Position numbers and translations under genes: made by a program | Part shown: positions 1 to 64,000 of the stretch, piece after piece | How the letters are laid out: every line of letters begins with the position of its first letter | How positions within the stretch are numbered: the first letter of the stretch is position 1 | Source: an uncultured virus (IMG/VR IMGVR_UViG_3300046694_000251) | Lineage: Duplodnaviria > Heunggongvirae > Uroviricota > Caudoviricetes | Virus record (IMG/VR): IMGVR_UViG_3300046694_000251 | Reading direction: 5' to 3' (one strand) | DNA: 64,000 nt | Notes under the pieces: model-generated | The model's database searches: none | Told to the model about the DNA's origin: nothing | What the model saw: the letters and a program-made list of their open reading frames with translations, nothing else

Positions 1-11
1 TCCTGGAGGAC

Positions 12-305
12 GTGCTCGGCTCGGTGCCGGTTGCGCTGCGCGAGCCGGTCAAGGAGGTCAGCCCGCAGCGGTCGCAGTTCGACTCCGCGCTCCGTGTGCT
101 GCTGATGCGGGAGAACCTGGACGGCACTGAGTGGGCGATCCGGCAGTTGCGGGAGGGAGCCGACGCGGCGCGGGTGGTGGCAGAAGAAACCACCGAGTTG
201 CGCCTCGACAAGGACCTCATGTGGATGACGCTGGGGGTGGCTGCTGACGAGTTGGAGAAGCAGCTCGACAAGCGCGCGGCCGAGCTGGCCACGAAGGAGC
301 ACTGA
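12..305 (+). CDS. hypothetical phage protein (probably 5'-truncated by window edge)
   Basis: GC3-rich ORF, abuts next gene. Confidence 0.6.
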   Translation: MLGSVPVALREPVKEVSPQRSQFDSALRVLLMRENLDGTEWAIRQLREGADAARVVAEETTELRLDKDLMWMTLGVAADELEKQLDKRAAELATKEH

Positions 306-306
306 T

Positions 307-738
307 ATGTGGCGGATGCGCTACTACTACGCCAAGGTGTCCGGCCAGAAGAAGGGCGAGACCTCCGCGCTCGACATCACCGGTCCGGGGGACGCGGCTA
401 CCGCCGTCCAGAACCTGATGCACAACGCGAAGATCACCCGGATCGACATCGTCTCGGGGGAGTACGAGCACGACCGGGAGCCTGTCAAGGCGCAGCGCCT
501 TGAATGGTGGCAGGACCACTCTTACCCGAAGGGTGTGCGCTGGGAGGGCACGCTGGGCGGGAAACTTGTGGCGACCATCGTGCACCACAGCGCGGGGTAC
601 GGCGGGGGGTGCCACTACTCCACGCACCTCGGTCCGTTCAGTACGGAGTACGCGGGCGTCTCCAGCATCGAGTCGGGGAAGCGGGCGGCGCAGCGTGCGC
701 TGAACAAGGCGGTGCAGGCGCTGGTGGGGGAGAGCTGA
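307..738 (+). CDS. hypothetical phage protein
   Basis: AGGAG RBS, typical codon usage. Confidence 0.7.
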   Translation: MWRMRYYYAKVSGQKKGETSALDITGPGDAATAVQNLMHNAKITRIDIVSGEYEHDREPVKAQRLEWWQDHSYPKGVRWEGTLGGKLVATIVHHSAGYGGGCHYSTHLGPFSTEYAGVSSIESGKRAAQRALNKAVQALVGES

Positions 739-739
739 C

Positions 740-904
740 ATGCCGAAGTACGTAGTCAAGTACACGCACCATGAGGAGCCGGGCCAGAAGCGTGCGCAGA
801 CATCGCAGCTCCCGGCGGAGACCCCGGCGGAGGTGGCGCAGCACGTGGAGAGGTTGCTGGGCACGGACGTCACCTCGAAGATCGAGATTATCCGGACGCA
901 GTAG
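740..904 (+). CDS. small hypothetical protein (54 aa, MPKYVVKY...)
   Basis: Fills gap between ORFs, GGAG RBS; below ORF-track cutoff. Confidence 0.6.
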   Translation: MPKYVVKYTHHEEPGQKRAQTSQLPAETPAEVAQHVERLLGTDVTSKIEIIRTQ

Positions 905-912
905 GAGCACGT

Positions 913-1320
913 ATGAACAAGCCCAGCAACATAACCGTCCCCAAGTCCGCCGTGTACGCCTACTTCGCGGAGAAGGGCATCGACGCGGACGCCGTGGTCA
1001 AGGTGTGGATCGAGGCATGGGCTGACAAGGTCCCCTCGGGCACCCGGATGATCCTGGCGAAGATGAAGTGCACGCTGGCTGACGGCCCATGCGGCTGTCC
1101 GCCCCACGCTTACGTCTACAAGTGCAAGGGCCCGTACCTCGGCATCCCGGTGGAGGTACTGATCGACGCGCTCTTCCCGCCGGACGGGAGTCCGTGCGCC
1201 GTGCCGGACGTGGAGGGCCTGGAGCTGCCCGGCCCCGAGTACTTCCAGAAGGGCGACGGTACCGGCGTGGAGCAGGAGTTCCTGAGCAAGACCCTCGTGA
1301 AGTACATCCAGAAAGTCTGA
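913..1320 (+). CDS. hypothetical protein, Cys-containing
   Basis: AGGAG RBS, codon usage. Confidence 0.7.
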   Translation: MNKPSNITVPKSAVYAYFAEKGIDADAVVKVWIEAWADKVPSGTRMILAKMKCTLADGPCGCPPHAYVYKCKGPYLGIPVEVLIDALFPPDGSPCAVPDVEGLELPGPEYFQKGDGTGVEQEFLSKTLVKYIQKV

Positions 1321-1351
1321 CGTACTGCCGTAACGAACTAGGAGGAGTTAC

Positions 1352-1672
1352 GTGATCGAGCAGCAGGACCTGGAGGAGCGTCTGAAGGCGGACCTGGAGA
1401 CGCACGGATTCCCTCACTCGCCGAAGGGCAGCGGTGCGGAGGGGTGGAAGGTCTTCCTGTTCCAGGGGCACGGTGAGGCTGCGCTGATGTGGGCCAGGCC
1501 GGATGACCGCGAGAAGGCGGAGGCCAGGATCGCGAGGGACCTCGACGACCAGTACTTCCGTACGTCGCACCTGGAGAAGATCCTGGCCATCCTCCAGACG
1601 CTCGGGTACGGCGCCGAGCTGGAGTTCATGGGCGAGACACCCCGGATCACTATCGCGCGCATCCCTGCCTGA
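1352..1672 (+). CDS. hypothetical protein
   Basis: AGGAGG RBS, GTG start. Confidence 0.7.
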   Translation: MIEQQDLEERLKADLETHGFPHSPKGSGAEGWKVFLFQGHGEAALMWARPDDREKAEARIARDLDDQYFRTSHLEKILAILQTLGYGAELEFMGETPRITIARIPA

Positions 1673-1685
1673 CGTACAGCCGTAG

Positions 1686-1722
1686 GAGGCCCCTGCCTGG
1701 GAGACCAGGTGGGGGCCTTCTT
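1686..1722 (+). terminator. intrinsic terminator hairpin
   Basis: AGGCCCC...GGGGCCT inverted repeat after gene end. Confidence 0.6.
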
Positions 1723-1752
1723 CATGCTTGGAAAGCTGTTTGATGAAACGCC

Positions 1753-1820
1753 TTGACGAGACCTACCAACTCCGATAGATTCTCATTACTGCTTCGGAAG
1801 CCGTAAGTACGAAGCCGTAA
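1753..1820 (+). promoter_or_regulatory. sigma70/HrdB-type promoter with GAAGCCGTAA operator sites
   Basis: TTGACG-17bp-TAGATT followed by TTACTGCTTC-G-GAAGCCGTAA and a second GAAGCCGTAA 14 bp on. Confidence 0.75.
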
Positions 1821-1839
1821 AGAAAGCGTGAGGGGTCAT

Positions 1840-2364
1840 GTGAGCGCCAACATGGTCGACGACGAGCACATCCACCTGCTGGTCAACGCAGGTCTGTCAT
1901 ACCCGACGATGGGCAGCAAGCTGCGCTGGCAGGTGCGCGAGCTGACCACCGAGGAGCAGAACCGGGTGTACTCCAAGGGACAGCCGTGGGGGCCGGAGGC
2001 GCAGATGATGTACGGCCGGGTGGTGCGGCAACTGACCCAGGAGAACGCCGGTTACGTGGGCGCGATGCTCCTGGCGGAGAACCGTCGCTCGGTCGACCAC
2101 CGGTACGCCGAGGAGGAGTGGGAGCAGCCCTACCTCTTCAAGCGGCTGCCGGGTGTCCCGAACCCGGTCTCGGTGCTGAAGGCGCTCGACGGCTTCGAGT
2201 ACCAGGCGTGCGAGCACCCGGAGTGGGAGAAGTCCGAGGCGCACGCCTTCGTGCAGGCCCTCCGGAAGCGGGCGATCAGCAAGCTGCCCGGCTACGAGGA
2301 GGACGACCACTGGGGTGTCTCCTCGGGGAACATACTGTCGGCGTACCGCTGGCCGGTGAAGTGA
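1840..2364 (+). CDS. hypothetical phage protein
   Basis: ORF downstream of promoter, typical codon usage. Confidence 0.75.
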   Translation: MSANMVDDEHIHLLVNAGLSYPTMGSKLRWQVRELTTEEQNRVYSKGQPWGPEAQMMYGRVVRQLTQENAGYVGAMLLAENRRSVDHRYAEEEWEQPYLFKRLPGVPNPVSVLKALDGFEYQACEHPEWEKSEAHAFVQALRKRAISKLPGYEEDDHWGVSSGNILSAYRWPVK

Positions 2365-2525
2365 TGTACGAGAACCCGGTGGACGCGTGGGTGCACGACG
2401 AAGGCCAGCTGGAGTTCGGTGAGCTGGGGGCCGGTATCGGTATCGACCCGAACCTCTGCGGGGACGGCTTCCCGAAGGCCGAGTGCCCGAACGGTGCGAA
2501 GTGCACCGACAAGACCAACCACTGA
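2364..2525 (+). CDS. small Cys-containing hypothetical protein
   Basis: TGATG stop/start coupling. Confidence 0.55.
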   Translation: MYENPVDAWVHDEGQLEFGELGAGIGIDPNLCGDGFPKAECPNGAKCTDKTNH

Positions 2526-2538
2526 AAGGGGTGGCCGC

Positions 2539-2868
2539 GTGAAGCGGCTTAATACCTACGCGGCTTCGGCCGCGCTCGTGGGGGCGCTCGTCCTCAGCGG
2601 CTGTGGGTCGGACCTCGACCACGGCACGATCACCGGCAAGCGGTACGTACCGGAAGACACCTACACGTACATGCAGCCGGTCTACACGACGCAGTGCTCG
2701 GGATCCGGCTCGTCGCGGGTCTGCTACTCGACGATCTCGATGTACATCCCCATCTCGCAGACGGATCCGGCGTGCTGGCGGCTCGACCTCCGGGACGGCA
2801 AGAAGACCGGTCACGTGTGCGTGTCCAAGGAGGCCTGGAACAAGGCCAAGAAGGGGGAGCAGTGGTGA
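2539..2868 (+). CDS. putative lipoprotein
   Basis: Basic N-terminus, hydrophobic stretch, lipobox LSG-C. Confidence 0.7.
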   Translation: MKRLNTYAASAALVGALVLSGCGSDLDHGTITGKRYVPEDTYTYMQPVYTTQCSGSGSSRVCYSTISMYIPISQTDPACWRLDLRDGKKTGHVCVSKEAWNKAKKGEQW

Positions 2869-3086
2869 GCAGGAATGTCGACCGGCAGAAGGAGCGGGAC
2901 GCGGCCCGGGAGGAACTTCGCTTCGTCGGCGGGCAGGACATGCCGGTCGGTTACGACGAGGTCGACGACGCGATCGACGCATTCGAGTTGTCCGTGCTGC
3001 GACTGGTGCAGTCCAACTCCAGCATCAGCGGGAACGCCAGCGAGTACGTGCTGACCCGGATCAAGGAACTGGAGAACACCGAATGA
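2865..3086 (+). CDS. hypothetical protein
   Basis: GTGA overlap with upstream gene. Confidence 0.6.
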   Translation: MSRNVDRQKERDAAREELRFVGGQDMPVGYDEVDDAIDAFELSVLRLVQSNSSISGNASEYVLTRIKELENTE

Positions 3087-3445
3087 ACGCGCCTGTCACG
3101 GATGACCCGAGATTCGAGCGGCTGCCGAAGTGGGCCAAGGACCGCTTCGCCGCGAGGGACGAGAGGATCCAACGCCTGGAGCGGGAGCTGGCCACGGCGA
3201 GGTCCTTGCTGAACGACGGTCCGGAGGACGCGAACGTCATCGTCGACCCCTACGGCGAGAACCGGCAGCCGATGTTCGACCGTCCGACGGTCTCCTTTAA
3301 GTACCGGGCGGAGGGCGAGCGTTTCGATCGGTACTTCCTCGTGCGCCTGATGGAGGACAACCGGCTGGAGGTCCACGCGAGCAGCAGCATCGTGATCCAC
3401 CCGTCGTCCGGCAACGCGGTGAAGGTCGAGGTGCTGGAGCGCTGA
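3083..3445 (+). CDS. hypothetical phage protein
   Basis: ATGA overlap, codon usage. Confidence 0.7.
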   Translation: MNAPVTDDPRFERLPKWAKDRFAARDERIQRLERELATARSLLNDGPEDANVIVDPYGENRQPMFDRPTVSFKYRAEGERFDRYFLVRLMEDNRLEVHASSSIVIHPSSGNAVKVEVLER

Positions 3446-3519
3446 GCAGGCTCAACCCCTTCGAGCAGAAGGTCCTCAATCGCTACCGGGAGCAGTCCCG
3501 GCCCAGGAAGGAGAAGAAG

Positions 3520-3696
3520 GTGAGCAGCACCCTGAGGGTCAACTACCTCGGCTTCATCGAGCGGTTCGGCATGGGCCCGCGCGAGCAGCGAATCCGCATC
3601 CGTCCCGAGACGCTGGCTCGCTGTGAGCAGTCGGTGGGGACGGCGGCCTACGTCCGCTGGTACCTCGGCCAGCTCGCTGAGCGGCTTAATACCTAG
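3520..3696 (+). CDS. small hypothetical protein (58 aa, ends ...ERLNT)
   Basis: AGGAG RBS, GTG start; not in ORF track. Confidence 0.5.
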   Translation: MSSTLRVNYLGFIERFGMGPREQRIRIRPETLARCEQSVGTAAYVRWYLGQLAERLNT

Positions 3697-3770
3697 ACGG
3701 GTATTCGGGCGCCCGGCAGACGGCAGATCCACCGGGCGCCTGTCCCACCGACGAGAGGTGCAGACTCTCA

Positions 3771-4457
3771 ATGGGACTCACCAAGCCTATCCAGAGCTGG
3801 CGCGAAAGACGCGCGAGCAAGACTGAGACAGACCCTGTCTCGCCCCCGTCTCAGCCGTTCAACGGCCTGCACGCGACCGGTCTGGTCATCGGGTTCACCC
3901 TGATCCTGGTGGCTCTGGCGTTCGTGGCGCTGGTCGGTATGCGGGTGAGCTGGGTACCCCTTCGAGACACCGCAGACGGCATCGGCCTGCACGAGGTCAG
4001 GGAGTACTACCCCCTGGTCATCGACGGGCTGGACGGTCTGGGTGTGGTCGCCTCGCTGGCGCTGGTCGGCTCCCCGGGATACCGGTGGGCGATCGGCACG
4101 GTGGTCGGTCTCACCGCTGTCTCACTCGTTCTCAACGTCGCCCACGGCTCTGCGTACGCGCATGTGACGGGGCAGTCCGCGAAGACGACGTGGGGGCACG
4201 TGATCCTGGCCTCGGCCGCTCCGACCATCTGCATCGCGCTGGGGACGCACCTGGCCGCACTCACCTTCCACCGGCTCGCCGGGGTGCTGAGACAGCGGCG
4301 AGACAGCAGTGAGGTGACCCTGGTCACCGCCAAGCAGTTGGCCGAGCTGCTTGAGGTGAAGCCGAGCACGATCAGCACGTGGGTCGACCGGGGCAAGCTC
4401 ACCCCTGTCTCGAAGGACCCCGACGGCCGCAACCTGTTCGACCCTTCGTCTCTGTGA
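3771..4457 (+). CDS. DUF2637/SpdA-like membrane protein with C-terminal excisionase/MerR-like HTH
   Basis: Four hydrophobic segments, YPLVIDG and SLVLNVAH motifs; C-terminal VTAKQLAELLEVKPSTISTWVDRG HTH. Confidence 0.65.
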   Translation: MGLTKPIQSWRERRASKTETDPVSPPSQPFNGLHATGLVIGFTLILVALAFVALVGMRVSWVPLRDTADGIGLHEVREYYPLVIDGLDGLGVVASLALVGSPGYRWAIGTVVGLTAVSLVLNVAHGSAYAHVTGQSAKTTWGHVILASAAPTICIALGTHLAALTFHRLAGVLRQRRDSSEVTLVTAKQLAELLEVKPSTISTWVDRGKLTPVSKDPDGRNLFDPSSL

Positions 4458-4508
4458 CAGCTCGCGGGGGCTCGGTACGCCGGGCCCCCGCCCATCCCAG
4501 GAGGACCT

Positions 4509-4745
4509 GTGTCCGACTCCATCGAGATCCCCATACCGCTGATCCAGGTCGTCACGACGGAGTCCTGGAAGAGCGCCGGGTGGACCGGCTACCGAGAGTT
4601 CACCTGCACCATCTCCATCGGCGACGTCGTGCTCCTGGAGCGCAAGGGCGACGACGAGGAGGACTTCCGAATGCACCTGGACCGTCTCCGCGAGGAGACC
4701 GTCAACGAGTTCGCAACGCGCCTGAAGGAGGTGCTGGGCCTGTGA
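4509..4745 (+). CDS. hypothetical protein
   Basis: AGGAGG RBS. Confidence 0.65.
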   Translation: MSDSIEIPIPLIQVVTTESWKSAGWTGYREFTCTISIGDVVLLERKGDDEEDFRMHLDRLREETVNEFATRLKEVLGL

Positions 4746-4870
4746 GTCTTCAGTCCCTGCTGGAGTACATGGGAATCGACACGGACCTGATCATCATCGA
4801 CGAGATCCACGACTTCACCACGGAGCCCGCCGAGGGCCCCGAGTCCGACTGCTCCTGAAAGGGCACCACC

Positions 4871-5335
4871 ATGACGCTTAATACCCAGGCCCACGAGGCC
4901 GTCGAGATCACCCTGGACGAGGCGAAGACGCTGCTGGCCCGTGCGGTCGAGGAGCGTGGCGCCGACTACACGTACAAGATGCTCACGATCGAGTTGTCTC
5001 CGGGCCGCCGCGAGTCGCTGTGCGCGTACTTCGACCCGGACACGAAGGTGCCATCGTGCATCGTCGGCCAGGTGCTGGCCTACAAGGGCGTCTCGTTCGA
5101 CGCGATGGCGGTCGAGGACGTCAACGTCTACGCCTCGGCGGGCGCGCTGATCGACACCAACTTCATCAAGGCCAACAACGAGACGCGGGCGCTTCTGGAG
5201 GCCGTGCAGTCCGAGCAGGATTCGGGAATGCCGTGGGGCCAGGCCGTCGAGGAGGCCCTGGCGACGTACGAAGGCAACGCGGAGGACTACGAGGCGGCGG
5301 GCCGCGACGACCCGTCCGAGGCGTACTGGTTCTGA
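4871..5335 (+). CDS. hypothetical phage protein
   Basis: Codon usage, coupled to next gene. Confidence 0.7.
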   Translation: MTLNTQAHEAVEITLDEAKTLLARAVEERGADYTYKMLTIELSPGRRESLCAYFDPDTKVPSCIVGQVLAYKGVSFDAMAVEDVNVYASAGALIDTNFIKANNETRALLEAVQSEQDSGMPWGQAVEEALATYEGNAEDYEAAGRDDPSEAYWF

Positions 5336-5988
5336 TGGGGACGCCGAACACTCTGCTGCGCGGGGTCGTGGGCTCGACAGCCTTCGGCCTCGCCCGGCCC
5401 GGGTCCGACATCGACAGCCTGGGCATCTTCGTCCGTCCGACGCCGGAGTTCTTCCGTATCGGCGCCCGGAACAGTGACTCGCTGGTCAGGAAGGACCCGG
5501 ACGTCACCCTGCACGAGGTCGGTAAGTACGTCGCCCTCGCGCTGAAGTGCAACCCGACGATCATGGACCTGATGTACCTGGAGGAATACACGCACCAGTC
5601 CTGGGAGGGGGAGTGGCTGGTCGGCATCCGCGAGGACTTCCTCTCCGAGCCCTACGTGCGCTCCGCTTACGGCGGCTACGCCATGGGACAGATCAAGCGG
5701 ATCAAGCAGGAGCTGGCCAACGACGGCCGCCAGAGCCGCGTCGCGAAGCACGCCAGACACTGCTTCCGGCTCCTGCGGCAGGGCCAGCAACTGCTGGAGT
5801 ACGGCACGCTCACCGTCCGCGTGCCGGACCCGGAGTTCTACTGGGCGTTCGACGAGATGTCGGCCGACCAGATCGAGGCGGAGTTCTGGAAGGCGTTCGA
5901 CGTCTTCAACGACCGTGTCGGCATCCTTCCGGCGCAGCCGCGTACGGACCGGCTCCAGGACTTCATCAACTACGTAAGGAAGATCTGA
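5335..5988 (+). CDS. predicted nucleotidyltransferase (Pol-beta superfamily, YcgL/RlaP-like)
   Basis: GS-x-AFGL...SDID motif, KCNPT and KHARHCFRLL motifs. Confidence 0.8.
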   Translation: MGTPNTLLRGVVGSTAFGLARPGSDIDSLGIFVRPTPEFFRIGARNSDSLVRKDPDVTLHEVGKYVALALKCNPTIMDLMYLEEYTHQSWEGEWLVGIREDFLSEPYVRSAYGGYAMGQIKRIKQELANDGRQSRVAKHARHCFRLLRQGQQLLEYGTLTVRVPDPEFYWAFDEMSADQIEAEFWKAFDVFNDRVGILPAQPRTDRLQDFINYVRKI

Positions 5989-6108
5989 GTGAAGTGGCTT
6001 CGAGACGTTCCGGAGGCCGTGTGGATCGCGGCGCTACTGCTGGACGCGGCTGCGGCCGTCTACGTCGGGCACGCGCTGTTGCTGGCATCCGGACACTGAC
6101 CTGACCTG

Positions 6109-6140
6109 CGAAGGCCCCTGCTGCGGCGGGGGTCTTTTGC
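6109..6140 (+). terminator. intrinsic terminator
   Basis: GC hairpin followed by T run. Confidence 0.6.
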
Positions 6141-6202
6141 ATGTCCGCGCAACCCCTCGAAAGTGTGACCCACGCCATATGGGTTCCGTTGAACATCTTC
6201 AC

Positions 6203-6241
6203 GATTACGGCCTTGAGATTACGGCTTCTTCGTTATAGGTT
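6203..6241 (+). promoter_or_regulatory. sigma70-type promoter with tandem reverse operator sites
   Basis: TTGAGA-17bp-TAGGTT; GATTACGG repeated at 6203 and 6217. Confidence 0.7.
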
Positions 6242-6289
6242 TCTCGATGTCGGGGTAACCCGAAGAACCGCAGAGCCGAGGAGCACCGA

Positions 6290-6685
6290 ATGAGCACCGC
6301 CACCACCGACGAGCAGCGCCGCCTCTACATCCGGGAGTTCCTGAACAACCAGGGCCACCACGGCCTCGGCGCGGTGCTCGCGGAGATCAACGACGGTGAC
6401 GACAGCGACGACTACCTCGACTTTGGCGCCACCCTCCAGATCCAGGACTGCTCCCGCAGCGTGACCCTCGACTTCGGCGTCTACGGCCAGACGGTCACCG
6501 AGGAAGACCGCGAACAGCTCCGCAAGGACCTGGAGAACGCCCGCGCGAAGGCCGACCGCCTCAAGGGCGCCGTCTACCTCTTCATCGAGAAGCTGGACGA
6601 GGCCCTGAGCGACGTAGAGACGGACCTCGACAAGCGGGACCGCAAGGCGAAGAAGAAGGCCAAGAAGGCCGCGAAGAAGGGCTGA
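6290..6685 (+). CDS. hypothetical protein with Lys-rich tail
   Basis: AGGAG RBS. Confidence 0.75.
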   Translation: MSTATTDEQRRLYIREFLNNQGHHGLGAVLAEINDGDDSDDYLDFGATLQIQDCSRSVTLDFGVYGQTVTEEDREQLRKDLENARAKADRLKGAVYLFIEKLDEALSDVETDLDKRDRKAKKKAKKAAKKG

Positions 6686-6687
6686 AC

Positions 6688-6915
6688 ATGACCGCGAAGC
6701 AGGACGACCGCCCCCTCATGGGACTCGGCCACCTGGTGATCCCCAACAGCAGCGCCAGCCAGGACTGGCTGAAGCGCCAGGGTGAGAAGCGCCAGGAGGC
6801 CGCCGAGATCGTCGCCCTTGAGGCCAAGAAGTGGTTCGCCATCGACCACCTGCCCGAGGAGTTCTACGAGACCTTCGCCAAGCGCGTGGTCGCCGCCCTC
6901 GACCAGCGTCTCTGA
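6688..6915 (+). CDS. hypothetical protein
   Basis: Operon position, codon usage. Confidence 0.65.
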   Translation: MTAKQDDRPLMGLGHLVIPNSSASQDWLKRQGEKRQEAAEIVALEAKKWFAIDHLPEEFYETFAKRVVAALDQRL

Positions 6916-6937
6916 CCCACCACACACCGGAGGACCC

Positions 6938-7333
6938 ATGACGAACCTCATGAGCAAGATTCTGACCAACGTCTCCACCCTCTCCGTGTGGGACGCGCTG
7001 GCCAACGGGCAGGGCATCGACCCCTGGATCGACCGCGTGCCGGACGAGTTCTACACCTGGGTCCACCAGCAGGTGCACCGCCTGGAGACCGACTTCAGCC
7101 GCGAGTATCACGAGATCCTGGCGGACTACGACTGGATCGTTGCGCGCCTGCGGCGCCCCGAGACGGACGGGAAGAAGCGGCGCAAGGAGTTCGCGCTTCA
7201 GGCCCAGACCACGCCGTATCCGGGCCTTCTGTTCCGCCTCTACGACGGCCACGACATCTCCGCCGACGTCTGGAAGCGCGTCCGGCCGCAGTTCGAGAAG
7301 CCGTACTGGACCCCTTCGGAGGACGCCGCCTGA
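6938..7333 (+). CDS. protein resembling only the C-terminal domain of RnlA-family RNA ligases
   Basis: LTNVS..SVW, RVPDEFY.WV, RKEFAL, LF..YDG..VWKRVRP motifs; next to PNKP; no KxDG motif. Confidence 0.55.
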   Translation: MTNLMSKILTNVSTLSVWDALANGQGIDPWIDRVPDEFYTWVHQQVHRLETDFSREYHEILADYDWIVARLRRPETDGKKRRKEFALQAQTTPYPGLLFRLYDGHDISADVWKRVRPQFEKPYWTPSEDAA

Positions 7334-8508
7334 TGGTGCCCTTCGACTTCGGCGGGTGGTTCGAGCGGGCCGAGCTGGTAGGCGGGGAGGAGATCCTTGC
7401 CCACCCCCGTAAGGACTGCATCGGCCGCCACTGCTGCATACACAACCCCTCCGAGCACCACATGCGCGACTGGCCCCAGCACTTCCGCATGGACCGTGCC
7501 CTGATGGAACGGATCTGCCCCCACGGTGTCGGTCACCCCGACCCGGACGATCTCACTTTCAAGCGGCTGATGGCCGGGACCGAGGAGGTCCTGGACGCCG
7601 TACACGGCTGTGACGGCTGCTGCGACCCGAGGAGACACATGACCACCCTGACCATGACCAAGGGCCTGCCGGGCTCAGGCAAGACGACGTGGGCCCGGGA
7701 GCAGGTGCTCAAGGCCATCCCCGGCTCGGTCGTCGTCGTGTGCAAGGACGACCTGCGGGCGATGCTGCACGCCGACCGCTGGCACGGCAAGAACGAGCGC
7801 CAGGTCGTCAAGGCCCGCGACGCACTGGTGGAGATGTTCCTGCTCCAGGGTGTCTCCGTGATCGTGGCGGACACCAACCTCAACCCGGCCCACGAGGAGC
7901 GGCTGAAGGGCGTGGCGGAGCGGCGGGGAGTGAAGTTCTTCGTCAAGGACTTCACCGACGTACGTCTTAATACCTGCATCTCCCGCGACCTGAAGCGGGA
8001 GAAGAGCGTCGGCGAGAAGGTCATCAGGGACATGCACGCGAAGTACCTGACCCCGGCCCCGGCAGACCCGCCGGAGTACCTCGAAGGCCGCCCGCATGCG
8101 GTCCTGGTGGACCTGGACGGCACGCTGGCCAAGATGGTCGGCCGCAGCCCCTTCGACTGGGACCGCGTGGACGAGGACGATGCCCACCAGGACGTCGTCG
8201 ACCTGGTGAACACCCTGCGGGACGCGGGGGCCGAGGTCATTTTCGTCTCCGGCCGCGACGCACGGGCCTACAAGCGGACCCGGAACTGGCTGGACCGCAA
8301 CGTGGGCCCCTGGACGCGGCTCACGCCGCTGCTGATGCGCTCCGAGTACGACATGCGCAAGGACTCGATCGTGAAGGAGGAGATCTACCGGCAGGAGATC
8401 CTGGGCCGCTACAACGTCTGGCTGGTCCTCGACGACCGCAACCAGGTGGTTGACATGTGGCGCAATCTCGGCTTGCGCGTCCTCCAAGTTGCACCTGGCA
8501 ACTTCTGA
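7333..8508 (+). CDS. polynucleotide kinase/3'-phosphatase (PseT-like), with in-frame upstream Cys/His-rich domain; internal start at 7639
   Basis: P-loop GLPGSGKTT, HAD DLDGT, SGR and DDR motifs. Confidence 0.9.
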   Translation: MVPFDFGGWFERAELVGGEEILAHPRKDCIGRHCCIHNPSEHHMRDWPQHFRMDRALMERICPHGVGHPDPDDLTFKRLMAGTEEVLDAVHGCDGCCDPRRHMTTLTMTKGLPGSGKTTWAREQVLKAIPGSVVVVCKDDLRAMLHADRWHGKNERQVVKARDALVEMFLLQGVSVIVADTNLNPAHEERLKGVAERRGVKFFVKDFTDVRLNTCISRDLKREKSVGEKVIRDMHAKYLTPAPADPPEYLEGRPHAVLVDLDGTLAKMVGRSPFDWDRVDEDDAHQDVVDLVNTLRDAGAEVIFVSGRDARAYKRTRNWLDRNVGPWTRLTPLLMRSEYDMRKDSIVKEEIYRQEILGRYNVWLVLDDRNQVVDMWRNLGLRVLQVAPGNF

Positions 8509-8524
8509 GTTACCGCTTAAAACC

Positions 8525-8560
8525 CTTGGCCCCGTCACGAGTTATCGTGGCGGGGTCAAG
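8525..8560 (+). terminator. hairpin, probable terminator
   Basis: CTTGGCCCCGTCACG/CGTGGCGGGGTCAAG. Confidence 0.55.
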
Positions 8561-8964
8561 GCGTACCAGACGGTAGCTTGACAAGTTCGATCTTAGCGGA
8601 CTCTTGATGGGTGTGTGATCCCCGTCACGTAAACACAGCGATGATGTGTCCGGTTTGAGGCTAGTGACCACCGGTAACCCTAAAGAAATTGACCGTTTAA
8701 GTAAACGCCAGAAGACCAGTAGGTCAAGTGACGGCAAAGAAACGCCGTTGCGTAAGTCTGTCAAGACCTAGTCGGCTAGATCACCCGGTGCTACGGTGCG
8801 TGCACTGGGCATCCACCGTTTCTTCACAGCCGATCCCCGAGGCTCTTTGCTGCCCGCGAAGACACGAAACTCGGCTCCGTGGTTGGGATTTGGCCAGTTC
8901 CATGTGTCTCACGCGCTCCACAGCCATCTCGGGGAGCACGTTGTTGGAGGGGTTAACAAGGACC

Positions 8965-9855
8965 ATGAAATCGATCAGGCGCGACGGACGCGATGACACC
9001 GGGGAACAGGACGTCCAGGAGCTACGCCGCCGCTTCGCGGGAGGCTTTCCCGCACCCGCAGACATGCCAGACCATCAGCCACACGTGCGGGACAAGGAAG
9101 ACGTGCCGCACGAGGGGTCCTTGGCGGACTTCTACGGCCTTGAGGACGACGACACCCCGTCCCTTCAGGAGGTCAAGGACGAGCTGTCCGCCCTGGTGGA
9201 CGAGGGTGAGCTGTGCATGGGCTGGGACGCGGAGGAGCAGGCGTTCGTCTACTGGCTGCGCGAGGAGCCCGAGCTGGCGGAGGAGCCTGAGCCGTCTCCC
9301 GAGCGTCCGCGACGGTCGAGGAGGAAGGCCCGCCGACGTATGAGCGCGCCGCGCCGCGTGCTGCTCACCCTGGCCGCCTCCGTGGCACCGTTCCTCATCG
9401 GCATGGTCGCCGAGGCTTCCATGGACATGCACTACGAGCGGACGCACCCGGACGTGGAGCCGGACATGGCAGATGCTGAGGCGTCCACAACGGGCTCGGA
9501 CATCGAGCCCCAGACCGCGACGGTGGCCCTGGCTCAGGACTACCGCCCCACCGCCGTCGACTACGCGAACAGTGGCCGCCACGCCGCCCCCACCACGTCC
9601 CCGAACGTCGAGAAGTCGAACTCCTACGTCGGCAAGCACCGCAAGGAGATCGGCACCGCCATCTCGAAGCTCTCTGAGGAGGGCCACGGCAAGAAGGCCC
9701 GACCGAAGCACCCTCATCTGGCCGCCGGAGACCCGAAGAAGCAGCACCCGGCAGACTCTCCAGGACGTAAGAAGCCCCCCAGGCAGAAGCCGCACAACAT
9801 CGTGGAACACGTGGCCAGCACGGTTCTTGGCCCCGTTGAAGCCCTTCTTGGATAG
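8965..9855 (+). CDS. hypothetical membrane-anchored protein (start uncertain)
   Basis: Acidic N-terminal part, central hydrophobic segment after Arg cluster. Confidence 0.6.
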   Translation: MKSIRRDGRDDTGEQDVQELRRRFAGGFPAPADMPDHQPHVRDKEDVPHEGSLADFYGLEDDDTPSLQEVKDELSALVDEGELCMGWDAEEQAFVYWLREEPELAEEPEPSPERPRRSRRKARRRMSAPRRVLLTLAASVAPFLIGMVAEASMDMHYERTHPDVEPDMADAEASTTGSDIEPQTATVALAQDYRPTAVDYANSGRHAAPTTSPNVEKSNSYVGKHRKEIGTAISKLSEEGHGKKARPKHPHLAAGDPKKQHPADSPGRKKPPRQKPHNIVEHVASTVLGPVEALLG

Positions 9856-9983
9856 GTCTTCCGCATACGGCCTTGTCGAGCGTGTGACGGGAGTCGCTTG
9901 ACAAGGCCGTGCCCGAGAGGCAACATGGTCAACGTGCCCAACGCCTGGGCCGAGGCGGGGCTGTTTCAAGGAGTTGATCATTC

Positions 9984-10358
9984 ATGGGTGAGCGAGTAAG
10001 CGTCGACAAGTTCTGCGACTTCAAGGTGAAGCGCGGGCGGAAGACCGAGGCGTGCGGCCAGGACGTGCCGAACAACGAGGCCACGGCCATCACGCACGGC
10101 ACCACGAGGTACTTCATGGACCTATGCGACGAGCACAAACAGCTCATGAGCGAGGTCCTGGAGCCGTTCACCTCCATCGCCCACAACACCGAGAAGCGTG
10201 TCGGCACGCAGGTGCTCAAGGCCATCAAGGGCAGGGGCGGCCAGACCTTCACCGCTGCGGATGTGCGTGTGTGGCTGAAGGAGCAGGGCCGGGAGATCTC
10301 CTCGACCGGCCGGATCCCCGTGGACCTCATCCGCGAGTTCGAGGCCGCGCACAAATAG
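9984..10358 (+). CDS. lsr2: Lsr2-like nucleoid-associated protein
   Basis: Y.MDLC..H N-terminal motif; C-terminal VRVWLKEQG..ISSTGRIP..IREFEAAH DNA-binding domain. Confidence 0.8.
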   Translation: MGERVSVDKFCDFKVKRGRKTEACGQDVPNNEATAITHGTTRYFMDLCDEHKQLMSEVLEPFTSIAHNTEKRVGTQVLKAIKGRGGQTFTAADVRVWLKEQGREISSTGRIPVDLIREFEAAHK

Positions 10359-10377
10359 CTGAAACCTGCCTGAGCAA

Positions 10378-10414
10378 GGGTCGGAGGGACAACGGCGTCC
10401 CCCGGCCCTTTTTT
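10378..10414 (+). terminator. intrinsic terminator
   Basis: GGGTCGG...CCGGCCC followed by T6. Confidence 0.65.
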
Positions 10415-10505
10415 GCTGTCCAGGACAGTGCCCTACCCCCCGCCTCGCGCGAGGAGTGGGAGCAGTGGCCTCAGATTACAAAGCCGTAACCGTGATCCTG
10501 TAAAA

Positions 10506-10693
10506 AGGATGCATGAACACGATGAGCGAGCGACGGCCGGGCCAGGGGAACCACCTCCCCTCCGCCAGCCTGCCCGCGCTCATCCCGGCCTTGCAGGCGT
10601 TCTGCCTCGGCCGCTTCATGTTCCCCGCCCGCTAGGGCAGCCACTGGTTCCGCTACCTCCAGAGCGGCGTAAGACCCGGCGGGGAACTATCCT
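10506..10693 (+). ncRNA. candidate structured non-coding RNA
   Basis: Several nested complementary segments (see findings); strand inferred from upstream promoter-like sequence. Confidence 0.45.
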
Positions 10694-10769
10694 CCCTCAT
10701 GACAAGCTAGTTGCTAAATGGGGTTGACATCACCCAACCCTGATAACGTAATGTGTAGATCATCAACTT

Positions 10770-10843
10770 CTGGACGTAGCGCAGCCCGGTAGCGCTCCTG
10801 ATTTGGGTTCAGGGGGTCGCAGGTTCGAATCCTGCCGTCCAGA
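10770..10843 (+). tRNA. tRNA-Pro(TGG)
   Basis: Cloverleaf, anticodon loop TTTGGGT, GGTTCGAATCC T-arm. Confidence 0.92.
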
Positions 10844-10848
10844 CTCAA

Positions 10849-10921
10849 GGCCCTTTGGCAGAGACAGTTAATGCGCCCGCCTGAAAAGCGGGAGATCTTG
10901 GTGCGATTCCAAGGGGGGCCA
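10849..10921 (+). tRNA. tRNA-Phe(GAA), non-canonical T-loop
   Basis: Stem CCCGC/GCGGG with loop CTGAAAA; T-loop TGCGATT. Confidence 0.8.
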
Positions 10922-10930
10922 CTTTGTCCA

Positions 10931-11085
10931 GACGCCGAGCCCTGTTCCTGGACAAAAACTGCAATCAACCCTGAACAGGGGCGGGAGACCGAAACGCTTT
11001 ACTGGGGCGAATCCGCAGAATCTTTGTGGTAGGGAGCAGCACTTATCCCGAGCCCGTCACCTAATTTCGCAGGCGTGCGGAGTGC
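10931..11085 (+). ncRNA. c-di-AMP (ydaO/yuaA)-like riboswitch
   Basis: Ordered blocks CGCCGAG, GCGGGAGACC, TGGGGCGAATC, GTAGGG, CCCGAGCCCGTCACCTAA, GCAGGCGT directly upstream of a cell-wall hydrolase. Confidence 0.8.
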
Positions 11086-11089
11086 AACC

Positions 11090-11572
11090 ATGATCAAGAA
11101 GATCGTAGGAATTCTGACTGCCGTAATTCTGACGCTTTCCCCCATCGCGGTATCCGGCACGGCCTGGGCGAGCACAGGAGGCGGTACCACGTCCACCGCC
11201 CCAGCGCCCGCCTCAGTGTCGGGCAACAAGATCGTCAGGCAGGGCGCCAAGTACATCGGATACAGGTACGTGTGGGGAGGTGCCTCCCCGAGCCGTGGGT
11301 TCGACTGCTCCGGCTTCACCAACTACACGTTCAAGCGGCTGGGGAAGTCCATACCCCGGGTGGCCAGCGACCAGTACCGGCACAGCAAGCACGTCAGAAC
11401 GCCGCGAGCGGGCGACCTGGTCTTCGTCCACGACTCCAGCGGCTACGTCTACCACGTCGGCATCTACGTCAATTCCCACACCTGGCTGGAAAGCGAGCGA
11501 CCTGGTAAGGGTGTCAACTACTACCACCCCTGGACGAAGCGCGTTTACTACGGGCGCTACTACGTGAAGTAG
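11090..11572 (+). CDS. secreted NlpC/P60 (C40) cell-wall peptidase
   Basis: Signal peptide; YVWGG, FDCSG, PGDLVF-like and HVGIY motifs. Confidence 0.92.
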   Translation: MIKKIVGILTAVILTLSPIAVSGTAWASTGGGTTSTAPAPASVSGNKIVRQGAKYIGYRYVWGGASPSRGFDCSGFTNYTFKRLGKSIPRVASDQYRHSKHVRTPRAGDLVFVHDSSGYVYHVGIYVNSHTWLESERPGKGVNYYHPWTKRVYYGRYYVK

Positions 11573-11622
11573 GATTCACCAGTAAGAAAGGCCGGAGGGA
11601 AGATAGGGTCCTTCCGGCCCCC

Positions 11623-11704
11623 GGCCGAGTGGTGTAATGGCAGCCACGCCATCCTCAAAAGATGGTGCCCTGTGGGCGTGCGGGTTCGACCCCCGCCTCG
11701 GCTA
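11623..11704 (+). tRNA. tRNA-Leu(CAA)
   Basis: Anticodon loop CTCAAAA, long variable arm, GGTTCGAC T-arm. Confidence 0.9.
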
Positions 11705-11709
11705 CGCAA

Positions 11710-11782
11710 TCCTCCATAGCTCAATTGGCAGAGCAGCGGACTGTTAATCCGCGAGTTCCTGGTTCGAGTCCAGGTGGGGGAG
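11710..11782 (+). tRNA. tRNA-Asn(GTT)
   Basis: Cloverleaf, loop CTGTTAA, GGTTCGAGTCC. Confidence 0.93.
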
Positions 11783-11820
11783 CCCCCGTAAGCCCCGGTG
11801 ACCTAATTGGTTACCGGGGC

Positions 11821-12102
11821 TTATTCGTCTGAGATGCCAGTCACTACGAACGTGAGCAGAGCAGAAACTGCCGATACCCCCAGCAGGGCAGGGAAGCGTG
11901 CGGACAGTAGCCCCAGCACGGCCGTGATACCCCACGCCACGTGCTTCGTCGTCCAGACAGTGACCTCATCCGGCGTCTCCTCGGCCGGTGCGGGGACGTC
12001 GGTGCCCCGGTGGGCGTCCAGGTGTCGCTGCTTGTCGACAGCCGCGTCCACCTCGGTGTCGGACTCGCCCCAGTCGTTGCAGTTATCGCAGTACCAGAAC
12101 AT
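11821..12102 (-). CDS. small membrane protein with N-terminal CxxC
   Basis: AGGAAGG RBS, two hydrophobic segments. Confidence 0.6.
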   Translation of the reverse strand: MFWYCDNCNDWGESDTEVDAAVDKQRHLDAHRGTDVPAPAEETPDEVTVWTTKHVAWGITAVLGLLSARFPALLGVSAVSALLTFVVTGISDE

Positions 12103-12175
12103 GGGCTTCCTTCCTTGGATACAACGAACCCCCGGACCTCCGCGTGAACAGCGGCCCGGGGGTTCGTCGTAGGGA

Positions 12176-12601
12176 TCAGAGCGACTTGAAGACCAGCACG
12201 ACGCCAGGGTTGGCGGCCGAGGTGCCCAGGGTGTTGGTCAGCGAGACCGTGTCACCGGCCGCGTAGGTCGCAAGCGCGGAGACGTTGTTCACGCCGCCCT
12301 GGCTCGCGGTGTACGGGACCGTGGCGGCCTGCTGGTCGGTCCACCCCGACTGGTTGCCCGCGTTCACGCCGACGTACGGGTTGGCGATCGTCTTGTTGCC
12401 CTTGGTCACCGTGTTGGCCAGGACGACGGACGCCCCAGTTACCGCCGAGCCGTTCTTGTTGACCTGGAAGGTCGTGTTGGTCGAGCCCGCCGTGCCGAGG
12501 TTGCCGAAGATGGCGACCAGTTCCGCAGCAGCCGGGATCGGCTGGGCAACGGTCAGGTCGTTGTTGGTCATGATGAAGGTGTAGCCACCGATACCGCTCA
12601 T
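12176..12601 (-). CDS. hypothetical beta-rich protein (Thr/Asn/Gly-rich, possibly virion-associated)
   Basis: GAGGAG RBS, typical codon usage on minus strand. Confidence 0.65.
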   Translation of the reverse strand: MSGIGGYTFIMTNNDLTVAQPIPAAAELVAIFGNLGTAGSTNTTFQVNKNGSAVTGASVVLANTVTKGNKTIANPYVGVNAGNQSGWTDQQAATVPYTASQGGVNNVSALATYAAGDTVSLTNTLGTSAANPGVVLVFKSL

Positions 12602-12615
12602 TAAGAAGTCTCCTC

Positions 12616-12750
12616 ATTACTGGTTCTGAACCAGTAATCAGGATAGTCTGCGCAGCTCACAGGTCCGAGTGGGCCGGTTGACCCCAGAGTGAAGACGCTT
12701 CACTCCTGGAGTGAGTGTTGACATCGAAGCCGTAATCCCTATAACGTAAT
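12616..12750. promoter_or_regulatory. divergent promoter region with palindromic and tandem operators
   Basis: Palindrome ATTACTGGTTC-T-GAACCAGTAAT; TTGACA-18bp-TAACGT with GAAGCCGTAA in the spacer. Confidence 0.7.
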
Positions 12751-12803
12751 CCAGGTCGGGCCGAGAGGTCCGGCACCACCAACCCCCTGCGAGAGGAACC
12801 ACC

Positions 12804-14045
12804 TTGAGCGCCCTTACCGAGTCCACTGACGTCGAGTGGGTCCGAGAGATCCTGATGGACCCCACCGTCGGTCACGAGGCCGCCGCTGCGGACCTCGTCT
12901 TCAACGGCATCGAGACGTCGGAGACGGCCGTCCGGCGCTGGCGCAAGGCCAACGGCTACAAGCGCTCCATCCTCATCGAGCCGGGCAAGGAGCCGAAGCG
13001 TCTTAATACCCTGCCCGAGGAGGGCACGGCCGAGGCAGTGGCCGAGAACGAAGAGGTACTGAGGGACCGCATCGAGTCCCTGACCTCCGACAACCGCCGA
13101 CTCTTCCAGCAGTTCACCAAGGCCAAGGCGCGCGGCGACGAGTACATCGAGGCCGTCTACCGCGCCGCCCGGGACGCCGCCCAGTTCGTCGGAGCGACCC
13201 CTGTGGCGCCTCCGAAGGCCGACAAGCGCACCCAGGCCAGCGAGGTCGCCCTGTGGCACCTCACGGACTGGCAGGGCGGCAAGAAGACCCTCTCCTACGA
13301 CCGCACCATCATGCGGACCCGCATCATGCGGTACGTCGAGAAGGCCAGGGAGATCACCGAGATCCAGCGCGCCGACCACCCGGTACGCAAGGCCGTCCTG
13401 CTCTTCACCGGGGACATGGTGGAAGGCGTGAGCATCTTCCCCGGGCAGGTCTGGGAGTTGGATGGCACGCTCTACGAGCAGATGTTCGACGTCTCCGACC
13501 TGATGATCTGGACGATCAAGCAGGCCCTCCAGATCTACGACGAGGTCGAGGTCGTCGCCGAGTACGGCAACCACGGCCGCCTCGGCAAGAAGTCCGACGG
13601 CATCAAGGCGTCCGACAACGTCGACCGCATGGTCTACAACATCGTCCGCGAGCGCCTGGCCCACGAGGGACGCCTGAAGAAGTTCCAGACCACCGGCGAC
13701 TGGTACCAGCACTTCACCATCGGCAACTACCGGGCCATGGCCATCCACGGCGACGAGATCAAGTCCTTCGGAGGCAATATTCCGGCATACGGAATTTTGC
13801 GGAAGGCCAACCAGTGGGCCTCCGGCGTCCTGCCGTCCTTCCGGGACCTGTACATCGGCCACTACCACCAGTCGATGCAACTCCAGTTGGCCAACGGCGG
13901 ATCGGTCTTCATGACCGGCTCCCCGGAGAGCGACAACATCTACGCCCACGAATTCGTCGCGGCGACCGGCGACCCGAGCCAGCGCCTGCACTTCGTCCAC
14001 CCCGAGAAGGGACGCGTCACCAGTGAGCACCGCATCTGGCTCTGA
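12804..14045 (+). CDS. calcineurin-like metallophosphoesterase/nuclease with N-terminal HTH-like and coiled-coil region
   Basis: DWQ, GDMVEG, GNHGR, HGD and GHYH motifs. Confidence 0.85.
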   Translation: MSALTESTDVEWVREILMDPTVGHEAAAADLVFNGIETSETAVRRWRKANGYKRSILIEPGKEPKRLNTLPEEGTAEAVAENEEVLRDRIESLTSDNRRLFQQFTKAKARGDEYIEAVYRAARDAAQFVGATPVAPPKADKRTQASEVALWHLTDWQGGKKTLSYDRTIMRTRIMRYVEKAREITEIQRADHPVRKAVLLFTGDMVEGVSIFPGQVWELDGTLYEQMFDVSDLMIWTIKQALQIYDEVEVVAEYGNHGRLGKKSDGIKASDNVDRMVYNIVRERLAHEGRLKKFQTTGDWYQHFTIGNYRAMAIHGDEIKSFGGNIPAYGILRKANQWASGVLPSFRDLYIGHYHQSMQLQLANGGSVFMTGSPESDNIYAHEFVAATGDPSQRLHFVHPEKGRVTSEHRIWL

Positions 14046-14349
14046 GCCCACCACCACGACCCTGGAGTACCCCTTGAGCATCGTCACCGAGGTCGCATCC
14101 GAGCACGAGGCCGCCTACCGCTACGTCGTCGGCGACGACGAGGAGACGTACGTCTCCATCAAGGACATCGTCGGCTCCCTGCTGGAGTTCTCCGAGAAGT
14201 TGGAGGGCATGGGCGGCATCTTCGAGCAGATCGGTGACGCCTTCACCCAGGTCGCCGTCCAGATCGCGGAGCCGTTCATGCAGGTTCCGACCGAGACCGC
14301 GACCGTCCTCAGCCTGCTTAATACCTCCCCCTCCGGGGGCGCTGAGTGA
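14023..14349 (+). CDS. hypothetical protein
   Basis: Operon position, codon usage. Confidence 0.6.
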   Translation: MSTASGSEPTTTTLEYPLSIVTEVASEHEAAYRYVVGDDEETYVSIKDIVGSLLEFSEKLEGMGGIFEQIGDAFTQVAVQIAEPFMQVPTETATVLSLLNTSPSGGAE

Positions 14350-14543
14350 AGACAGCCCGCGACAACGCGGTCTGGAAGGTCCGGGTCCTGATGAACGGCC
14401 GGTACGGCTGGAAGCCCAAGACGTACTTCTACTCCCGCGAGTTCCACATCACGGACTGGCGGGAGAAGGCCGACCGCGCACCCAACCTGTTCCAGATCGA
14501 CTTCATCGGCAAGTACACCCTGGAGGAAGAAAGTGTCGCGTAA
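14346..14543 (+). CDS. hypothetical protein
   Basis: GTGA overlap. Confidence 0.6.
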   Translation: MKTARDNAVWKVRVLMNGRYGWKPKTYFYSREFHITDWREKADRAPNLFQIDFIGKYTLEEESVA

Positions 14544-14784
14544 GACGACAACCACCACCGTGGTCCACAGCGAGAAGGACAAGGACGGCAACTGGAGCGA
14601 GTTCTCCAAGACCGTCACCACCGTGGTCGAGCGGGACGACGACGGCTACCCCTACGGCCCGATCAACCCGTTCGTCCAGTACACCGGCCTCAAGCACCTC
14701 TCCCTGCCCTACCTCTACGACGGCTTCCTCCGGCCGCGCAGCAAGCCCAAGCAGGCCGACGAGGGGGATGTCCAGAATGGCTGA
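14533..14784 (+). CDS. hypothetical protein
   Basis: GGAGG RBS. Confidence 0.6.
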   Translation: MSRKTTTTTVVHSEKDKDGNWSEFSKTVTTVVERDDDGYPYGPINPFVQYTGLKHLSLPYLYDGFLRPRSKPKQADEGDVQNG

Positions 14785-15271
14785 GGGAACTCCGCCCCCG
14801 ATCGGCTCCATCGGCGTCGTCGCGACCGGCGGGATCATCGGCTGGGGCATCCGGCTGCTGACCTTCTCCCGGTACAACCACGCCTTCATCGTCGGCCCGG
14901 CTGGTCTCCTCGTTGAGGCGCAGCCGGGCGGCGCCCGCCTCGGTCACATCTCGATGTACCCGAAGGCGAAGTACAACAGCCGCACCGCCCTCCCGGAAGG
15001 GACGCGGCTGGCCATCTGGGAGACCGCCCTTGGCTTCGCCCAGGCCAACAACGGCAAGGGCATCGGCTACGGCTGGCTCGACGACATCGCGCTGGGACTC
15101 CGGTTCTTCGGGTTCTGGTCGCCGTGGATCGCGAACCGGATCGCCCGGCAGGACCGGCTCCAGTGCGCGCAGTTGTGCGACCTGGCGTACTCCCGCAACG
15201 GTGTCCACCTTTTCGACGACGGGCGCCTGCCGCTGGCGGTCGACCCGGGCGACATCGCAGACGTCTTCTGA
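14777..15271 (+). CDS. permuted papain-like NlpC/P60 (YiiX/YebB-like) protein
   Basis: His motif (YNHAFIV) precedes Cys motif (LQCAQLCDLAY). Confidence 0.7.
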   Translation: MAEGTPPPIGSIGVVATGGIIGWGIRLLTFSRYNHAFIVGPAGLLVEAQPGGARLGHISMYPKAKYNSRTALPEGTRLAIWETALGFAQANNGKGIGYGWLDDIALGLRFFGFWSPWIANRIARQDRLQCAQLCDLAYSRNGVHLFDDGRLPLAVDPGDIADVF

Positions 15272-15303
15272 CCACCCCACCCTCACGCGAGGAGCACCAG
15301 ACA

Positions 15304-15807
15304 GTGACAGCGAAGACCTGGCTTAATACCCGCCCCCACCGGCCCATGGCGTCCCTGAGACAGTGGCATCGGGCGGTGGGGGAGAAGCGCTTCATCGAGC
15401 GCGAGGAGGCCGGACGGGACGACCTGATCGCCCTGCGGTCCACCCTCATCGCCGAGGAGACGCAGGAGGCCCTGGAGGCCCTGCTGAACTACCGCAAGAC
15501 CCAGATCATGGACGACTACTTCGAGGCCAATCCGGCCGCCAGCGTCACCGGCCTGCACACCGTCGAGGCGCCGTACCGGTACGCGGCCCTGGCCAAGGAG
15601 TTGGCTGACGTCCTCTACGTCGTCTACGGCACTGCCGACCTCCTGGAGATCCCCCTGGAGGCCGTGTTCGCCGAGGTTCACCGGTCGAACATGAGCAAGG
15701 TCCGCGAGGACGGCACGGTGCTCCGGCGCGAGGACGGCAAGATCCTCAAGCCCGACACCTATCGCGAGGCCGACGTCCACGGCGCACTCACCGGAGAGTG
15801 GGTGTAG
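15304..15807 (+). CDS. MazG-like nucleotide pyrophosphohydrolase
   Basis: LIAEE..E, KELADVLYV, EVHRSNMSK and REDGKILKP motifs. Confidence 0.88.
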   Translation: MTAKTWLNTRPHRPMASLRQWHRAVGEKRFIEREEAGRDDLIALRSTLIAEETQEALEALLNYRKTQIMDDYFEANPAASVTGLHTVEAPYRYAALAKELADVLYVVYGTADLLEIPLEAVFAEVHRSNMSKVREDGTVLRREDGKILKPDTYREADVHGALTGEWV

Positions 15808-15814
15808 GACACGA

Positions 15815-15856
15815 GGAAGCCCCCGACTCCTGGGCTAGAGGGAGTCGGGGGCTTCC
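15815..15856. terminator. terminator hairpin between convergent genes
   Basis: Perfect 16-bp inverted repeat. Confidence 0.75.
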
Positions 15857-15871
15857 GGCATTCTGTCAGGC

Positions 15872-16075
15872 TCAGAGGTTGAACTCACCGGCCTTGACGC
15901 TCTGGACGAATGTCGACCAGCCAGCCTTGGTGAAGCTGTGCGTACCGACCTCGCGGTCCTTGGTGTCCCGTACCTTGGCGGTGCCTTCGGGGGTCGCAGC
16001 GAACTCGACGCAGCTCCCCTCGCCGTTGCTGTAGCTGGAGGTAAACCAGTTCAGCTCGCCGCTAACGTCGTTCAT
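15872..16075 (-). CDS. DUF397 protein
   Basis: WFTSSYS...CVEFA...VRDTK..W..FV..VK. Confidence 0.92.
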   Translation of the reverse strand: MNDVSGELNWFTSSYSNGEGSCVEFAATPEGTAKVRDTKDREVGTHSFTKAGWSTFVQSVKAGEFNL

Positions 16076-16971
16076 TTTCCGAACCTCTCTGCTGTTTCTT
16101 TCAACCAAGCGACGGAGCTATCCGGCCGCGTAGAAGCCGCCACGAGCTGTTGGAAGATCTCTTCGTGACGACTTACATCTGAGGTCTTGTCCAGATACAC
16201 GGCGCTCGTCAACTGCTCGGAGTAGACGAGCGAGCCGGGGGTGTCCTCGAACGACAAGATCGAGAACGAGTACCCCATGCTCGCGTGTGCACCGGCCTCG
16301 AAGGGCAGGATCTGGACAGTGACATTCGGGTTGTTCTCTACCACATCAGCAAGGTGACTCAACTGCTCGCGCATCACGTCGCGCGTCGCCACGACTCGGT
16401 GAATCACGGCCTCGTTGAGCACCACCCACACCTTGGGAGGGCTGTCCCGCGTAAGGATCTCCTTGCGCTGGAGCCGTGCACTTGCACGGCGGTCTACCTC
16501 ATCCGCCGACGGCGCCTGAGACATTGAGCGGATTACCGACTGCGCGTACCGCTCCGTCTGGAGCAGACCGTGGACCAGCTCGGTCTCGTAGATGAGCATC
16601 TGAGACGCGTCCGCTTCGAAGCCCAGGTAGGGCTTGAACCACTCCGGCAAGGCATCGCCGTAGGAGTGCCACCAACCGTTCTGCCGACTCCGGCGGACCA
16701 GGTCGACGAACTGCCGGATCTCCTGGGAATCCTGAACTCCGTACTCGTTCAGCAGGAGTTTGGCATCCTTGTCGGACAGAGGGGATTTGCCTCCCTCGAT
16801 CCGGCTGACCTTGGACTCGGACCATCCGAGCATCTTGGCTACCTGCGCCGCTGTGAGTCTCTTGGACTCGCGCAAGTTGCGCAGCTCTTGGCCGAGCCGT
16901 CGCCTCAGCACGGTCGGACTGGCTGCCAACGTGACCTCCCAGGTTGCGGGTACTGCTGCACAGTCTGCCAC
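16072..16971 (-). CDS. XRE-family HTH regulator with DUF5753 domain (WhiJ/Scr1-like)
   Basis: RRRLGQELRNLRE HTH, GLLQTERYA, MREQL.HL, VQILPF. Confidence 0.92.
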   Translation of the reverse strand: MADCAAVPATWEVTLAASPTVLRRRLGQELRNLRESKRLTAAQVAKMLGWSESKVSRIEGGKSPLSDKDAKLLLNEYGVQDSQEIRQFVDLVRRSRQNGWWHSYGDALPEWFKPYLGFEADASQMLIYETELVHGLLQTERYAQSVIRSMSQAPSADEVDRRASARLQRKEILTRDSPPKVWVVLNEAVIHRVVATRDVMREQLSHLADVVENNPNVTVQILPFEAGAHASMGYSFSILSFEDTPGSLVYSEQLTSAVYLDKTSDVSRHEEIFQQLVAASTRPDSSVAWLKETAERFGK

Positions 16972-17154
16972 CCCCTCCTAGCACACAACAGCCTTCACCC
17001 TTACGTGCACTTGCTGATCCCATGCACTTGCATGACAGCCGAATGCGGAGGATGCTACTAGCGCAGGGTGGTGACGTCGTCACTCGCCCTTGCAACTGCT
17101 GTTCGAATGACGGCCGTTGGGCTAGCGGCCGTACGGAACGACAAAGGAGTGCTC

Positions 17155-17457
17155 ATGGGCGAAGAGAGGACGAGAACGAGGAAGCGCCCGGCTCCTCCCA
17201 AAACGTGGACCTCCAGGCAGACCGACGAAGCCGTGCAAGTGCTCAAGGACGCGCTCTCCGGCGTCGAGATCACGCTTCCCACGGTCGAGCGGGCGTACGG
17301 GGAGCTGACCATGCCGCTGGTCGACCTCGGACGCGCCCGGCCGGACGTCGTGCTGGAGCTGGCGAGCTGCCTCACCGAGCTGGTGGAACTGCGCCAGTTG
17401 ACGAAGTCGCTCCTGGAGGGGGCGCAGGGGGAGGAGGCGGTGGCCGCCGATGGTTGA
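17155..17457 (+). CDS. hypothetical protein of the type found divergent from XRE-DUF397 loci
   Basis: AAGGAG RBS; ITLPT..PLVDLG motif. Confidence 0.7.
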   Translation: MGEERTRTRKRPAPPKTWTSRQTDEAVQVLKDALSGVEITLPTVERAYGELTMPLVDLGRARPDVVLELASCLTELVELRQLTKSLLEGAQGEEAVAADG

Positions 17458-17680
17458 AGAGAAGGTTGAACTCAAGCGGGGCGCCATCGTTTACGACACG
17501 GTCAAGGCTGTCGTGGCGGAGGTCATGGAGGTCGGGCCACAGAACGTCGCCCTGCGGCCAACGGGCGGCGGTACGGAGTGGTGGAGGGACAAGGACTACC
17601 TGCGGGCCCCCACCACGAGCGAGCGGCTGAGCCCCGGCGTGGCTGTGGCCAACGCCAAGAGCAGGGGGGAGTTGCTGTGA
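17450..17680 (+). CDS. hypothetical protein
   Basis: LRP.GGG.EW motif, overlap with neighbours. Confidence 0.7.
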   Translation: MVEEKVELKRGAIVYDTVKAVVAEVMEVGPQNVALRPTGGGTEWWRDKDYLRAPTTSERLSPGVAVANAKSRGELL

Positions 17681-17967
17681 CCCGCTCCGTCATCCGGCAC
17701 GTCGACCACACCATAGGCCTGGATCCCCATGCTGAGCGCGACATGGAGGACCTGGAGTGCACGTCCTGCGACTGGAAGGCTGGCGGGATCCCCTTCGGTG
17801 ACCTCCAGGAGCAGGCCTTGAAGCACGCGGGCGCCGAGAAGCACTATGGCTTCCGCCAAGTCACCACGAACTACTGGCGAGTGGTCCGGCACGACGAGGA
17901 CCTTGCCATCCAGTTGTCTGTTCCGGCGGTATCTCGCGGAGGGGGATGCCTGCCGGAACAGGCCTAA
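17677..17967 (+). CDS. hypothetical CxxC/His protein
   Basis: GTGA overlap; ECTSC..KHAG..H. Confidence 0.65.
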   Translation: MTRSVIRHVDHTIGLDPHAERDMEDLECTSCDWKAGGIPFGDLQEQALKHAGAEKHYGFRQVTTNYWRVVRHDEDLAIQLSVPAVSRGGGCLPEQA

Positions 17968-18107
17968 TCCGACTGCCGAGGATCATCCCCTCGGCAGTCG
18001 GAGCACCTCCGACAGGAATGGCGTAGGCGCGGCAGACGTGCTGCCGACTACGTCCTGTCCGTCCTGACGAGGATGCCGCGCTCGCTGTCCTGGCGCGGTG
18101 AGGGTGC

Positions 18108-18156
18108 AGAACCCCGGCCTACTGCCTCCCCCGTGGCAGTGGCCGGGGTTCTTTTT
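18108..18156 (+). terminator. intrinsic terminator
   Basis: AGAACCCCGGCC/GGCCGGGGTTCT plus T run. Confidence 0.7.
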
Positions 18157-18189
18157 GCCGTCATTAGTCAAGTAGTTTCAGATTAATGC

Positions 18190-18218
18190 TTGACAATGCG
18201 TAGCGTGCTGGATAGGTT
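18190..18218 (+). promoter_or_regulatory. sigma70-type promoter
   Basis: TTGACA-17bp-TAGGTT. Confidence 0.7.
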
Positions 18219-18253
18219 TCTGCCCGTAGGATTTGCACGTCAGGGAGGGACCG

Positions 18254-19396
18254 ATGGCACAGGACAGGACCCGCAGGGGTAACGAGGCACACGAACGTGC
18301 GATGAAGCACGTCGCCATGCTCACGGAGGCCAGCACGGAGCTGCGGTCCGAGCCCAAGATCGCCAGGCGGCTGGACGGGCTGATCCGGGGAATCCCCCTC
18401 CACTGGGACATTCACGATCAGACACAATTCAGCAAGCAGACGCTGGAGCAGGTCGGCGACCTGATGGGCGAGATCGGCGTGTGCGAGCTGTGGAAGCGCA
18501 ACGGCCGCGTCGTCTACGACCTCCACGAAGAGCTGTCCGACGCGCTGGCACGCTCCAGGATGGGCACGGTTCCAGGGCGCATCTTCGACCAGCTCCCGCA
18601 CATCAACCCCATGGTCGTCCTGCCGGACCCCTGGCCAGCCGGACCGGGCAGGGGCACCAAAGAGGGCGGCTGGGTCCGCGCTTTCATGATCTTCGGCTGG
18701 GTAGGGCGCGCGCTCTGCAACACCAACGACCCGCAGCGCGAAGGCCTCGGGGTCCTGTACCTCTACGACGTGGTCGACGAGGACACCGGCGAGATCGTTG
18801 CCGGTGGGGCGCGGGACTTCATGCCGCTGCCCACCAGCCTGGACAAGTTCTCGGCCCAGGATGCCATCAAGCACGTGGAGCAGTGGCAGGGTGCTGTGGT
18901 CGACGAGGCGGAGCTGCGGCGGGCGATGAAGTCCTTCCGGCCGCTGCTCGAAAAGACCTTCTCGGTGATCACCTACCTGTGCTGTGACAACCGGGACGTC
19001 GAAGAGCCTCCGGAGTGGCTGACGGCCCAGAGGAAGCGGAAGACCGGAAAGGGCCGCCAGCGCAAGGAGCGCGAGCCGTTCTGGGTCCGCGTCGGCTGGT
19101 ACATCGGTCCCAAGTTGCACGAGGCCCGCAGGCGGGCCAGCCACGCCCCGCGCTCCGACATCTCCATCCCGTCCGGCGTCGAGTACGGACCCCAGCACCG
19201 GGCCGGGCACTTCAAGACGGTCTGGTTCGGTCCCGGAAAGGCTGGAGAGCGTACCCAGTCCGACACCAAGTGGATCGAGCCGTACTGGACGAAGCTGGAG
19301 GACCTGCCGGAGGACATGGACCCGCCGACGCAGATCGTGCAGGTCGACCCGCAGAGGGGGGACCCGTTCCGGCGCCGCAACACCATCGGTAAGTAG
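18254..19396 (+). CDS. hypothetical phage protein with HRAGHFK..W.GPG motif
   Basis: Stand-alone unit with its own promoter and terminator. Confidence 0.8.
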   Translation: MAQDRTRRGNEAHERAMKHVAMLTEASTELRSEPKIARRLDGLIRGIPLHWDIHDQTQFSKQTLEQVGDLMGEIGVCELWKRNGRVVYDLHEELSDALARSRMGTVPGRIFDQLPHINPMVVLPDPWPAGPGRGTKEGGWVRAFMIFGWVGRALCNTNDPQREGLGVLYLYDVVDEDTGEIVAGGARDFMPLPTSLDKFSAQDAIKHVEQWQGAVVDEAELRRAMKSFRPLLEKTFSVITYLCCDNRDVEEPPEWLTAQRKRKTGKGRQRKEREPFWVRVGWYIGPKLHEARRRASHAPRSDISIPSGVEYGPQHRAGHFKTVWFGPGKAGERTQSDTKWIEPYWTKLEDLPEDMDPPTQIVQVDPQRGDPFRRRNTIGK

Positions 19397-19550
19397 TCAT
19401 CGCCAAGCCAAGCCCCGACTGCCACACTGGCAGCCGGGGCTTCGTGCTGCCGGGAATAGGTGCTGGTAGCAGGTACTCAACCGCCCGGCGCGTCAATACT
19501 TACTTGTCGGTTTGTGACCCACCTCACGTCAAGCGGTTTACCGAAGTGGC

Positions 19551-19580
19551 TTGCTAAGCCGTAACTGACGCCCATACAGT
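19551..19580 (+). promoter_or_regulatory. promoter with operator half-site
   Basis: TTGCTA-18bp-TACAGT overlapping AAGCCGTAA. Confidence 0.6.
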
Positions 19581-19619
19581 TACTACATCACCAAGTACTA
19601 CTCGACCTAGGAGGACCCA

Positions 19620-19907
19620 ATGCCCCCCAAGGGCAAGGCAGTTGCTGGAAGCGGCGGACGCGGAAAGCTCGGAACCAACAAGGAAACCGAGGCCCTGGCC
19701 AAGACGGCCCGCAAGCAAGGCTGGACGATCGAGGTCACCGGAGGCAACCACCTAAAGTGGACCCCGCCGCCCCTCGACAAGCCACGGAAGGACTGGACGG
19801 ATGAGGACAGGGAGCGACAGATTCCCGAAATCTGCGGCCTTACCCCGGTCAGCGTAGCTTTCGTCAAGCTGAGGAACCGCCTCGTAAAGAAGGGACTTAA
19901 TCTCTAG
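19620..19907 (+). CDS. HicA-like protein
   Basis: ARKQGW.IE.TGGNHLKW pattern resembling the HicA fold. Confidence 0.55.
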   Translation: MPPKGKAVAGSGGRGKLGTNKETEALAKTARKQGWTIEVTGGNHLKWTPPPLDKPRKDWTDEDRERQIPEICGLTPVSVAFVKLRNRLVKKGLNL

Positions 19908-19979
19908 CCCTAATAGGCCAAGAAACATCCCGGGTACCATTAAAGTCGCAAGCCCCAATAGCGACGGACGGTACCCGGG

Positions 19980-20321
19980 ATGTTTCTTTTGCTCGCTTCG
20001 GGATCAGGAGGGGGCGGACTGTCCGTCGACAACCCCTTGGTCCTAGGCCCGATCGCGGCCTTCATATTCGCCGTGTTCGTCACCGAAATCGTCGTCTCCG
20101 GCAAGGCATACCGACGTGAGGTCGAAGAGAACAAACGACTCCGCGCCCTGACCGAGAAGGTCGTCCCCCTCGCCGAGCAGATGGTCTCCGCCGCCAAGGA
20201 CCTCGTCCAGGCCACCCGGGACAGCGTCGCCACCCAGGCCACCGTCACCGACGTCCTGGAAGACGTACTGGATCTGTTTCAGAGCGACGGAGGCCCCCGG
20301 CCCCGCCGGAGGAGGCCGTGA
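19980..20321 (+). CDS. membrane protein with coiled coil (holin-like)
   Basis: One TM segment followed by a charged helix. Confidence 0.55.
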   Translation: MFLLLASGSGGGGLSVDNPLVLGPIAAFIFAVFVTEIVVSGKAYRREVEENKRLRALTEKVVPLAEQMVSAAKDLVQATRDSVATQATVTDVLEDVLDLFQSDGGPRPRRRRP

Positions 20322-20524
20322 TGCCCCTGCTGCCCCAGACACGCAGACGCGACGACATAGCCGACCTGGAAGACCTCGTAGACCGCTGCATAGACGAGGT
20401 GTCCAAGGTCGTCGGCTCAGCCCCCGAGCACATGAGCCGCCTGCGCATAACCAGAGTCCGCCTCGTACGACTGCGCACCGGCTTCGCCCAGGCCCGGGAG
20501 GAAAGCCATGCGCAAGGCGCCTGA
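20318..20524 (+). CDS. hypothetical protein
   Basis: GGAGG RBS, overlap. Confidence 0.55.
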   Translation: MMPLLPQTRRRDDIADLEDLVDRCIDEVSKVVGSAPEHMSRLRITRVRLVRLRTGFAQAREESHAQGA

Positions 20525-20696
20525 ACCCATCCCCGCGACCGGCGACGCCTACGCAGGCGGCTACGCCTTCACCGTGGGCGGCAGCCCCCTCCGCCAGCAA
20601 CTCCTCTCCGCCGACCAGTTCGCCGGAATGCAGCCATGGGAAACTCCCGCCGGAATGCCGCTAGGCTCGAATACCGAGGCAGGCAGTTCCCTGTAG
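20508..20696 (+). CDS. hypothetical protein
   Basis: GGAGG RBS. Confidence 0.5.
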   Translation: MRKAPEPIPATGDAYAGGYAFTVGGSPLRQQLLSADQFAGMQPWETPAGMPLGSNTEAGSSL

Positions 20697-20865
20697 GAGA
20701 CCCACATGTACACATCCCGCTGCGTATTCGTAGACGGCCAGCATGTCTATTCAGGGACTGACTGCCCTCATAATCTTGAAGAGGACGAAGAAGGGCCGGT
20801 AAAGGAACCGGGCTGGACCGTCCAGCAAAACCGGTAACCCCGACCCTGCACGAAAGAGGAACACA

Positions 20866-21279
20866 GTGGCTGCTGCATCCAAGAACACCGAGGCCCCCGT
20901 CGGCGAGACTCCGGCCGCGATCCCGGCCGCAGTGCCTGGCCGCTCCTCGGACTGGGACCACCCCAACCTGGGCTGGACTGTCCAGCACGGCACCAAGTAC
21001 GAGAACGTCGATGGCATCCCCGGCCAGGTCTTCGTCCACGCCCAGTTGCCCGACCCGGCCGCCCAGCGCGCCATCGGCCTGGACCCGGCCACCTCCAACG
21101 CCGGTCTGGTCGTCCTGACCCACGAGGAGGCCGCGAAGCACCCGGGCGGCCCGGAGGCCGACGACCGTCTCCCCGGTACCGGTGTCTACGAGGGCACCCG
21201 CAACGCGGGCACCGCCACCGCTCCGGGCGCCGACAACTCCCCGGCCATCGCCTCCACGGTCGCCAACGTCCCGGCCTGA
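20866..21279 (+). CDS. hypothetical protein
   Basis: GAGG RBS, strong codon bias, own terminator. Confidence 0.7.
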   Translation: MAAASKNTEAPVGETPAAIPAAVPGRSSDWDHPNLGWTVQHGTKYENVDGIPGQVFVHAQLPDPAAQRAIGLDPATSNAGLVVLTHEEAAKHPGGPEADDRLPGTGVYEGTRNAGTATAPGADNSPAIASTVANVPA

Positions 21280-21344
21280 TCCAAGCAGCCCCCAAGCCCC
21301 TGCTTCCCGTCACCGGGGCAGGGGCTGCTGCGTAAGGAGACACA

Positions 21345-21794
21345 GTGGCACGCAGAGGCCCACGAGGCCCCAACAAGCGCGGCAGCGACTTCGAACAGCT
21401 CAGCCTGTTCTCGATGCCGTCCACGCCCGAGCCGCCCCGCACAACGCCCAACCCCGGACCCCGGGCGGGCTCCCGCCGGATGATGTCGCAGGAACTCGCC
21501 GACGCCATCCAATTGGCCAAGGACGGCGACGACGGGGATCTCCTCCCATACCAGCCGACCCCCTCTATCAATCCGCCGCGCCCGAGAACTCTTGCCGCTG
21601 GATACGACAAGGATTCTCAGACGCTACGGGTCCGATTCCGCAATGGCCAGGTCTACGGCTACTACAACGTCCCGCCGAATGTCTGGCGGAACTTCAAGCG
21701 CGTGAAGAGTCCCGGCCGCGCAATCAACCGAACGCTGAACAACTTCGCCTACGCACCGGAACACGATCTCGACGAACCCACGGGCGACTACTGA
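21345..21794 (+). CDS. KTSC-domain protein
   Basis: GYD...TLRVRFRNG.VY.YYNVP..VW..F....SPGR..N. Confidence 0.85.
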   Translation: MARRGPRGPNKRGSDFEQLSLFSMPSTPEPPRTTPNPGPRAGSRRMMSQELADAIQLAKDGDDGDLLPYQPTPSINPPRPRTLAAGYDKDSQTLRVRFRNGQVYGYYNVPPNVWRNFKRVKSPGRAINRTLNNFAYAPEHDLDEPTGDY

Positions 21795-21833
21795 TTTACC
21801 ATTTCCGGCGCCCACCCCAATAGGCTCCATGTC

Positions 21834-22136
21834 ATGCCTGAAACCCATGACATGGGGCCTTTGTTTGCCCACACTGTGAATCTGAAGCCGGGGACGCCGT
21901 TCATTCACCGGGCGCCCACCGACGAGATACAGCCGCCCTACCGGCGCTCCAATTCCTTCATCATCAAGATCTGGCCCGGAAAGGGAATCGTCCTCGGCCG
22001 GTGGCGACACACCTGGCGCAATGAGAGTGATGCCCTATACACCGCCCTCCAGGGATACGGAAACGCCCTGTCGACGGACGATATCCGCGACCACGCCCAC
22101 CGATTCGATAAGGACCTCGATGAACTCGTCATCTGA
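21834..22136 (+). CDS. hypothetical protein
   Basis: ORF in operon. Confidence 0.55.
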   Translation: MPETHDMGPLFAHTVNLKPGTPFIHRAPTDEIQPPYRRSNSFIIKIWPGKGIVLGRWRHTWRNESDALYTALQGYGNALSTDDIRDHAHRFDKDLDELVI

Positions 22137-22217
22137 GAACACCGAGGAAGAGAAGGCAGCGGCCCGCCGGATAGTGGCCAAGAAGACCGACGACACGGAC
22201 GAGGAGTACGACGCGCT

Positions 22218-22478
22218 ATGCGCTCTTGGGCTGATGTGAAGCGCGCCCTGCGGGGTAGCGAAGAGAAGATCGACCCGGTCCGCGCGAAGGTCGCCAAGAG
22301 GCTCGACCGGCTGCCTTCCGGGGACGTGCTCGACTGGGCGGACAGCGTCGGCAGCGGCCTGGCGAAGGCGCTCGACGACTACCGCAAGCAGGCCACACCA
22401 GAGAGCCTGTTGGAGGCTCACCGAGGGGCCCAGAGCCTGCTCGGCGTCCTGGATGTGCTCTCCCGGCGGGAGTCATGA
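22218..22478 (+). CDS. hypothetical protein
   Basis: GAGGAG upstream, codon usage. Confidence 0.6.
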   Translation: MRSWADVKRALRGSEEKIDPVRAKVAKRLDRLPSGDVLDWADSVGSGLAKALDDYRKQATPESLLEAHRGAQSLLGVLDVLSRRES

Positions 22479-22479
22479 A

Positions 22480-22513
22480 GAAGGCCCCCACCCTCGATCG
22501 GGTAGGGGCCTTC
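22480..22513. terminator. terminator hairpin between convergent genes
   Basis: GAAGGCCCC/GGGGCCTTC. Confidence 0.65.
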
Positions 22514-22527
22514 GGTGTTTTCGCAGG

Positions 22528-24612
22528 TCAGGCGGCCAATCGCCATTTTTCCAAGTTGATGACGTACGTGAACGAACCCCTGGATGAACGCGACGCCGGG
22601 TGCGGAACCTGGCTCTTCGACTGCCCTGTAGTGAACTCCACCAGGCGAGGGTCGACGTTCCCCTTGACCTGCATGGGCGGCAGCGGCGGCCTACGCGGCG
22701 GAGCGGGCTCCAGAAGGGGCTCGACGATGCTCTCCCAGTCCCCGCCCTTCCAGGCCCGCCAGCGAGCCCTCAGCGCCTCCTTCGGGGGGAAGTGCTCCGG
22801 CATCTCAGACCACGGGCAGCCCGTACGCGCCTTGTAGACCAGGCCCTCCACTAGCGCCCGCAGATCGTGGCTCTTCTTCGTGGAGCGGAACTTGATCCGA
22901 GGACGGATCTCCTCCCACAGCTCATCGGTCATCTCGACCGGCTGCACACCGCGCTGCTCGAACCACTGCTCCAGGTCGGAGTCGGGCCCGAAGCGACCGT
23001 CCAGCGGAACCGGTCCCGTCAGTGACACCTGAATATCCAGCAGGTCCATAATCTCGGACTTCTGCCGGTCGTTGATGTTCTCCAGGTTAAAGCTGGCGAT
23101 CTCGACCAGCCGCTGGAAATCCTCCGCGCGAGCAGCGGCCTCCTCGGCCTCCATCAGCATCGACTCTGCGTCTTCCAGCATCGTCTGCTTGGTGTTGATC
23201 TCCTCGTTCAGCTTTCCCACGGCCGAATTAATGGCCAGTGCGTCCACCCCAGCCTTCGCGAGGTTCACCAGGGTCGTCGTGGTCAGCTCACGCAGGCCTG
23301 CGATTTCCCGGGTCAGTTCCTCAATTCGCACCTCGTACGTCTTGCGGTGATCCGGCGCGGTGGTGACCCAGTCCTTGGCGATCTCGCGCAGCTTGTCCTT
23401 GTCGCCCAGGAAGTTCTTCAGGCTTCCCCAGACGACTTCTTCGAGCGCCAGGGCGTCGATGACGGAGTCACCGCACTTGTTGCCCGAGCAGCGGTAGGTG
23501 CGGCGGTCTTCGGCCTTTACGTAGACGCCGGTGTAGTGGGCGCCGCATTCGCCGATGACGCGGGTGCTGAGGGGGTGGTACTTGTACGGGCCGGAGAGGT
23601 TCCAGCCGTTTCGCTTGAGGGCGTGGCGGACGGAGATGAGCTGGTCGAGTTCGAAGACCATCGGGGTGTCGATGATCATCATCGGACCGTGCTTGGGGGA
23701 GCCGTCGGGGTTCATCTTGGTCTTGCGCTTGCGGCGCTTGTTGACGACCTCGTCGGTGTTTCGGTAGACGACGAATCCGTCGAGCGCTGTGTTGAAGAAC
23801 TTGTGGCGCAGGTTGCTGCCGGTCCATTCGACGCCCTTGCGGGTGAGTCGGCCAATGACGTTGAGCATGTGCGCGGCGCGGTCGACGGTATAGCCGCCCT
23901 CGACGATCATCAGGGCGGCGATTTCGAGGGTGCGGGTCTCCTCGGGGTGGAGGGCCAGCTTGGAGTCGCGCTTGCCCTGGTTCTCGATGTAGTAGCCGTA
24001 CGGCGGGGGGCCGCCGGTCCAGCCTCCGTTGGCGGCCTTCATGTTGAGGCCGTTCTGGGTGCGCTCCAGGATGGTGCGCCACTCCATCTCAGAGAAGGAG
24101 GCGAGTTGCTGGAGGGCGGTGACGCCGTGGGTCGTGGTGGTGTCGATCTCCTGGGTGACGGAGATGATCGAGCAGCCAGCGTCTTCGAGGGTCCAGACCC
24201 AGTGCCAGAAGGCGCGGCCGGTGCGTCCGATGCGGTCGAACTTGTGGACCGCGACGACGTCGATCAGCTTGGCGTGGACGTCGCGCTCCAGGCGCATCAT
24301 CTCGGGGCGGTCCTGCTTGGCGCCGGACTCACCGGCGTCCTCGTAGACGTCCGCGATCTCCCAGACGATGTTGGTGCCGTTGCGCTCCTCCATCGTGTTC
24401 TTGAGGTCGATGTTGTCCTGGATGCCCTTGAGCTGGACGTCGAGGCCGTAGCCGACGATCTGGTCTTTGGTGGAGACGCGGAGGTATGCGCCGACTCGCT
24501 TGACAATGCGTGCGAGGGAGGCTGCGGACTTGAAAGTGCCGGGGGTTCCGGGGCGGGTGCCGTTGATCTTCTCCGCGCGTGCGCGAGCGCGCTCGGCCGC
24601 TATGCTGGCCAT
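22528..24612 (-). CDS. int: large serine recombinase (integrase) with a DUF4096-like C-terminal extension
   Basis: YLRVST catalytic Ser, DRIGR, GGPPPYGY, Zn ribbon (CG..Y.C..C), coiled coil. Confidence 0.93.
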   Translation of the reverse strand: MASIAAERARARAEKINGTRPGTPGTFKSAASLARIVKRVGAYLRVSTKDQIVGYGLDVQLKGIQDNIDLKNTMEERNGTNIVWEIADVYEDAGESGAKQDRPEMMRLERDVHAKLIDVVAVHKFDRIGRTGRAFWHWVWTLEDAGCSIISVTQEIDTTTTHGVTALQQLASFSEMEWRTILERTQNGLNMKAANGGWTGGPPPYGYYIENQGKRDSKLALHPEETRTLEIAALMIVEGGYTVDRAAHMLNVIGRLTRKGVEWTGSNLRHKFFNTALDGFVVYRNTDEVVNKRRKRKTKMNPDGSPKHGPMMIIDTPMVFELDQLISVRHALKRNGWNLSGPYKYHPLSTRVIGECGAHYTGVYVKAEDRRTYRCSGNKCGDSVIDALALEEVVWGSLKNFLGDKDKLREIAKDWVTTAPDHRKTYEVRIEELTREIAGLRELTTTTLVNLAKAGVDALAINSAVGKLNEEINTKQTMLEDAESMLMEAEEAAARAEDFQRLVEIASFNLENINDRQKSEIMDLLDIQVSLTGPVPLDGRFGPDSDLEQWFEQRGVQPVEMTDELWEEIRPRIKFRSTKKSHDLRALVEGLVYKARTGCPWSEMPEHFPPKEALRARWRAWKGGDWESIVEPLLEPAPPRRPPLPPMQVKGNVDPRLVEFTTGQSKSQVPHPASRSSRGSFTYVINLEKWRLAA

Positions 24613-24734
24613 GGTTCAGTCTCCTTTACAGACTGATCAAGGCCCTGTCGCCGCGCCTAGACTCGCGGTGGCAGGGCCGTCGTGTTGATCAGTGCAGTAT
24701 ATGGGGAACGTCGATGTTGGGTAAGGCAGTTGTT

Positions 24735-24887
24735 CTAGGCGGCTGCTTGGGTGTCTTCGTCCTGCGGGGTGAAGAGGATGGTCAGGAGCCTGTTCCAGCG
24801 GCTGTCTTCCATCCGGTCGTTGGTCAGGGTCACGGTGATCAGGGGCTCGTCGGAGCCCTGGGTATTAAGCGTTGCCAGGTTCGTCAT
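24735..24887 (-). CDS. small protein upstream of integrase (50 aa, MTNLATLNTQ...)
   Basis: Open frame, ends in AAA-stop, carries the CTTAATACC motif in sense frame. Confidence 0.5.
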   Translation of the reverse strand: MTNLATLNTQGSDEPLITVTLTNDRMEDSRWNRLLTILFTPQDEDTQAAA

Positions 24888-25008
24888 GCCAGGAACCGTA
24901 CTACGGCTTCCAGATTACGTCTATGGGGAATCTTGTAAAGGGTATTGCGCAACCTGCTTGACGTGAGTACGCTCGGGAGCGCAGCGACACCCCGCAACAG
25001 GAGGAAGC

Positions 25009-26082
25009 GTGACCACCGCACTTCGCAGCGCCATCGACGAGTACCTGAGCAACCGGCGCGCGGCCAAGGCCGACAACACGATGCGCGCCGACGACAACCT
25101 GCTGCCCCGCTTCGCCGACCACGTCGGTAACCCCGACTTCTCGACCCTCACCCCTGAGCAGGTCCGGGACTTCTTCTACGGCGACGGCGGCCTGATGGAC
25201 ATCCACGTCACCCGCATCAAGGGCCAGCAGCTCCGGGCGGCCGTTGGGCCGAGCACGCACAACCACTACCGCAAGCGGCTGAGTCTGTTCTTCGGCTACT
25301 CCCACGCCCGGGGGCTCGCTCCGCGCAACGACTACCTGTGCCTGGTCGACCCTTTGCCGGAGCTGAAGAAGCAGCGCATGCAGCCCTCGCCGGGGATCCT
25401 GCTTCAGCTCCTGGACCAGTCCGAGTGCGCCATGCACCGTGCCTACCTTGCGACGGCCGTGAACACCGCGTGCCGCGCGAGCGAGCTGGTGAACCTGCGC
25501 GTCGGCGACGTCGACTTCGCGGCCTCCGAGGTCTTCGTGACCGTGATCAAGACCAAGGAGGAGGATGAGATGCCGCTGACCGCCGACCTGGAGCGGGAGC
25601 TGCGCATCTGGTTCGAGGAGTACGCGGCTTTGCTCGGGCGCCCGCTGCGGCCGGATGACTACCTGTTCCCGGCCCGCTCCGGTAACCAGATCAAGACGCA
25701 CTACTTCGATGAGGCGCTGGGCCGCCGGGTGTACGAGCGGACCCCGTTCGTCTACCACGCCGACCGGCCGGTGGAGCGTACGGAGAAGATCGTCAAGGGC
25801 GCCTTGGGCAAGCTGGGCCTGCCGACCCGCTACGAGGGCACGCACACGGTGCGCCGCGCCGTGGCTCGTGCGTACTTCGACCAGCTCGCCGAGGATGTCG
25901 GATACGACGCGGCGCTGCGTACGGTCTCCGCGCTGCTGCACCACTCGTCCATGACGACCACGGAGCGTTACCTGGGGCTGTCGAGTGAGAAGCGGCGCCG
26001 GGACGAGACGCTGAAGGGGCGCCCGTTCCTCACCTCGATGGTCTCCCAGCAGAACGTCGTGCAGCTCCGCCCGGCACGATGA
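25009..26082 (+). CDS. tyrosine recombinase
   Basis: CRASEL (R), K, HTVRR (HxxR), LLHH and TTERY (Y) catalytic residues. Confidence 0.9.
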   Translation: MTTALRSAIDEYLSNRRAAKADNTMRADDNLLPRFADHVGNPDFSTLTPEQVRDFFYGDGGLMDIHVTRIKGQQLRAAVGPSTHNHYRKRLSLFFGYSHARGLAPRNDYLCLVDPLPELKKQRMQPSPGILLQLLDQSECAMHRAYLATAVNTACRASELVNLRVGDVDFAASEVFVTVIKTKEEDEMPLTADLERELRIWFEEYAALLGRPLRPDDYLFPARSGNQIKTHYFDEALGRRVYERTPFVYHADRPVERTEKIVKGALGKLGLPTRYEGTHTVRRAVARAYFDQLAEDVGYDAALRTVSALLHHSSMTTTERYLGLSSEKRRRDETLKGRPFLTSMVSQQNVVQLRPAR

Positions 26083-26137
26083 CACGACGAAGGCCCCACC
26101 GGAAGCTGAACCGATGGGGCCTTCGTGCTGCGGTGGG

Positions 26138-26404
26138 TTAGCCGACTCCGACGATGTACTTGAAGAACATCCCGAGGAGGAGCAGAGCGGCGACGGCGAA
26201 GGCGTACTGCTTGATGCCCTCCCACGAGAAGTCGTGTCCTCCCGGCGGGGTGGACTGCATCGCCTGCTGGCTGGTGTAGAAGTCGTGCTGCTCGCGCATC
26301 AACTGGTGCTGCATGGCGTCCATCGTCGGGTCGTAGCCCTCGGGTGGGTTGAGCGCGTTGGCGGTCTGGTGTATCGCGCTGGTGAGGTGAAAGTCGTCAG
26401 CCAT
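26138..26404 (-). CDS. small membrane protein
   Basis: C-terminal TM segment. Confidence 0.55.
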   Translation of the reverse strand: MADDFHLTSAIHQTANALNPPEGYDPTMDAMQHQLMREQHDFYTSQQAMQSTPPGGHDFSWEGIKQYAFAVAALLLLGMFFKYIVGVG

Positions 26405-26615
26405 GGGGTACTCCATCCACATACGGTTGTGCTTTGCTCCGCAGTGGAGAGGTCTTGTCCCACAGGTTCCAGCGCCCCCCACAGACCGGATCTTGTCCGT
26501 AGGCTACCTCTTCGGGAAATCCGGGCACAGAGGGGCGCTCGGGCTTCGGCTCACCGTCCAGGCTCCGGCCACACTTGGGGCAGTTCTCCGGGTCTCGCAT
26601 CGGGTACATGCCCAT
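26397..26615 (-). CDS. small Zn-ribbon-like protein
   Basis: GAGGAG RBS, CPKC. Confidence 0.55.
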   Translation of the reverse strand: MGMYPMRDPENCPKCGRSLDGEPKPERPSVPGFPEEVAYGQDPVCGGRWNLWDKTSPLRSKAQPYVDGVPHG

Positions 26616-26724
26616 GGTGTCTCCTCTTATCGCGGACCTTCACTCTACTCGCTCGTCAAGCGACTTGTCGAGACCGCTTGCGGAGGTGTAGCCTCGTAGA
26701 TCAGGAAGCGTCTAGGAGGGTGTC

Positions 26725-27006
26725 ATGGACGAGATCGAAGAGGGGCGCACGATTCACGCGCGGGTGCCCTACGTGTACGACAAGGAGATCCACATCTCCA
26801 CAGTCCATAGTCCCCAGGACGGCCTGTTCGTGGACGCCCGGGAGTTCATCCCGAGCAGGAAGTTCTACGGCCGGGGTCTGACTTTCCCGCTCGGCATGCT
26901 CGACGAGGTCCTGAAGGGCTTCGAGAGCGCGTGGCACGAGAACGGCGGAGGTGACTTCGGTGAGGATAACGACACCGAGGACCGCCTGGAGGGGACGGCG
27001 GGATGA
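26725..27006 (+). CDS. PC4/YdbC-like ssDNA-binding protein
   Basis: FVDAREF...GRGLTF pattern. Confidence 0.6.
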   Translation: MDEIEEGRTIHARVPYVYDKEIHISTVHSPQDGLFVDAREFIPSRKFYGRGLTFPLGMLDEVLKGFESAWHENGGGDFGEDNDTEDRLEGTAG

Positions 27007-27269
27007 TGGCCGAGGAGAAACTGGTGGAGGTCCGCTGCCGGGGGTGCTGGCGGATCCTCGGTGTGGGCAAGAAGGACGCGCCGCTCTACTGCGACGAGAT
27101 GTGCTTCCGCGACTTCCCGGCGGTGTCCACTGAGTCCCGCGACGCCCTGGTGGAGGCGGTCTACTTCAAGGGCCGCTACACCTTCGACCGGCTCGGGGAC
27201 ATGTTCGGCTTCACCCGGCAGCGGGCGCAGCAGATCGTCAGCAAGAGGGACGTCCGTAAGGCTTCCTGA
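27003..27269 (+). CDS. Zn-finger plus sigma-region-4-like HTH regulator
   Basis: CxxC..CxxxC; TFDRLGDMFGFTRQRAQQIV. Confidence 0.7.
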   Translation: MMAEEKLVEVRCRGCWRILGVGKKDAPLYCDEMCFRDFPAVSTESRDALVEAVYFKGRYTFDRLGDMFGFTRQRAQQIVSKRDVRKAS

Positions 27270-27340
27270 AGTGGTTGTCAAGCCATAATTACAAAGCCGT
27301 AGCCAGAAACGCCTAATCTCGAATCCGTAATAGAAACGGA

Positions 27341-28930
27341 TTGGGGTTAGGCGTGTCTGCTGTTACGGAGGATGTTGAGTTCGACGACGCGATCAGCGAC
27401 GAGACCGAGGCGGAACATCAAGCCCGGCTCGACACCGAGGTACTTCTCGACCAGACCAGCCAGCAGTTCGTGGACGAACTGGTCGCCAAACTGCTGGTCA
27501 TCGTCGATGAAGTCTCCGGCCACCCGCTGCGCCCCTACCAGCGCCCCTTCGCGGCCCGTCTGATCGAGTCACTGATCATCGACGACGGCGCCACCATCAC
27601 CGCGCTGTTCAGCCGCCAGTCCGGCAAGTCCGAGACCGTGGCCAACTGCGTCGCCGCCTGCATGATCATGCTGCCGAGGCTGGCGAAGATATTCCCGGAC
27701 CTCCTCGGTAAATTCAAGGAGGGTCTGTGGGTAGGTGCATTTGCGCCGGTGGAGGAGCAGGCCGATAACCTTTACGGCCGAATCGTGGCCCGCCTCACCA
27801 GTGAACATGCCCTGGAAATCATGGCGGACCCGGAAATCGACGAGACCGTCCAGGGCAAGGGCCGCTCCATTACCCTCAAGCGATCCGGGTCCCTCGTCCG
27901 AAAGCAGACCTGTCACCCTCGCGCCACCATTGAAGGCCGCACCTACCACCTCATTCTCATTGATGAGTGCCAGGGCGCCGACGCCAAGATGGTGAACAAG
28001 TCGATCGGCCCGATGGGTGCCTCGACGAACGCGACCATGGTCTTTACCGGCACGCCCACCTATGAGAAGGGCGTGTTTTACAACCAGATCCAGATCAATA
28101 GGCGTACGGCGACCAGACGTGGCGCCCGGCAGAACCATTTCGAGGCGGACTGGAAAGAGGTTTCGCGGTGGTCTGACTACTACCGGAAGTTCGTCAAGAA
28201 GGAACTCCTGCGTATCGGCGAGGACTCCGACGAATTCAAGTTGTCATACAGGCTGATCTGGCTGCTCGACAAGGGTATGTTCACCACCTCCGAGCGGCTT
28301 GATGAACTTGGCGACACCTCGATGCAGATCGTCCCGGCCTACCACTCCAGCCCGATCGTCATCGGCATCGACCCAGCCCGTAAGCAGGACAGCACGATCG
28401 TCACGGCCGTGTGGGTCCGGTGGGAGCAGCCCGACGAGTACGGGTACTTCGAGCACCGGATCCTGAACTGGCTCGACCTCGCAGGAATGGACTGGGAAGC
28501 CCAGTACTTCCGCATCGTCGAATTCGTCCAGAACTACAACGTGATGGCCATCGCGGTCGACGAGGGTGGCGTCGGTGACGTCGTCATATCCCGGCTGAAG
28601 GTCCTGCTACCGCATATCGACATCGTTCCTCTGTCCTCCCAGCGCCCCGAGCAGTCAAAGCGCTGGAAGCACCTCATGGAACTGATGGACCGAGGCCACA
28701 TTTCATGGCCTTCACACGCCTACACCCGGCGCCTCAAGAGTTACAAGCGCTTCCGTCAGCAGATGGAAGATCTGGAGAAGAAATTCGAAGGACCGTACGT
28801 CCTCGCAGAAGCCCCTCGCGCGGCTGACGCACACGACGACTACGCGGACTCCTTGGCTCTCGCTTGTGTCCTCACAAAGGATTACACGATGCCCGAGGTC
28901 GAAGTTTCCAATTCTCCCTTCCAGCGCTAA
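27341..28930 (+). CDS. terL: terminase large subunit
   Basis: Walker A SRQSGKS, Walker B ILIDE, GIDPA nuclease motif, HDDYADS. Confidence 0.92.
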
Positions 28931-28938
28931 GGAAAAGC

Positions 28939-30663
28939 ATGGCCGACGATTACTACGGCGACGAGTGGGGCTCCCCTGGCTGGACTGCCCAGGAGCCTTC
29001 CACCGTGATACCGGGTACGAGCGCACCCGCACCCACGCTTCCGGATTCCGTAAAGACAGTCACTGTCACCGGCACCTTCCTCGACGACCGAGGCAAGCCC
29101 GCGACCGGTCGGTTTGTATTCGACCCCTCGACAGATGCCCTCGTCGAGCCTTCCTCCGGAACGACGATCCGGCTGCACCGCAAGACGGTCGAGCTGGTCA
29201 ACGGTCAGATCTCCGAGCCGCTGATCGCTACCGACAACGCCACCCTGTCGCCTCTGAACTTCACGTACAAGGTCAGCGGTGTCGTGTCCGGGCAGTCCCA
29301 GCGCCCCTTCAGCATCGCGCTGCCACATACCACGGCCTCTGTCTCCCTGGCCGCACTCGTCCCGGTGCCATCGTCCATGGGCACCATCAACGTCCCCACA
29401 GGTGCGAAGGGCGATAAGGGCGACACAGGCCCCGCAGGTCCGGCTGGACCACAAGGTACGTCCGGAGCCGACTCGACCGTGCCCGGACCCCAGGGGCCGA
29501 AGGGGGATACAGGCGCTACAGGCGCTACGGGTCTCCAGGGACCAGCAGGCGCGGACTCGACCGTCCCAGGACCTACGGGTCCGCAGGGTCCGCAGGGGCC
29601 GCAGGGAAACCCGACGGTCATCAACGGTAAGAGCGGGGCGACGGTCACCCTCACCGCCTCCGACGTGGGCGCCGATGTGGCTGCTTCCTCCGCTGTTTCC
29701 GCACACACGTCAGCCAGCGACCCCCACGGCGACCGTGCCGACGCCGCCAGCAAGTACCTCCTGAAGACTGATACGAGCGTCACGAACGCTCGCACGCCTA
29801 CTGCGCATGCCTCCAGCCACGCCAGCGGAGGGTCCGATGTAGTCACTCCAGCGGCTATCGGAGCCCTGACGCAGGCTCTCGCGGATGTGCGTTACCTGCT
29901 GCTGACCGGTGGCACGGTGACGGGGACGGTGGCGAGCACTCTCTCCTCGGCATCCGGCACTGTGCTGTCGGCCATCGCCTCGGGAGACACCTTCGACCGT
30001 GTCCGGCTCAATGCCAGCGGTCGTATCGATGTCGGCCCGGGAACCGGCGCCCGTGACACCTCCTGGTACCGAAAGAGCAGCGGTGGCTGGCAGACCGACA
30101 GCGACCTCTACGTGGGTGGCGCCATCACAGGCACCGGATCCTCGTCTATGCCTCCGTCCGCCAACGGTCTGCTCGGTTGGACCTACGACGCGGCAGCGGC
30201 CGTCAACAACATCACGCTCACCGCAGGCAACGTGTTCCTGGCGAAGATCTGGATCAACCGCCCAGGCACCGTGACGAATCTGGCGACCCGCACCGTCAAT
30301 GCCTCGGGCGCAGGCCTGACCAACTCCTACATGGGTCTGTATGACGCCAGCGGAAACCGCCTCGGGGTCACGGCCGACCTGTCCGCAAGTTGGATGGCCG
30401 CCACCGGCAACCGCATCCACCCCCTGACGTCGTCGGCGACGATCAGCGCGCCCGGCTGGTACTACGTCGCCTGGCTCATGGGGGCCTTGACCACGTCCCC
30501 GGGCTTCTCCCGGTCGAGTGGTATCGACATCCAGAACATCAACCTGAGCGCCAGCGCGTACCGCTCTGCCTCCTACAGCAGCGGCCTCACAGCGCTCCCC
30601 GCCACGATCACCATGTCGTCGCTGACGACCTTCAACAGTTACCTCTGGGCAGGAGTCCTCTAA
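28939..30663 (+). CDS. collagen-repeat fibre/minor structural protein
   Basis: Gly-X-Y repeats, [11 protein letters not shown] motif. Confidence 0.8.
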
Positions 30664-30818
30664 TGGGCGAGCCATCCATGAGCACGTGTTTTCCCTACGA
30701 CGGGGTTTCCGATGCCACCTGCGCAGTGTGCGGAGCCTATGTCATGAACGACCAATGGAACCGTCACGTGAATTGGCACGTGCTGTTGTGGAACGTCGTA
30801 ACCGCACAGCCCGCTTAG
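30663..30818 (+). CDS. small CxxC..H..WH protein
   Basis: TAATG coupling. Confidence 0.45.
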   Translation: MGEPSMSTCFPYDGVSDATCAVCGAYVMNDQWNRHVNWHVLLWNVVTAQPA

Positions 30819-30898
30819 TCGCTACGGACTATTAACAATGCCTTCGTGATTCCTCCTACGCTTGAAGCGTTCCCTCGCTATCAGAAGAGGATTACGGA

Positions 30899-31300
30899 AT
30901 GGCTGGAAATCTCGCACCCGACCCGCAGTTCCAGGAGCGCGTCGGCACCGTCTATGAGCGCAAGTTCGCCGACAACGCCTCCCGGCGCGGTCCTCTTCGC
31001 TTCGAAGAGGGGGTTGCGACCGACACCGACGTCCCGAATGAGTTCACCAAGGGCGTTATGCAGGGGTACCTCACCGCGCCGGGTAGACCCAACCACAACG
31101 CGAACGTCTACGAGAAGTTGCCGCAGGAGACCATGGCCGAGCGAGTTCACGTCGGCTCTGCCGCGTGGGTCGAGGCGCCTACCTTCCTCGGTGAGTTCTC
31201 GCAGGGTTCGTTCTCCGACTACGCGGCGGTCTCCTACGAAGAGGTCGTGCGCAGCGGCAGTCGCTACGAGCGGCTTTCCCCGGCGGTAGTGGACGACTGA
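30899..31300 (+). CDS. hypothetical virion-module protein
   Basis: ORF between terminase and portal. Confidence 0.7.
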   Translation: MAGNLAPDPQFQERVGTVYERKFADNASRRGPLRFEEGVATDTDVPNEFTKGVMQGYLTAPGRPNHNANVYEKLPQETMAERVHVGSAAWVEAPTFLGEFSQGSFSDYAAVSYEEVVRSGSRYERLSPAVVDD

Positions 31301-31303
31301 TCC

Positions 31304-31597
31304 ATGGTTGCGTTCCACGACCGCCGCAGGGCACCGAAGGCGTCCGTTGATCAGGTGCTTCCCAAGCTGCCTCTCTCCAAGGGGGAGACCGTTGGGAAGC
31401 ACCTGATCAACGAGCGTTATCTGGTGCGCGGCATTCCCGTAGAGGCCGAGGACGGTTCCAAGAGCCGCCAGTACGTCCTGCACGAGGTTCTGCCCAACGG
31501 CAATGTCGTGCAGCGCGGTGAGGATCCATTCGAGAGCCGCCGGGCAGCGAAGAAGTCTGCCCGTTCCCTCGCGCCCACGCGCATCGTCGAGATCTAA
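31304..31597 (+). CDS. hypothetical protein
   Basis: Operon position. Confidence 0.65.
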   Translation: MVAFHDRRRAPKASVDQVLPKLPLSKGETVGKHLINERYLVRGIPVEAEDGSKSRQYVLHEVLPNGNVVQRGEDPFESRRAAKKSARSLAPTRIVEI

Positions 31598-31615
31598 AGT
31601 CGGAGTCGTTTACCC

Positions 31616-33337
31616 ATGAGCGGTGCAATCTCATTCGCGAGCCCCAGCATGCGGGCTTCGGGGTCGGACCTTACGGTGTCGATCTCTCCTCTCGGCCTTG
31701 TCGAATTGGCCGACGAGGAGTTTGAGGTGCACGGCCCTCGCCTCAATAGGTACTCCCAGAACTTCGCATACTACCTGGGTCATCACTGGGGATACCGGAG
31801 AGAAGCGGGCGAGGCTCAGATCACGTTCAATTACGTGAAGGCTTTCGCCGACTACATCAACAACTTCACGTTCGGACGCGGCGTCCACTTCAAGAGCGTG
31901 AAGCAGTACGAGCACATCATCCCCGGCCTGCTCAAGAGGGCCTGGGAGGTCGACAACCGCAAGGAGCAGTTGCTGTGGGAGATGGGCCAGCAGGGCGGCA
32001 TCTCCGGCGACTCCTTCGTGAAGGTCGCGTACGAGCCCGGATTCGTAGATAACCAGGGACAACCACACGCAGGGCGCGTTCGCATCCTTCCCCTGAACTC
32101 CTCCTTCTGCTTCCCGGAGTGGCACCCCCACGACCGGGACCGTCTGATCCGCTTCAAACTGAAGTACCGCTTCTGGGCGACCGGCGAGGACGGCACACGT
32201 TCCGTATACACCTACGTTGAGGTGCTGACGGATGACACGATCGAGGAATACCTCAATGACGAGTTGATCGACTCCCGGCCGAACCCTCTCGGCACCATTC
32301 CGGTCGTGCACATCGCCAATTCTCAGGTCTCGGGTTCTCCGTGGGGTCTGTCGGACATCGCCGACATCATCTCGCTGAACCGTGAGTACAACGAGAAGGC
32401 GACGGATATCAGCGACATCATCAATTACCATGCGGCCCCCGTAACGATCATCAGCGGCGCGAAAGCAAGTAACCTTGAGAAAGGCCCACGCAAGGTGTGG
32501 GGCGGACTTCCCAAGGACGCCCAGGTGTACAACTTGGAGAATGGCGTCGATCTCGCTGGGCCGCTTCAGTACCTGGAAATGATCAAGCGCTCGATGCACG
32601 AGATCACGGGTGTTCCGGAAACGGCACTCGGTCAGATGCAGCCCGCGTCGAATACGTCGGGCGTGGCTTTGGCCATCATGTACCGGCCGATGATGTCCCG
32701 TTACGACCAGAAGAAGATGCAGTACTCCGTCGGTCTCCAGAAGATCAACGAACTCATCCTCAAGACGCTGTTCACCTTCGAGCCGGAATCCCGGCTGTAT
32801 GACCCGTCCACCGAGGGCATCATGAAGGATGACCAGCCGCCGATGGTCGACGTTCTCGACCCGATGGCCTACTTCACCGAGTGTGAATGGCCAGCCCCTC
32901 TCCCGGTCGACACCCTCATCAAGTTGAACGAGATCCAGGCGAAGATGTCCATGGGCCTTGAGTCCATGCGCGGAGCCCTCCACGACTTGGGCGAGGAGTT
33001 CCCGGACGAGAAGGTGCGGGAGATATTCGAGGAACAGATCGAGGACGCCAAGCAGCAGGGCGCTCTGCGAATGCTAAAGGCGCAGATCGATTCGACTATT
33101 CTGCAACTGACGGGAATGCCGCCCGATGGGGCGGAGGCGCCTGCACCCCAGACTGATGCCGATGGGAATCCCGTCGGCCCGCAGCCTGGTGGTCCGAATC
33201 CGGTGACGCTTCCCGGTGGTGTCGAACTCGGCAACATCACAGCGCCTGAGATTCAGAAGATGACTAACGAAATCGTGACACAGGCGTACGGCCCACGCGC
33301 TGGGCTTCGCCGCGACCCGGACAAAAGCACCGACTAG
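31616..33337 (+). CDS. portal protein (SPP1 gp6-like)
   Basis: Position; IPVVHIAN, GLSDI and SGVAL motifs. Confidence 0.88.
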   Translation: MSGAISFASPSMRASGSDLTVSISPLGLVELADEEFEVHGPRLNRYSQNFAYYLGHHWGYRREAGEAQITFNYVKAFADYINNFTFGRGVHFKSVKQYEHIIPGLLKRAWEVDNRKEQLLWEMGQQGGISGDSFVKVAYEPGFVDNQGQPHAGRVRILPLNSSFCFPEWHPHDRDRLIRFKLKYRFWATGEDGTRSVYTYVEVLTDDTIEEYLNDELIDSRPNPLGTIPVVHIANSQVSGSPWGLSDIADIISLNREYNEKATDISDIINYHAAPVTIISGAKASNLEKGPRKVWGGLPKDAQVYNLENGVDLAGPLQYLEMIKRSMHEITGVPETALGQMQPASNTSGVALAIMYRPMMSRYDQKKMQYSVGLQKINELILKTLFTFEPESRLYDPSTEGIMKDDQPPMVDVLDPMAYFTECEWPAPLPVDTLIKLNEIQAKMSMGLESMRGALHDLGEEFPDEKVREIFEEQIEDAKQQGALRMLKAQIDSTILQLTGMPPDGAEAPAPQTDADGNPVGPQPGGPNPVTLPGGVELGNITAPEIQKMTNEIVTQAYGPRAGLRRDPDKSTD

Positions 33338-33350
33338 GAGTTCGTCGCTC

Positions 33351-34211
33351 ATGACGCTTAATACCTCGGGCATCTCGGTGCCCGCCGACGCGATCCTCGG
33401 GTACCGCAAGGACGGCCGTCCGATCCACACCATCGCAGGTGGTGCTCCGCAGCCCGGCGAGGGTGGCGACCCCGTTGTCGTCGTCCCGGCCGCTGTCGTC
33501 GAGACGCCTGCCCCCACCCCGGCCGAGGCGCGCTTCACCGCCGAGGACATCCAGCGGGCGCGGTCGGAGGAGAAGGACAAGTTGTACAAGCGCCTTCAGA
33601 CCGTCGAGGACCAGAACAAGAAGTTCCTGGACGAGATCGAGGCCCAGCGCAAGGCGCGCGAGGAGGCCCAGGCCCAGGAGGAGCGCAACCGCCAGGAGGC
33701 CCAGGCCGAGGCGAAGCGCAAGGCGGAGGACGACCTGTCCGCCAAGGACCTCTTGTCGGTCAAGGAGCAGGAGTGGAACACCCGCTTCGAGCAGATCGAG
33801 CGTGAGCGTGAGCAGGAACGCACCCTGTTCGCCAAGGAGCAGGAGTTCAACAACCTCCAGACGTACATTCAGCGTCGCGTTGGTGAGGAGACCAACGAGA
33901 TCGCTCCCGAACTTCTCGACTTCGTCGGCGGTAATTCGCCGGAGGAGGTCGAAGCCTCTATCGCTACAGTCAAGGCGAAGACCCAGGCTATTCTGGAATC
34001 GGTCCAGCAGGCTGCTATTCAGCAGCGTGCTTCCATGCGCGGTGTGAGCCCCACGGGCTATTCCACCACGGGACCAATGGACACCGATCCGGGCACTAAG
34101 TCGTACTCCCTTTCTGACCTCCGCGACATGCCGATGTCGGAGTACGCCAAGATTCGGGGCCAGTTGGGCGTCGGTCAGGCGGCCCAGAACCAGCGTGGAC
34201 TGTACTCGTAA
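33351..34211 (+). CDS. capsid scaffolding protein
   Basis: Charged coiled coil directly upstream of the major capsid gene. Confidence 0.8.
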   Translation: MTLNTSGISVPADAILGYRKDGRPIHTIAGGAPQPGEGGDPVVVVPAAVVETPAPTPAEARFTAEDIQRARSEEKDKLYKRLQTVEDQNKKFLDEIEAQRKAREEAQAQEERNRQEAQAEAKRKAEDDLSAKDLLSVKEQEWNTRFEQIEREREQERTLFAKEQEFNNLQTYIQRRVGEETNEIAPELLDFVGGNSPEEVEASIATVKAKTQAILESVQQAAIQQRASMRGVSPTGYSTTGPMDTDPGTKSYSLSDLRDMPMSEYAKIRGQLGVGQAAQNQRGLYS

Positions 34212-34246
34212 TTCGGTCGAGTACCCGTAACTAAGGAAATCCAAGT

Positions 34247-35233
34247 ATGCCAAGCGCGATCACTGGTACCCCGAACCTGTCGGCTTCTCCGACGAACTAC
34301 TCGGGCGCCAACAGCACTCTCGGTGCGGCCATCCAGACCATTTGGAGCAAGGAGATCTTGTTCCAGTCCATGCCGATCCTTCGCTTCGAACAGTTCGCTG
34401 TGAAGAAGACCGAACTCGGTGTTCAGCCCGGTCTGACGATCAACTTCATGCGGTACAACAACCTGGGTGCGGCCTCGCAGTTGGTCGAAGGTGTGCGCAT
34501 GCAGACCAACGCCCTGTCGGCCTCTCAGTTCAGCATTACGGTCGCCGAGCACGGCTACGCGGTCGCCGTTTCCGAGTTGCTTTTGAACGCGTCTTTTGAC
34601 GACGTCATGGCCTCGGCCTCCCGCCTTTTGGGGAGGAATATGGCTCTCTACCTCGACCAGTCAGCCCGAGACACGTTGCTTCAGGCAACTAGCAAGATCT
34701 GGGGTTACAACAAGTACGCGCAGAGCAGCGCGTTCGGCGTTATGGCCCAGTACTCCAAGGGCACCGCCGCCACGTCCACGGACGGCCTGGACGGCACCTT
34801 CGACTTCACCGCCGCGCTCGTCAAGGACGCGGTCGAGACTTTGGCCACGAAGAATGTGCCGCGTCTCGGCGAGACCTATGTCTGCTTCATTCACCCGCAC
34901 CAGAGCCGTCGGCTCCGTGATGACCCCGAGTTCATCGAGGTCACCAAGTACGCGGCCCCGGGGAACTTCCTTTTGGGTGAGATCGGCCGCCTGAATGACG
35001 TGGTTTTCATCGAGACCACGCAGGTCAAGCAGATCGCCAATGCGGGCGGCAAGACGGTCTACCAGTCCATCTTCCTGGGCGACAACGCCTTCGGTCACGC
35101 GATCTCGCTTCCGGTGGAATTGCGTGACGGCGGCATTCTCGACTTCGGCCGTGAGCACGCGCTTGCCTGGTACGCGATCTGGGGCCTCGGCCTCATCACC
35201 GACCAGGCCGTTCTGATCGCGGAGACCAACTAA
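34247..35233 (+). CDS. major capsid protein (N4-gp56-like)
   Basis: GLTINF, EHGYAV, GEIG..V.FIET and DFGR..ALAWY motifs. Confidence 0.9.
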   Translation: MPSAITGTPNLSASPTNYSGANSTLGAAIQTIWSKEILFQSMPILRFEQFAVKKTELGVQPGLTINFMRYNNLGAASQLVEGVRMQTNALSASQFSITVAEHGYAVAVSELLLNASFDDVMASASRLLGRNMALYLDQSARDTLLQATSKIWGYNKYAQSSAFGVMAQYSKGTAATSTDGLDGTFDFTAALVKDAVETLATKNVPRLGETYVCFIHPHQSRRLRDDPEFIEVTKYAAPGNFLLGEIGRLNDVVFIETTQVKQIANAGGKTVYQSIFLGDNAFGHAISLPVELRDGGILDFGREHALAWYAIWGLGLITDQAVLIAETN

Positions 35234-35380
35234 TCTCTCAGCCCGTCTGATGGCTTAGTTGGTATTCGCGGGCACGCGATCCTGAAGGGTAGGGGAGCGG
35301 ATTCTGGATTACCAGGACCGCTCCCCTTCCTCGTTAAAGTAGTACCGCTTCACATACACGAGACGCACCCGGAGAAAAAC

Positions 35381-35755
35381 ATGCCTGCACGTAATGTCGC
35401 CCGTCCCGGTGACCTCACCGGCCGCAACAAGGCCGCGCTCGCCAAGGAGCACGCCGAGGAACTGAAGGCGCGCGAGAACGAGATCGCGCTCATCAGCGCC
35501 CAGGCCGCAGCCGAACGTGACGACACCGTCCACGAGGTCAAGCCCCGGCAGCCCGAGACGGTCGTGGACACCGTCGTCGAGGTCGCCGACACCATCGAGG
35601 TCGAGACCCCTATGCGGGAGTTCCGCGTGAACACCTCGCTGGAGAACATGACCTTCGGCCACGGCAACCACTTCGACTTCGAGGAGGGCGTGCGCTACAA
35701 GGCGCCGAAGCCCCTCTACGACCACCTGGACGCTCTCGGCTACATCTGGCACTGA
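35381..35755 (+). CDS. hypothetical virion protein
   Basis: Operon position. Confidence 0.7.
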   Translation: MPARNVARPGDLTGRNKAALAKEHAEELKARENEIALISAQAAAERDDTVHEVKPRQPETVVDTVVEVADTIEVETPMREFRVNTSLENMTFGHGNHFDFEEGVRYKAPKPLYDHLDALGYIWH

Positions 35756-35775
35756 TCGGCTCAAGGAGAGCACTG

Positions 35776-36072
35776 ATGAAGACTCGCGCTTCCTCCCCGG
35801 CCTCGGGTGAGGCGTACGTGCTGGAGAACGCCGAGGGCCACGGAGCCGGACTGGGACACCTTCCCACCGGCTCCACGGTCGTCGTGGTCGACGTACACCC
35901 GGCGGGCACCGCTGGCATCGGCCACGCAGGCGAGGACGCCGTCCTGCTCGCGCACGTCCACGACACCCACGTAATCACCGACGAGGGCGACCACGCGCCG
36001 GGCCAGGCGATCCGGCAGTTCACCCTGCACCTGTCCGACTTCACGCGCATGTTCAAGAAGGTTGATGCCTGA
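35776..36072 (+). CDS. hypothetical protein
   Basis: AAGGAG RBS. Confidence 0.65.
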   Translation: MKTRASSPASGEAYVLENAEGHGAGLGHLPTGSTVVVVDVHPAGTAGIGHAGEDAVLLAHVHDTHVITDEGDHAPGQAIRQFTLHLSDFTRMFKKVDA

Positions 36073-36491
36073 TGGCCGGAACGAACCCCACCTGGGCCGG
36101 TAACGCCCTGGACTTCCTCACCGGCCGGGCCGTCGCCTATACCGCGCCGCGTTCGACCTACCTGGCCTTGCTGATCGCTGACCCGACGCAGGAGGACGGC
36201 ACCTACAGCATGACCGCCCTGCCGGAGGTCTCCACCCCGGGCTACGCGCGGCAGCAGGTCGTATGGACCGCACCGTCCGGTGCCCCGATGACCACGGGCA
36301 ACAACGCGCTGCTGTTCTTCGGCCCGTTCACCGCCGACATGACTGACGCTGCCACGTACGCCGCCCTGGTCACCTCCGCATCCGGCACGACCGGCACGGT
36401 CATCTACGCGTGGCCGATCGACAGCCCGCTCCAGGCGGCGACGAACGAGTCCCTTCAGATCGCCGCTGGCGCGCTGACCCTTAATACCTGA
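36072..36491 (+). CDS. structural protein (fibre/decoration-like)
   Basis: YLAL..ADP..EV..GYARQ motif common in phage structural proteins. Confidence 0.7.
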   Translation: MAGTNPTWAGNALDFLTGRAVAYTAPRSTYLALLIADPTQEDGTYSMTALPEVSTPGYARQQVVWTAPSGAPMTTGNNALLFFGPFTADMTDAATYAALVTSASGTTGTVIYAWPIDSPLQAATNESLQIAAGALTLNT

Positions 36492-36504
36492 TCGGAGTCG
36501 CGGA

Positions 36505-37314
36505 ATGGCCACCCTTGAGGACCTGCGGTCGCGGGTACGCAACGAACTGGGCGACCGGCTCACGCCGTTCCGCGACACCATCCGGGGCACCGGGGACGTC
36601 GCCGAGTACGAACTGAGTGCGAACAACGTGACCGGCCTGGAGGCTGTCCAGGTCGTCGGCACCACGCAGACGGTACTCACCTCCAGCGACTACGTCCTGG
36701 ACGCGCTGAATGGCATCCTCACCCTGAACGCCGCGCTTCCTCTGGACGCTCTGCTGCTCGTGTCCGGGCAGTCCTACAGCCTGTTCGCCGACGACGAGCT
36801 GGACGTGTACCTCAACGACGCGTTCGCCCAGCACAACCGGGGCCGGACAGTGTCCGCCCGGTACAGGGATGACAACGGCTTCATCCGCTACAGCGAGGAG
36901 CCCGTCGACTTCGCCACCCTCCCGCCGGAGGAAGACGTCATGGTTGTCATGCTGGCGTGCACGGAGGCGATGTGGGCGCTGGCCACCGACGCGGCGACCG
37001 ACATCAACGTCCAGACCGCTGACGGCACATCGGTCGACCGAGGTCAGCGGTTCGCGCAGATCCAGAAGCAGATCGAGCTGCTCACCGACCGGTACAAGCT
37101 GCTGTGCGAGAAAATGGGCGTCGGCCTGTATGCGATCGAGGTCACCAACCTGCGGCGCGTCTCCCGTACGACCGGGCGTCTCGTTCCGATCTTCCGTGAG
37201 CGGGAGTACGACGACTACTCGCTGCCGCAGCGGGTCCTCCCGCCGATCGGGCCGGGCCACCAGAACGACGACGAGTCCGGCATCCCGTCGCAGACCTGGG
37301 GCGGGTACTTCTGA
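36505..37314 (+). CDS. head-tail adaptor/neck protein (putative)
   Basis: Position between capsid and sheath genes. Confidence 0.65.
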   Translation: MATLEDLRSRVRNELGDRLTPFRDTIRGTGDVAEYELSANNVTGLEAVQVVGTTQTVLTSSDYVLDALNGILTLNAALPLDALLLVSGQSYSLFADDELDVYLNDAFAQHNRGRTVSARYRDDNGFIRYSEEPVDFATLPPEEDVMVVMLACTEAMWALATDAATDINVQTADGTSVDRGQRFAQIQKQIELLTDRYKLLCEKMGVGLYAIEVTNLRRVSRTTGRLVPIFREREYDDYSLPQRVLPPIGPGHQNDDESGIPSQTWGGYF

Positions 37315-37886
37315 TGTCAGTGCCGGGTGCTATGAGTTCCAGCATGACGATCATGAAGGCGTGCTCCAAGTGCAAGGAAGAGAAGCCGGTTTCGGAGTTC
37401 CATCGGCAGACCCGTTCCGCTGATGGGAGACACCCCTACTGCAAACCTTGCAAGGCCGGGTACGCATCTGATCGCCACTGGCGTAATCGCGACGTCGAGC
37501 TGGAGCGCATGCGCCAGTGGAAACAGACCAACCGCGAACATGTTCTGGCTAAGGCCAAGGAGTGGTACGAGCAGAACTCCGAGCACAAGCGGGACACCGA
37601 TCACCTGCGTATCCAGGAGAAGCGGTCCCTGATCCGACTCCTCAAGGCCCGCCCCTGCGCGGACTGTGGCGGTTCCTTCCCACCCATCTGCATGGACTTT
37701 GACCACGTCGGAGACGACAAGGTCATGAACGTAAGCAAGATGGGTCGATACAGCATCGAGAGGATCCTCGAAGAGATAGCCAAGTGCGAAGTCGTATGTG
37801 CTAACTGTCACCGACTCCGCACCGCCAATCGCGGCCAGTACACCTCGGCCGATCCGGAAGACCTGGAGGTGCCGGGCAATGTCTAG
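37314..37886 (+). CDS. HNH endonuclease with N-terminal Zn finger
   Basis: CSKC..CKPC; CADC..FDH..CANCH. Confidence 0.85.
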   Translation: MSVPGAMSSSMTIMKACSKCKEEKPVSEFHRQTRSADGRHPYCKPCKAGYASDRHWRNRDVELERMRQWKQTNREHVLAKAKEWYEQNSEHKRDTDHLRIQEKRSLIRLLKARPCADCGGSFPPICMDFDHVGDDKVMNVSKMGRYSIERILEEIAKCEVVCANCHRLRTANRGQYTSADPEDLEVPGNV

Positions 37887-38391
37887 GCTGGACTGGAAGC
37901 GGTCGGGGCGGTTCAACGCCAACTACGAGACCACCGAGATCATGGCGTCCCTACGGGGGCGCCAGCACGAGGTCGGCGAGATGGTCCAGTACTACCGCTA
38001 CTCCCACACCGACCCGGCCGGGGAGAACCTGTACGACGAGGCGACGGGGCAGGGGAAGACCTTCACCGGCCCGTACCGGATCCCGGCCCTGCACATCATC
38101 CACAGCCAGGGCGCCTCGCAGGACACTCCGCAGGGTCTGTACACCGTCGACAACCTCTCCGTCACCGCGTCATTCGACGCGCTGCGGAAGATGGGGTTCA
38201 CCGACCAGGACATCGACCACGGCAAGTACCTCGTCGACCGGATCGTCTATGACAACTCGGTTTTCCGCGTCACGTCCATTTCCGTTCTGGGCCAGATTCA
38301 GAACCGGGACATCGTCGTAGGTATCGAGTGCGTACAGATGAAGCCGGACGAGCTGGTCAACGATGTCCAGTTCAAGCACTGGTCCCAGTAG
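37879..38391 (+). CDS. head closure/neck protein (putative)
   Basis: Position and size. Confidence 0.6.
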   Translation: MSRLDWKRSGRFNANYETTEIMASLRGRQHEVGEMVQYYRYSHTDPAGENLYDEATGQGKTFTGPYRIPALHIIHSQGASQDTPQGLYTVDNLSVTASFDALRKMGFTDQDIDHGKYLVDRIVYDNSVFRVTSISVLGQIQNRDIVVGIECVQMKPDELVNDVQFKHWSQ

Positions 38392-38428
38392 CGGTTTATA
38401 AACTTCTTCGGCTTTCTTGGGATCCTGA

Positions 38429-39106
38429 ATGGCGGAAGACTTCCGCTGTTCGAGACCCGTGAGGCCCGCTTTGCCATGGCTCATCAACGAGGACCGCGCC
38501 GTTAAGGCGAAACTCCAGGGCCTCTCTGTTACCGATGCGAATGCGCCGGACGGCCGTCCCGTTCCGGTGCGTTACCGCATTCCCGAGGTAGAGCTGGCGA
38601 CGCAGACCTTCCCCCTGATCGTCATCGAGCACGCGGGCATCGAGAAGGCCGACGAGCGTGAGCACCGTGGCCCTGTCTACCTGCCGTACGCCCCCGAGGG
38701 CACGACCGGCTGGTGGGCGGAGGGAGACACCTCCTACGACGTCACGCAGTCCCCGTACCTCGTCGAGTACCCGATCCCTTTCGATCTGCGGTACCGCGTC
38801 ATGGTCTTCACCCGTCTCGCGGAGCACGACATTGCGCTGGCGTCTTTGATGATGCAGCGCGATCGGATTCCTGCGCGGTTCGGATTTCTGGAGATCCCCG
38901 AGGACGGAACGGTACGTCGACTGGATCTTCTCGGCGGCCCAGAGCTGGCCGACACCCGTGACGAGAACGGAAAGCGTCTGTTCCGTCGCGAATACCTGAT
39001 CTCTGTGTCCAGCGAAATGCTTCAGTCCGTCGCTGACGCGTACGTCAAGGCGGCCAGCGTGGCGCTGGACTTCGAGTACTTCACGGACAACGTAAATCGC
39101 CCATGA
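38429..39106 (+). CDS. tail terminator/completion protein (putative; start may be 38471)
   Basis: Immediately upstream of sheath; P.PFDL.Y motif. Confidence 0.6.
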   Translation: MAEDFRCSRPVRPALPWLINEDRAVKAKLQGLSVTDANAPDGRPVPVRYRIPEVELATQTFPLIVIEHAGIEKADEREHRGPVYLPYAPEGTTGWWAEGDTSYDVTQSPYLVEYPIPFDLRYRVMVFTRLAEHDIALASLMMQRDRIPARFGFLEIPEDGTVRRLDLLGGPELADTRDENGKRLFRREYLISVSSEMLQSVADAYVKAASVALDFEYFTDNVNRP

Positions 39107-39159
39107 CCCGGACCCAGGATTCGTAACCCCAGGAATTCACTTTCACCCAGGAGAAACAG

Positions 39160-40704
39160 ATGACTGTCTACAAGCGGCCCGGTGTCTACATCGACGAGAC
39201 GCTTACCCCGCTCGCGCAGACCGCGACGACTCCCGGCGAGTCCGTTGCGGCCTTCGTCGGCACCTCCAAGCAGGGCGGCCCTCTGGCGCCGACCCTGGTC
39301 TCGTCCTTCTCGCAGTACGTCGCCACCTACGGCGGCTTCGGCGATACCTCGGACTTGCTTCCGTTCGCCGTCTATGAGTTCTTCAACAACGGCGGCAACA
39401 GCGCCTACATCGTGCGCGCGGCGGCCTCCGATGCGGTCGCGGCTACCGTCAGCCTGGACGACACCGAGGCCACAGCCAAGCCGACCCTCAAGGTCACTGC
39501 GATCTCGCCGGGAACGTGGGGCAACCAGGTCTACGTAGACGTCGTTCCGGGAGCCACTGGCTCCGGCCGGTTCGACCTGTACGTCTACGTCGGAGGGGCC
39601 ACGTCCGCGTACCTCAAGGAACGCTTCTCCGACGTCTCCCTGGACCCGGCCGACTCCCGCAATGCACAGGCACTTATCAACTCGCCGGTCACCGGCTCGT
39701 CTTTCGTGCAGGTCCAGAGCCTGCTTAATACCGCGTGGGCTCCCACCCACTCCCCGTCTGTCCACACGGGCACCGCGCTGACCGGTGGCACCGATGGCGT
39801 CGCCGCGCTCAACCTGGCCACTGCTGCCCAGCGGCTGGAGATCGTCGAGGACAACCTCGTCCTGAACGTGCCGGGCGTCACCGACTCGACGGTGCTCAAC
39901 CCGATCATCCAGTGGGCGGAGGATCAGGGCTCGGTGTTCGTCGTCGTGGACGGTGCGAAGGCCACGTCTGCCGACAACGCCCACTCCTACGCGCTGAGCC
40001 TCCAGGGCATGTCTACGGGTGGCTCCGCGATCCGCTCGTCGTCCTACGCGGCCATCTACGGCCCGTGGCTGATCGTCAACGATCCGGCGACGGCGTCGTC
40101 CGGGTCGGCCCGGCTGCTGCCGCCTGGTGGTGCTGTGCTCGGCCAGTACAGCCGTACCGACGCCTCCCGGGGTGTGCAGAAGCCACCGGCCGGTGTCGAC
40201 ACGGTCCTCAAGGGCGTGCTGGACGTGCAGTTCCGGTTCTCCAACGACGACCAGGACAACCTCAACGTCGCTGGCATCAACGTGCTGAAGTCGCTGCCCG
40301 GCACGGGCTTCGTCATCTACGGCGCCCGCACCTTGTCGACGGGCATGCCGGACCGCTACGTCTCCGTCCGACGGTCGCTGATGCTGATCAAGAAGGGCAT
40401 CCTCGACGCCACCCGGTTCGCCGTCTTCGAGCCCAACGACTCGATCCTGTGGGACCAGGTCAACGCGGTCATCTCGCAGTACCTGCTGACCCTCATGCAG
40501 ACGGGCGTGCTGGCCGGAACCACTCCGGAGCAGGCGTTCTTCGTGGTGTGCGACTCGACCAACAACACCGCTGCGTCGGTGGCGAACGGGGTCGTGAACA
40601 TCTCCGTCGGTGTCGCTCTCCAGACCCCGGCCGAATTCATCGTCGTTGAGATCGGCCAGTTCAGCGGCGGTTCCTCCGCCACTGACAGCACGGCCACTTC
40701 CTGA
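39160..40704 (+). CDS. contractile tail sheath protein
   Basis: RPGVYIDE, YGPW, KPPAG, YGARTL, VFEPN, PAEFIV. Confidence 0.95.
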   Translation: MTVYKRPGVYIDETLTPLAQTATTPGESVAAFVGTSKQGGPLAPTLVSSFSQYVATYGGFGDTSDLLPFAVYEFFNNGGNSAYIVRAAASDAVAATVSLDDTEATAKPTLKVTAISPGTWGNQVYVDVVPGATGSGRFDLYVYVGGATSAYLKERFSDVSLDPADSRNAQALINSPVTGSSFVQVQSLLNTAWAPTHSPSVHTGTALTGGTDGVAALNLATAAQRLEIVEDNLVLNVPGVTDSTVLNPIIQWAEDQGSVFVVVDGAKATSADNAHSYALSLQGMSTGGSAIRSSSYAAIYGPWLIVNDPATASSGSARLLPPGGAVLGQYSRTDASRGVQKPPAGVDTVLKGVLDVQFRFSNDDQDNLNVAGINVLKSLPGTGFVIYGARTLSTGMPDRYVSVRRSLMLIKKGILDATRFAVFEPNDSILWDQVNAVISQYLLTLMQTGVLAGTTPEQAFFVVCDSTNNTAASVANGVVNISVGVALQTPAEFIVVEIGQFSGGSSATDSTATS

Positions 40705-40718
40705 GAGGTAACCCACTG

Positions 40719-41270
40719 ATGGCTACGACCACGTCCACCGTCGGACACATCGCGACGGACCCGCTTCGGAACTTCAAGTTCCAGGTCCAGATCCAGCACC
40801 CCGGCATCAAGGGCTTCGCCCGCATGGGCTTCATGTCCGTTTCGGGTCTGAACGTGACGACTGAGGTGATTCCATACCGTGAGGGTGGAATGAACACGAC
40901 AACTCAGAAGATGCCCGGTCAGTCCGATTTTGCCCCGATCACGTTGTCCAAGGGCCTCGCGGTCGGCGACTCGCAGATGATGGATTGGATGAGGCAGTTG
41001 TTCACTGTCCTCCAGGGCACTGGTAACGGAAAGGCCGGTGCGGAATTCCGGCACATGGTCGACATTAAGGTGCTCGACCACCCGGTGACTTCCGGCGCCA
41101 CTCCCGCCAAGGCCGCATTCCGCGTCTACAACGCGTGGCCCACGGCGGTTGCCTTCTCGGACCTGGACGCGGGCGCCAACGCGATCATCGTCCAGCAGAT
41201 GACCCTCGCTCACGAGGGGTTCGAGTTCAAGTTGGCTAACAGCACGGGCTCGTCTTCCGTTAGTTTCTAA
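40719..41270 (+). CDS. tail tube protein (T4 gp19-like)
   Basis: DPLRNFKF, YREGG, KMPG, ITLSKG, NAWP. Confidence 0.93.
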   Translation: MATTTSTVGHIATDPLRNFKFQVQIQHPGIKGFARMGFMSVSGLNVTTEVIPYREGGMNTTTQKMPGQSDFAPITLSKGLAVGDSQMMDWMRQLFTVLQGTGNGKAGAEFRHMVDIKVLDHPVTSGATPAKAAFRVYNAWPTAVAFSDLDAGANAIIVQQMTLAHEGFEFKLANSTGSSSVSF

Positions 41271-41306
41271 TAGCGGATTCCCGAGACTCGACTAGGAGCA
41301 AAACCA

Positions 41307-42170
41307 GTGGCTAACGACCTTAATACCGAGGGGTACTCCAGCCCCCTTACGAACCCTGGTGCAGCAAACTCCGCCATCGCGGCAGTGCTCAACCAGGGGG
41401 GCGAGGTCGCAAAGCCTGAGATCGTTCTCCCGGCAGGTGGTAATTTCCGCCTGCCGGGAGGCTACGTCTTGGGCAACGACTTCCCTAGCACCCGTTACGA
41501 CGCCGAGGTCCGGGAACTGACCGGCGCGGACGAAGAGGCCATCACCAAGGCCCGCCAGGGCGGTGTCGGCAAGTTCATCTCCACCCTGCTCGCCTCCGGA
41601 ACTGTTTCCGTGGGCGGCGAGAAGACCAGCCCCGTCCTGCTGTCCAACCTCCTGCTCGGCGACCGCGACATGCTCCTGATGGAGATCCGGCGCGCGACCT
41701 ACGGCGACGAGATCGTCTGGGAGCGGTTCTCCTGCCTGCACTGCGGCGAGGAGTTCCGCCTGTCCGTCACCCTCGACGAGATCCCGATCCGGCGCCTGGA
41801 GGACCCGTCCCAGCGCATCTTCGAAGTCGAACTGCGAAAGGGCCGTAAGGCATTCGTCCGGATTCCCGTCGGCAACGACCAGGACGCAATCCTCGCCATC
41901 GCCGACCGCACCACCGACTCCGAGCAGAACACCCTCCTGCTTTCCCGCTGCCTCATTTCCGTGGTCGAGGCCGACGGCAGCGAGAATGCCGTCACCGGAA
42001 ATCCCGAGTTCGCCCGCTCTCTGGGCATCGTGGACCGACAGCGCATCCTCGATGCGATTGAGAACAAGCAGCCCGGTCCTCAGTACAATGGGGTCAAGTT
42101 CACGCACGATTCGTGCGGAAAGGAGGTCCCCCTCTTCATTTCGGCGGGGGATCTGTTTCAGGGCCTGTAA
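41307..42170 (+). CDS. tail assembly chaperone / baseplate hub assembly protein (T4 gp26/gp51-like)
   Basis: VRELTGADEE, GDRD.LL..IR..TYG, CxxC; between tube and tape measure genes. Confidence 0.75.
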   Translation: MANDLNTEGYSSPLTNPGAANSAIAAVLNQGGEVAKPEIVLPAGGNFRLPGGYVLGNDFPSTRYDAEVRELTGADEEAITKARQGGVGKFISTLLASGTVSVGGEKTSPVLLSNLLLGDRDMLLMEIRRATYGDEIVWERFSCLHCGEEFRLSVTLDEIPIRRLEDPSQRIFEVELRKGRKAFVRIPVGNDQDAILAIADRTTDSEQNTLLLSRCLISVVEADGSENAVTGNPEFARSLGIVDRQRILDAIENKQPGPQYNGVKFTHDSCGKEVPLFISAGDLFQGL

Positions 42171-42330
42171 CTACCACGACACGTACTTCGAATACGAGCA
42201 ACTAGTCGAACTAAGTCCGGCGTGGAGCCTCAGCGAGATTCGCCGGTTGACCGTGCGCGAGCGTCTTCACTGGGTGAAGTGGTTCAGGGCGCAGCGACAT
42301 AGGCGAATTGCTGAGGCAGAGAATGGCTGA
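42171..42330 (+). CDS. tail chaperone C-terminal segment lacking its own start (probable frameshift product)
   Basis: WSLSEIRRLTVRER..W motif typical of GpE/GT-like segments. Confidence 0.6.
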
Positions 42331-45313
42331 GAGCACTGTGGCGGGGCAGGGAACGCTCCTGGGGTGGAATAAGGCCCAGGACGCGATCTCTGCCCTGACG
42401 CATACCATCAACGACCTGAACAAGGGTCTCAAGGGCGTAAACACCGGAGTCGGGCAGATGTCCCGTGCCCGGGGTATGGGCCTGGCGCTGGGCGACGCAT
42501 GGAACGGCACCAGCAATTACGCCCGCAACGTCGGCAGTGCCGGTAACGGTGGCTCCGTCCGCTTCTCCAACAACGGCTCGCAGGGCGGCGGTGCGTCCAA
42601 CAACGGTGGCTCCGGCGGCTCTGGTGGTTCCGGTGGCACGAACACCCCCCGCCTGGGTGGTGGCTCGGGCAACAACGGCGGCCACAGAAGTCGCTACACC
42701 CTCAAGGGCGGTCTCCAGGGCGTCGTCTCCTGGAGCCAGAAGCAGTTGCCCGACCAGGTCGACATGCAGACGACCGCCTACCAGGCGGCGCAGTACTCGT
42801 CCCAGTCCTGGCACACGCTGCGTGACTCGGCCTTCAAGAACAACTTCACCGCCCAGTCCACCCAGGACGCAGCAGCGGCCTACGCCACGCTGTCGCAGAT
42901 GGGCATGTCGCCCGGCTCCGCCAACTTCAATACGAACTGGAACTACGCCAAGGGCACCTCGGGATACATAAACCCGGGCATGTCCGAGGCGCAGCGTGCG
43001 CAGGGTACGGCCGCAGCGTGGAGCGCTACGACGTACAACACGCTGCGCGGCATGGGCATCCAGACGATCAAGAACGGCACGAAGCAGAGCCCTCGACAGA
43101 TCGCCCAGCAGATCTACCAGCGGTTCCCGGAACTCAAGCGGGTCAAGACGAGCGCGCAGTTGTCGGCAACCCTCGACGACCCGGGCTCGGGCCTGAACCA
43201 GTCGCTGAACTCCTGGGGCCTGGACCCGAACACCCTGCAACTGGTCAAGGGTGAACTCAAGGGCATGATGCTCGCGCAGATCCACGGCGGGTCTGCACAG
43301 GCCTACGTCAGCACCGCCAACCAGCGCGACAACGGCAAGACCCAGGAGGCGAAGAACGCCGCTCAGAAGCAGTTGTTGAACTGGAAGATCGGCGGCTCGA
43401 CCGCCAACACCCTCATGACCCGCGCGGGCACCCTGCGGAACCAGGAAGTCAACACCAACGACGCATTCACGTCCGGTCTCCAGACCGCCACGAAGTACCT
43501 GGACATGTTCTCCACCGCGCTCCAGAGCGTCCTGAAGTCATCCGGCGCGGACTCCGTCCTGGGCTTCACCGGAGGTGCTGGTTCCCTGGTGGGCTCTGCC
43601 GCTGGCTCCTTCATAGGCAACTACGCCATGATGCGCGGCCTGGGTATGGGGTCGCGCCTGCTTGCCGGTGGTGAGGGAGCGAGCGGCTTGCTGGGCGGCG
43701 TCGGTGCTGCCGCCAGGAGTGGGGGCCTGATGGCCGGGGCAGGCGCCCTGGTCCGCTCCCCCCTGGCCAAGGCTGGCGGACTGGGCCTGGCGGGCTTGGC
43801 CATCGACAAGGGCGGTCACGCAGCCGCCAACCACTTCACCAAGAAGGGCTCGACGGCCAACAAATGGGCCAACGGTGCGGCGACGGTTGGCTCGGACGCC
43901 GCCTACGGTGCTGCTATCGGAACCCTGTTCGGGCCCGAAGGAACAGTCATCGGCGGTGCGCTCGGTGCTGGGTGGGGTCTGGGCTCCGCCATCTTCGGCG
44001 GTGACGGCGGGTCGGGCGGGGCCGCTGCCGCCACGGGCAGCAAGACGTCCGGCGCGAAGGCCACTGGCACCAGCGGCGCGGGCAAGACGGCCGCTGCCGT
44101 GATCAAGGTCGCCATGCGGTACCTGGGCGTGAAGTACGTGTGGGGTGGCAGCACTCCGAAAGGCTTCGACTGCTCCGGGCTGCTCCAGTACTCGTTCAAG
44201 CAGATCGGCGTGTCCCTGCCCCGTACGGCCGCGCAGCAGCAGAGGGCGGGCAAGAAGGTCAACCTCAGCGACGTGCGCGCGGGAGACCTGCTCTTCAACG
44301 GCAACCCGGCGCACCACGTCGTGATGTGCATAGGCGGCGGCAAGATCATTGAGGCGCCGCACACGGGAGCCGTCGTCCGCGTCCGGTCCTTCCGGCCGGG
44401 CGAGTTCACCAACGCTGTGCGGGTCCTTGGTTCCGTCGGAAACCTCGGTGACCCGTCCGGCGACGCCGAAGAGACAGCCGGTTCGGACTCCAACCGCCTG
44501 TCCTCCATGGGATTCGGCGGTGACGTCGGCTCGTACGGCTCGACCGAGGAGGCTGACGCCATCGCGTCCGGCATCTCCTCTGTCGGCGCGGGCGTCGGCT
44601 CCAGCGCGGGCACCAGCAAGGATTCGACGAACGACTCCGCCAACGACGCGATCCCGACCAACATGCCATCCGGCAACGTCAAGAAGTGGATCAAGACGGC
44701 GCTCGGGATCCTGCACCAGGACACCAAGCAGAACGAGTCCATCGTCAACACGATGATCCAGCACGAGTCCAGCGGGAATCCTCACGCGATCAACCGCACC
44801 GACTCCAACGCCAGGGCGGGTCACCCGTCCAAGGGCATCATGCAGACGATCGACTCGACGTTCAACCGGTGGTCGATCAAGGGCCACAAGGACATCTGGA
44901 ACCCCGTCGACAACATCATCGCGGGCGTGCGCTACGAGGAGTCGCGCTACCACACGCTGGACAACGCGCCGGGCATCAAGTCCATGGCCAACGGCGGGAA
45001 GTACAAGGGCTACGCGGTCGGCTCGACGAACATCGACGTCGACCAGACGGCACGCGTCCACGCAGGCGAGATGATCATCCCGGCCTACCAGGCAGACGCC
45101 ATGCGCAAGGTCCTGGCAGGGAACAACGCCATGTCGACCGTCGGCGGGCTTAATACCAAGGGCGCCACGCCCACCCTGAACTTCCACTCCGGTGCGGTCA
45201 CCGTGCAGGTGCAGGGCGTCATGGACCAGCGCGCGGCCCGGGATGCTGCCCAGCAGTTCATGCAGGCCATCGCCGAGGACAACCGAATCAACATCATCGC
45301 GGCAGGAAACTAA
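42323..45313 (+). CDS. tape measure protein with NlpC/P60 and lytic transglycosylase domains
   Basis: Ala/Gly-rich; YVWGG..FDCSG..HV; HESSGNP.AIN..GIMQ..TF. Confidence 0.9.
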   Translation: MAESTVAGQGTLLGWNKAQDAISALTHTINDLNKGLKGVNTGVGQMSRARGMGLALGDAWNGTSNYARNVGSAGNGGSVRFSNNGSQGGGASNNGGSGGSGGSGGTNTPRLGGGSGNNGGHRSRYTLKGGLQGVVSWSQKQLPDQVDMQTTAYQAAQYSSQSWHTLRDSAFKNNFTAQSTQDAAAAYATLSQMGMSPGSANFNTNWNYAKGTSGYINPGMSEAQRAQGTAAAWSATTYNTLRGMGIQTIKNGTKQSPRQIAQQIYQRFPELKRVKTSAQLSATLDDPGSGLNQSLNSWGLDPNTLQLVKGELKGMMLAQIHGGSAQAYVSTANQRDNGKTQEAKNAAQKQLLNWKIGGSTANTLMTRAGTLRNQEVNTNDAFTSGLQTATKYLDMFSTALQSVLKSSGADSVLGFTGGAGSLVGSAAGSFIGNYAMMRGLGMGSRLLAGGEGASGLLGGVGAAARSGGLMAGAGALVRSPLAKAGGLGLAGLAIDKGGHAAANHFTKKGSTANKWANGAATVGSDAAYGAAIGTLFGPEGTVIGGALGAGWGLGSAIFGGDGGSGGAAAATGSKTSGAKATGTSGAGKTAAAVIKVAMRYLGVKYVWGGSTPKGFDCSGLLQYSFKQIGVSLPRTAAQQQRAGKKVNLSDVRAGDLLFNGNPAHHVVMCIGGGKIIEAPHTGAVVRVRSFRPGEFTNAVRVLGSVGNLGDPSGDAEETAGSDSNRLSSMGFGGDVGSYGSTEEADAIASGISSVGAGVGSSAGTSKDSTNDSANDAIPTNMPSGNVKKWIKTALGILHQDTKQNESIVNTMIQHESSGNPHAINRTDSNARAGHPSKGIMQTIDSTFNRWSIKGHKDIWNPVDNIIAGVRYEESRYHTLDNAPGIKSMANGGKYKGYAVGSTNIDVDQTARVHAGEMIIPAYQADAMRKVLAGNNAMSTVGGLNTKGATPTLNFHSGAVTVQVQGVMDQRAARDAAQQFMQAIAEDNRINIIAAGN

Positions 45314-46071
45314 TGGCTACGCGGATCCAGGACAACGGCACTTTCGACCCCCGGATAACGAAACTCCCCGGCCTTCAGTCACTCGTGGGCGGTGGTAAGA
45401 AGTTGAGCCGGGGCTTCATCATTCAGGAGAAGCCGGTCGACGGCGTGCGCTACCGGTGCAATTTCCTGTACAACCCGAGCGTCCTTAATGTTTCGCACTC
45501 CGTGAATTCAGCGGTCCAGGCGGACGACAACGCCCTCAACCCGAACGACGTGACGGCAAAGGACTTCCTTATGCCGTTGGAGCAGACGGTGCAGTTCAAC
45601 CTGCTGTTCGACCGGACCTACGAGATGTGGGACTCCTCCCGGGTAACCGGCGCCGAGAACGTATTCGTTCCTGCTCTCGGCGTTGGCTGGGATATTTCCA
45701 TGCTCTACAAGATCACCGGTATCTCCGCGTCCGTAGACGTAACCGGCGAAGGGACGGACGCCACGGGTGACTCCTCGAAGTCGTTCCGAAAGGGACAGTT
45801 CAGTTTCGACGCTGCCGGTCCCATGCTGTACGTCCCGGTGTATCTCGTCGTCGGCGACACCCTGAACTACTACGGCATCATCCAGGAACTCGACATCCAG
45901 TACACCCACTGGAATCAGCAGATGATCCCGTCCCGATGCCAGGTATCCATCACTATGCAGTTGCTTCCGAAACCGAAGGGCGGCGGAGAATTCGTGTCCT
46001 TCGGAAGGCTCCCCGCAGGAATGACCCCGGACGACTTCTCTAAAGGGGCAAACGGAAAGGGTGGACGATGA
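45313..46071 (+). CDS. tail tube initiator/baseplate protein (putative)
   Basis: FLYNP, LLFDRT; position after tape measure. Confidence 0.65.
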   Translation: MATRIQDNGTFDPRITKLPGLQSLVGGGKKLSRGFIIQEKPVDGVRYRCNFLYNPSVLNVSHSVNSAVQADDNALNPNDVTAKDFLMPLEQTVQFNLLFDRTYEMWDSSRVTGAENVFVPALGVGWDISMLYKITGISASVDVTGEGTDATGDSSKSFRKGQFSFDAAGPMLYVPVYLVVGDTLNYYGIIQELDIQYTHWNQQMIPSRCQVSITMQLLPKPKGGGEFVSFGRLPAGMTPDDFSKGANGKGGR

Positions 46072-46340
46072 TCTCCGCTGACTCCCGGTACGCAGACTCG
46101 ACCCTCACGCTGGTTGCCTCCGGGCGCGGCACGAACCTCACCATCGTGCCCGGCCAGCAGCGCGAGTGGTCGTTCAACTTCACCTACCACCAGTTGACCG
46201 GCGCCGACCGGATCGACCTGCTCGCCGTGCAGTACTTCGGCGACGCACGGATGTGGTGGAACATCGCCGACGCCAACCCCGAGGTCCTGGACTGGACCGT
46301 CCTGACGCCGGGGCAGATCATCAGGATCCCGAATGCCTGA
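46068..46340 (+). CDS. LysM/gpX-like baseplate protein
   Basis: DRIDLLA..YFGD..WW.IADANP..PGQ.IRIP. Confidence 0.85.
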   Translation: MISADSRYADSTLTLVASGRGTNLTIVPGQQREWSFNFTYHQLTGADRIDLLAVQYFGDARMWWNIADANPEVLDWTVLTPGQIIRIPNA

Positions 46341-47481
46341 GCCGACCCCCGTCACCGGCCTGACCATCTCCGGCAACAAGGTCACCAACCGCATCAAGCG
46401 CGTCGAGGTCCGCGAGGGCTACGGCACGCACTCCATGGCGATCGTGGACGTGACGACCAGCGCCGCCAGCTCGGCCTACCCCGAGCTGGCCCCTGTCGTG
46501 CTCGACTACGGCCGCAGTCCCAACGACATCGTCCGCTGGTACGGCTACGTGCACCACTCCAGCGAACTGGCCAGCAACAGTTCCAAGACGGTCACCACAC
46601 GCTACGTGTGCATCGGAACCAGCCTGCCGCTGAACATCCAGCGGACCAGGTCATGGAAGAACGTCAGCCCCACCTCCATCGTCCGCCAGGTAGGACGCCA
46701 GAGCGGGCTGCGTACCGTCATCTCCCCGTCCTCCCGGAGGCTCACCTACTGGGCGCAGAGCGGACAGAGCGACTTCAAACTCCTCCAGGACCTGGCGCAG
46801 GAAGTCGGCTTCCGGTTTTGGGTGGAAGGGACGACGCTCTACTTCCTCGACCCGCGCGTCCTCCTTCTGGGACAGAAGGCCCAGAACATCCCGGTGTTCT
46901 CCAAGAATCAGCAGCCCGGGGTGATGGACACCCTCCGGGAGTTGTCGATCCTCGCAGGCACCATGGTTCCCCGCCAGAACGGCACAACGGGCACCAGCAG
47001 TATCTCCGGACTGGACGCGAAAACCGGCAGGGTGATCAAGGCTTCGTCTGCGTCGAATACCGGGACGACTGCATTCCTCAATTCCATAACGACCGCTCGG
47101 GCCGTAGATAACTACGCGGACGCGCAGGCGCTTATGGAAGCCCGCACGCTCGCCTCGCGTGGCTGGATCACCATGCAGGCCACGCTGTACGGCACGGCAA
47201 AGATCGCCCCGGGAACGCTGGTCGCTATCACCGGTCGTTCCCTTTCTCCGGACCGGACCGGCCGGTGGATGGTGACCGGCACCAAGCACATCATCAACCG
47301 GGACAAGAGCAATTCCGGATGGGTGTTCACCACGACCGTCGATGCGGAAAGGGACCAGCCCTACGAGGTAACATTCCGAAGCGATGCGAACAAGCGATTC
47401 AAGTTCGACACCGTCCCGGCTGTGCTGAGGAATAAGCAGTTCTGGGAATCGAGTCTTCTGGAGGACATCAATGTCGGCTGA
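46333..47481 (+). CDS. baseplate hub (gp27/GpD-like)
   Basis: Q.GQSDF.LL..LA..GF motif, position. Confidence 0.8.
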   Translation: MPEPTPVTGLTISGNKVTNRIKRVEVREGYGTHSMAIVDVTTSAASSAYPELAPVVLDYGRSPNDIVRWYGYVHHSSELASNSSKTVTTRYVCIGTSLPLNIQRTRSWKNVSPTSIVRQVGRQSGLRTVISPSSRRLTYWAQSGQSDFKLLQDLAQEVGFRFWVEGTTLYFLDPRVLLLGQKAQNIPVFSKNQQPGVMDTLRELSILAGTMVPRQNGTTGTSSISGLDAKTGRVIKASSASNTGTTAFLNSITTARAVDNYADAQALMEARTLASRGWITMQATLYGTAKIAPGTLVAITGRSLSPDRTGRWMVTGTKHIINRDKSNSGWVFTTTVDAERDQPYEVTFRSDANKRFKFDTVPAVLRNKQFWESSLLEDINVG

Positions 47482-50400
47482 TCCGGTGCTGGGAATGTAC
47501 CGGGCGAGCGTTGCCAATAACCAGGACCCGCTGAACGAAGCCCGAGTCACGCTGCTCATTCCGCAGGTACTCGGAAACGCCGAAAGCGCCTGGGCCGCCC
47601 CCGCTTCCCCGACCAACACGATCCCGCCGATCGGCCAGACGCTGTGGGTGCAGTTCTCCGGCGGTGACATCACCAAGCCGGTCTACGCACCGCTCGGTAT
47701 CAAGGCCGTTCAGGACCAGGTCGACGATCTGCCCAGCGGAGGAACGCTGGACGCCCTACCGCCCAAGGAGCCCACGGCACTCACCCTGACCACGGTGCAG
47801 TACGTCACGAACGAGGGAGCCACCCGGGCCCGCGTGACGGCGAGCTGGACCCCGCCCACGGAGAACCAGGACGGCACCGCCCTCACCGACCTGTCCCACT
47901 ACCTGCTCCAGACCTCCTACGACAACAGCAACTGGAGCGGCGGCTTCGTCACCACGGAGGACCTGGTCCTCCTCGACGGACTTAATACCGGCGTGGCCCT
48001 CTACGTGAGGGTCGCGGCCTTCGACACCAGCAACAACACCTCCCTGTGGGCGAGCGCCAACATCACCACGGCGTCAGCGTCCACCCCACCTCCGGTGCCC
48101 TCCGCGCCGGGGGTCGTCGGCGTGCTCGGCGGCCTGCGGGTAACCTGGGACGGCAAGGACAACACCGGCACGGCAATGCCTGCGATCTTCTCCCACGTGC
48201 AGGTGCAGCGGGACACCACCTCGGCGTTCTCCAACCCCGTCGTGATCGGCACCCTGCCCGGCCCGGACTTCCTGTACGACTCCATCCAGAACTACGCCAG
48301 CGCCTACTACTACCGGCTGATCGCCTACTCCAAGGTCGGCATCGCCTCGGCCCCGTCCGGCTCGAACTCGGGAACCCCCAAGCAGGCCCTCGCGCAGGAC
48401 ATCCTCGACGGCTCACTGTCGGCGGCGAAGATCGCGGTCGGCGCCATCGATAACACCAAGCTGGCGGCTAACGCCGTCCTGGCCGCGAACATAGCCAACG
48501 GGGCTGTCGAGGCAGGCAAGCTAGCGGCCCTGGCCGTGGGCACCACGAACATCGCCAACAACGCGGTGACCGGCGTGCAGATGGCTGACGCCACGATCGG
48601 CTCGGCGAAGATCATCAACGGAGCCATCGGCAACGCGCAGATCGCCGACGCGGCCATCAACAACGCCAAGATCTCCGACCTCGACGCAGGTAAGATCAAC
48701 GTCGGTACGCTCAACGCCGCGCGCATCGCGACCGGATCGCTGGACGCCTCTAAGATCACCGCCGGGACTCTGACGGCTACCCAGATCCTGGCCGGGTCCA
48801 TCACGGGCGATCGGCTCGCAGCCAACACCATCACCGCCAACCAGATCGCGGCGAACACGATCACGGCCAACCAGATGGCCGCCGGAACGATCACGGCCCA
48901 GAGCGGGATCATCGCCAGCATCGACGCCAGCAAGATCACCGTCGGTAGGCTGTCTGCATCCCAGATCGACGCGACGAACCTGGTGGTGACCGGCGGGAAC
49001 GTGAACGGCACGGTGGCCAGCGCCACATCGGCTACGTCCGCTACCAGCGCCTCGTCGTCAACCACGGTAACCGGCTCCATCGGCGCGGGTGTCCCCGTCC
49101 CCGCGAACCAGTTGAACAACACGCAGATCCCGACCTCGACGACAATCAGCGGCAACTCGATCGTCACGGGCACGCTCGACGCCAACCTGGTCAACGTCAC
49201 CAACCTGGACGCGGCCAACATCAAGGCCGGAACGCTGACCGTCGACAAACTGTCCGCCGGACTCCAGGCCACCGTCGGCCAGAAGTTCTACGACTTCGGC
49301 AACAGCGCCAACAAGTGGAACAACGCCAGCCCCGGCACGATGACCACCGTGGCCGTCACCGACGCGGCCTCTGGCGGCTTCATCATGCGCTGTGTCGGCT
49401 ACGTCCAAGGCGCCTACCGCCCGGACCTGCTCATCCCCTTCGACCCCACCGTGACCTACCGCGTGACCTGCCGCGTCCGGCAGACCGTCGCCAACGGCAC
49501 CCCGGGCACCAACCAGGTCTTCTACGCGGGCGTTACCGGAATCGCATCCGACGGCGTGACCCTGGTCAACATCGCCGGTTCCAACACCCGAGGCAGCCAG
49601 GCCTACGCCGCAGCGCGGGCCATCCCGCTGACCGCAGGCGGCGGATGGGTGACCTACACCGGGTACATCAAGGGCACCGCCGCAGCCGGGGACGCAGGCC
49701 CCAACAACAGCCCGACCAGCCCCATGCGGCTGCACCAGAACGTGAAGTACATCAGCCCCTGCCTGTACCTCAACTACAACGGAGGCACCGGCACGGCGGA
49801 GGTGGACGTCTTCACCATCGAGGTCGTCGAGACCGGCCAGGTCAACTCGGCCAACATCAACCTCGGCAACGTCAACGCCCAGCACCTCTCCCTCGGCTCC
49901 GTCACCGGCAACCTGGTGACCAACGGCGGCTTCGAGGACACCGCCCGCCCCGGCTGGACCCTGACCCAGAGCGACAGCACCCTGGCCACCACAGCCGCCA
50001 AGATCGAGATCGGTCAGGGCGGCTACCCGGCACGCTCCGGCCAGGGCAAGCTCGCCCTGGGCGTGAACAACACCGGCACCGCGACCGCGACCAGCGACCC
50101 CTTCCCGGTCGTCGCGGGCGACACCTACATGCTGCGGTACTGGTACTACGGCATCGGCCACCTGCACGTCACCTTCGAGACCAGCCCGGACAAGGTCACC
50201 TGGACCGACATGCTGGCCGGAGCCAACGACACCACCTACAACAGCGCGTCCTACGTGGAAGACATCTTCGAGGGCATCGTCCCGACCGGCGCCCTGTATG
50301 GCCGGGTGACCTTCCAGCAGTTGAACCCCGGCTCCTATGGACTGTCCACGACGTCGTTCTCCTACATCTGCGTGGACGACGTCCTCGTCATGCGCGAGGG

Positions 50401-51715
50401 CTACGGTGCCACGGACATCTCCGCTGGCGGAGTGCGGCTCTATGGCCCCGACGGCTCGCTGCAAACAGAACTCACCTCGTCCAACGCGCACGCCACCTTC
50501 GCGGGAGGAAAGGCGGCCATCGACTCCAACGGCGTCGGCACATTCAACTCCCTGTGGACCCCGCAGCGCCCTGCTGGCGCGCCCAGTGACGACCCCACCG
50601 GGCAACTCTGGTACCAGGGCAAGGAACTCTCCGACCTGCTGTGGAACATGCCCTGGGGCATGGTCACCTACGAGCGCGGCTGGACCAGTAGGCCGACCGC
50701 CTCGACCTACTACACCACGGAAACCGGCCTCATCGAACTGGGCTTCACGGCCGTCGAGGGCCGGATGTACCGCATCGTCGCCCGGTCCCAGTTCGACTTC
50801 AACGGCGGTACGGGCAACCAGGTGCTGGAGAACCGAGTAAACGTCGCCGCCACGGCAGCGACGGTCAATGGGTGCACGATCTGGAGCCCTACCGGGGCCA
50901 GCCCGAGAGTGACGGACCCGATCGTCTGCCGCCACTTCGGCATGTACTACGACGGCGGGGGTACGGACGGCACCACCACCACGGAGGGCATCATCGTCTG
51001 CTCCTCCGACGCGGGCGGCCTGTACAGCAGCACCACGGCCCTGGCCCCTGGAGACCACCGGATCCTGTGGACCGCAACCATCCACTCGGGCAACGCCACC
51101 GGCTGGGGCCTGCGCAACTACAACCCCGCGCAGTCCTCGGACTTCTACGTCGAGGACATCGGCCCGGCCGTTCCCGAGGGCGGTGTCTACAACACAGGAG
51201 GCGCGGCGGTCACGGCGACCAAGACGTACACCAAGACCTACAACGCTGTCTGGTCCCGGCGCTTCGGCAACGCGGGCAACACCGACGGAACCATGTACCA
51301 GGGCTACTACTCCGGCACCTGGGGCACGCAGAAGTCGATGGTCGGATTCGGCTCCCAGCCGTACACCGACATGGGTTCCTCGGCGAAGGTCTCCAAGGTC
51401 GAGATATACCTCTACGCCAACCACTGGTATTACAACGGTGGTGGTACGGCACATATCGGCGCTCACACGCAGTTGAATATCCCTTCGGGTGTCACCTGGG
51501 CCAATAACCTGACGGTCACCTCGTGGCCGGTAGGTGCCGGTAAGTGGGTAACCCTTCCGTCGTCCTGGAATTCAACTTGGAACGCTACGACCCCGTATCG
51601 TGGAATCACGCTGGGTGCGGATCTTGGTTCCAGCACCGACAAGACCTACTACGGGATCTTCGACGGTGTCGGTGACACCCACCCTCCGCAACTCAAAATC
51701 ACATACACGAAGTAG
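47471..51715 (+). CDS. baseplate spike (gp5/gpV OB-fold) fused to FN3, repeat and receptor-binding regions
   Basis: YRASV..NQDP..RV..IPQV..WA..P.IG..WVQFSGGD..PV at N-terminus. Confidence 0.85.
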   Translation: MSADPVLGMYRASVANNQDPLNEARVTLLIPQVLGNAESAWAAPASPTNTIPPIGQTLWVQFSGGDITKPVYAPLGIKAVQDQVDDLPSGGTLDALPPKEPTALTLTTVQYVTNEGATRARVTASWTPPTENQDGTALTDLSHYLLQTSYDNSNWSGGFVTTEDLVLLDGLNTGVALYVRVAAFDTSNNTSLWASANITTASASTPPPVPSAPGVVGVLGGLRVTWDGKDNTGTAMPAIFSHVQVQRDTTSAFSNPVVIGTLPGPDFLYDSIQNYASAYYYRLIAYSKVGIASAPSGSNSGTPKQALAQDILDGSLSAAKIAVGAIDNTKLAANAVLAANIANGAVEAGKLAALAVGTTNIANNAVTGVQMADATIGSAKIINGAIGNAQIADAAINNAKISDLDAGKINVGTLNAARIATGSLDASKITAGTLTATQILAGSITGDRLAANTITANQIAANTITANQMAAGTITAQSGIIASIDASKITVGRLSASQIDATNLVVTGGNVNGTVASATSATSATSASSSTTVTGSIGAGVPVPANQLNNTQIPTSTTISGNSIVTGTLDANLVNVTNLDAANIKAGTLTVDKLSAGLQATVGQKFYDFGNSANKWNNASPGTMTTVAVTDAASGGFIMRCVGYVQGAYRPDLLIPFDPTVTYRVTCRVRQTVANGTPGTNQVFYAGVTGIASDGVTLVNIAGSNTRGSQAYAAARAIPLTAGGGWVTYTGYIKGTAAAGDAGPNNSPTSPMRLHQNVKYISPCLYLNYNGGTGTAEVDVFTIEVVETGQVNSANINLGNVNAQHLSLGSVTGNLVTNGGFEDTARPGWTLTQSDSTLATTAAKIEIGQGGYPARSGQGKLALGVNNTGTATATSDPFPVVAGDTYMLRYWYYGIGHLHVTFETSPDKVTWTDMLAGANDTTYNSASYVEDIFEGIVPTGALYGRVTFQQLNPGSYGLSTTSFSYICVDDVLVMREGYGATDISAGGVRLYGPDGSLQTELTSSNAHATFAGGKAAIDSNGVGTFNSLWTPQRPAGAPSDDPTGQLWYQGKELSDLLWNMPWGMVTYERGWTSRPTASTYYTTETGLIELGFTAVEGRMYRIVARSQFDFNGGTGNQVLENRVNVAATAATVNGCTIWSPTGASPRVTDPIVCRHFGMYYDGGGTDGTTTTEGIIVCSSDAGGLYSSTTALAPGDHRILWTATIHSGNATGWGLRNYNPAQSSDFYVEDIGPAVPEGGVYNTGGAAVTATKTYTKTYNAVWSRRFGNAGNTDGTMYQGYYSGTWGTQKSMVGFGSQPYTDMGSSAKVSKVEIYLYANHWYYNGGGTAHIGAHTQLNIPSGVTWANNLTVTSWPVGAGKWVTLPSSWNSTWNATTPYRGITLGADLGSSTDKTYYGIFDGVGDTHPPQLKITYTK

Positions 51716-51731
51716 TGAGGACGTCCCTTTA

Positions 51732-52031
51732 ATGGCCGACATCACGATCACCATTCCCGACGAGTACTGGCCGAGAGTGGCCACCGCCTTCCACGGCATC
51801 TACACCGACACCGAGTTGGGTGACACCGAACTCCTGGCGTACGCGTTCAAGGCGTACGTCCGGGACAACTGGATCGGATGGGAGCAGTACCAGAACCAGG
51901 AGGCGGTGAACCCCCGGTACAACCAGGCCTCGGTGGACTACAACGCCGCGCGACAGCAGATCGACGGAGACCTTGCTACGAACAACGAGCGGGTTGTTGC
52001 GGACGCTGCCATAGCGTTCCCGGGTTTCTGA
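51732..52031 (+). CDS. hypothetical protein (possible fibre chaperone)
   Basis: GAGG RBS. Confidence 0.6.
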   Translation: MADITITIPDEYWPRVATAFHGIYTDTELGDTELLAYAFKAYVRDNWIGWEQYQNQEAVNPRYNQASVDYNAARQQIDGDLATNNERVVADAAIAFPGF

Positions 52032-52081
52032 TCTGAGAACGGAACTGCAATCTCGGTAGACATTCCTGGGAGAATGCAAGC

Positions 52082-52501
52082 ATGCCTACCGAGATTGCAT
52101 TTCCGTTTCGCCTAGCGTCCGACGGGACAATCGCCGTCGAGACGAATCCGGACAGGCAGATCGCCCAGCATGTGAATGCGCTCATCGGCACGCAGCCGGG
52201 GGAGCGGGTCATGCTCCCGGATTACGGGGTTCCCGTGGCTGATCTGCTGTTCGACCCTGACGCGGCCTTTGTCGCGCAGGAGATCAGCCGTGCCGTAACC
52301 ACGGCATTCAATACCTATGAGCCCGGCGTGGTGCTCCAGAAGGCGACCCCTATCCCGGACGCCTCGCAGATGTCCCTCGCGCGTATCGAGGTCGACTACA
52401 TGCGCCGCGAGGCCGGGTCGTCCCCTTCCAGCCTGTCGCTCCAGACCAACACCGCCGTGGTCCGCGTGGGTGGCACCGTAAGCGAGGTCATCAGTGGCTA
52501 A
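52082..52501 (+). CDS. baseplate wedge protein gp25/GpW-like
   Basis: T.PGERVM.PDYG..LLF; YEP. Confidence 0.9.
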   Translation: MPTEIAFPFRLASDGTIAVETNPDRQIAQHVNALIGTQPGERVMLPDYGVPVADLLFDPDAAFVAQEISRAVTTAFNTYEPGVVLQKATPIPDASQMSLARIEVDYMRREAGSSPSSLSLQTNTAVVRVGGTVSEVISG

Positions 52502-53972
52502 CCCAGACGTCCCGGCGATCGACTACACCAGCAGGGACTACGAGGGCTTCAAGACCTCCCTGCTGGACTACGCCTCGCGTGCCTTCCCCCAGTGGGTGCC
52601 CTCCTCCGAGGGCGACTTCGGCGTGCTCCTGGTCGAGCTGTTCGCCTACCTCGGCGACAGTCTCAGTTACTACGGCGACCGACTCCAGCAGGAGTCCTTC
52701 CTGCCCACCGCGACGCAGCGGCTGTCCCTGCTCCAGATATCCGACCTGCTCGGGTACAGCCCCTCCAACGGCGTCCCGGCCACCGGCACCGTCACCTTCC
52801 AGACATCCAACCCGGGCCCGGCCGTCACCGTGCCTGCGGGCACCCAGGTCGTCACCGACTATGTCGAGTCCATCGACTCGCCGATCACGTACGAGACCAA
52901 CACCGACATCACCGTGCCCTTCAACGGAGGCACCGCGACGGTAGCGGTCACCCAGGGCGTCACTCGCACCCAGGTCAACGTCGGCACCAGCTCAGGCCTG
53001 CCTGTGCAGGAGTTCCGGCTGCCCGACGTACCCGTCATCGGTGGCACGGTTCGCGTGTACGTGGACGACGTCGACACCCTCACGGAGTGGACATACATCA
53101 ACTACCTGGTGGACGCCGACCCGTCCGACAAGGTGTTCACGACGTTCCTGGACGACTCCGGCGCGACCTGGATCCGCTTCGGCGACAACATCAACGGAGC
53201 CATCCCCACCAACCAGTTGACCATTTACGCGACCTATCGCGTGGGCGGCGGGTCGGTCGGCAACGTGAACGCGGGCGTGGTCAATGCCATCGCCGCCTCG
53301 GACCTGCCTGGCGTCACCATCTCCCAGAACTCCGACGGCAGCGCGATCTCCTCGGCCATGACCGGCGGAGCAGACCCCGAGACCAACGACCAGATCCGGG
53401 CCAACGCCCCGCGCATCTTCCGCACCCAGGACAGGTGCGTGACCCTCGCCGACTTCTCCGACCTGGCGCTGACCATCCCCGGCATCGTCCGGGCCAAGGC
53501 AGTCGCCTCGACGTACACCAGCATCAGCGTGTTCGCCATCGGCTCCGACGGAGGTACCCCGAGCACGACCACGATCCAGAACGTGCAGTCCACCCTCCAG
53601 GCCAAGGCCCTGGCAGGGACCACGGTCACCGTCTCCGGCCCGACCACGGTCAGCGTGAACGTCGGTACATCCTCCAGCCCGATCGTCGTCGAGTGCTGGC
53701 CCCGATACTCCCGGGCCTCCGTGCTCTACGACGTGCAGCAGGCCCTGAAGAGCATGCTGTCGTTCGCCAACGTCGACTTCGGTATGCGCCTGACCCTCTC
53801 CGACTTCTACAAGGCCATCCTCGCGGTGGACGGCGTGCGCTACGTCAACATCCCCATGGTCGCCCGCGCGGATGCCGCGCAGACCGGTACCGCCGACGTT
53901 GTCTTCCGTGCGTGGGAGATCCCGAAGGTCGGCAACATCTCCAACATCACCATGACCGGAGGGATCGGCTAA
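52494..53972 (+). CDS. baseplate J/gp6-like wedge protein
   Basis: IDYTSRDY, DFGV.LVEL, FGD..G..P, GGADPET. Confidence 0.9.
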   Translation: MANPDVPAIDYTSRDYEGFKTSLLDYASRAFPQWVPSSEGDFGVLLVELFAYLGDSLSYYGDRLQQESFLPTATQRLSLLQISDLLGYSPSNGVPATGTVTFQTSNPGPAVTVPAGTQVVTDYVESIDSPITYETNTDITVPFNGGTATVAVTQGVTRTQVNVGTSSGLPVQEFRLPDVPVIGGTVRVYVDDVDTLTEWTYINYLVDADPSDKVFTTFLDDSGATWIRFGDNINGAIPTNQLTIYATYRVGGGSVGNVNAGVVNAIAASDLPGVTISQNSDGSAISSAMTGGADPETNDQIRANAPRIFRTQDRCVTLADFSDLALTIPGIVRAKAVASTYTSISVFAIGSDGGTPSTTTIQNVQSTLQAKALAGTTVTVSGPTTVSVNVGTSSSPIVVECWPRYSRASVLYDVQQALKSMLSFANVDFGMRLTLSDFYKAILAVDGVRYVNIPMVARADAAQTGTADVVFRAWEIPKVGNISNITMTGGIG

Positions 53973-54607
53973 TGGCCGCCGTCTACCCGAAGCAGTACAA
54001 GTCGTTTCCCGTACACAAGAACCTGGTGGAGGACATCGACGCGTCCCACGTCAACAACCTTCAGGACGAGGTGCTGGCCCTTCAGCAGACCCTGGGCATC
54101 AACCCGCACCAGGACACCGGGCTGAAGATGAAGACCAACACCTACGCGTCCGTCGCGGCACGGCTCGACGCCATCCAGCGAGGCCACGGCGTACCCGCGT
54201 GCTACGTGTCCAAGACGTCCGACACCGTCAAGGGAGGCGCGACCAAGACGATCTCCTTCACCCGGCCGTCGGCGGCCCAGGACCCCGAGGGACTGTTCAA
54301 CGGACACTCGATCACCGCGAACCGCACCGGCTGGTGGATCGTCTTCGGCCGCGTCATGTGGGCCAACGCCACCGGCTCGAACGCCACGGGCGCCGACCGG
54401 CAGATCAACATCGCAGTCGGCGGCAGCCAGGTGATGTCCCAGGACCTCCCTCCGATCTCCGACGGAAACTCCCACATGCACATCGGCTGGCAGGGGTGGG
54501 TCACGGCAGGCAAGGCCATCGACCTCACCCTCTACCACCCGCTGACCACCAAGACCCTGCAACTTCAGAACCTGCACCTGAGCGCGGTCATGATCCGGGA
54601 GGCGTGA
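53972..54607 (+). CDS. tail-associated structural protein
   Basis: A.HVN.LQDEV.ALQ motif; TAATG coupling. Confidence 0.7.
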   Translation: MAAVYPKQYKSFPVHKNLVEDIDASHVNNLQDEVLALQQTLGINPHQDTGLKMKTNTYASVAARLDAIQRGHGVPACYVSKTSDTVKGGATKTISFTRPSAAQDPEGLFNGHSITANRTGWWIVFGRVMWANATGSNATGADRQINIAVGGSQVMSQDLPPISDGNSHMHIGWQGWVTAGKAIDLTLYHPLTTKTLQLQNLHLSAVMIREA

Positions 54608-54608
54608 G

Positions 54609-56591
54609 GTGGGAACGTACGGCGTCTCCATCTACGGGCTGTCGAAATACGGGACGGACATCCATCCCGACTTCGACGTCAGCCCGTTCACAGCCACGCC
54701 CGTGGACTACTCCACCGTGCTGCTGGACTGGAAGGCCCCGGCCGGTACGTGGGACCGCCTGCGGCTGATCCGCAACCGGTACGGCTGGGCGGTCAACGAG
54801 AACGACGGCGAGATCCTGCTCGACCAGGGCCACGCCGCTACCGCGTTCTCCGACAAGGGTGTGGTCGGCGGGCACTGGCTGTACTACACGATCTTCATCT
54901 CCGCGTCCGGCCAGTGGTCCCGGGCGGGAACCGTCTCGTGCCTGATGCCGAAGAACAACGGCTACACCGAGCTGCTTTACGACCTGATCCCCGACCACTA
55001 CAAGGTCGACGTCCAGCCAGGCAACAACGTCACCGACGACTCCAACACGCTCAACCCCTACCTGACCCCGTTCCTGTCGATCTTCGGGTTCGGGTTCGAC
55101 ATCGTGAAGAGCTACTACGACTCCAACCGGTACACCAACGATGCGATGCACACGCGATTCGACAACATCGCCCAGTTGGCCAACCAGTTCGGGATCCAGT
55201 ACGAGGCCAGCGCCCCGGCCTACCTCTTCCGGCAGCGCGTGCGGGACGCAGCCACTCTCGGCCGCCAGAAGGGCACCCTGGAGCAGATCCGCTCGATCAT
55301 CTCCGAGACCACCGGCTACGACGCCGACCTGAGCATCGGCGACAACCTGATGCTCTCTGACGACCAAGCCGACTTCGACCACCCGACGTTCCCGCAGTGG
55401 GACTCGGGCGTGAACTACGCCGCCGGGGAGAAGGTGGGGTTCGGCTCGTACCTGTACCAGGCGGGCTCCTCCGGCGCGTACGGACAGGCCCAGGCACCCA
55501 CCGGCACCAACACCTCCAACGCGTACTGGACCGTCGTCTCCTACGGCACCGACTCCACCCTGGTCGACGCCAACGGACACGTCGCGGGCTGGGAAGAGAT
55601 CTCCTTCACCGCAGGCGTCACCCCAGGCACCAACGGCGTCCTGGTGGGCATCGGCGTGCAGAACCCGACCAACTCCAACGACAAGGCGGGCAACGCGCTG
55701 TGGGTGCGCAACACCAACTCCGGAGGCTCGGTCGCCACGATGGGTGTCCGCTCCGTAGGCCGTCTCTTGGGTCAGGCGACGATGGACCCGCAGCAGCCGG
55801 TCCTGTTCGGTGTTCCCATCCCGTACACCTGGCAGGTGTGGGACAACAACGCTGACTACCAGCCTGGCGACATGGTCATCTACCACGGCCGCGTCTACCA
55901 GGCCCTCACCGCGTCCCTGAACGTCGCGCCACCGGCCACCCCGACGGCTAACGCTCAGTGGACGCCGCTGGGTTACGACGACCGTGTGCAGATGTGCCTG
56001 TCCGGCTACGCGCAGGCGTACTCCGGCGAGCAGGTCAACGTGTACCCGTTCGTCGAGTACTACGACTCCCACGGCGCGCTGATCACCTCCCTGTACTCCG
56101 ACGCTGTCCCGGCGTACACCGTGCTCGACTCCTTCAGCCAGGGCTGGAGCGACTGGACCACCCGCACCACCGACCTGGGCGGCGCCTCCTGGACCGAAAC
56201 GCTTGGCCAGTGGACCTCGGGTGGCTACGCGGGAGGAGCGGCCTACCCGGTCGGCACCACGTCGTCCATCGCCACCGTTCCCGGCCACGCCGACGGAACA
56301 GCGGCAGTAACGTTCCTCACCAGCCCGTCGAACGCCCTGCGGCAGGGAGTGGTGTTCCGGCTCCAGGACGCTTCCAACTACTGGCGAGCGGGCCGCACAG
56401 GACTCCACCGCATCGAGGCCGGATCCTGGGTCGCCACCTACGCCTACTCCCAGACCTTCCTGGACGGGGACCGCATCACAGTCGCATTCTCCGGAAGCAA
56501 CATCACCGTGCAGAGGAACGGAACCCAGGTGCTCACCCTTACTAACTCGACGTTCAGCACGGCCACCAAGGTCGGAATGGTGGTGACCTGA
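54609..56591 (+). CDS. tail protein I-like baseplate/fibre protein with CBM5/12-like repeats
   Basis: KGT..I motif; W.....Y..G..V...G..YQA repeats. Confidence 0.7.
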   Translation: MGTYGVSIYGLSKYGTDIHPDFDVSPFTATPVDYSTVLLDWKAPAGTWDRLRLIRNRYGWAVNENDGEILLDQGHAATAFSDKGVVGGHWLYYTIFISASGQWSRAGTVSCLMPKNNGYTELLYDLIPDHYKVDVQPGNNVTDDSNTLNPYLTPFLSIFGFGFDIVKSYYDSNRYTNDAMHTRFDNIAQLANQFGIQYEASAPAYLFRQRVRDAATLGRQKGTLEQIRSIISETTGYDADLSIGDNLMLSDDQADFDHPTFPQWDSGVNYAAGEKVGFGSYLYQAGSSGAYGQAQAPTGTNTSNAYWTVVSYGTDSTLVDANGHVAGWEEISFTAGVTPGTNGVLVGIGVQNPTNSNDKAGNALWVRNTNSGGSVATMGVRSVGRLLGQATMDPQQPVLFGVPIPYTWQVWDNNADYQPGDMVIYHGRVYQALTASLNVAPPATPTANAQWTPLGYDDRVQMCLSGYAQAYSGEQVNVYPFVEYYDSHGALITSLYSDAVPAYTVLDSFSQGWSDWTTRTTDLGGASWTETLGQWTSGGYAGGAAYPVGTTSSIATVPGHADGTAAVTFLTSPSNALRQGVVFRLQDASNYWRAGRTGLHRIEAGSWVATYAYSQTFLDGDRITVAFSGSNITVQRNGTQVLTLTNSTFSTATKVGMVVT

Positions 56592-57817
56592 TGACCACGC
56601 ACAACCTCACCTTCGTCAACGACGACGACTTCGCCCCGGTCGTCTCCTTCTCCGGCAGCATCGTCGGCCGCCGGTTCAGGGTGTTCGGTCCCACGCTCGG
56701 CGGCCAGGTCACCCTCGACGGCACGCTGGCCATCAAGATCCCACGCCCGCAGCCGCTAGCCCCCGAGGCCGGGCAGATCTCCTTCCAGGGTCACCTCTCG
56801 GCCGGAATCAAGGCGCCCGCCGCAGCGTTCAAGGACTTCGCCCACTACCCGTACGCGGGCGTCGACCCGGCCATGGCGTGGACCGGTATCAACTCCGGCG
56901 CGCTTCAGTCGGCTCCCGCTGGCTCCTACAGCCGCGCCTACGCCGCGTTCACCGGCCCGGTGGACTACCCGGTATCCGGTGGCGGCTACGCCTGGAAGCG
57001 GGCCGCGTACGCCTCTGTCGGGTTCAAGTTCGCGAGCATGTCGGTGAACAAACACCAGATTTTGGATGCGGTCCAGTTCGAGGCGCTGCCGGTGGGGTCA
57101 ACCGGCCCCAGCGCATACCAGAACGCCCGCGAGATCCAGGCCATCATCAAGCCGTCCCGGCTGAACTACGCGACCAACCCCAACTTCGAGAGCGGGCTGA
57201 CCGGCTACGGTCCGACCGGCCAGGCCACCCATGCGCTGGACTCCTTCTCCTGGCGGGGCACCCAGGCTCTCAAGGTCACCGTGCCCACCACGGCCACACA
57301 GGACAGCGGCCTGTCCTTCCAGGTGTCCGGCATGATCCCGGGCCGTACGTACACCATGAGCGCCCGCGTGGCCATCGCCCAGGGCTGTGGGGACATCGCC
57401 CCCTGGTCCGGCGCGGGGGCAGTGCAGTTGGGCGCGGTGAAGTGGACGCAGGCAGCCAACCGCAGGGACCCGGCCCAGAAGCGGTGGCGCACGCTGTACG
57501 TCACCTTCACGACGCCGTCGTCCTCGCTGTACGTCGGCATGAACGTCCTGAAGCCCACCATGACCCCGGGCACGGCGAGCATCTTCTGGGCCGACGGCGT
57601 CCTGGTCGAGGAAGGTACCTCCGTCCGCGACTACTTCGACGGCTCGATGGGATCGGACTACCTGTGGGAGCAGGGGGGCAGCCCCAACCTGGCCCGCTCG
57701 TACTTCTACGAGAACTACGTCGAGCGCAGTTACCTGATCCGCACCCTGCTCGAAGAGAATGTTCCTCTGGGAATCACGGCGGCCGTACCTCAGTACGCCG
57801 TTCTGCCGACCCAGTAA
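56591..57817 (+). CDS. tail protein with carbohydrate-binding-like domain
   Basis: NYATNPNFE, YFDG motifs. Confidence 0.7.
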   Translation: MTTHNLTFVNDDDFAPVVSFSGSIVGRRFRVFGPTLGGQVTLDGTLAIKIPRPQPLAPEAGQISFQGHLSAGIKAPAAAFKDFAHYPYAGVDPAMAWTGINSGALQSAPAGSYSRAYAAFTGPVDYPVSGGGYAWKRAAYASVGFKFASMSVNKHQILDAVQFEALPVGSTGPSAYQNAREIQAIIKPSRLNYATNPNFESGLTGYGPTGQATHALDSFSWRGTQALKVTVPTTATQDSGLSFQVSGMIPGRTYTMSARVAIAQGCGDIAPWSGAGAVQLGAVKWTQAANRRDPAQKRWRTLYVTFTTPSSSLYVGMNVLKPTMTPGTASIFWADGVLVEEGTSVRDYFDGSMGSDYLWEQGGSPNLARSYFYENYVERSYLIRTLLEENVPLGITAAVPQYAVLPTQ

Positions 57818-57838
57818 CCACGACCCGTAAGGATCCCC

Positions 57839-58450
57839 ATGCTTACCAACTACGCCGACGTGGCGGCCCTCGCCGTCGGCCTGGTCCTGCCCGCCATCGT
57901 GGCGGTGTTCACCAAGCCGTCGACCAACCCCACCGTCAAGGGCTTCGCGCACGCCGTCCTGGCCCTCGCCACCGGCTCCCTGGCCACCTACAAGGCCGAC
58001 CCGTCGAACTTCGTGTGGGCGCCCGCTGTGATCGCCGCGTTCCTGGCCTGGCTGTCCGGCACGGCGTTCTACCACTCCCTGCTGAAGAAGTACTCCTGGT
58101 TCGGTGCGCTCCAGAACCTGTTCGTGTCCGAGGTCGAGAGCCGTCTTAATACCCACGGCGCCGACGTCGAGCGGTACTTCGAGGTGGCGCAGGCGGCCGA
58201 GCTGGCCGAGGACGCGCAGGGCATCACCAACGACTTCCCCTTGAGCACCGACGTGGTTCAGTCCGGCGTGGAGGAGGCCGTCAAGGCGGCCGAGGAGATC
58301 CCCGTCGTCGGCACGGTCGTCCAGCGCTTCGAGACGGTCGCGGTCCCGGCGATCATTACGGCCGTGGAGGCTGTCGCGGCGCCGGTCGTCGAGAACTCCA
58401 CCCCTGCCGTCGCTGTGCAGCCTGGCGGCCTGGGTCCGAGGGCGATCTGA
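57839..58450 (+). CDS. holin-like membrane protein
   Basis: Three N-terminal TM segments after tail genes. Confidence 0.6.
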   Translation: MLTNYADVAALAVGLVLPAIVAVFTKPSTNPTVKGFAHAVLALATGSLATYKADPSNFVWAPAVIAAFLAWLSGTAFYHSLLKKYSWFGALQNLFVSEVESRLNTHGADVERYFEVAQAAELAEDAQGITNDFPLSTDVVQSGVEEAVKAAEEIPVVGTVVQRFETVAVPAIITAVEAVAAPVVENSTPAVAVQPGGLGPRAI

Positions 58451-58452
58451 CC

Positions 58453-58740
58453 ATGGACTGGTTCCGGCTGCTGCTGATCGCCTTCGCCACCTTCACCGCG
58501 TGGGAGTGGCTGCGCGACGTCCTGCCTGTCGCTATCCCGGCCGCCCTTCAGCCGCCCGTGGTCGTGGGGCTGGCCTACGAGGTGCAGCGTGTTCCCGGCC
58601 CGTGGCTGGCCGCTGGGGCGGCTGCTGGAGTCGTGGCGGTACTGCACGCGCAGGTACGGGGCAGCGGGGCGGAGACGGCCTCTCTGCGCCTGCCGCGCAG
58701 GCACCCGAACACAGGGCGGCGAGTTCCCGACCTCCCCTGA
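58453..58740 (+). CDS. small membrane protein
   Basis: Hydrophobic segments. Confidence 0.6.
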   Translation: MDWFRLLLIAFATFTAWEWLRDVLPVAIPAALQPPVVVGLAYEVQRVPGPWLAAGAAAGVVAVLHAQVRGSGAETASLRLPRRHPNTGRRVPDLP

Positions 58741-58755
58741 TTGTCAAGCACAAGC

Positions 58756-58782
58756 AAAACCCCGCTAGACAAGCGGGGTTTT
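58756..58782 (+). terminator. late operon terminator
   Basis: AAAACCCCGCT/AGCGGGGTTTT. Confidence 0.75.
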
Positions 58783-58783
58783 C

Positions 58784-58812
58784 TTGCTTTTAGAAGCCGT
58801 AATGGCTAAGGT
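58784..58812 (+). promoter_or_regulatory. promoter with operator in spacer
   Basis: TTGCTT-17bp-TAAGGT containing GAAGCCGTAA. Confidence 0.65.
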
Positions 58813-58861
58813 CTTCCTTGTTGCCAACCACGGCAGCGACCACCACAACACTGGAGCAGAC

Positions 58862-60091
58862 TTGAGCAAGCAGCCCATCACCCTGGCCTTCGCTGGTTCC
58901 GCCGACATCGACCCCGAGAATGTCAAGGACCTGCTCAACGACTGGCTCGGCTTCGGCGACGAGGACAAGGACGGCTTCTTCGAGCCGAGCGACCGCGAGA
59001 TCAACCTCATCTTCCCGGTCACCCGGGAGCACCTGTCCGACGGCCTGGAAGCGGTCCTCGGCTGGGCCGAGAAGGCCGACCTCCCCTACGTCGCCGTCGC
59101 CGACAACAAGCGCAGCCGCGCCACCGAGCAGATCCTCAAGGACGCCGAGGAGACCGTCCACGTCGCCAACGTCACGGCCGGTGTGGTCGACCTGCTGAAG
59201 AAGGCCGACAGCGCGGGCGACGAGGTCCACGTCATCCTGCTGTGGGGCGACGAGGGCAGCGAGCAGGCCGAACTCCTCCTGGACGCCGCCGACCAGGCGG
59301 GCTTCAAGGCCAAGGACCTCACCGCCGGACTCGACGACATCTCCTTCGGTGAGCAGCCGCAGGCCGAGGAGCCGGAGGAGGAGCCCCAGCCGGAACCCGA
59401 GCCGGAGCCCGAGCCGGAGGCCCCCAAGCGTGGTCGCCGTCGTGGCCGTCGCTCTGAGCCCGAGGAGGCCGAGCCGGAGGAGGAGCCGCTGACCGAGGAG
59501 GACGCGCCGGAGGAGCCCAAGCAGGAGGAGCCCAAGCGCGGCCGTCGCGGTCGCAAGGTCGAGCCGGAGCCCGAGGAGCACCCGGTCGAGCAGGACATCC
59601 AGGAGCAGCAGGAGGACCTGGAGCAGGAGGTCAACCGCGCCGCGCAGAAGATCCAGCGTGAGGCCACCCCGGTCCCCGACAAGGAGATCGACCTCATCCT
59701 CATCGGCAACGCTTTGGAGGGTGCCTACAACGCCTTCCGCCTGGAGGACGAGCGCAACGCGGTCATCAACCAGGCCGAGGTACGCCTCCGGCCGCTGACC
59801 GAACTGCTGGCCAAGGCGCTTAATATCGTGGCCGACTCGGTCCACGACAAGGAGGCCGAGGAGCAGGAGCGCCCGGCCGAGAAGAAGGCCGAGGAGCCGG
59901 AGGAGGAGCAGACCTCCGGACGCCGTCGCCGTGGACGTCCGCGCGACGAGAGCAAGACGTTTGCCTTCCTGGTCGACGACGAGGGCAACTACAGCCGTCG
60001 CGGCCGTGGCCGTATCCCGGCCGGACAGACCGTCGTACACCTGACCCGGGCGGAGATCGAGGAGAAGGGCCTCGAACTCGACTCGGAGTGA
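58862..60091 (+). CDS. acidic low-complexity protein with repeated RGR/AT-hook-like motifs
   Basis: GGAG RBS with TTG start; KRGRRRGRR, RRRRGRPR, RRGRGRIP. Confidence 0.75.
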   Translation: MSKQPITLAFAGSADIDPENVKDLLNDWLGFGDEDKDGFFEPSDREINLIFPVTREHLSDGLEAVLGWAEKADLPYVAVADNKRSRATEQILKDAEETVHVANVTAGVVDLLKKADSAGDEVHVILLWGDEGSEQAELLLDAADQAGFKAKDLTAGLDDISFGEQPQAEEPEEEPQPEPEPEPEPEAPKRGRRRGRRSEPEEAEPEEEPLTEEDAPEEPKQEEPKRGRRGRKVEPEPEEHPVEQDIQEQQEDLEQEVNRAAQKIQREATPVPDKEIDLILIGNALEGAYNAFRLEDERNAVINQAEVRLRPLTELLAKALNIVADSVHDKEAEEQERPAEKKAEEPEEEQTSGRRRRGRPRDESKTFAFLVDDEGNYSRRGRGRIPAGQTVVHLTRAEIEEKGLELDSE

Positions 60092-60096
60092 GTAAC

Positions 60097-60155
60097 GCAA
60101 AAGCCCCCGGCGCTGAAGAGGTTCGAGACCTCAATTCACTGCCGGGGGCTTTTGC
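60097..60155 (+). terminator. terminator hairpin
   Basis: GCAAAAGCCCCCGGC/GCCGGGGGCTTTTGC. Confidence 0.7.
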
Positions 60156-60249
60156 CCACCACACCCCGAGGCCCACCACAAACCCCGAGATGGGAAGAAC
60201 CTAACATGTCGAGCCGACTTAATATCAACGGCGGATTCGGAGCCGCCGA

Positions 60250-61263
60250 GTGAGCATCCTGATCATGTCGGAAGTGTTCACGCAGTCCGACACCCGCCTG
60301 GCCACGCGCCTCGTTCTGCTCGCGCTGGCGGACGCGGCCAACGACTCCCACCGCATGTGCTGGGAGTCCGTCGACACCATCGCGGCCAAGGCCCGGGTCT
60401 CCCGACGGCAGTGCTTCACCGCGCTGTCGACCCTGGAGGACCGGCGCATCGTCGAGCACGTCTCGGACGAGGAGAAGCCCGCCGAGGCGGAGCGGTACAA
60501 GTCCGTGGTCCGCAGGATTCTGCCGGTGTCCGAGTGGCTGCCGGAGCCTGCTAAGGGTGCAGAATCCGCACCCCCCTCTAAGGGTGCAGAATCCGCACAG
60601 GTGTCGAATTTTTCACCCAACCCCAATAACCAACTGGAAGTTAGAGATATAGAAGAAACTACGTTTCTTCCACCGCGCCGGTCGGCACGGTCCGATCCCG
60701 GCGGAGCCGAGGAGATCCCTACGAGGCCGGGTGCTCGTGGCTGGGATGCCGTGGCCGCTCCTCGTCGTGGCGGCCGGAAGAAGACCCGGAAGCAGGTGGC
60801 GGAGGAGGCTGCCCTGGCCGAGAAGGAACTCGACCCGGCGTTCGTCGTGGCCCAGGCTCTCGGAGAGGACACCCCATCCTTCAGCCTGTACGGCGATCTC
60901 CCGGCCTCGGACGGTGACCTGGCCCCTCCGGTCCGGCGACCTCGTGAGAAGCGCTCCAGGAGGCCGTCGGAGGAACTGGCGGAGTTCTTCGGCAAGCGGG
61001 CTCAGGGGGTAGGCCATCCGGTACCCGGTCCGGTCAACCTTGGAGCCCTCACCGGACAGTTCGGCCGGTGGATGCGCGAGGGTCTGGAACGAGAGGCAAT
61101 CCGGCAGATGATCATCACCTACTGGTCGTCCTCCTGGAACCGCTCGGAGAACCATCCGGCGTGGAAGGACTTCCTCGCCGCCCGTGGTCTGTTGACGGAG
61201 CGGCTGGGCAAGGCCGAGAACACGATGGAGAAACACCGGCACGACGAGTCCTTCTGGGACTGA
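60250..61263 (+). CDS. replication initiator (wHTH, lambda O-like organisation)
   Basis: RLVLLALADAAN..CW.S..TIA.KA.VS; upstream of DnaC-like and DnaB genes. Confidence 0.8.
   Translation: MSILIMSEVFTQSDTRLATRLVLLALADAANDSHRMCWESVDTIAAKARVSRRQCFTALSTLEDRRIVEHVSDEEKPAEAERYKSVVRRILPVSEWLPEPAKGAESAPPSKGAESAQVSNFSPNPNNQLEVRDIEETTFLPPRRSARSDPGGAEEIPTRPGARGWDAVAAPRRGGRKKTRKQVAEEAALAEKELDPAFVVAQALGEDTPSFSLYGDLPASDGDLAPPVRRPREKRSRRPSEELAEFFGKRAQGVGHPVPGPVNLGALTGQFGRWMREGLEREAIRQMIITYWSSSWNRSENHPAWKDFLAARGLLTERLGKAENTMEKHRHDESFWD
60551..60598 (+). repeat. 21-bp direct repeat (putative iterons)
   Basis: CTAAGGGTGCAGAATCCGCAC twice, followed by an AT-rich stretch. Confidence 0.7.
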
Positions 61264-61309
61264 TGCCACCAGGGGCGGGCTGCTACGGCGGTCCGCCCCT
61301 TACGTTTAC

Positions 61310-61338
61310 TTGAAGGCGTATTCTGGAAGGCGTAATCT
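61310..61338 (+). promoter_or_regulatory. promoter with tandem GAAGGCGTA operator variants
   Basis: TTGAAG-17bp-TAATCT; repeats at 61312 and 61326. Confidence 0.65.
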
Positions 61339-61385
61339 GTGGTAGCCTCCTGAGCGTTGAACCACCACCACACGAGGAGGCCACG

Positions 61386-62045
61386 ATGGCGACAGACCCC
61401 CGGGTCCACGCCCTGCGGCTCAAGGAGTACGGCATCCCCGCGCACTACAGGGCCCTTCGACTTAATACCGTGGCGGACGCCCCTGAGCGCGCCGCCTGCA
61501 AGACCTGGCTCGACGAACTGCGCGACCACTACGTCACCGACAAGCGGCCCCTCACGGAGTACCCCGAGGACTGGTCCCGGATCGGCAAGGGTCTGCTGCT
61601 CGTGGGCCCGCCCGGCACCGGAAAGACCACCCTGGCTACCGCCACGCTGCTGGAGGTCTACTACGCCCACCGGCTCCCGGTGCACTGGCTGGCCTACGCC
61701 GACTTCGTGAAGGACTCCATCGAGAAGATGGGCCTCCAGGACCGCAGCGAGCCCGAGGCCGTCGCCCGGTGGTGGGAGATCCAGGACAAGATCGTGGCGG
61801 CCGAGAAGGCCCCCGTCCTCGTGCTGGACGACGTCGGCAAGGAGCACCGCACCAAGACCGGCTACGCCGAGGGCCTGCTGGACACCCTGCTGCGCCAGCG
61901 GCACCGCGAGGCCCGGCCCACGATCGTCACCTCGAACCTCCCGCCCCGGGAGTGGGGTGCCGTCTACAACCCCACGATGGGCTCCTTCATCCAGCAGGCA
62001 TTCACACACGTCAAGTTGATCGGAGAGGACCGCCGTGCAGCCTGA
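61386..62045 (+). CDS. DnaC/IstB-like AAA+ helicase loader
   Basis: GPPGTGKT, LVLDDVGKE, TIVTSN. Confidence 0.88.
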   Translation: MATDPRVHALRLKEYGIPAHYRALRLNTVADAPERAACKTWLDELRDHYVTDKRPLTEYPEDWSRIGKGLLLVGPPGTGKTTLATATLLEVYYAHRLPVHWLAYADFVKDSIEKMGLQDRSEPEAVARWWEIQDKIVAAEKAPVLVLDDVGKEHRTKTGYAEGLLDTLLRQRHREARPTIVTSNLPPREWGAVYNPTMGSFIQQAFTHVKLIGEDRRAA

Positions 62046-62268
62046 ACACACGCAGCCGCCGCTCCCGTTCGAGGACGAGGTTTTGGTGCTTCTCTACAAA
62101 CGCGAAGTGCCGGACCACCGCCTCCCCGAGCACTGGGCCTCCCTGGAGTGGACCCTCCGCAGCCGCGCCAAGCACCTGGGCTTCGACCTCGTACGCACCC
62201 GCCGGTTCCAGAAGTGGGAGGGCGACACGCTTAATATCTCGCTCCGCGCGGAAGCGGAGCGCACCTGA
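62035..62268 (+). CDS. hypothetical protein
   Basis: Overlaps both neighbours. Confidence 0.6.
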   Translation: MQPEHTQPPLPFEDEVLVLLYKREVPDHRLPEHWASLEWTLRSRAKHLGFDLVRTRRFQKWEGDTLNISLRAEAERT

Positions 62269-62726
62269 TGGAACGGGGCGACATCTCCAACGAGGTCGTC
62301 CCCCGCTTGGTCATCGCCTACGAGGGCATGCTCGGCGTCCTGCCGGAGAAGCCCGAGGGGTACGTGCACGAGCTGGTTGCCCGCAAGTTCGGGCGCCGCG
62401 CGCGGCTGGCCAAGCGGACCGTGGACGCGTACGAGATCAACGACGCGCTGGCCCGGGTCATCTGGGACACCGTCTGGCGCTTCAAGTACTCGGTCGACGT
62501 CGTCACCTACCTCGGTGAGGACGCCGTCGAGCCGCTGGAGGCCCGCCTGGACGCCGAGGGACTTCCCATCGGCCGGGTGTGGGCCACGACCCCTGAACGG
62601 CTGGCCAGACGCCTGCCCTACATGCCGGACGTCGCCGCGATCTTCGACAACGAACACCACCTGATCTTCGGCAGCAAGGGCCGCACCCTGCCCGCTGCCC
62701 CCACCACCCTGATAGGGGCTATGTAA
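62268..62726 (+). CDS. hypothetical protein (degenerate HAD-like)
   Basis: TGATG coupling. Confidence 0.65.
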   Translation: MERGDISNEVVPRLVIAYEGMLGVLPEKPEGYVHELVARKFGRRARLAKRTVDAYEINDALARVIWDTVWRFKYSVDVVTYLGEDAVEPLEARLDAEGLPIGRVWATTPERLARRLPYMPDVAAIFDNEHHLIFGSKGRTLPAAPTTLIGAM

Positions 62727-63995
62727 GTGGCTGACTTCGAGCGCTTGCTCGTGTCCCGCGTCATCCAGGACAAGGACCTGGCCGACGTCGCGGACGCGGG
62801 CATCACCGCCGAGTTCTTCGGCGACCCGGACAACAAGGCCGTCTTCAAGTCCATCCTGCGGCACAAGGCGACGTACGGCGAGATCCCCAGCCTCGCCACC
62901 ATCAAGACCGACTTCCCCACGTACCGGTTCGTCAAGGTCGAGGACAGCATGCAGGTGCTGACCGACCGGCTGCGCGAGCAGCACACCCTCGACCTGCTGG
63001 AGCAGGGCCTGGCCGACTCAGTCGACGCCCACGAGGAGGGCAACGCGCTGGCCGCCATGGCGGCCCTGCACAAGACCCTCGCGGACATCGCCTCAGCGGT
63101 CCCCAACGCCCGCGACACCGACCTGACGGAGACCGGCCAGGCGCGTCTTGCGCGGTACCTCACGCTCAAGGACCTGCCGGACGGGCTGCGGGGCATCCCC
63201 ACCGGCTTCAACACGATCGACAGGGCCACTCAGGGACTCCAGAAGGAGCAGTTGGTCACCTTCGTCGGTCCGCCGAAGGCCGGTAAGAGCACCCTGCTGT
63301 TGTTGGCCGCCATGGCTGCGCACCTGCACGGGGAGCGCCCGCTTTTTATCGGCTTCGAGATGAGTAATGAGGAGCAGGAGGAACGTTTCGACGCCATCCG
63401 TGCGGGGATTTCCCACGCCCGGCTGAGAAACGGAACGCTCAAGAAGGCCGAGTGGGACAAACTCGAAAGGGCCCTGCGGGAACTGGAGGCTATGCCCTCG
63501 TTCTTCCTGTCCTCGGACTCCATGAATGCGACGACGCTCACCGGTGTGCAGTCGAAGATCGACCACATCCGGCCGACGATCGTATTCGTGGACGGCATCT
63601 ACATGATGCAGGACGAACTCGGCGAGGCTCAGGGATCCAGCCAGGCGCTTACCAACCTCACCCGAGGATTCAAGCGCATGGCGAAGAACCTGCAACTCCC
63701 GATCGTCATTTCCACGCAGGTCCTGGAATGGAAGATGAACAAGAAGAAGGGCATCACTTCCGACTCGATCGGATATTCGTCCTCCTTCGCCCAGGACTCC
63801 GACGTGATTCTCGGTGTCGAATCCACGGACGACGCGAACATCAACAAGATCAAGGTCGTGCTGGCCCGTAACTGCCCGCCCCTGGAGACCTACTGCCAGT
63901 GGGACTGGGAGACCGGCAAGTTCGAGGAACTGAACGAGGACCCGTTCGCCATGGACGAGGTGAACACCGATGGCTATGTCGGCGCCTCCTTCTGA
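62727..63995 (+). CDS. dnaB: DnaB-like replicative helicase
   Basis: GIPTGF..D, GPPKAGKS, FEMS, FVDGIY, QDSD. Confidence 0.92.
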   Translation: MADFERLLVSRVIQDKDLADVADAGITAEFFGDPDNKAVFKSILRHKATYGEIPSLATIKTDFPTYRFVKVEDSMQVLTDRLREQHTLDLLEQGLADSVDAHEEGNALAAMAALHKTLADIASAVPNARDTDLTETGQARLARYLTLKDLPDGLRGIPTGFNTIDRATQGLQKEQLVTFVGPPKAGKSTLLLLAAMAAHLHGERPLFIGFEMSNEEQEERFDAIRAGISHARLRNGTLKKAEWDKLERALRELEAMPSFFLSSDSMNATTLTGVQSKIDHIRPTIVFVDGIYMMQDELGEAQGSSQALTNLTRGFKRMAKNLQLPIVISTQVLEWKMNKKKGITSDSIGYSSSFAQDSDVILGVESTDDANINKIKVVLARNCPPLETYCQWDWETGKFEELNEDPFAMDEVNTDGYVGASF

Positions 63996-64000
63996 GCCCC

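Follow-up and report, generated by a model that had tools for sequence, protein, structure and literature searches.

The word and its cassettes in the window

The window (the whole stretch of DNA analysed, 64,000 nt) has a GC content of 0.646 (0.62-0.68 per 4 kb), close to the "about two-thirds" of a preliminary description made from the letters alone. An exact word search finds 16 copies of the 9-mer CTTAATACC, 15 on the plus strand and one (24861) on the minus strand, and three of CTTAATATC at 59819, 60218 and 62230; all 19 lie where that description had placed them. The observation is confirmed and is stronger than it had claimed; dinucleotide shuffles of the window give 0.02 expected copies of CTTAATACC and at most 2. 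The cassettes (a word and the structure behind it) and associated genes are as follows:

2548..2573, plus: word (2548-2556) at codons 4-6 of a 109-aa gene (2539-2868); stem-loop GCGGC-UUCG-GCCGC at 2560-2573
3685..3783, plus: leader cassette; an upstream ORF ends in the word and TAG; in hairpin 1, AAUACCU of the word pairs with the anti-word GGGUAUU (~3699-3705); then a long second stem and a third structure pairing the Shine-Dalgarno (SD) sequence and ATG (3771)
3771..4457, plus: gene downstream of the leader, 228 aa; DUF2637 membrane domain and C-terminal HTH_17/MerR-like domain (read on the G003 orthologue)
4877..4900, plus: codons 3-5 (ATG ACG CTT AAT ACC) of a 154-aa gene (4871-5335); stem 4888-4900
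7966..8007, plus: mid-gene in the polynucleotide kinase-phosphatase gene (7333-8508); 8-bp stem inside 7976-8007
13002..13026, plus: codon 67 of a 413-aa exonuclease/phosphoesterase gene (12804-14045); stem 13012-13026
14317..14348, plus: junction cassette, word 10 codons ahead of the stop of gene 14023-14349; stem CCCCC-UCC-GGGGG at 14327-14339, its 3' arm the SD of the next gene, whose GTG start (14346) overlaps the stop (GTGA)
14346..14543, plus: 65-aa protein of no known family, candidate specificity factor
15322..15343, plus: codons 7-9 of a MazG-like pyrophosphohydrolase gene (15304-15807); weak stem 15332-15343
16072-16911: HTH_31+DUF5753 gene, the sole repressor-like gene
24840..24869, minus: the only reversed cassette; its word (24861-24869) takes up codons 7-9 of a 50-codon ORF; stem 24840-24860
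24735-24887, minus: that ORF, first gene of a leftward serine-integrase operon, upstream of the serine integrase gene
33357..33384, plus: codons 3-5 of a 286-aa gene (33351-34211) between the portal and major capsid genes; stem CGGGCA-UCUCGG-UGCCCG at 33367-33384
36480..36514, plus: last three codons (word and TGA) of a head gene (36072-36491); next start at 36505; only weak structure downstream
39724..39767, plus: mid-gene in the tail sheath gene (39160-40704), in the A type (see below) only; weak or long-range structure
41319..41345, plus: codons 5-7 of a baseplate-hub-like gene (41307-42170); stem GGGGU...GCCCC at 41330-41345
45149..45172, plus: in the tape-measure gene (42308-45313), close to the C terminus; stem 45160-45172
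47981..48019, plus: in a gene for a 1414-aa tail protein (47471-51715); strong stem 47990-48019
58145..58189, plus: mid-gene in a 203-aa gene (57839-58450)
59819..59863, plus: CTTAATATC in a 409-aa gene (58862-60091)
60206..60253, plus: mini-ORF of 15 codons, ATG 60206, CTTAATATC at 60218-60226, stem 60229-60248; its TGA overlaps the GTG (60250) of the replication-initiator gene
61461..61499, plus: codon 26 of a DnaC-like loader gene (61386-62045); stem 61470-61499
62230..62270, plus: junction cassette with CTTAATATC; stem GCUCCGC-GCGGAA-GCGGAGC at 62240-62261, its 3' arm containing GGAG, which serves the next gene as SD; that gene's start overlaps the stop in TGATG (62266-62270)
62268..62726, plus: second type-tracking gene, 152 aa, no function assigned

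All 19 copies lie on the sense strand, the minus-strand copy in a minus-strand ORF, and are read CTT-AAT-AYC in an open, mostly high-GC3 frame, and 11 of them have a start or stop within ~10 codons; on both points the preliminary description was right. The copy at 60218 belongs to the mini-ORF and not to a long gene. Gene calls are our own crude GC3-based calls, made with no trained gene finder. In the 79 genes so called in the window, every one of the 16 Leu-Asn-Thr tripeptides (4.1 expected from composition) is written as CTTAATACC and two of four Leu-Asn-Ile as CTTAATATC; synonymous-codon shuffles (n=1000) gave a mean of 0.128 copies and a maximum of 2 vs. 18 observed in coding sequence. 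These counts support the earlier proposal that selection targets the nucleotide word and not the peptide.

Frame, translation context and stem-loop

Across ten genomes, 246 of 246 sites in called genes are on the sense strand and in frame 1, so the orientation seen in the window holds in relatives. It had been noted that frame 1 is the sole frame avoiding TAA and TTA; this is correct for CTTAATACC, but it leaves unexplained the frame lock of CTTCATACC, the word of a sister lineage (C-type, below), which is stop-free in every frame and yet has all of its in-gene copies in frame 1. For this word codon usage favours frame 2 (0.031 vs. 0.017 expected) as well as the antisense reading GGT-ATG-AAG (0.31). 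Near-cognates with two mismatches occur 13, 7 and 43 times in sense frames 1, 2 and 3 and 54 times antisense, vs. 29, 0, 0 and 0 for exact copies. Some of the frame lock in the C type could be a legacy of A-type ancestors, in which frame 1 is forced; at least six lineage-specific gains have occurred in the C-type background, every one in frame 1.

Of 107 site groups, 32 have a start no more than 10 codons away (4.8% under the null, p=4e-17; mode codon 3), and 57 are mid-gene and have no obvious coupling role. Among C-terminal or mini-ORF sites, 17 of 31 have the next SD and start 10-45 nt downstream, and at gene junctions the stem often contains the SD sequence of the next gene. Groups outside called genes have an SD and an in-frame start within 9 codons upstream in 14 of 22 cases, vs. 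6.8% among 3200 intergenic positions drawn at random (p=9e-12). The "intergenic" copies lie inside mini-ORFs that have a start codon and ribosome-binding site of their own; the single conserved site that seemed non-coding is in frame 0 of a 132-codon ORF. Not one of the 296 sites falls in a leader that is clearly untranslated, though ~14-16% of the genomes lies outside called genes.

The 36 nt downstream of the word fold at -12.07 kcal/mol, vs. -7.84 upstream (107 groups) and -8.89 for in-frame controls (n=2366; p=1e-12). The word core is unpaired, the 5' arm of the stem occupies +11..+15, and the first arm begins exactly 2 nt past the word in 45 of 107 groups vs. 5% of controls, a register likewise found at the 57 mid-gene sites. 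Compensatory pairs number 20 among 347. The preliminary description had called the flanking bases unconserved, which holds only in part: in addition to the stem-loop in fixed register, a purine precedes the word at position -1 in 62 of 78 site groups, and a T directly follows it in 40 of the 78. Stems are equally stable in orthologues that do not have the word (-10.45 vs. -10.94, p=0.69; 34 loci), which indicates that the word was placed beside existing stems and did not arise with them. The antisense strand folds as well as the sense strand, and the strand of the stems is thus not assignable from G.U pairs.

At the 3685 locus, word plus stop is present in nine of nine genomes, and five genomes have mini-ORFs (6-8 codons) of differing sequence that all end in this way. 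The anti-word covaries with the word by type: columns 16-35 pair as CG in five genomes and as AU in four, with no broken case, and 9 of 35 leader pairs show compensatory changes. The leader has no match in Rfam. The product of gene 3771..4457 has type-diagnostic columns at 0 of 265 positions; this gene is the regulated target of the leader, not the specificity factor.

The A and C types and the genes that follow them

The phages carrying the word form a family of large, temperate, Streptomyces-type phages (two integrases, provirus records) with ~40 word-bearing genes per genome; complete relatives (~105 kb) have 36-42 copies each. Where A-type genomes have their word, the sister lineage has CTTCATACC. 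A survey of IMG/VR anchored on the context of cassette 41319 found 41 A-type loci (184 A and 0 C sites) and 16 C-type loci (56 C and 0 A sites), that is, 57 of 57 loci unmixed over 240 sites; the exception to unmixed types is A-type genome G005, with a single C-type site. The switch from A to C is concerted at ~30 orthologous sites. C-type orthologues of cassette 2548 read CTTCATAYC and have a compensatory change in the stem, those of 47981 have another stem in the same place, and those of 36480 read CTGAACGCC or CTCAACGCC (Leu-Asn-Ala with ordinary codons); an orthologous stem of 59819 shows a compensatory G-C to C-G change. The reversed cassette at 24861 is kept and type-switched in relatives, which contradicts the earlier idea of a packaging or ejection signal in DNA that is fixed to one strand. 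Discrete types that hardly ever mix and that switch in concert imply a trans-acting specificity factor, as had been proposed, and one that is phage-encoded.

The best candidate for this factor is the 65-aa protein (14346-14543), whose SD sequence is inside a cassette stem. Its identity is at least 73% within type and at most 57% between types (4 A and 5 C genomes), with type-diagnostic columns, and it is concordant with motif type in 20 of 20 loci, a link confounded by common ancestry and by linkage to neighbouring sites. It is clade-restricted (11 clusters only) and absent from the motif-free relatives G007 and G009. Its predicted fold is beta-beta-alpha-beta (pLDDT 84); searches returned no Pfam family and no fold match, and the predicted structure has no recognisable nucleic-acid-binding fold. 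The 152-aa protein is a weaker candidate because it has homologues in motif-free relatives. The HTH_31+DUF5753 protein is equally diverged from both types (63-68%) and is outside the set of type-tracking genes.

Proposed mechanism and alternatives

We think it about an even chance that the word is part of an mRNA cassette that is read by the translating ribosome and set by a lineage-specific factor. The dispersed, cis-acting element would have the form 5'-R CUU MAU AYC (U)N-[5-7 bp stem-loop]-3', the word being one half of it, and would be active only if translated in frame. With CUU in the P site of the ribosome and AAU or CAU, the codon that differs between types, in the A site, the stem would begin at nucleotide +12. 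At that distance lies the mRNA entry channel, and known pause and frameshift cassettes have the same spacing. Elongating ribosomes may thus meet a programmed pause or checkpoint in the cassette. Because the 3' arm is often the next gene's SD at junctions and mini-ORFs, a ribosome paused at the word would regulate translational coupling; shortly after a start codon the cassette would throttle initiation, and the leader copy would sense whether the word is free or occupied. The A or C type would be set by the phage-encoded factor, perhaps the 65-aa protein. The preliminary description had listed an antitermination or RNA-processing signal (CUUAAUACC) among its candidates; the evidence does point to RNA, but as a translated element.

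An unlikely but credible alternative is an operator in which a small phage protein binds the single-stranded word and melts or locks the adjacent stem, activating or repressing translation. Mu Com on mom mRNA and T4 RegA are models for such action. The unpaired word before a stem in fixed register, the SD inside junction stems, the pairing in the 3685 leader and a small, clade-restricted, type-following protein with its own SD in a cassette stem all suit it, as does the lack of cassettes in genes of the presumed early region, where TTGACA words occur: a phage product whose targets are later genes would leave this pattern. Frame lock would then be inheritance from the A-type word plus reuse of tolerant positions, but new C-type sites never fall in frame 2 or the more accessible frame 3, and this reading leaves unexplained the SD and start of sites outside long genes and the avoidance of untranslated leaders; mid-gene sites offer it no initiation to control. 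It is quite improbable that a host or phage endoribonuclease cuts the AU-rich word while the stem protects the 5' end of the downstream fragment, turning long transcripts into stable units on whose ends RNA-repair enzymes might act. The unpaired word lies immediately ahead of the stem, sites are enriched near gene boundaries, and genes for kinase-phosphatase, ligase and RlaP are common to all motif-bearing genomes and absent from G007 and G009; however, a cut 2-8 codons past a start (32 of 107 groups) or mid-gene would destroy the message, and frame lock and mini-ORFs have no explanation unless the nuclease is ribosome-dependent.

We give very little credence to a nick or priming site on single-stranded DNA, recognised with its hairpin by a replication or transfer enzyme, and this is the least probable reading. 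The word and hairpin architecture, the strong strand bias and the encoded DnaG-like primase, DnaB-like helicase and replication initiator fit, and CTTMATA is one base from CTTGATA, the nick core of phiX174 and pC194-type origins. Against it stand a reversed copy that is conserved and switches type, the mini-ORFs, the frame lock, a leader word that pairs within an mRNA 5' region also hiding SD and ATG, and a Pfam scan of 106 G003 proteins that found no HUH-type endonuclease. Recoding, with some ribosomes shifting frame or aborting at the stem, is also very unlikely. CUU is a classical +1-slippery P-site codon (prfB CUU-UGA-C, Ty1 CUU-AGG-C), the frame-locked word opens with it, the Ty1 slip tetranucleotide is identical to A-type CUU-A, and the stem follows a 5-nt spacer counted from the A-site codon. 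But an X XXY YYZ heptamer is lacking, the -1 frame meets TAA at once in 19 of 19 window sites, a +1 shift would bring the rare AUA into the A site, and the +1 frames stay open for 9-318 codons, give no consistent product and, in the cases checked (including 14317), fail to run into the frame of the following gene; forty truncation sites per genome would have no obvious use.

The leading analogy of the preliminary description was to stoperators, and the evidence does not support it. In Cluster A mycobacteriophages a one-way block of RNA polymerase at such DNA sites silences the prophage, and the site number, orientation and discrete variants seen here resemble that system (PMC6550527). A phage protein on the duplex 9-bp word, with A and C types as immunity groups, would suit a temperate phage with 36-42 sites oriented with transcription, the reversed site in a reversed operon included, and two variants unmixed in the survey. 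We nevertheless consider it improbable: a reading frame locked without stop constraint, an upstream SD and start at "intergenic" copies and a coupled stem of variable sequence would be invisible to duplex-DNA binding, the anti-word covaries in an mRNA leader, the sole repressor-like gene does not track type, no copies were found at promoters or in the presumed early region, and the sites avoid non-coding DNA rather than favouring it. No described family fits this element, and a word plus hairpin in fixed frame looks like a previously undescribed genome-wide signal that is read in protein synthesis.

Word copies, reading frame and types among relatives

The window contains 16 exact copies of the 9-mer CTTAATACC (CTT-AAT-ACC) and three of its variant CTTAATATC; all were found where the preliminary description had reported them, and its reading of every copy as CTT-AAT-AYC within an open frame also held. 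Fifteen of the exact copies are on the plus strand and one (24861) is on the minus strand, compared with 0.02 copies expected from dinucleotide shuffles (the GC content of the window is 0.646). In the 79 genes called in the window (our own calls, based on GC3), all 16 Leu-Asn-Thr tripeptides are encoded by the word, with 4.1 such tripeptides expected from composition, and the word occurs 18 times in coding sequence versus a mean of 0.128 (maximum 2) after synonymous-codon shuffles that preserve the proteins. Thus selection acts at the level of nucleotides and not of the peptide, as had been proposed. If this holds, phage coding sequences can bear strong non-protein constraints, which mislead codon-based analyses and which routine codon optimisation would destroy.

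PHROG and Pfam scans and BLAST identify the window as a temperate, contractile-tailed phage with serine and tyrosine integrases, a WhiJ-like HTH/DUF397 pair and four tRNAs; an RNA-repair set, a replication module and structural genes are also encoded. Among cultured phages it is closest to Streptomyces phages, with a tail sheath 47-48% identical in amino acid sequence, and Streptomyces isolates are the source of two of the 11 protein clusters that are related to one of its small genes. IMG/VR contains many relatives. Some close ones, whose major capsid protein (MCP) is 91-95% identical, match the window in density of the word; others, including the closest by MCP (97%), have no CTTAATACC but instead have the sister word CTTCATACC at orthologous positions. 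Genomes are called A-type or C-type here by the fourth base of the word. The one-sided orientation is strong in the relatives as well, with CTTMATAYC strand ratios of 35:1, 39:1, 21:1, 28:1 and 11:1 in five whole records. Three further complete genomes have 37-42 matches to CTTNATAYC each, and CTTGATAYC chance words are among the few reverse-strand matches listed for them.

Complete genomes have 36-42 sites, and the 157 sites of six genomes fall into 78 orthologous groups, of which 17 contain both types, 39 only C and 22 only A. About 30 positions have A in all A-type genomes and C in all C-type genomes, a switch in concert that would offer a natural experiment on a cis-regulon and its factor changing specificity together. 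Sites have also been gained by recoding, from CTGCACACC to CTTCATACC only in the C-type genome G003 and from CTGAACACC to CTTAATACC only in A-type genomes. Leu-His-Thr in A-type genomes and Leu-Asn-Thr in C-type genomes are written with ordinary codons. A survey of IMG/VR with one conserved site context as anchor and position 4 left free yielded 57 loci (736 kb). Of these, 41 are A-type and together have 184 A-sites and no C-sites, 16 are C-type and have 56 C-sites and no A-sites, and none of the 57 represents a type with G or T at this position. The sole mixed case seen is a single CTTCATACC in the otherwise pure A-type genome G005 and its near-copy, record L202. It lies at reverse-complement coordinate 57754 of G005 in a 95-aa gene whose C-type orthologues bear the same site, and is likely a trace of recombination between the types. 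Two more distant relatives, G007 (a complete provirus with an MCP 83% identical) and G009, have no comparable word and are referred to as motif-free.

Two other words deserve mention. CTTGATACC, in which position 4 is G, is found on the opposite strand in several genomes, where it occupies one or two conserved places (47696-47704, minus strand, in the window), and is probably a chance near-match in a conserved gene. GAYACGTGG, considered as a second oriented word because of its 13 forward and no reverse copies in the relative record L033, is a tandem repeat in one gene with a spacing of about 60 nt.

In ten genomes there are 296 sites, and all 246 that lie in called genes are on the sense strand and in frame 0. 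For CTTAATACC the frames other than frame 1 give TAA or TTA/ATA, so frame 1 is forced, and CTTCATACC is stop-free in every frame. Codon usage predicts 0.031 chance copies of CTTCATACC in frame 2, 0.017 in frame 1 and far more, 0.31, for the antisense reading GGT-ATG-AAG. Sense frames 1, 2 and 3 contain 13, 7 and 43 words with two mismatches and antisense frame 1 contains 54; the corresponding exact copies number 29, 0, 0 and 0. At least six gains in a C-type background are all in frame 1. A synonymous-opportunity test of the frame lock had no power, since frames 2 and 3 offered only 0-3 opportunities in each genome. Part of the frame lock may be inherited; strand and frame are both selected. 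The single reversed copy occupies the reading frame of a reversed ORF; it is conserved and changes type together with the other sites, and a strand-absolute DNA signal, one of the candidates in the preliminary description, is thereby excluded.

The 50 sites outside called genes form 22 groups. In 14 of these an SD-like sequence and an in-frame start lie no more than nine codons upstream, an arrangement found at 6.8% of 3200 random intergenic positions (p=9e-12). The mini-ORFs so defined have 6-15 codons (for example, GTG GTC CGG CTT AAT ACC TAG), and many of their stops overlap the next start. Judged from the SD and in-frame start upstream, translation also covers the copies that lie outside long genes. 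The only conserved site whose surroundings look non-coding is in frame 0 of an ORF in the relative genome G012:

L181:12225-12620, plus strand: 132-codon ORF, signal-peptide-like, with atypical codon usage and unusually low GC3

This ORF contains a conserved cassette (the word plus a downstream RNA stem-loop), has a terminator-like hairpin and a TTGAC/TAACGT promoter-like pair after it, and lies at the border of a cassette-free block.

The downstream stem-loop and the placement of sites

Over 107 site groups the mean fold energy is -12.07 kcal/mol for the 36 nt after the word versus -7.84 for the 36 nt before it, and -8.89 for 2366 in-frame coding controls (p about 1e-12). The core of the word itself is predicted to be unpaired (pair probability 0.16-0.32 versus about 0.58 in controls). 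The register is fixed: two spacer bases separate the word from a 5' arm that occupies +11..+15 counted from the start of the word, and after the loop comes a 3' arm near +21..+26. A first arm of at least 4 bp begins exactly 2 nt after the word in 45 of the 107 groups versus 5% of controls. Stem and loop sequences vary between sites, and in the flanks a purine at -1 is present in 62 and a T after the word in 40 of 78 groups. Over 43 groups, compensatory double changes affect 20 of 347 predicted pairs, and pairing is broken in 6% of cells. Since single hairpins are not individually significant against shuffles in this GC-rich sequence (z from +0.71 to -2.1), the evidence for the stem is positional. 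Sense and antisense strands fold equally well, so that G.U pairs do not indicate the strand of the stems. Orthologues without the word have equally stable stems, which argues against a common origin of stem and word. All three results count against a simple reading. An Rfam search of the window at the gathering threshold found only the four tRNAs and a c-di-AMP riboswitch.

Sites are enriched near gene ends. Thirty-two of the 107 groups lie within 10 codons of a start (null 4.8%, p=4e-17), most often at codon 3 and never earlier, and for 18 the stop is no more than 15 codons away (null 7.7%, p=0.001). The other 57 are mid-gene, and here the stem is as strong as elsewhere (-12.59, p=2e-7). At 17 of 31 C-terminal or mini-ORF sites the SD and start of the next gene follow 10-45 nt after the word, and at 14317, 60218 and 62230 the SD is in the 3' arm or loop of the stem, and stop and start overlap.

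The site at 3685 lies in a structured leader before gene 3771-4457. The upstream ORF ends with the word and a stop in all nine genomes. MAUACCU of the word is paired to an anti-word further downstream, with covariation at the type base: the pair is C-G in five genomes and A-U in four, and in no genome is it broken. Several compensatory changes fall in a long second stem, and a third structure pairs the SD and ATG of the downstream gene; in total 9 of 35 pairs are compensatory. No Rfam family matches 3500-3900 at E<=1.

A block of 17-18 kb is free of sites. It is made up of small, poorly conserved genes and is enriched in GCTTGACAAG, which in G003 is the most repeated word of the 18-kb block that lacks cassettes. 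Because GCTTGACAAG contains the -35 hexamer TTGACA, the block is probably an early region transcribed by host polymerase; no copy of the word lies within it. GCTTGACA likewise contains TTGACA and is present in six copies in the window, where 1.5 are expected:

8576, 9896, 18188 and 24498, plus strand: GCTTGACA
27276 and 58742, minus strand: GCTTGACA

The GCTTGACA and GCTTGACAAG sites are probably host-type promoters.

Gene content and the search for a specificity factor

The following features of the window are referred to below.

5335-8508: RNA-repair set, comprising an RlaP-type nucleotidyltransferase (5335-5988), an RNA-ligase-like gene (6938-7333) and a kinase-phosphatase (7333-8508)
10770-11784, plus strand: tRNA cluster, Pro(TGG), Phe(GAA), Leu(CAA) and Asn(GTT)
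10950-11089, plus strand: c-di-AMP (ydaO-type) riboswitch, 59.2 bits at the Rfam gathering threshold
14346-14543, plus strand: 65-aa protein, candidate specificity factor
15872-16911, minus strand: WhiJ/BldB-like pair, HTH_31+DUF5753 (279 aa) and an adjacent small DUF397 protein
22528-24612, minus strand: serine integrase
25009-26082, plus strand: tyrosine integrase-like gene
37314-37886, plus strand: HNH endonuclease gene, among head/tail genes

The two integrase genes face each other, and in the relatives G002 and G006 the serine integrase is swapped for a form only about 31% identical. The RNA-repair set, whose ligase-like gene is of T4 Rnl1-type in G003, is common to all motif-bearing genomes and absent from G007 and G009. 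The same four-tRNA set is present in all motif-bearing genomes covering the region, and the motif-free pair has no tRNAs. The riboswitch lies within the tRNA cluster upstream of an NlpC/P60-like gene (11216-11572). The WhiJ/BldB-like pair is of a Streptomyces developmental-regulator type, here in a phage, and is about 65% identical between all relatives. The HNH gene is missing from all five compared relatives, and contigs from DNA and RNA libraries join 37316 to 37888; it is an insertion with the presence/absence pattern typical of mobile HNH genes. The window or part of it is contained as contigs in 24 sequencing runs. In four of these runs (one DNA and three RNA libraries; relatives at 85-99%) the contigs show no ends and no joints from one site to another, and are uninformative on expression or cleavage.

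A screen of five A-type against five C-type genomes found few genes that separate cleanly by type. The 65-aa protein is at least 73% identical within and at most 57% identical between types, its gene is missing from the motif-free relatives, and its SD lies inside the stem of the 14317 cassette. Its type agrees with the word type in 20 of 20 loci, although linkage between these loci means that they are not independent. No Pfam family matches it at E<=1, its best ESM Atlas score is 0.81 (to unnamed clusters), and fold searches gave no clear match (best E 0.25 with Foldseek against PDB, best Z 5.1 with VIA wide). A 152-aa protein (62268-62726) and its 77-aa neighbor also track type, but have homologs in motif-free phages. 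The repressor-like HTH_31+DUF5753 gene (16072-16911) is not among the genes that separate by type (63-64% identical to A-type and 66-68% to C-type orthologues), and the DUF2637+HTH_17 gene 3771-4457 was rejected with none of 265 columns type-diagnostic. A tRNA-His(GTG) is encoded by three of the five C-type genomes (G002, G003 and G013, not G006 and G014) and by none of the four A-type genomes covering the region:

L091:1737-1822, L092:9573-9658 and L185:8973-9058, minus strand: tRNA-His(GTG) in three C-type genomes

This tRNA is 86 nt long with a long variable arm and, by reading of its sequence, has an encoded G-1:C73 pair. Its absence from two C-type genomes means that it is not required for the C-type.

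A possible translational checkpoint and known systems

Strand, codon phase and the presence of a start upstream all matter to the signal, and its stem begins at +12 with CUU in the P site; these features point to the translating ribosome as the reader of the element. The +12 spacing matches the ribosomal mRNA entry channel (helicase position) and frameshift/pause cassettes. With the ribosome as reader, the element would be a dispersed translational checkpoint, acting on coupling at junctions, on early elongation just past starts and on a sensing leader, and a phage factor would set its specificity for AAU or CAU in the A site. A further-reaching and more tentative form of this reading, to which we give a probability of roughly 0.3, is that of a genome-wide, codon-phase-locked checkpoint in which word and stem form "ribosome gates" in about 40 genes of all modules except the early block, opened or closed by a small phage protein with switchable single-base specificity. 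Such gates would provide a post-transcriptional layer of timing and immunity, and would make A- and C-type relatives translationally incompatible, which would account for the near absence of mixing between the types in spite of mosaic recombination. If true, this would be a new regulatory grammar in which the meaning of a short word, reused about 40 times per genome in two interchangeable "alleles", is set by strand, reading frame and a neighboring RNA stem, and the first dispersed translational counterpart of the transcriptional stoperator system. A full-text search of the literature for the word, its variant and their complements gave 841 papers, of which the 15 listed deal with primers, tRNA designs and similar matters and none with phages; searches on stoperators and start-associated sequences returned only those known systems, and in none of these results was the element described.

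Several known systems share parts of its design. Frameshift and pause cassettes consist of a slippery site, a spacer and a structure 5-9 nt downstream of the shift site. Like them, the element is sense-strand, frame- and nucleotide-specific, with a stem about 5 nt past the A-site codon and about +12 from the P-site codon; unlike them, it has about 40 copies per genome and two lineage-specific variants. Frameshifting itself appears unlikely, since direct reading of R-CTT-MAT-AYC finds no slippery heptamer X XXY YYZ, the -1 frame stops at once at all 19 window sites with no conserved trans-frame product, and the +1 frames there are open for 9-318 codons without a pattern. CUU-A, present in the A-type word only, resembles the Ty1 site, and CUU is also the +1-slippery codon of prfB. 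In ermC-type leaders and in the activation of mom by Mu Com, a short ORF or single-stranded word lies beside a stem that hides a downstream SD or start, and occupancy of the word decides whether the stem forms. The layout at 14317, 60218 and 62230 and the leader at 3685 resemble these switches, but the latter are single-locus devices with locus-specific sequences, whereas here one word is used genome-wide, including mid-gene. T4 RegA and Mu Com are translational regulators that act on a word beside a stem, and an architecture of this kind, with a word next to a stem that would hide the translation initiation region, is present at the junction cassettes, with the 65-aa protein as the candidate regulator. 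A λ nut site combines a linear boxA with a boxB hairpin of conserved loop in untranslated RNA, about once per operon; the element likewise joins a linear word and a hairpin, but its loops and stems vary, its sites are translated and there are 36-42 per genome. CTTGATA, the nick core of phiX174 and pC194-type origins, is one base away from CTTMATA.

The closest parallels are in actinophages. The immunity repressors of the stoperator system are L5 gp71-type proteins. Stoperators of Cluster A mycobacteriophages (PMC6550527; see also PMC9283540) are 13-bp duplex-DNA sites bound by the immunity repressor, some of them operators at promoters. A temperate actinophage of this kind has tens of copies of its short asymmetric word, oriented with transcription, and the word differs slightly between related lineages, each version matched to the lineage's own factor. 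Genome-wide copy number, orientation with transcription (down to the reversed copy in a reversed ORF) and lineage-matched variants are all shared by the word described here. Stoperators are indifferent to reading frame, however, and the present word is 9-10 nt long, lies inside ORFs locked to one frame (every in-gene site in frame 0), is followed by a stem-loop, carries an SD and start where it falls outside long genes, and shows no covariation with the repressor-like gene. The analogy with a stoperator-like roadblock drawn in the preliminary description fails on the covarying repressor and on frame, while copy number and orientation match. The start-associated sequences (SAS/ESAS) of Cluster K mycobacteriophages are, according to PMC3203893, dispersed words of one orientation tied to translation starts, with function and factor unknown, sometimes with inverted repeats that vary in consensus from one subcluster to another. 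The SAS, a 13-mer that contains the Shine-Dalgarno core AGGAG, is found only in the non-structural half of the genome, at a distance of 3-7 bp upstream of start codons (PMC3203893). The present word has no SD and no G, lies downstream of starts (from codon 3 on) or elsewhere in ORFs, occurs in structural genes also, and has stems that are downstream and variable in sequence. It shares with SAS/ESAS a single orientation, a link to translation, inverted repeats and lineage-specific variants, and if the checkpoint reading is true, the role of dispersed oriented actinophage words such as SAS becomes testable.

Follow-up and report, generated by a model that had tools for sequence, protein, structure and literature searches.

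Does a phage of Streptomyces carry an intact sensor for c-di-AMP, a second messenger of its host, in front of a gene for a wall-degrading enzyme, or has the sensor altered or lost its ligand specificity? The question is raised by positions 10931–11572 of a 64,000-nucleotide stretch of viral DNA (IMG/VR record IMGVR_UViG_3300046694_000251; 'the window', to which all coordinates refer unless stated), where a sequence-only reading had recognized a ydaO/yuaA-like leader with deviations from consensus before an NlpC/P60 peptidase gene. Riboswitches are rare in phages (PMC5473149), and the available text of that survey (McCown 2017) names only those for c-di-GMP (class I) and glutamine.

The phage and its relatives

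Judging from its gene content and relatives, the window is part of a clade of temperate Streptomyces myophages of about 105–110 kb and not a host fragment. A PHROGs scan of 41 proteins returned terminase, portal, major head, sheath, tube, baseplate and replication proteins together with two integrases, and the capsid protein is 72–74% identical to those of the Streptomyces phages BRock, LuckySocke and pSt2308. The window's terminase recurs at 88–93% in all five contigs checked that bear the module of riboswitch and peptidase gene; among the module-bearing contigs checked, three are complete with terminal repeats and one (G006) is a complete provirus. A syntenic prophage in Streptomyces sp. NPDC002088 (74–86% nucleotide identity) carries the module as well. 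Virion genes, an integrase and integrated relatives mark a temperate tailed phage, and with tRNA genes on both sides of the module, the phage setting inside a tRNA cluster described in the sequence-only reading is borne out. Elsewhere in the window, a serine recombinase with a C-terminal DUF4096 (IS4/5-type) domain (22528–24612, − strand) lies beside a tyrosine integrase (25009–26082, + strand), and an XRE/DUF5753 regulator is followed by a DUF397 gene (15872–16971, − strand), a common actinobacterial pair that is kept at 86% in the NPDC002088 prophage.

The riboswitch follows the clade closely. A search with the peptidase found 21 viral loci, 11 of them 69–98% identical to the query; in a scan of 14 of the 21 with the Rfam model RF00379, all 11 close loci scored above the cut-off (58.6–71.9 bits) and all three distant ones were negative. 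A family-wide sequence pattern gave 24 viral matches, 23 of which are a riboswitch plus NlpC/P60 unit between tRNA genes, the remaining one being a Firmicutes-type riboswitch that is probably host flank; a relaxed pattern added two host-type riboswitches, probably also in host flanks, and a phage-specific pattern found 30 viral stretches, made up of the 23 known members and seven in which the remainder of the aptamer is lacking. Because an aptamer that has diverged escapes an exact pattern, these figures set a minimum for phage riboswitches at large. RF00379 matched none of BRock, pSt2308 and three related viral contigs (0/5), nor the nearest record, a 21% fragment (G001). Among cultured phages, blastn with the aptamer gave no match and a host-type aptamer gave only nine short chance matches inside coding regions; among plasmids there was one match, at 73%. 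In the hosts the class is nearly universal, the pattern being present in 297 of 301 Streptomyces genomes.

An intact member of the c-di-AMP riboswitch class

The cmscan search against Rfam placed a match to RF00379 at 10950–11089, with a score of 59.2 bits (gathering score 38 bits; E = 3.5e-11 for the whole window), which confirms the assignment to ydaO/yuaA. All eight blocks named beforehand are there in the expected order: ACGCCGAG (10932–39), GCGGGAGACC (10981–90), TGGGGCGAATC (about 11003–13), GTAGGG (about 11028–33), CACTT (11040–44), CCCGAGCCCGTCACCTAA (11047–64), GCAGGCGT (11069–76) and GGAGTG (11079–84), followed by the ATG at 11090. The cmscan alignment is good over its 3′ two thirds and mis-registered on its 5′ side because P2 has a long (25-nt) loop. 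We rejected the way it places P1 and P4; ACGCC/GGCGT, a pairing already suggested in the sequence-only reading, is the true P1: it fits better, and its fifth pair is kept across 18 clade sequences as C-G (11), U-G (4) or U-A (3).

With this register, the aptamer core spans 10932–11076 (+ strand) and comprises P1 (10932–36/11072–76), P2 (10940–47/10973–80), P3 (10981–86/11065–70), P5 (11005–08/11052–55), P6 (11013–16/11026–29) and P7 (11032–35/11046–49), so that both three-way junctions, P1-P2-P3 and P5-P6-P7, are present. Over 18 distinct clade sequences, 99.0% of 820 cells are paired (97–100% per helix) and none of 500 shuffles did as well, though at a mean column identity of 91% across the element such shuffle controls overstate independence. 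Five core pairs show double changes, located in P1, P2 and P7. The unpaired junction motifs GAAT, TA and GTCA-CTAA are invariant in the clade, and compared with the Rfam consensus and natural variants, the scope of our check on ligand-contact nucleotides, J5/6 (GAAU), J6/7 (UA), J5/3 (GUCAGCUAA) and J3/4 (GA.C) agree with the consensus, the sole exceptions being G>C at 11060 and C>G at 10991, which compensate each other. J1/2 varies among clade sequences (GAG, GAA, TAG, TAA, CAA), a variation also found in host riboswitches. The free folding energy of the element is not unusual (z = −0.56) and is uninformative as evidence.

By family model, helices and junctions, the element is an intact member of RF00379 in a phage, for which binding of c-di-AMP is predicted. 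It shares with the family P1–P3, P5–P7, the junction motifs and the L7 pseudoknot with the 3′ tail, and differs in being phage-borne with a 5′ end that abuts a tRNA, in an extra helix (P0), in an A-U closing pair of P3, and in a flipped long-range pair.

The deviations from consensus are compensated

Changes from the consensus had led the sequence-only reading to consider altered or lost ligand specificity. The A of GGGAGACC ends the 5′ strand of P3, opposite U11065; the A10986-U11065 pair, G-C in the consensus, occurs in 18 of 18 distinct clade sequences. Likewise, GGGGCGAAT is accompanied by GAGCCC, a swap of C-G for U-A in P5 that also appears in the printed sequence of the crystallized T. 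tengcongensis construct (PMC5393176). The variant GTCACCTAA is the rare one: it has four matches in 185,579 species genomes, one of them a Streptomyces prophage, against 571 matches (two of them from G136) in 297 of 301 Streptomyces genomes with any base allowed at that position, and C was absent from the position equivalent to 11060 among the 150 Streptomyces matches listed, where the position was visible.

This change, too, has a partner. G>C at 11060 goes with C>G at 10991, which restores a Watson–Crick pair, G10991-C11060 (+ strand), which all 18 clade sequences have. Among 143 de-duplicated riboswitches from outside phages, 135 were parsed (G747, locus L262, included) and 8 skipped; the pair 11060:10991 is Watson–Crick in 128 of the 135, with G:C in 100, A:T in 22 and C:G in 6, the others being G:A (1), A:A (3), A:C (2) and C:C (1). 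None of our claims depends on G136 or G747. The C variants and the A variants (30 loci for A) were gathered with patterns that leave out the partner position. The partner is G in six of seven C variants and in none of the 128 others (Fisher 9e-10, uncorrected for kinship, some C variants being related Bacillota). Position 4 of J3/4 was considered as the partner of 11060 and rejected, as this neighbouring position lacks covariation. The deviation at 11060, read from these co-occurring bases, is a flipped long-range base pair. The pair is missing from the Rfam structure; it may already be drawn in crystal structures, in which the P3–P5 region is a non-canonical internal junction rather than the consensus P4 hairpin (10.1101/038679) and the P3–P5 linker forms binding site 1 (PMC11963983).

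Because both deviations, in GGGAGACC and GTCACCTAA, are compensated, lost or altered specificity finds no support. A variant of altered specificity would pair an uncompensated contact change with a shifted gene association; here the changes are compensated and the gene class is the usual one, as it is for those A:U and C:G bacterial cases whose gene was read, which precede typical wall-hydrolase genes. The sole C:C host case, L050 of Streptomyces sp. NPDC051243, precedes an NlpC/P60 gene without the catalytic Cys, and aptamer and peptidase have likely decayed together there.

An additional helix shared with host riboswitches

The analysis also brought out features beyond the sequence-only reading: a helix P0, the tRNA-abutting 5′ end, a 3′ hairpin and LysM-bearing relatives. 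P0 (10923–10956, + strand) is formed by the nine bases after tRNA-Phe (10923–31), which are complementary to the first nine of the P2 loop (10948–56), and is missing from the Rfam model. In the 18 clade sequences, 98.8% of its cells are paired. L113, a divergent metagenomic locus, supplies both of the double changes; there are also two wobble changes and two unpaired cells. One RNA-library contig variant has an outer P0 pair broken and a double change in P2.

We had entertained the idea that P0 is phage-specific and rejected it, since the same helix occurs in host riboswitches. The host subclass ACGCC-NAR-TCCTGCC has 166 matches in 57 of 61 Streptomyces genomes, and in all 30 of its loci fetched (L219–L248) P0 is formed from different sequence, with a mean of −17.1 kcal/mol against −11.5 ± 0.7 for permuted partners (0/300 permutations as low). 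Other host subclasses have short P2 loops and no P0; by eye, and unquantified, P0 was seen in one of 26 other actinomycete rows. P0 and P2 together have the topology of an H-type pseudoknot, the loop crossing P0 is 16 nt long in the window and measures 17–29 nt in every one of the 30 hosts, and P0 adjoins P1 and P2 with linkers of 0–1 nt in most of the host matches listed. The most likely arrangement is that P0 and P2 form together, P0 adding a pseudoknot that steadies the first junction. Pseudoknot-free folding gives P0 a probability of about 0.99 and P1, P2 and P3 values near 0, from a program that is unable to form P0 and P2 together. For the host family, these results add two structural points, the long-range pair missing from the Rfam structure and the leader-loop helix P0; the latter is common to a main Streptomyces subclass, and constructs trimmed at P1 would lose it.

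The downstream peptidase

The open reading frame at 11090–11572 (+ strand) encodes a 160-aa NlpC/P60 (C40) peptidase, as the sequence-only reading had it (PF00877, 76.7 bits against a threshold of 23, E = 1.6e-21). Enzymes of this family use a triad of a catalytic Cys, a His and a third polar residue; Cys73 and His122 are invariant in 12 aligned proteins, Glu134 occupies the position where host homologues carry His, and the catalytic DCSG is present in 40 of 40 clade proteins. The N-terminus looks, by eye, like a signal peptide, and secretion and peptidoglycan hydrolysis are predicted. An NlpC/P60 or LysM-NlpC/P60 protein lies downstream of the riboswitch in 25 of 25 loci; the longer form occurs in 14 of these, and LysM was confirmed in the two tested. 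The protein clade comprises 40 clusters at 59–99% identity, several from Streptomyces assemblies, after which there is a gap to about 50%. Peptidase identity falls to 56–79%, with LysM gained or lost, while the element keeps 91%. The phage also encodes a separate virion NlpC/P60-SLT protein, and for this reason we do not regard the 11090–11572 product as the tail enzyme.

The best chromosomal homologue is a 157-aa protein (45% identity in G003, 38% in G002) that in both hosts checked stands behind an RF00379 match of the P0 subclass. That the phage captured its peptidase from this host gene was considered and rejected: in a tree of 51 domains, with a weak backbone and bootstrap values not settled, the phage proteins form a clade (100/99) that lies outside the host 157-aa C40 clade. 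The aptamer itself is, by its anatomy, of the Streptomyces type.

A pseudoknot over the ribosome binding site

The sequence-only reading had paired CACTT with GAGTG over the ribosome binding site (RBS), and the clade upholds this. L7 GCACT(T) at 11039–44 can pair with (GG)AGTGC at 11079–85 (pseudoknot 11039–11085, + strand); its five pairs, between GCACT and AGTGC (11081–85), are formed in 98.9% of cells, and being nearly invariant they have no covariation support of their own within the clade. The pseudoknot overlaps GGAG, 7 nt before the ATG, and a strict scan of the + strand called no U-tract terminator after the aptamer. The same arrangement was shown to repress translation in T. pseudethanolicus (PMC11963983), and the C. 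glutamicum nlpC riboswitch acts as a translational OFF switch for which a pseudoknot over the GGAG RBS was proposed (PMC9960051), whereas premature transcription termination, not translational control, was reported for Streptomyces rpfA (PMC10117811). A translational c-di-AMP OFF switch is the best reading here because the conserved pseudoknot covers the RBS. Counting against it, folding models bury the RBS even when ligand is absent, in a local hairpin (11064–11083) formed by the 3′ strand of P3 with the RBS, so that an open ON state is a prediction; judged by eye, most relatives retain this hairpin, and in L023, L024 and L113 it is weaker.

A possible messenger between tRNAs

Upstream of the module lie tRNA-Pro(TGG) (10770–10844) and tRNA-Phe(GAA) (10849–10922), the latter without an encoded CCA and with its 3′ end abutting the riboswitch; downstream lie tRNA-Leu(CAA) (11623–11705) and tRNA-Asn(GTT) (11710–11784), all on the + strand. 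A gap of 0 between the upstream tRNA, either Phe or Pro, and P0 recurs in 23 of 25 loci, the other two being truncated. Just before tRNA-Leu stands a GC-rich stem-loop of 11 bp without a U-tract (11590–11619, + strand; z = −2.93), and a stem-loop of varying sequence holds this place in 25 of 25 loci. Before the tRNA-Pro to tRNA-Asn unit we found TTGACA followed by TAACGT/TAATGT (10724–10754, + strand), a putative promoter whose motif has two matches in the window against 0.01 expected and whose TTGAC stands ahead of the unit in all clade loci but two truncated ones (23 of 25); a strict sigma-70 scan called no promoter on the + strand, at 10724–10754 or elsewhere, and none is visible between the stop codon and tRNA-Leu. 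The second TTGACA..TAACGT copy (12718–12747) precedes an exonuclease-like gene.

RNase Z and RNase P carry out tRNA processing. That the aptamer abuts a tRNA suggests release by tRNA processing, and we infer an mRNA that would be cut from a tRNA operon with both ends protected. Contigs from RNA libraries span the tRNA-Phe and/or riboswitch stretch of relatives in four of four runs from two studies, and at 88% likeness they cover hardly any of the coding region; such contigs cannot show strand, ends or RNA source, and we did not use them as support.

Other features of the neighbourhood are an Lsr2-like protein (9984–10358) upstream of the tRNA unit, and nucleotidyltransferase and polynucleotide kinase genes (5335–8508) near the tRNA cluster, possibly for tRNA repair. 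In L113 (reverse strand, contig positions about 216–320), a third element resembling a tRNA, uncalled by ARAGORN, is situated between tRNA-Phe and the riboswitch; it has an acceptor-type stem of 7 bp, and the riboswitch again abuts its 3′ end.

Proposed mechanism and alternatives

The element has every helix and junction motif of the family and is under constraint to pair, and across the clade its position before the same gene is fixed. We put at roughly 70% the probability that the element is an intact c-di-AMP riboswitch serving as a translational OFF switch for the predicted secreted peptidoglycan endopeptidase of a temperate Streptomyces myophage; as far as family membership, conservation and gene context go, the part of the sequence-only reading that tied wall remodelling to a host second messenger thus stands, and its alternative of changed specificity does not. 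One transcript would start at the promoter-like motif before tRNA-Pro, and tRNA maturation would cut it after tRNA-Phe and before tRNA-Leu, freeing an mRNA that begins with P0 and ends in the stem-loop. With c-di-AMP at its usual level or above, the aptamer would be locked by two ligand molecules and the L7 pseudoknot would close the RBS, so that no enzyme is made; when c-di-AMP falls, the RBS would open and the hydrolase would be exported in step with the host's riboswitch-controlled wall hydrolases, which are probably ON when c-di-AMP is low (PMC11481543).

The likeliest purpose is that the prophage or infecting phage contributes wall-loosening activity only while the host itself is signalling wall remodelling, the switch serving as a safety catch. 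Joint action with the host regulon in the lysogen, during germination and outgrowth, has in our estimate a little under an even chance; wall weakening in lytic growth, with the switch as the safety catch, is a serious contender at somewhat longer odds, and some other purpose is doubtful. More speculatively, tRNA processing may free a ligand-sensing mRNA braced by P0/P2, with a fall in c-di-AMP as the life-cycle cue that times export of the hydrolase and perhaps the supply of downstream tRNAs. DisA is inhibited by branched DNA, as known from Bacillus work, and within this tentative scheme the cue could come either when the lysogen germinates and grows out or when branched phage DNA inhibits DisA in lytic replication.

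Several other explanations compete with a ligand-gated RBS. P0 might act as an anti-aptamer: by folding before P1/P2 and shutting them out, it would keep the RNA in an ON or kinetically trapped state until the ligand displaces it. P0 is indeed transcribed first and dominates pseudoknot-free folding, and the minimum free energy with P0 enforced in place of P1/P2 lies within 4 kcal/mol of the aptamer-constrained fold. Yet that folding comes from a program barred from combining P0 with P2, P0 has no nucleotide in common with P1 or P2, and both the 0–1-nt linkers in most host matches listed and the 17–29-nt crossing loop in 30 of 30 hosts are what an H-type pseudoknot with P2 requires, so that we consider this unlikely. 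Rather less probable still is that c-di-AMP is bound but acts on transcription or RNA stability, gating the downstream tRNA-Leu and tRNA-Asn (tRNA-His in relatives). This has the precedent of rpfA (PMC10117811; PMC9960051), the P1/P2/P0 anatomy of the host subclass that includes rpfA-like genes, and the want of a visible promoter between stop codon and tRNA-Leu in its favour; a terminator is missing after the aptamer, however, and the pseudoknot overlaps the RBS exactly. Both mechanisms can coexist and need not exclude each other.

We give little credence to a variant with a different ligand. A C at 11060 is indeed very seldom seen (4 in 185,579 genomes against 571 matches in 301 Streptomyces genomes), the flipped pair falls within the P3–P5 linker that makes up binding site 1 (PMC11963983), and J1/2 varies; but the change is a base-pair flip of a kind that bacteria also make, as A:U (22 cases) and C:G (6), before typical wall-hydrolase genes where the gene was read, J1/2 varies in the same way in host riboswitches, and the regulated gene class is unchanged. 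A decayed passenger, or a purely structural RNA that stabilizes the mRNA without sensing a ligand, seems just as remote: the 59 bits are below the best host matches (about 100 bits), and the uncompensated C:C of L050 before a peptidase without its catalytic Cys shows that decay occurs, but the low score stems from the mis-registered long P2 loop, relatives reach 71.9 bits, the junction motifs GAAT, TA and GTCA-CTAA are invariant, and the element holds 91% column identity against 56–79% in a peptidase that gains and loses LysM.

Relation to known systems

The sensor class and the regulated gene class are already well known, which limits the surprise; what our analysis adds is a setting, a phage, from which the class had not been reported in the literature searched, together with compensated variants and the unmodelled helix P0. 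The closest parallel is C. glutamicum RSnlpC (Reich et al., 2023; PMC9960051), where a c-di-AMP riboswitch likewise precedes an NlpC/P60 peptidase, without a canonical terminator, with a proposed pseudoknot over the GGAG RBS and as an OFF switch. RSnlpC is chromosomal, follows a protein-regulated promoter and was tested experimentally, whereas the phage unit belongs to a tRNA operon of a temperate phage and is described from sequence. Streptomyces itself has ydaO-controlled wall hydrolases, namely rpfA and five or six others (PMC10117811, PMC8079986, PMC11481543), which match the phage unit in host genus and gene class, and one host subclass also in its ACGCC P1, 7–8-bp P2 and P0. In contrast to the phage, the long-range pair remains C-G in hosts; the peptidase of the phage makes up a separate clade outside the host 157-aa C40 clade (on a weak backbone), and the reported transcription termination at rpfA (PMC10117811) differs from the translational switch we propose.

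Other phage riboswitches, c-di-GMP-I in C. difficile prophages and glutamine in cyanophages and Melnitz (PMC5473149, PMC11477304, PMC9004378), are similar in that a host-type aptamer reads a host metabolite or second messenger; they differ in ligand and in output (antitoxin RNA, tmRNA/psbA), and c-di-AMP does not figure in a phage in the available text of these three papers. Within the accessible portions of the literature, our search turned up neither a c-di-AMP riboswitch encoded by a phage nor any reference to P0. With such a sensor kept throughout their clade, these temperate phages would be responding to the signal that Streptomyces uses for wall and turgor, which offers a testable handle on the role of c-di-AMP in lysogeny and infection, for which Streptomyces sp. 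NPDC002088 is a sequenced lysogen. BRock and its relatives (Borockvirus) resemble the window as myoviruses of about 110 kb with a stand-alone NlpC/P60 gene and a capsid protein 72–74% identical; they differ in having no RF00379 match and in an NlpC/P60 gene that neighbours the endolysin and falls, in the tree, with the host 157-aa family. The metagenome contigs L114, L115 and L117 hold c-di-AMP-type aptamers with the C:G flip, behind which there seem to stand a hairpin and a U-rich tract as well as atypical genes or none that is clear.
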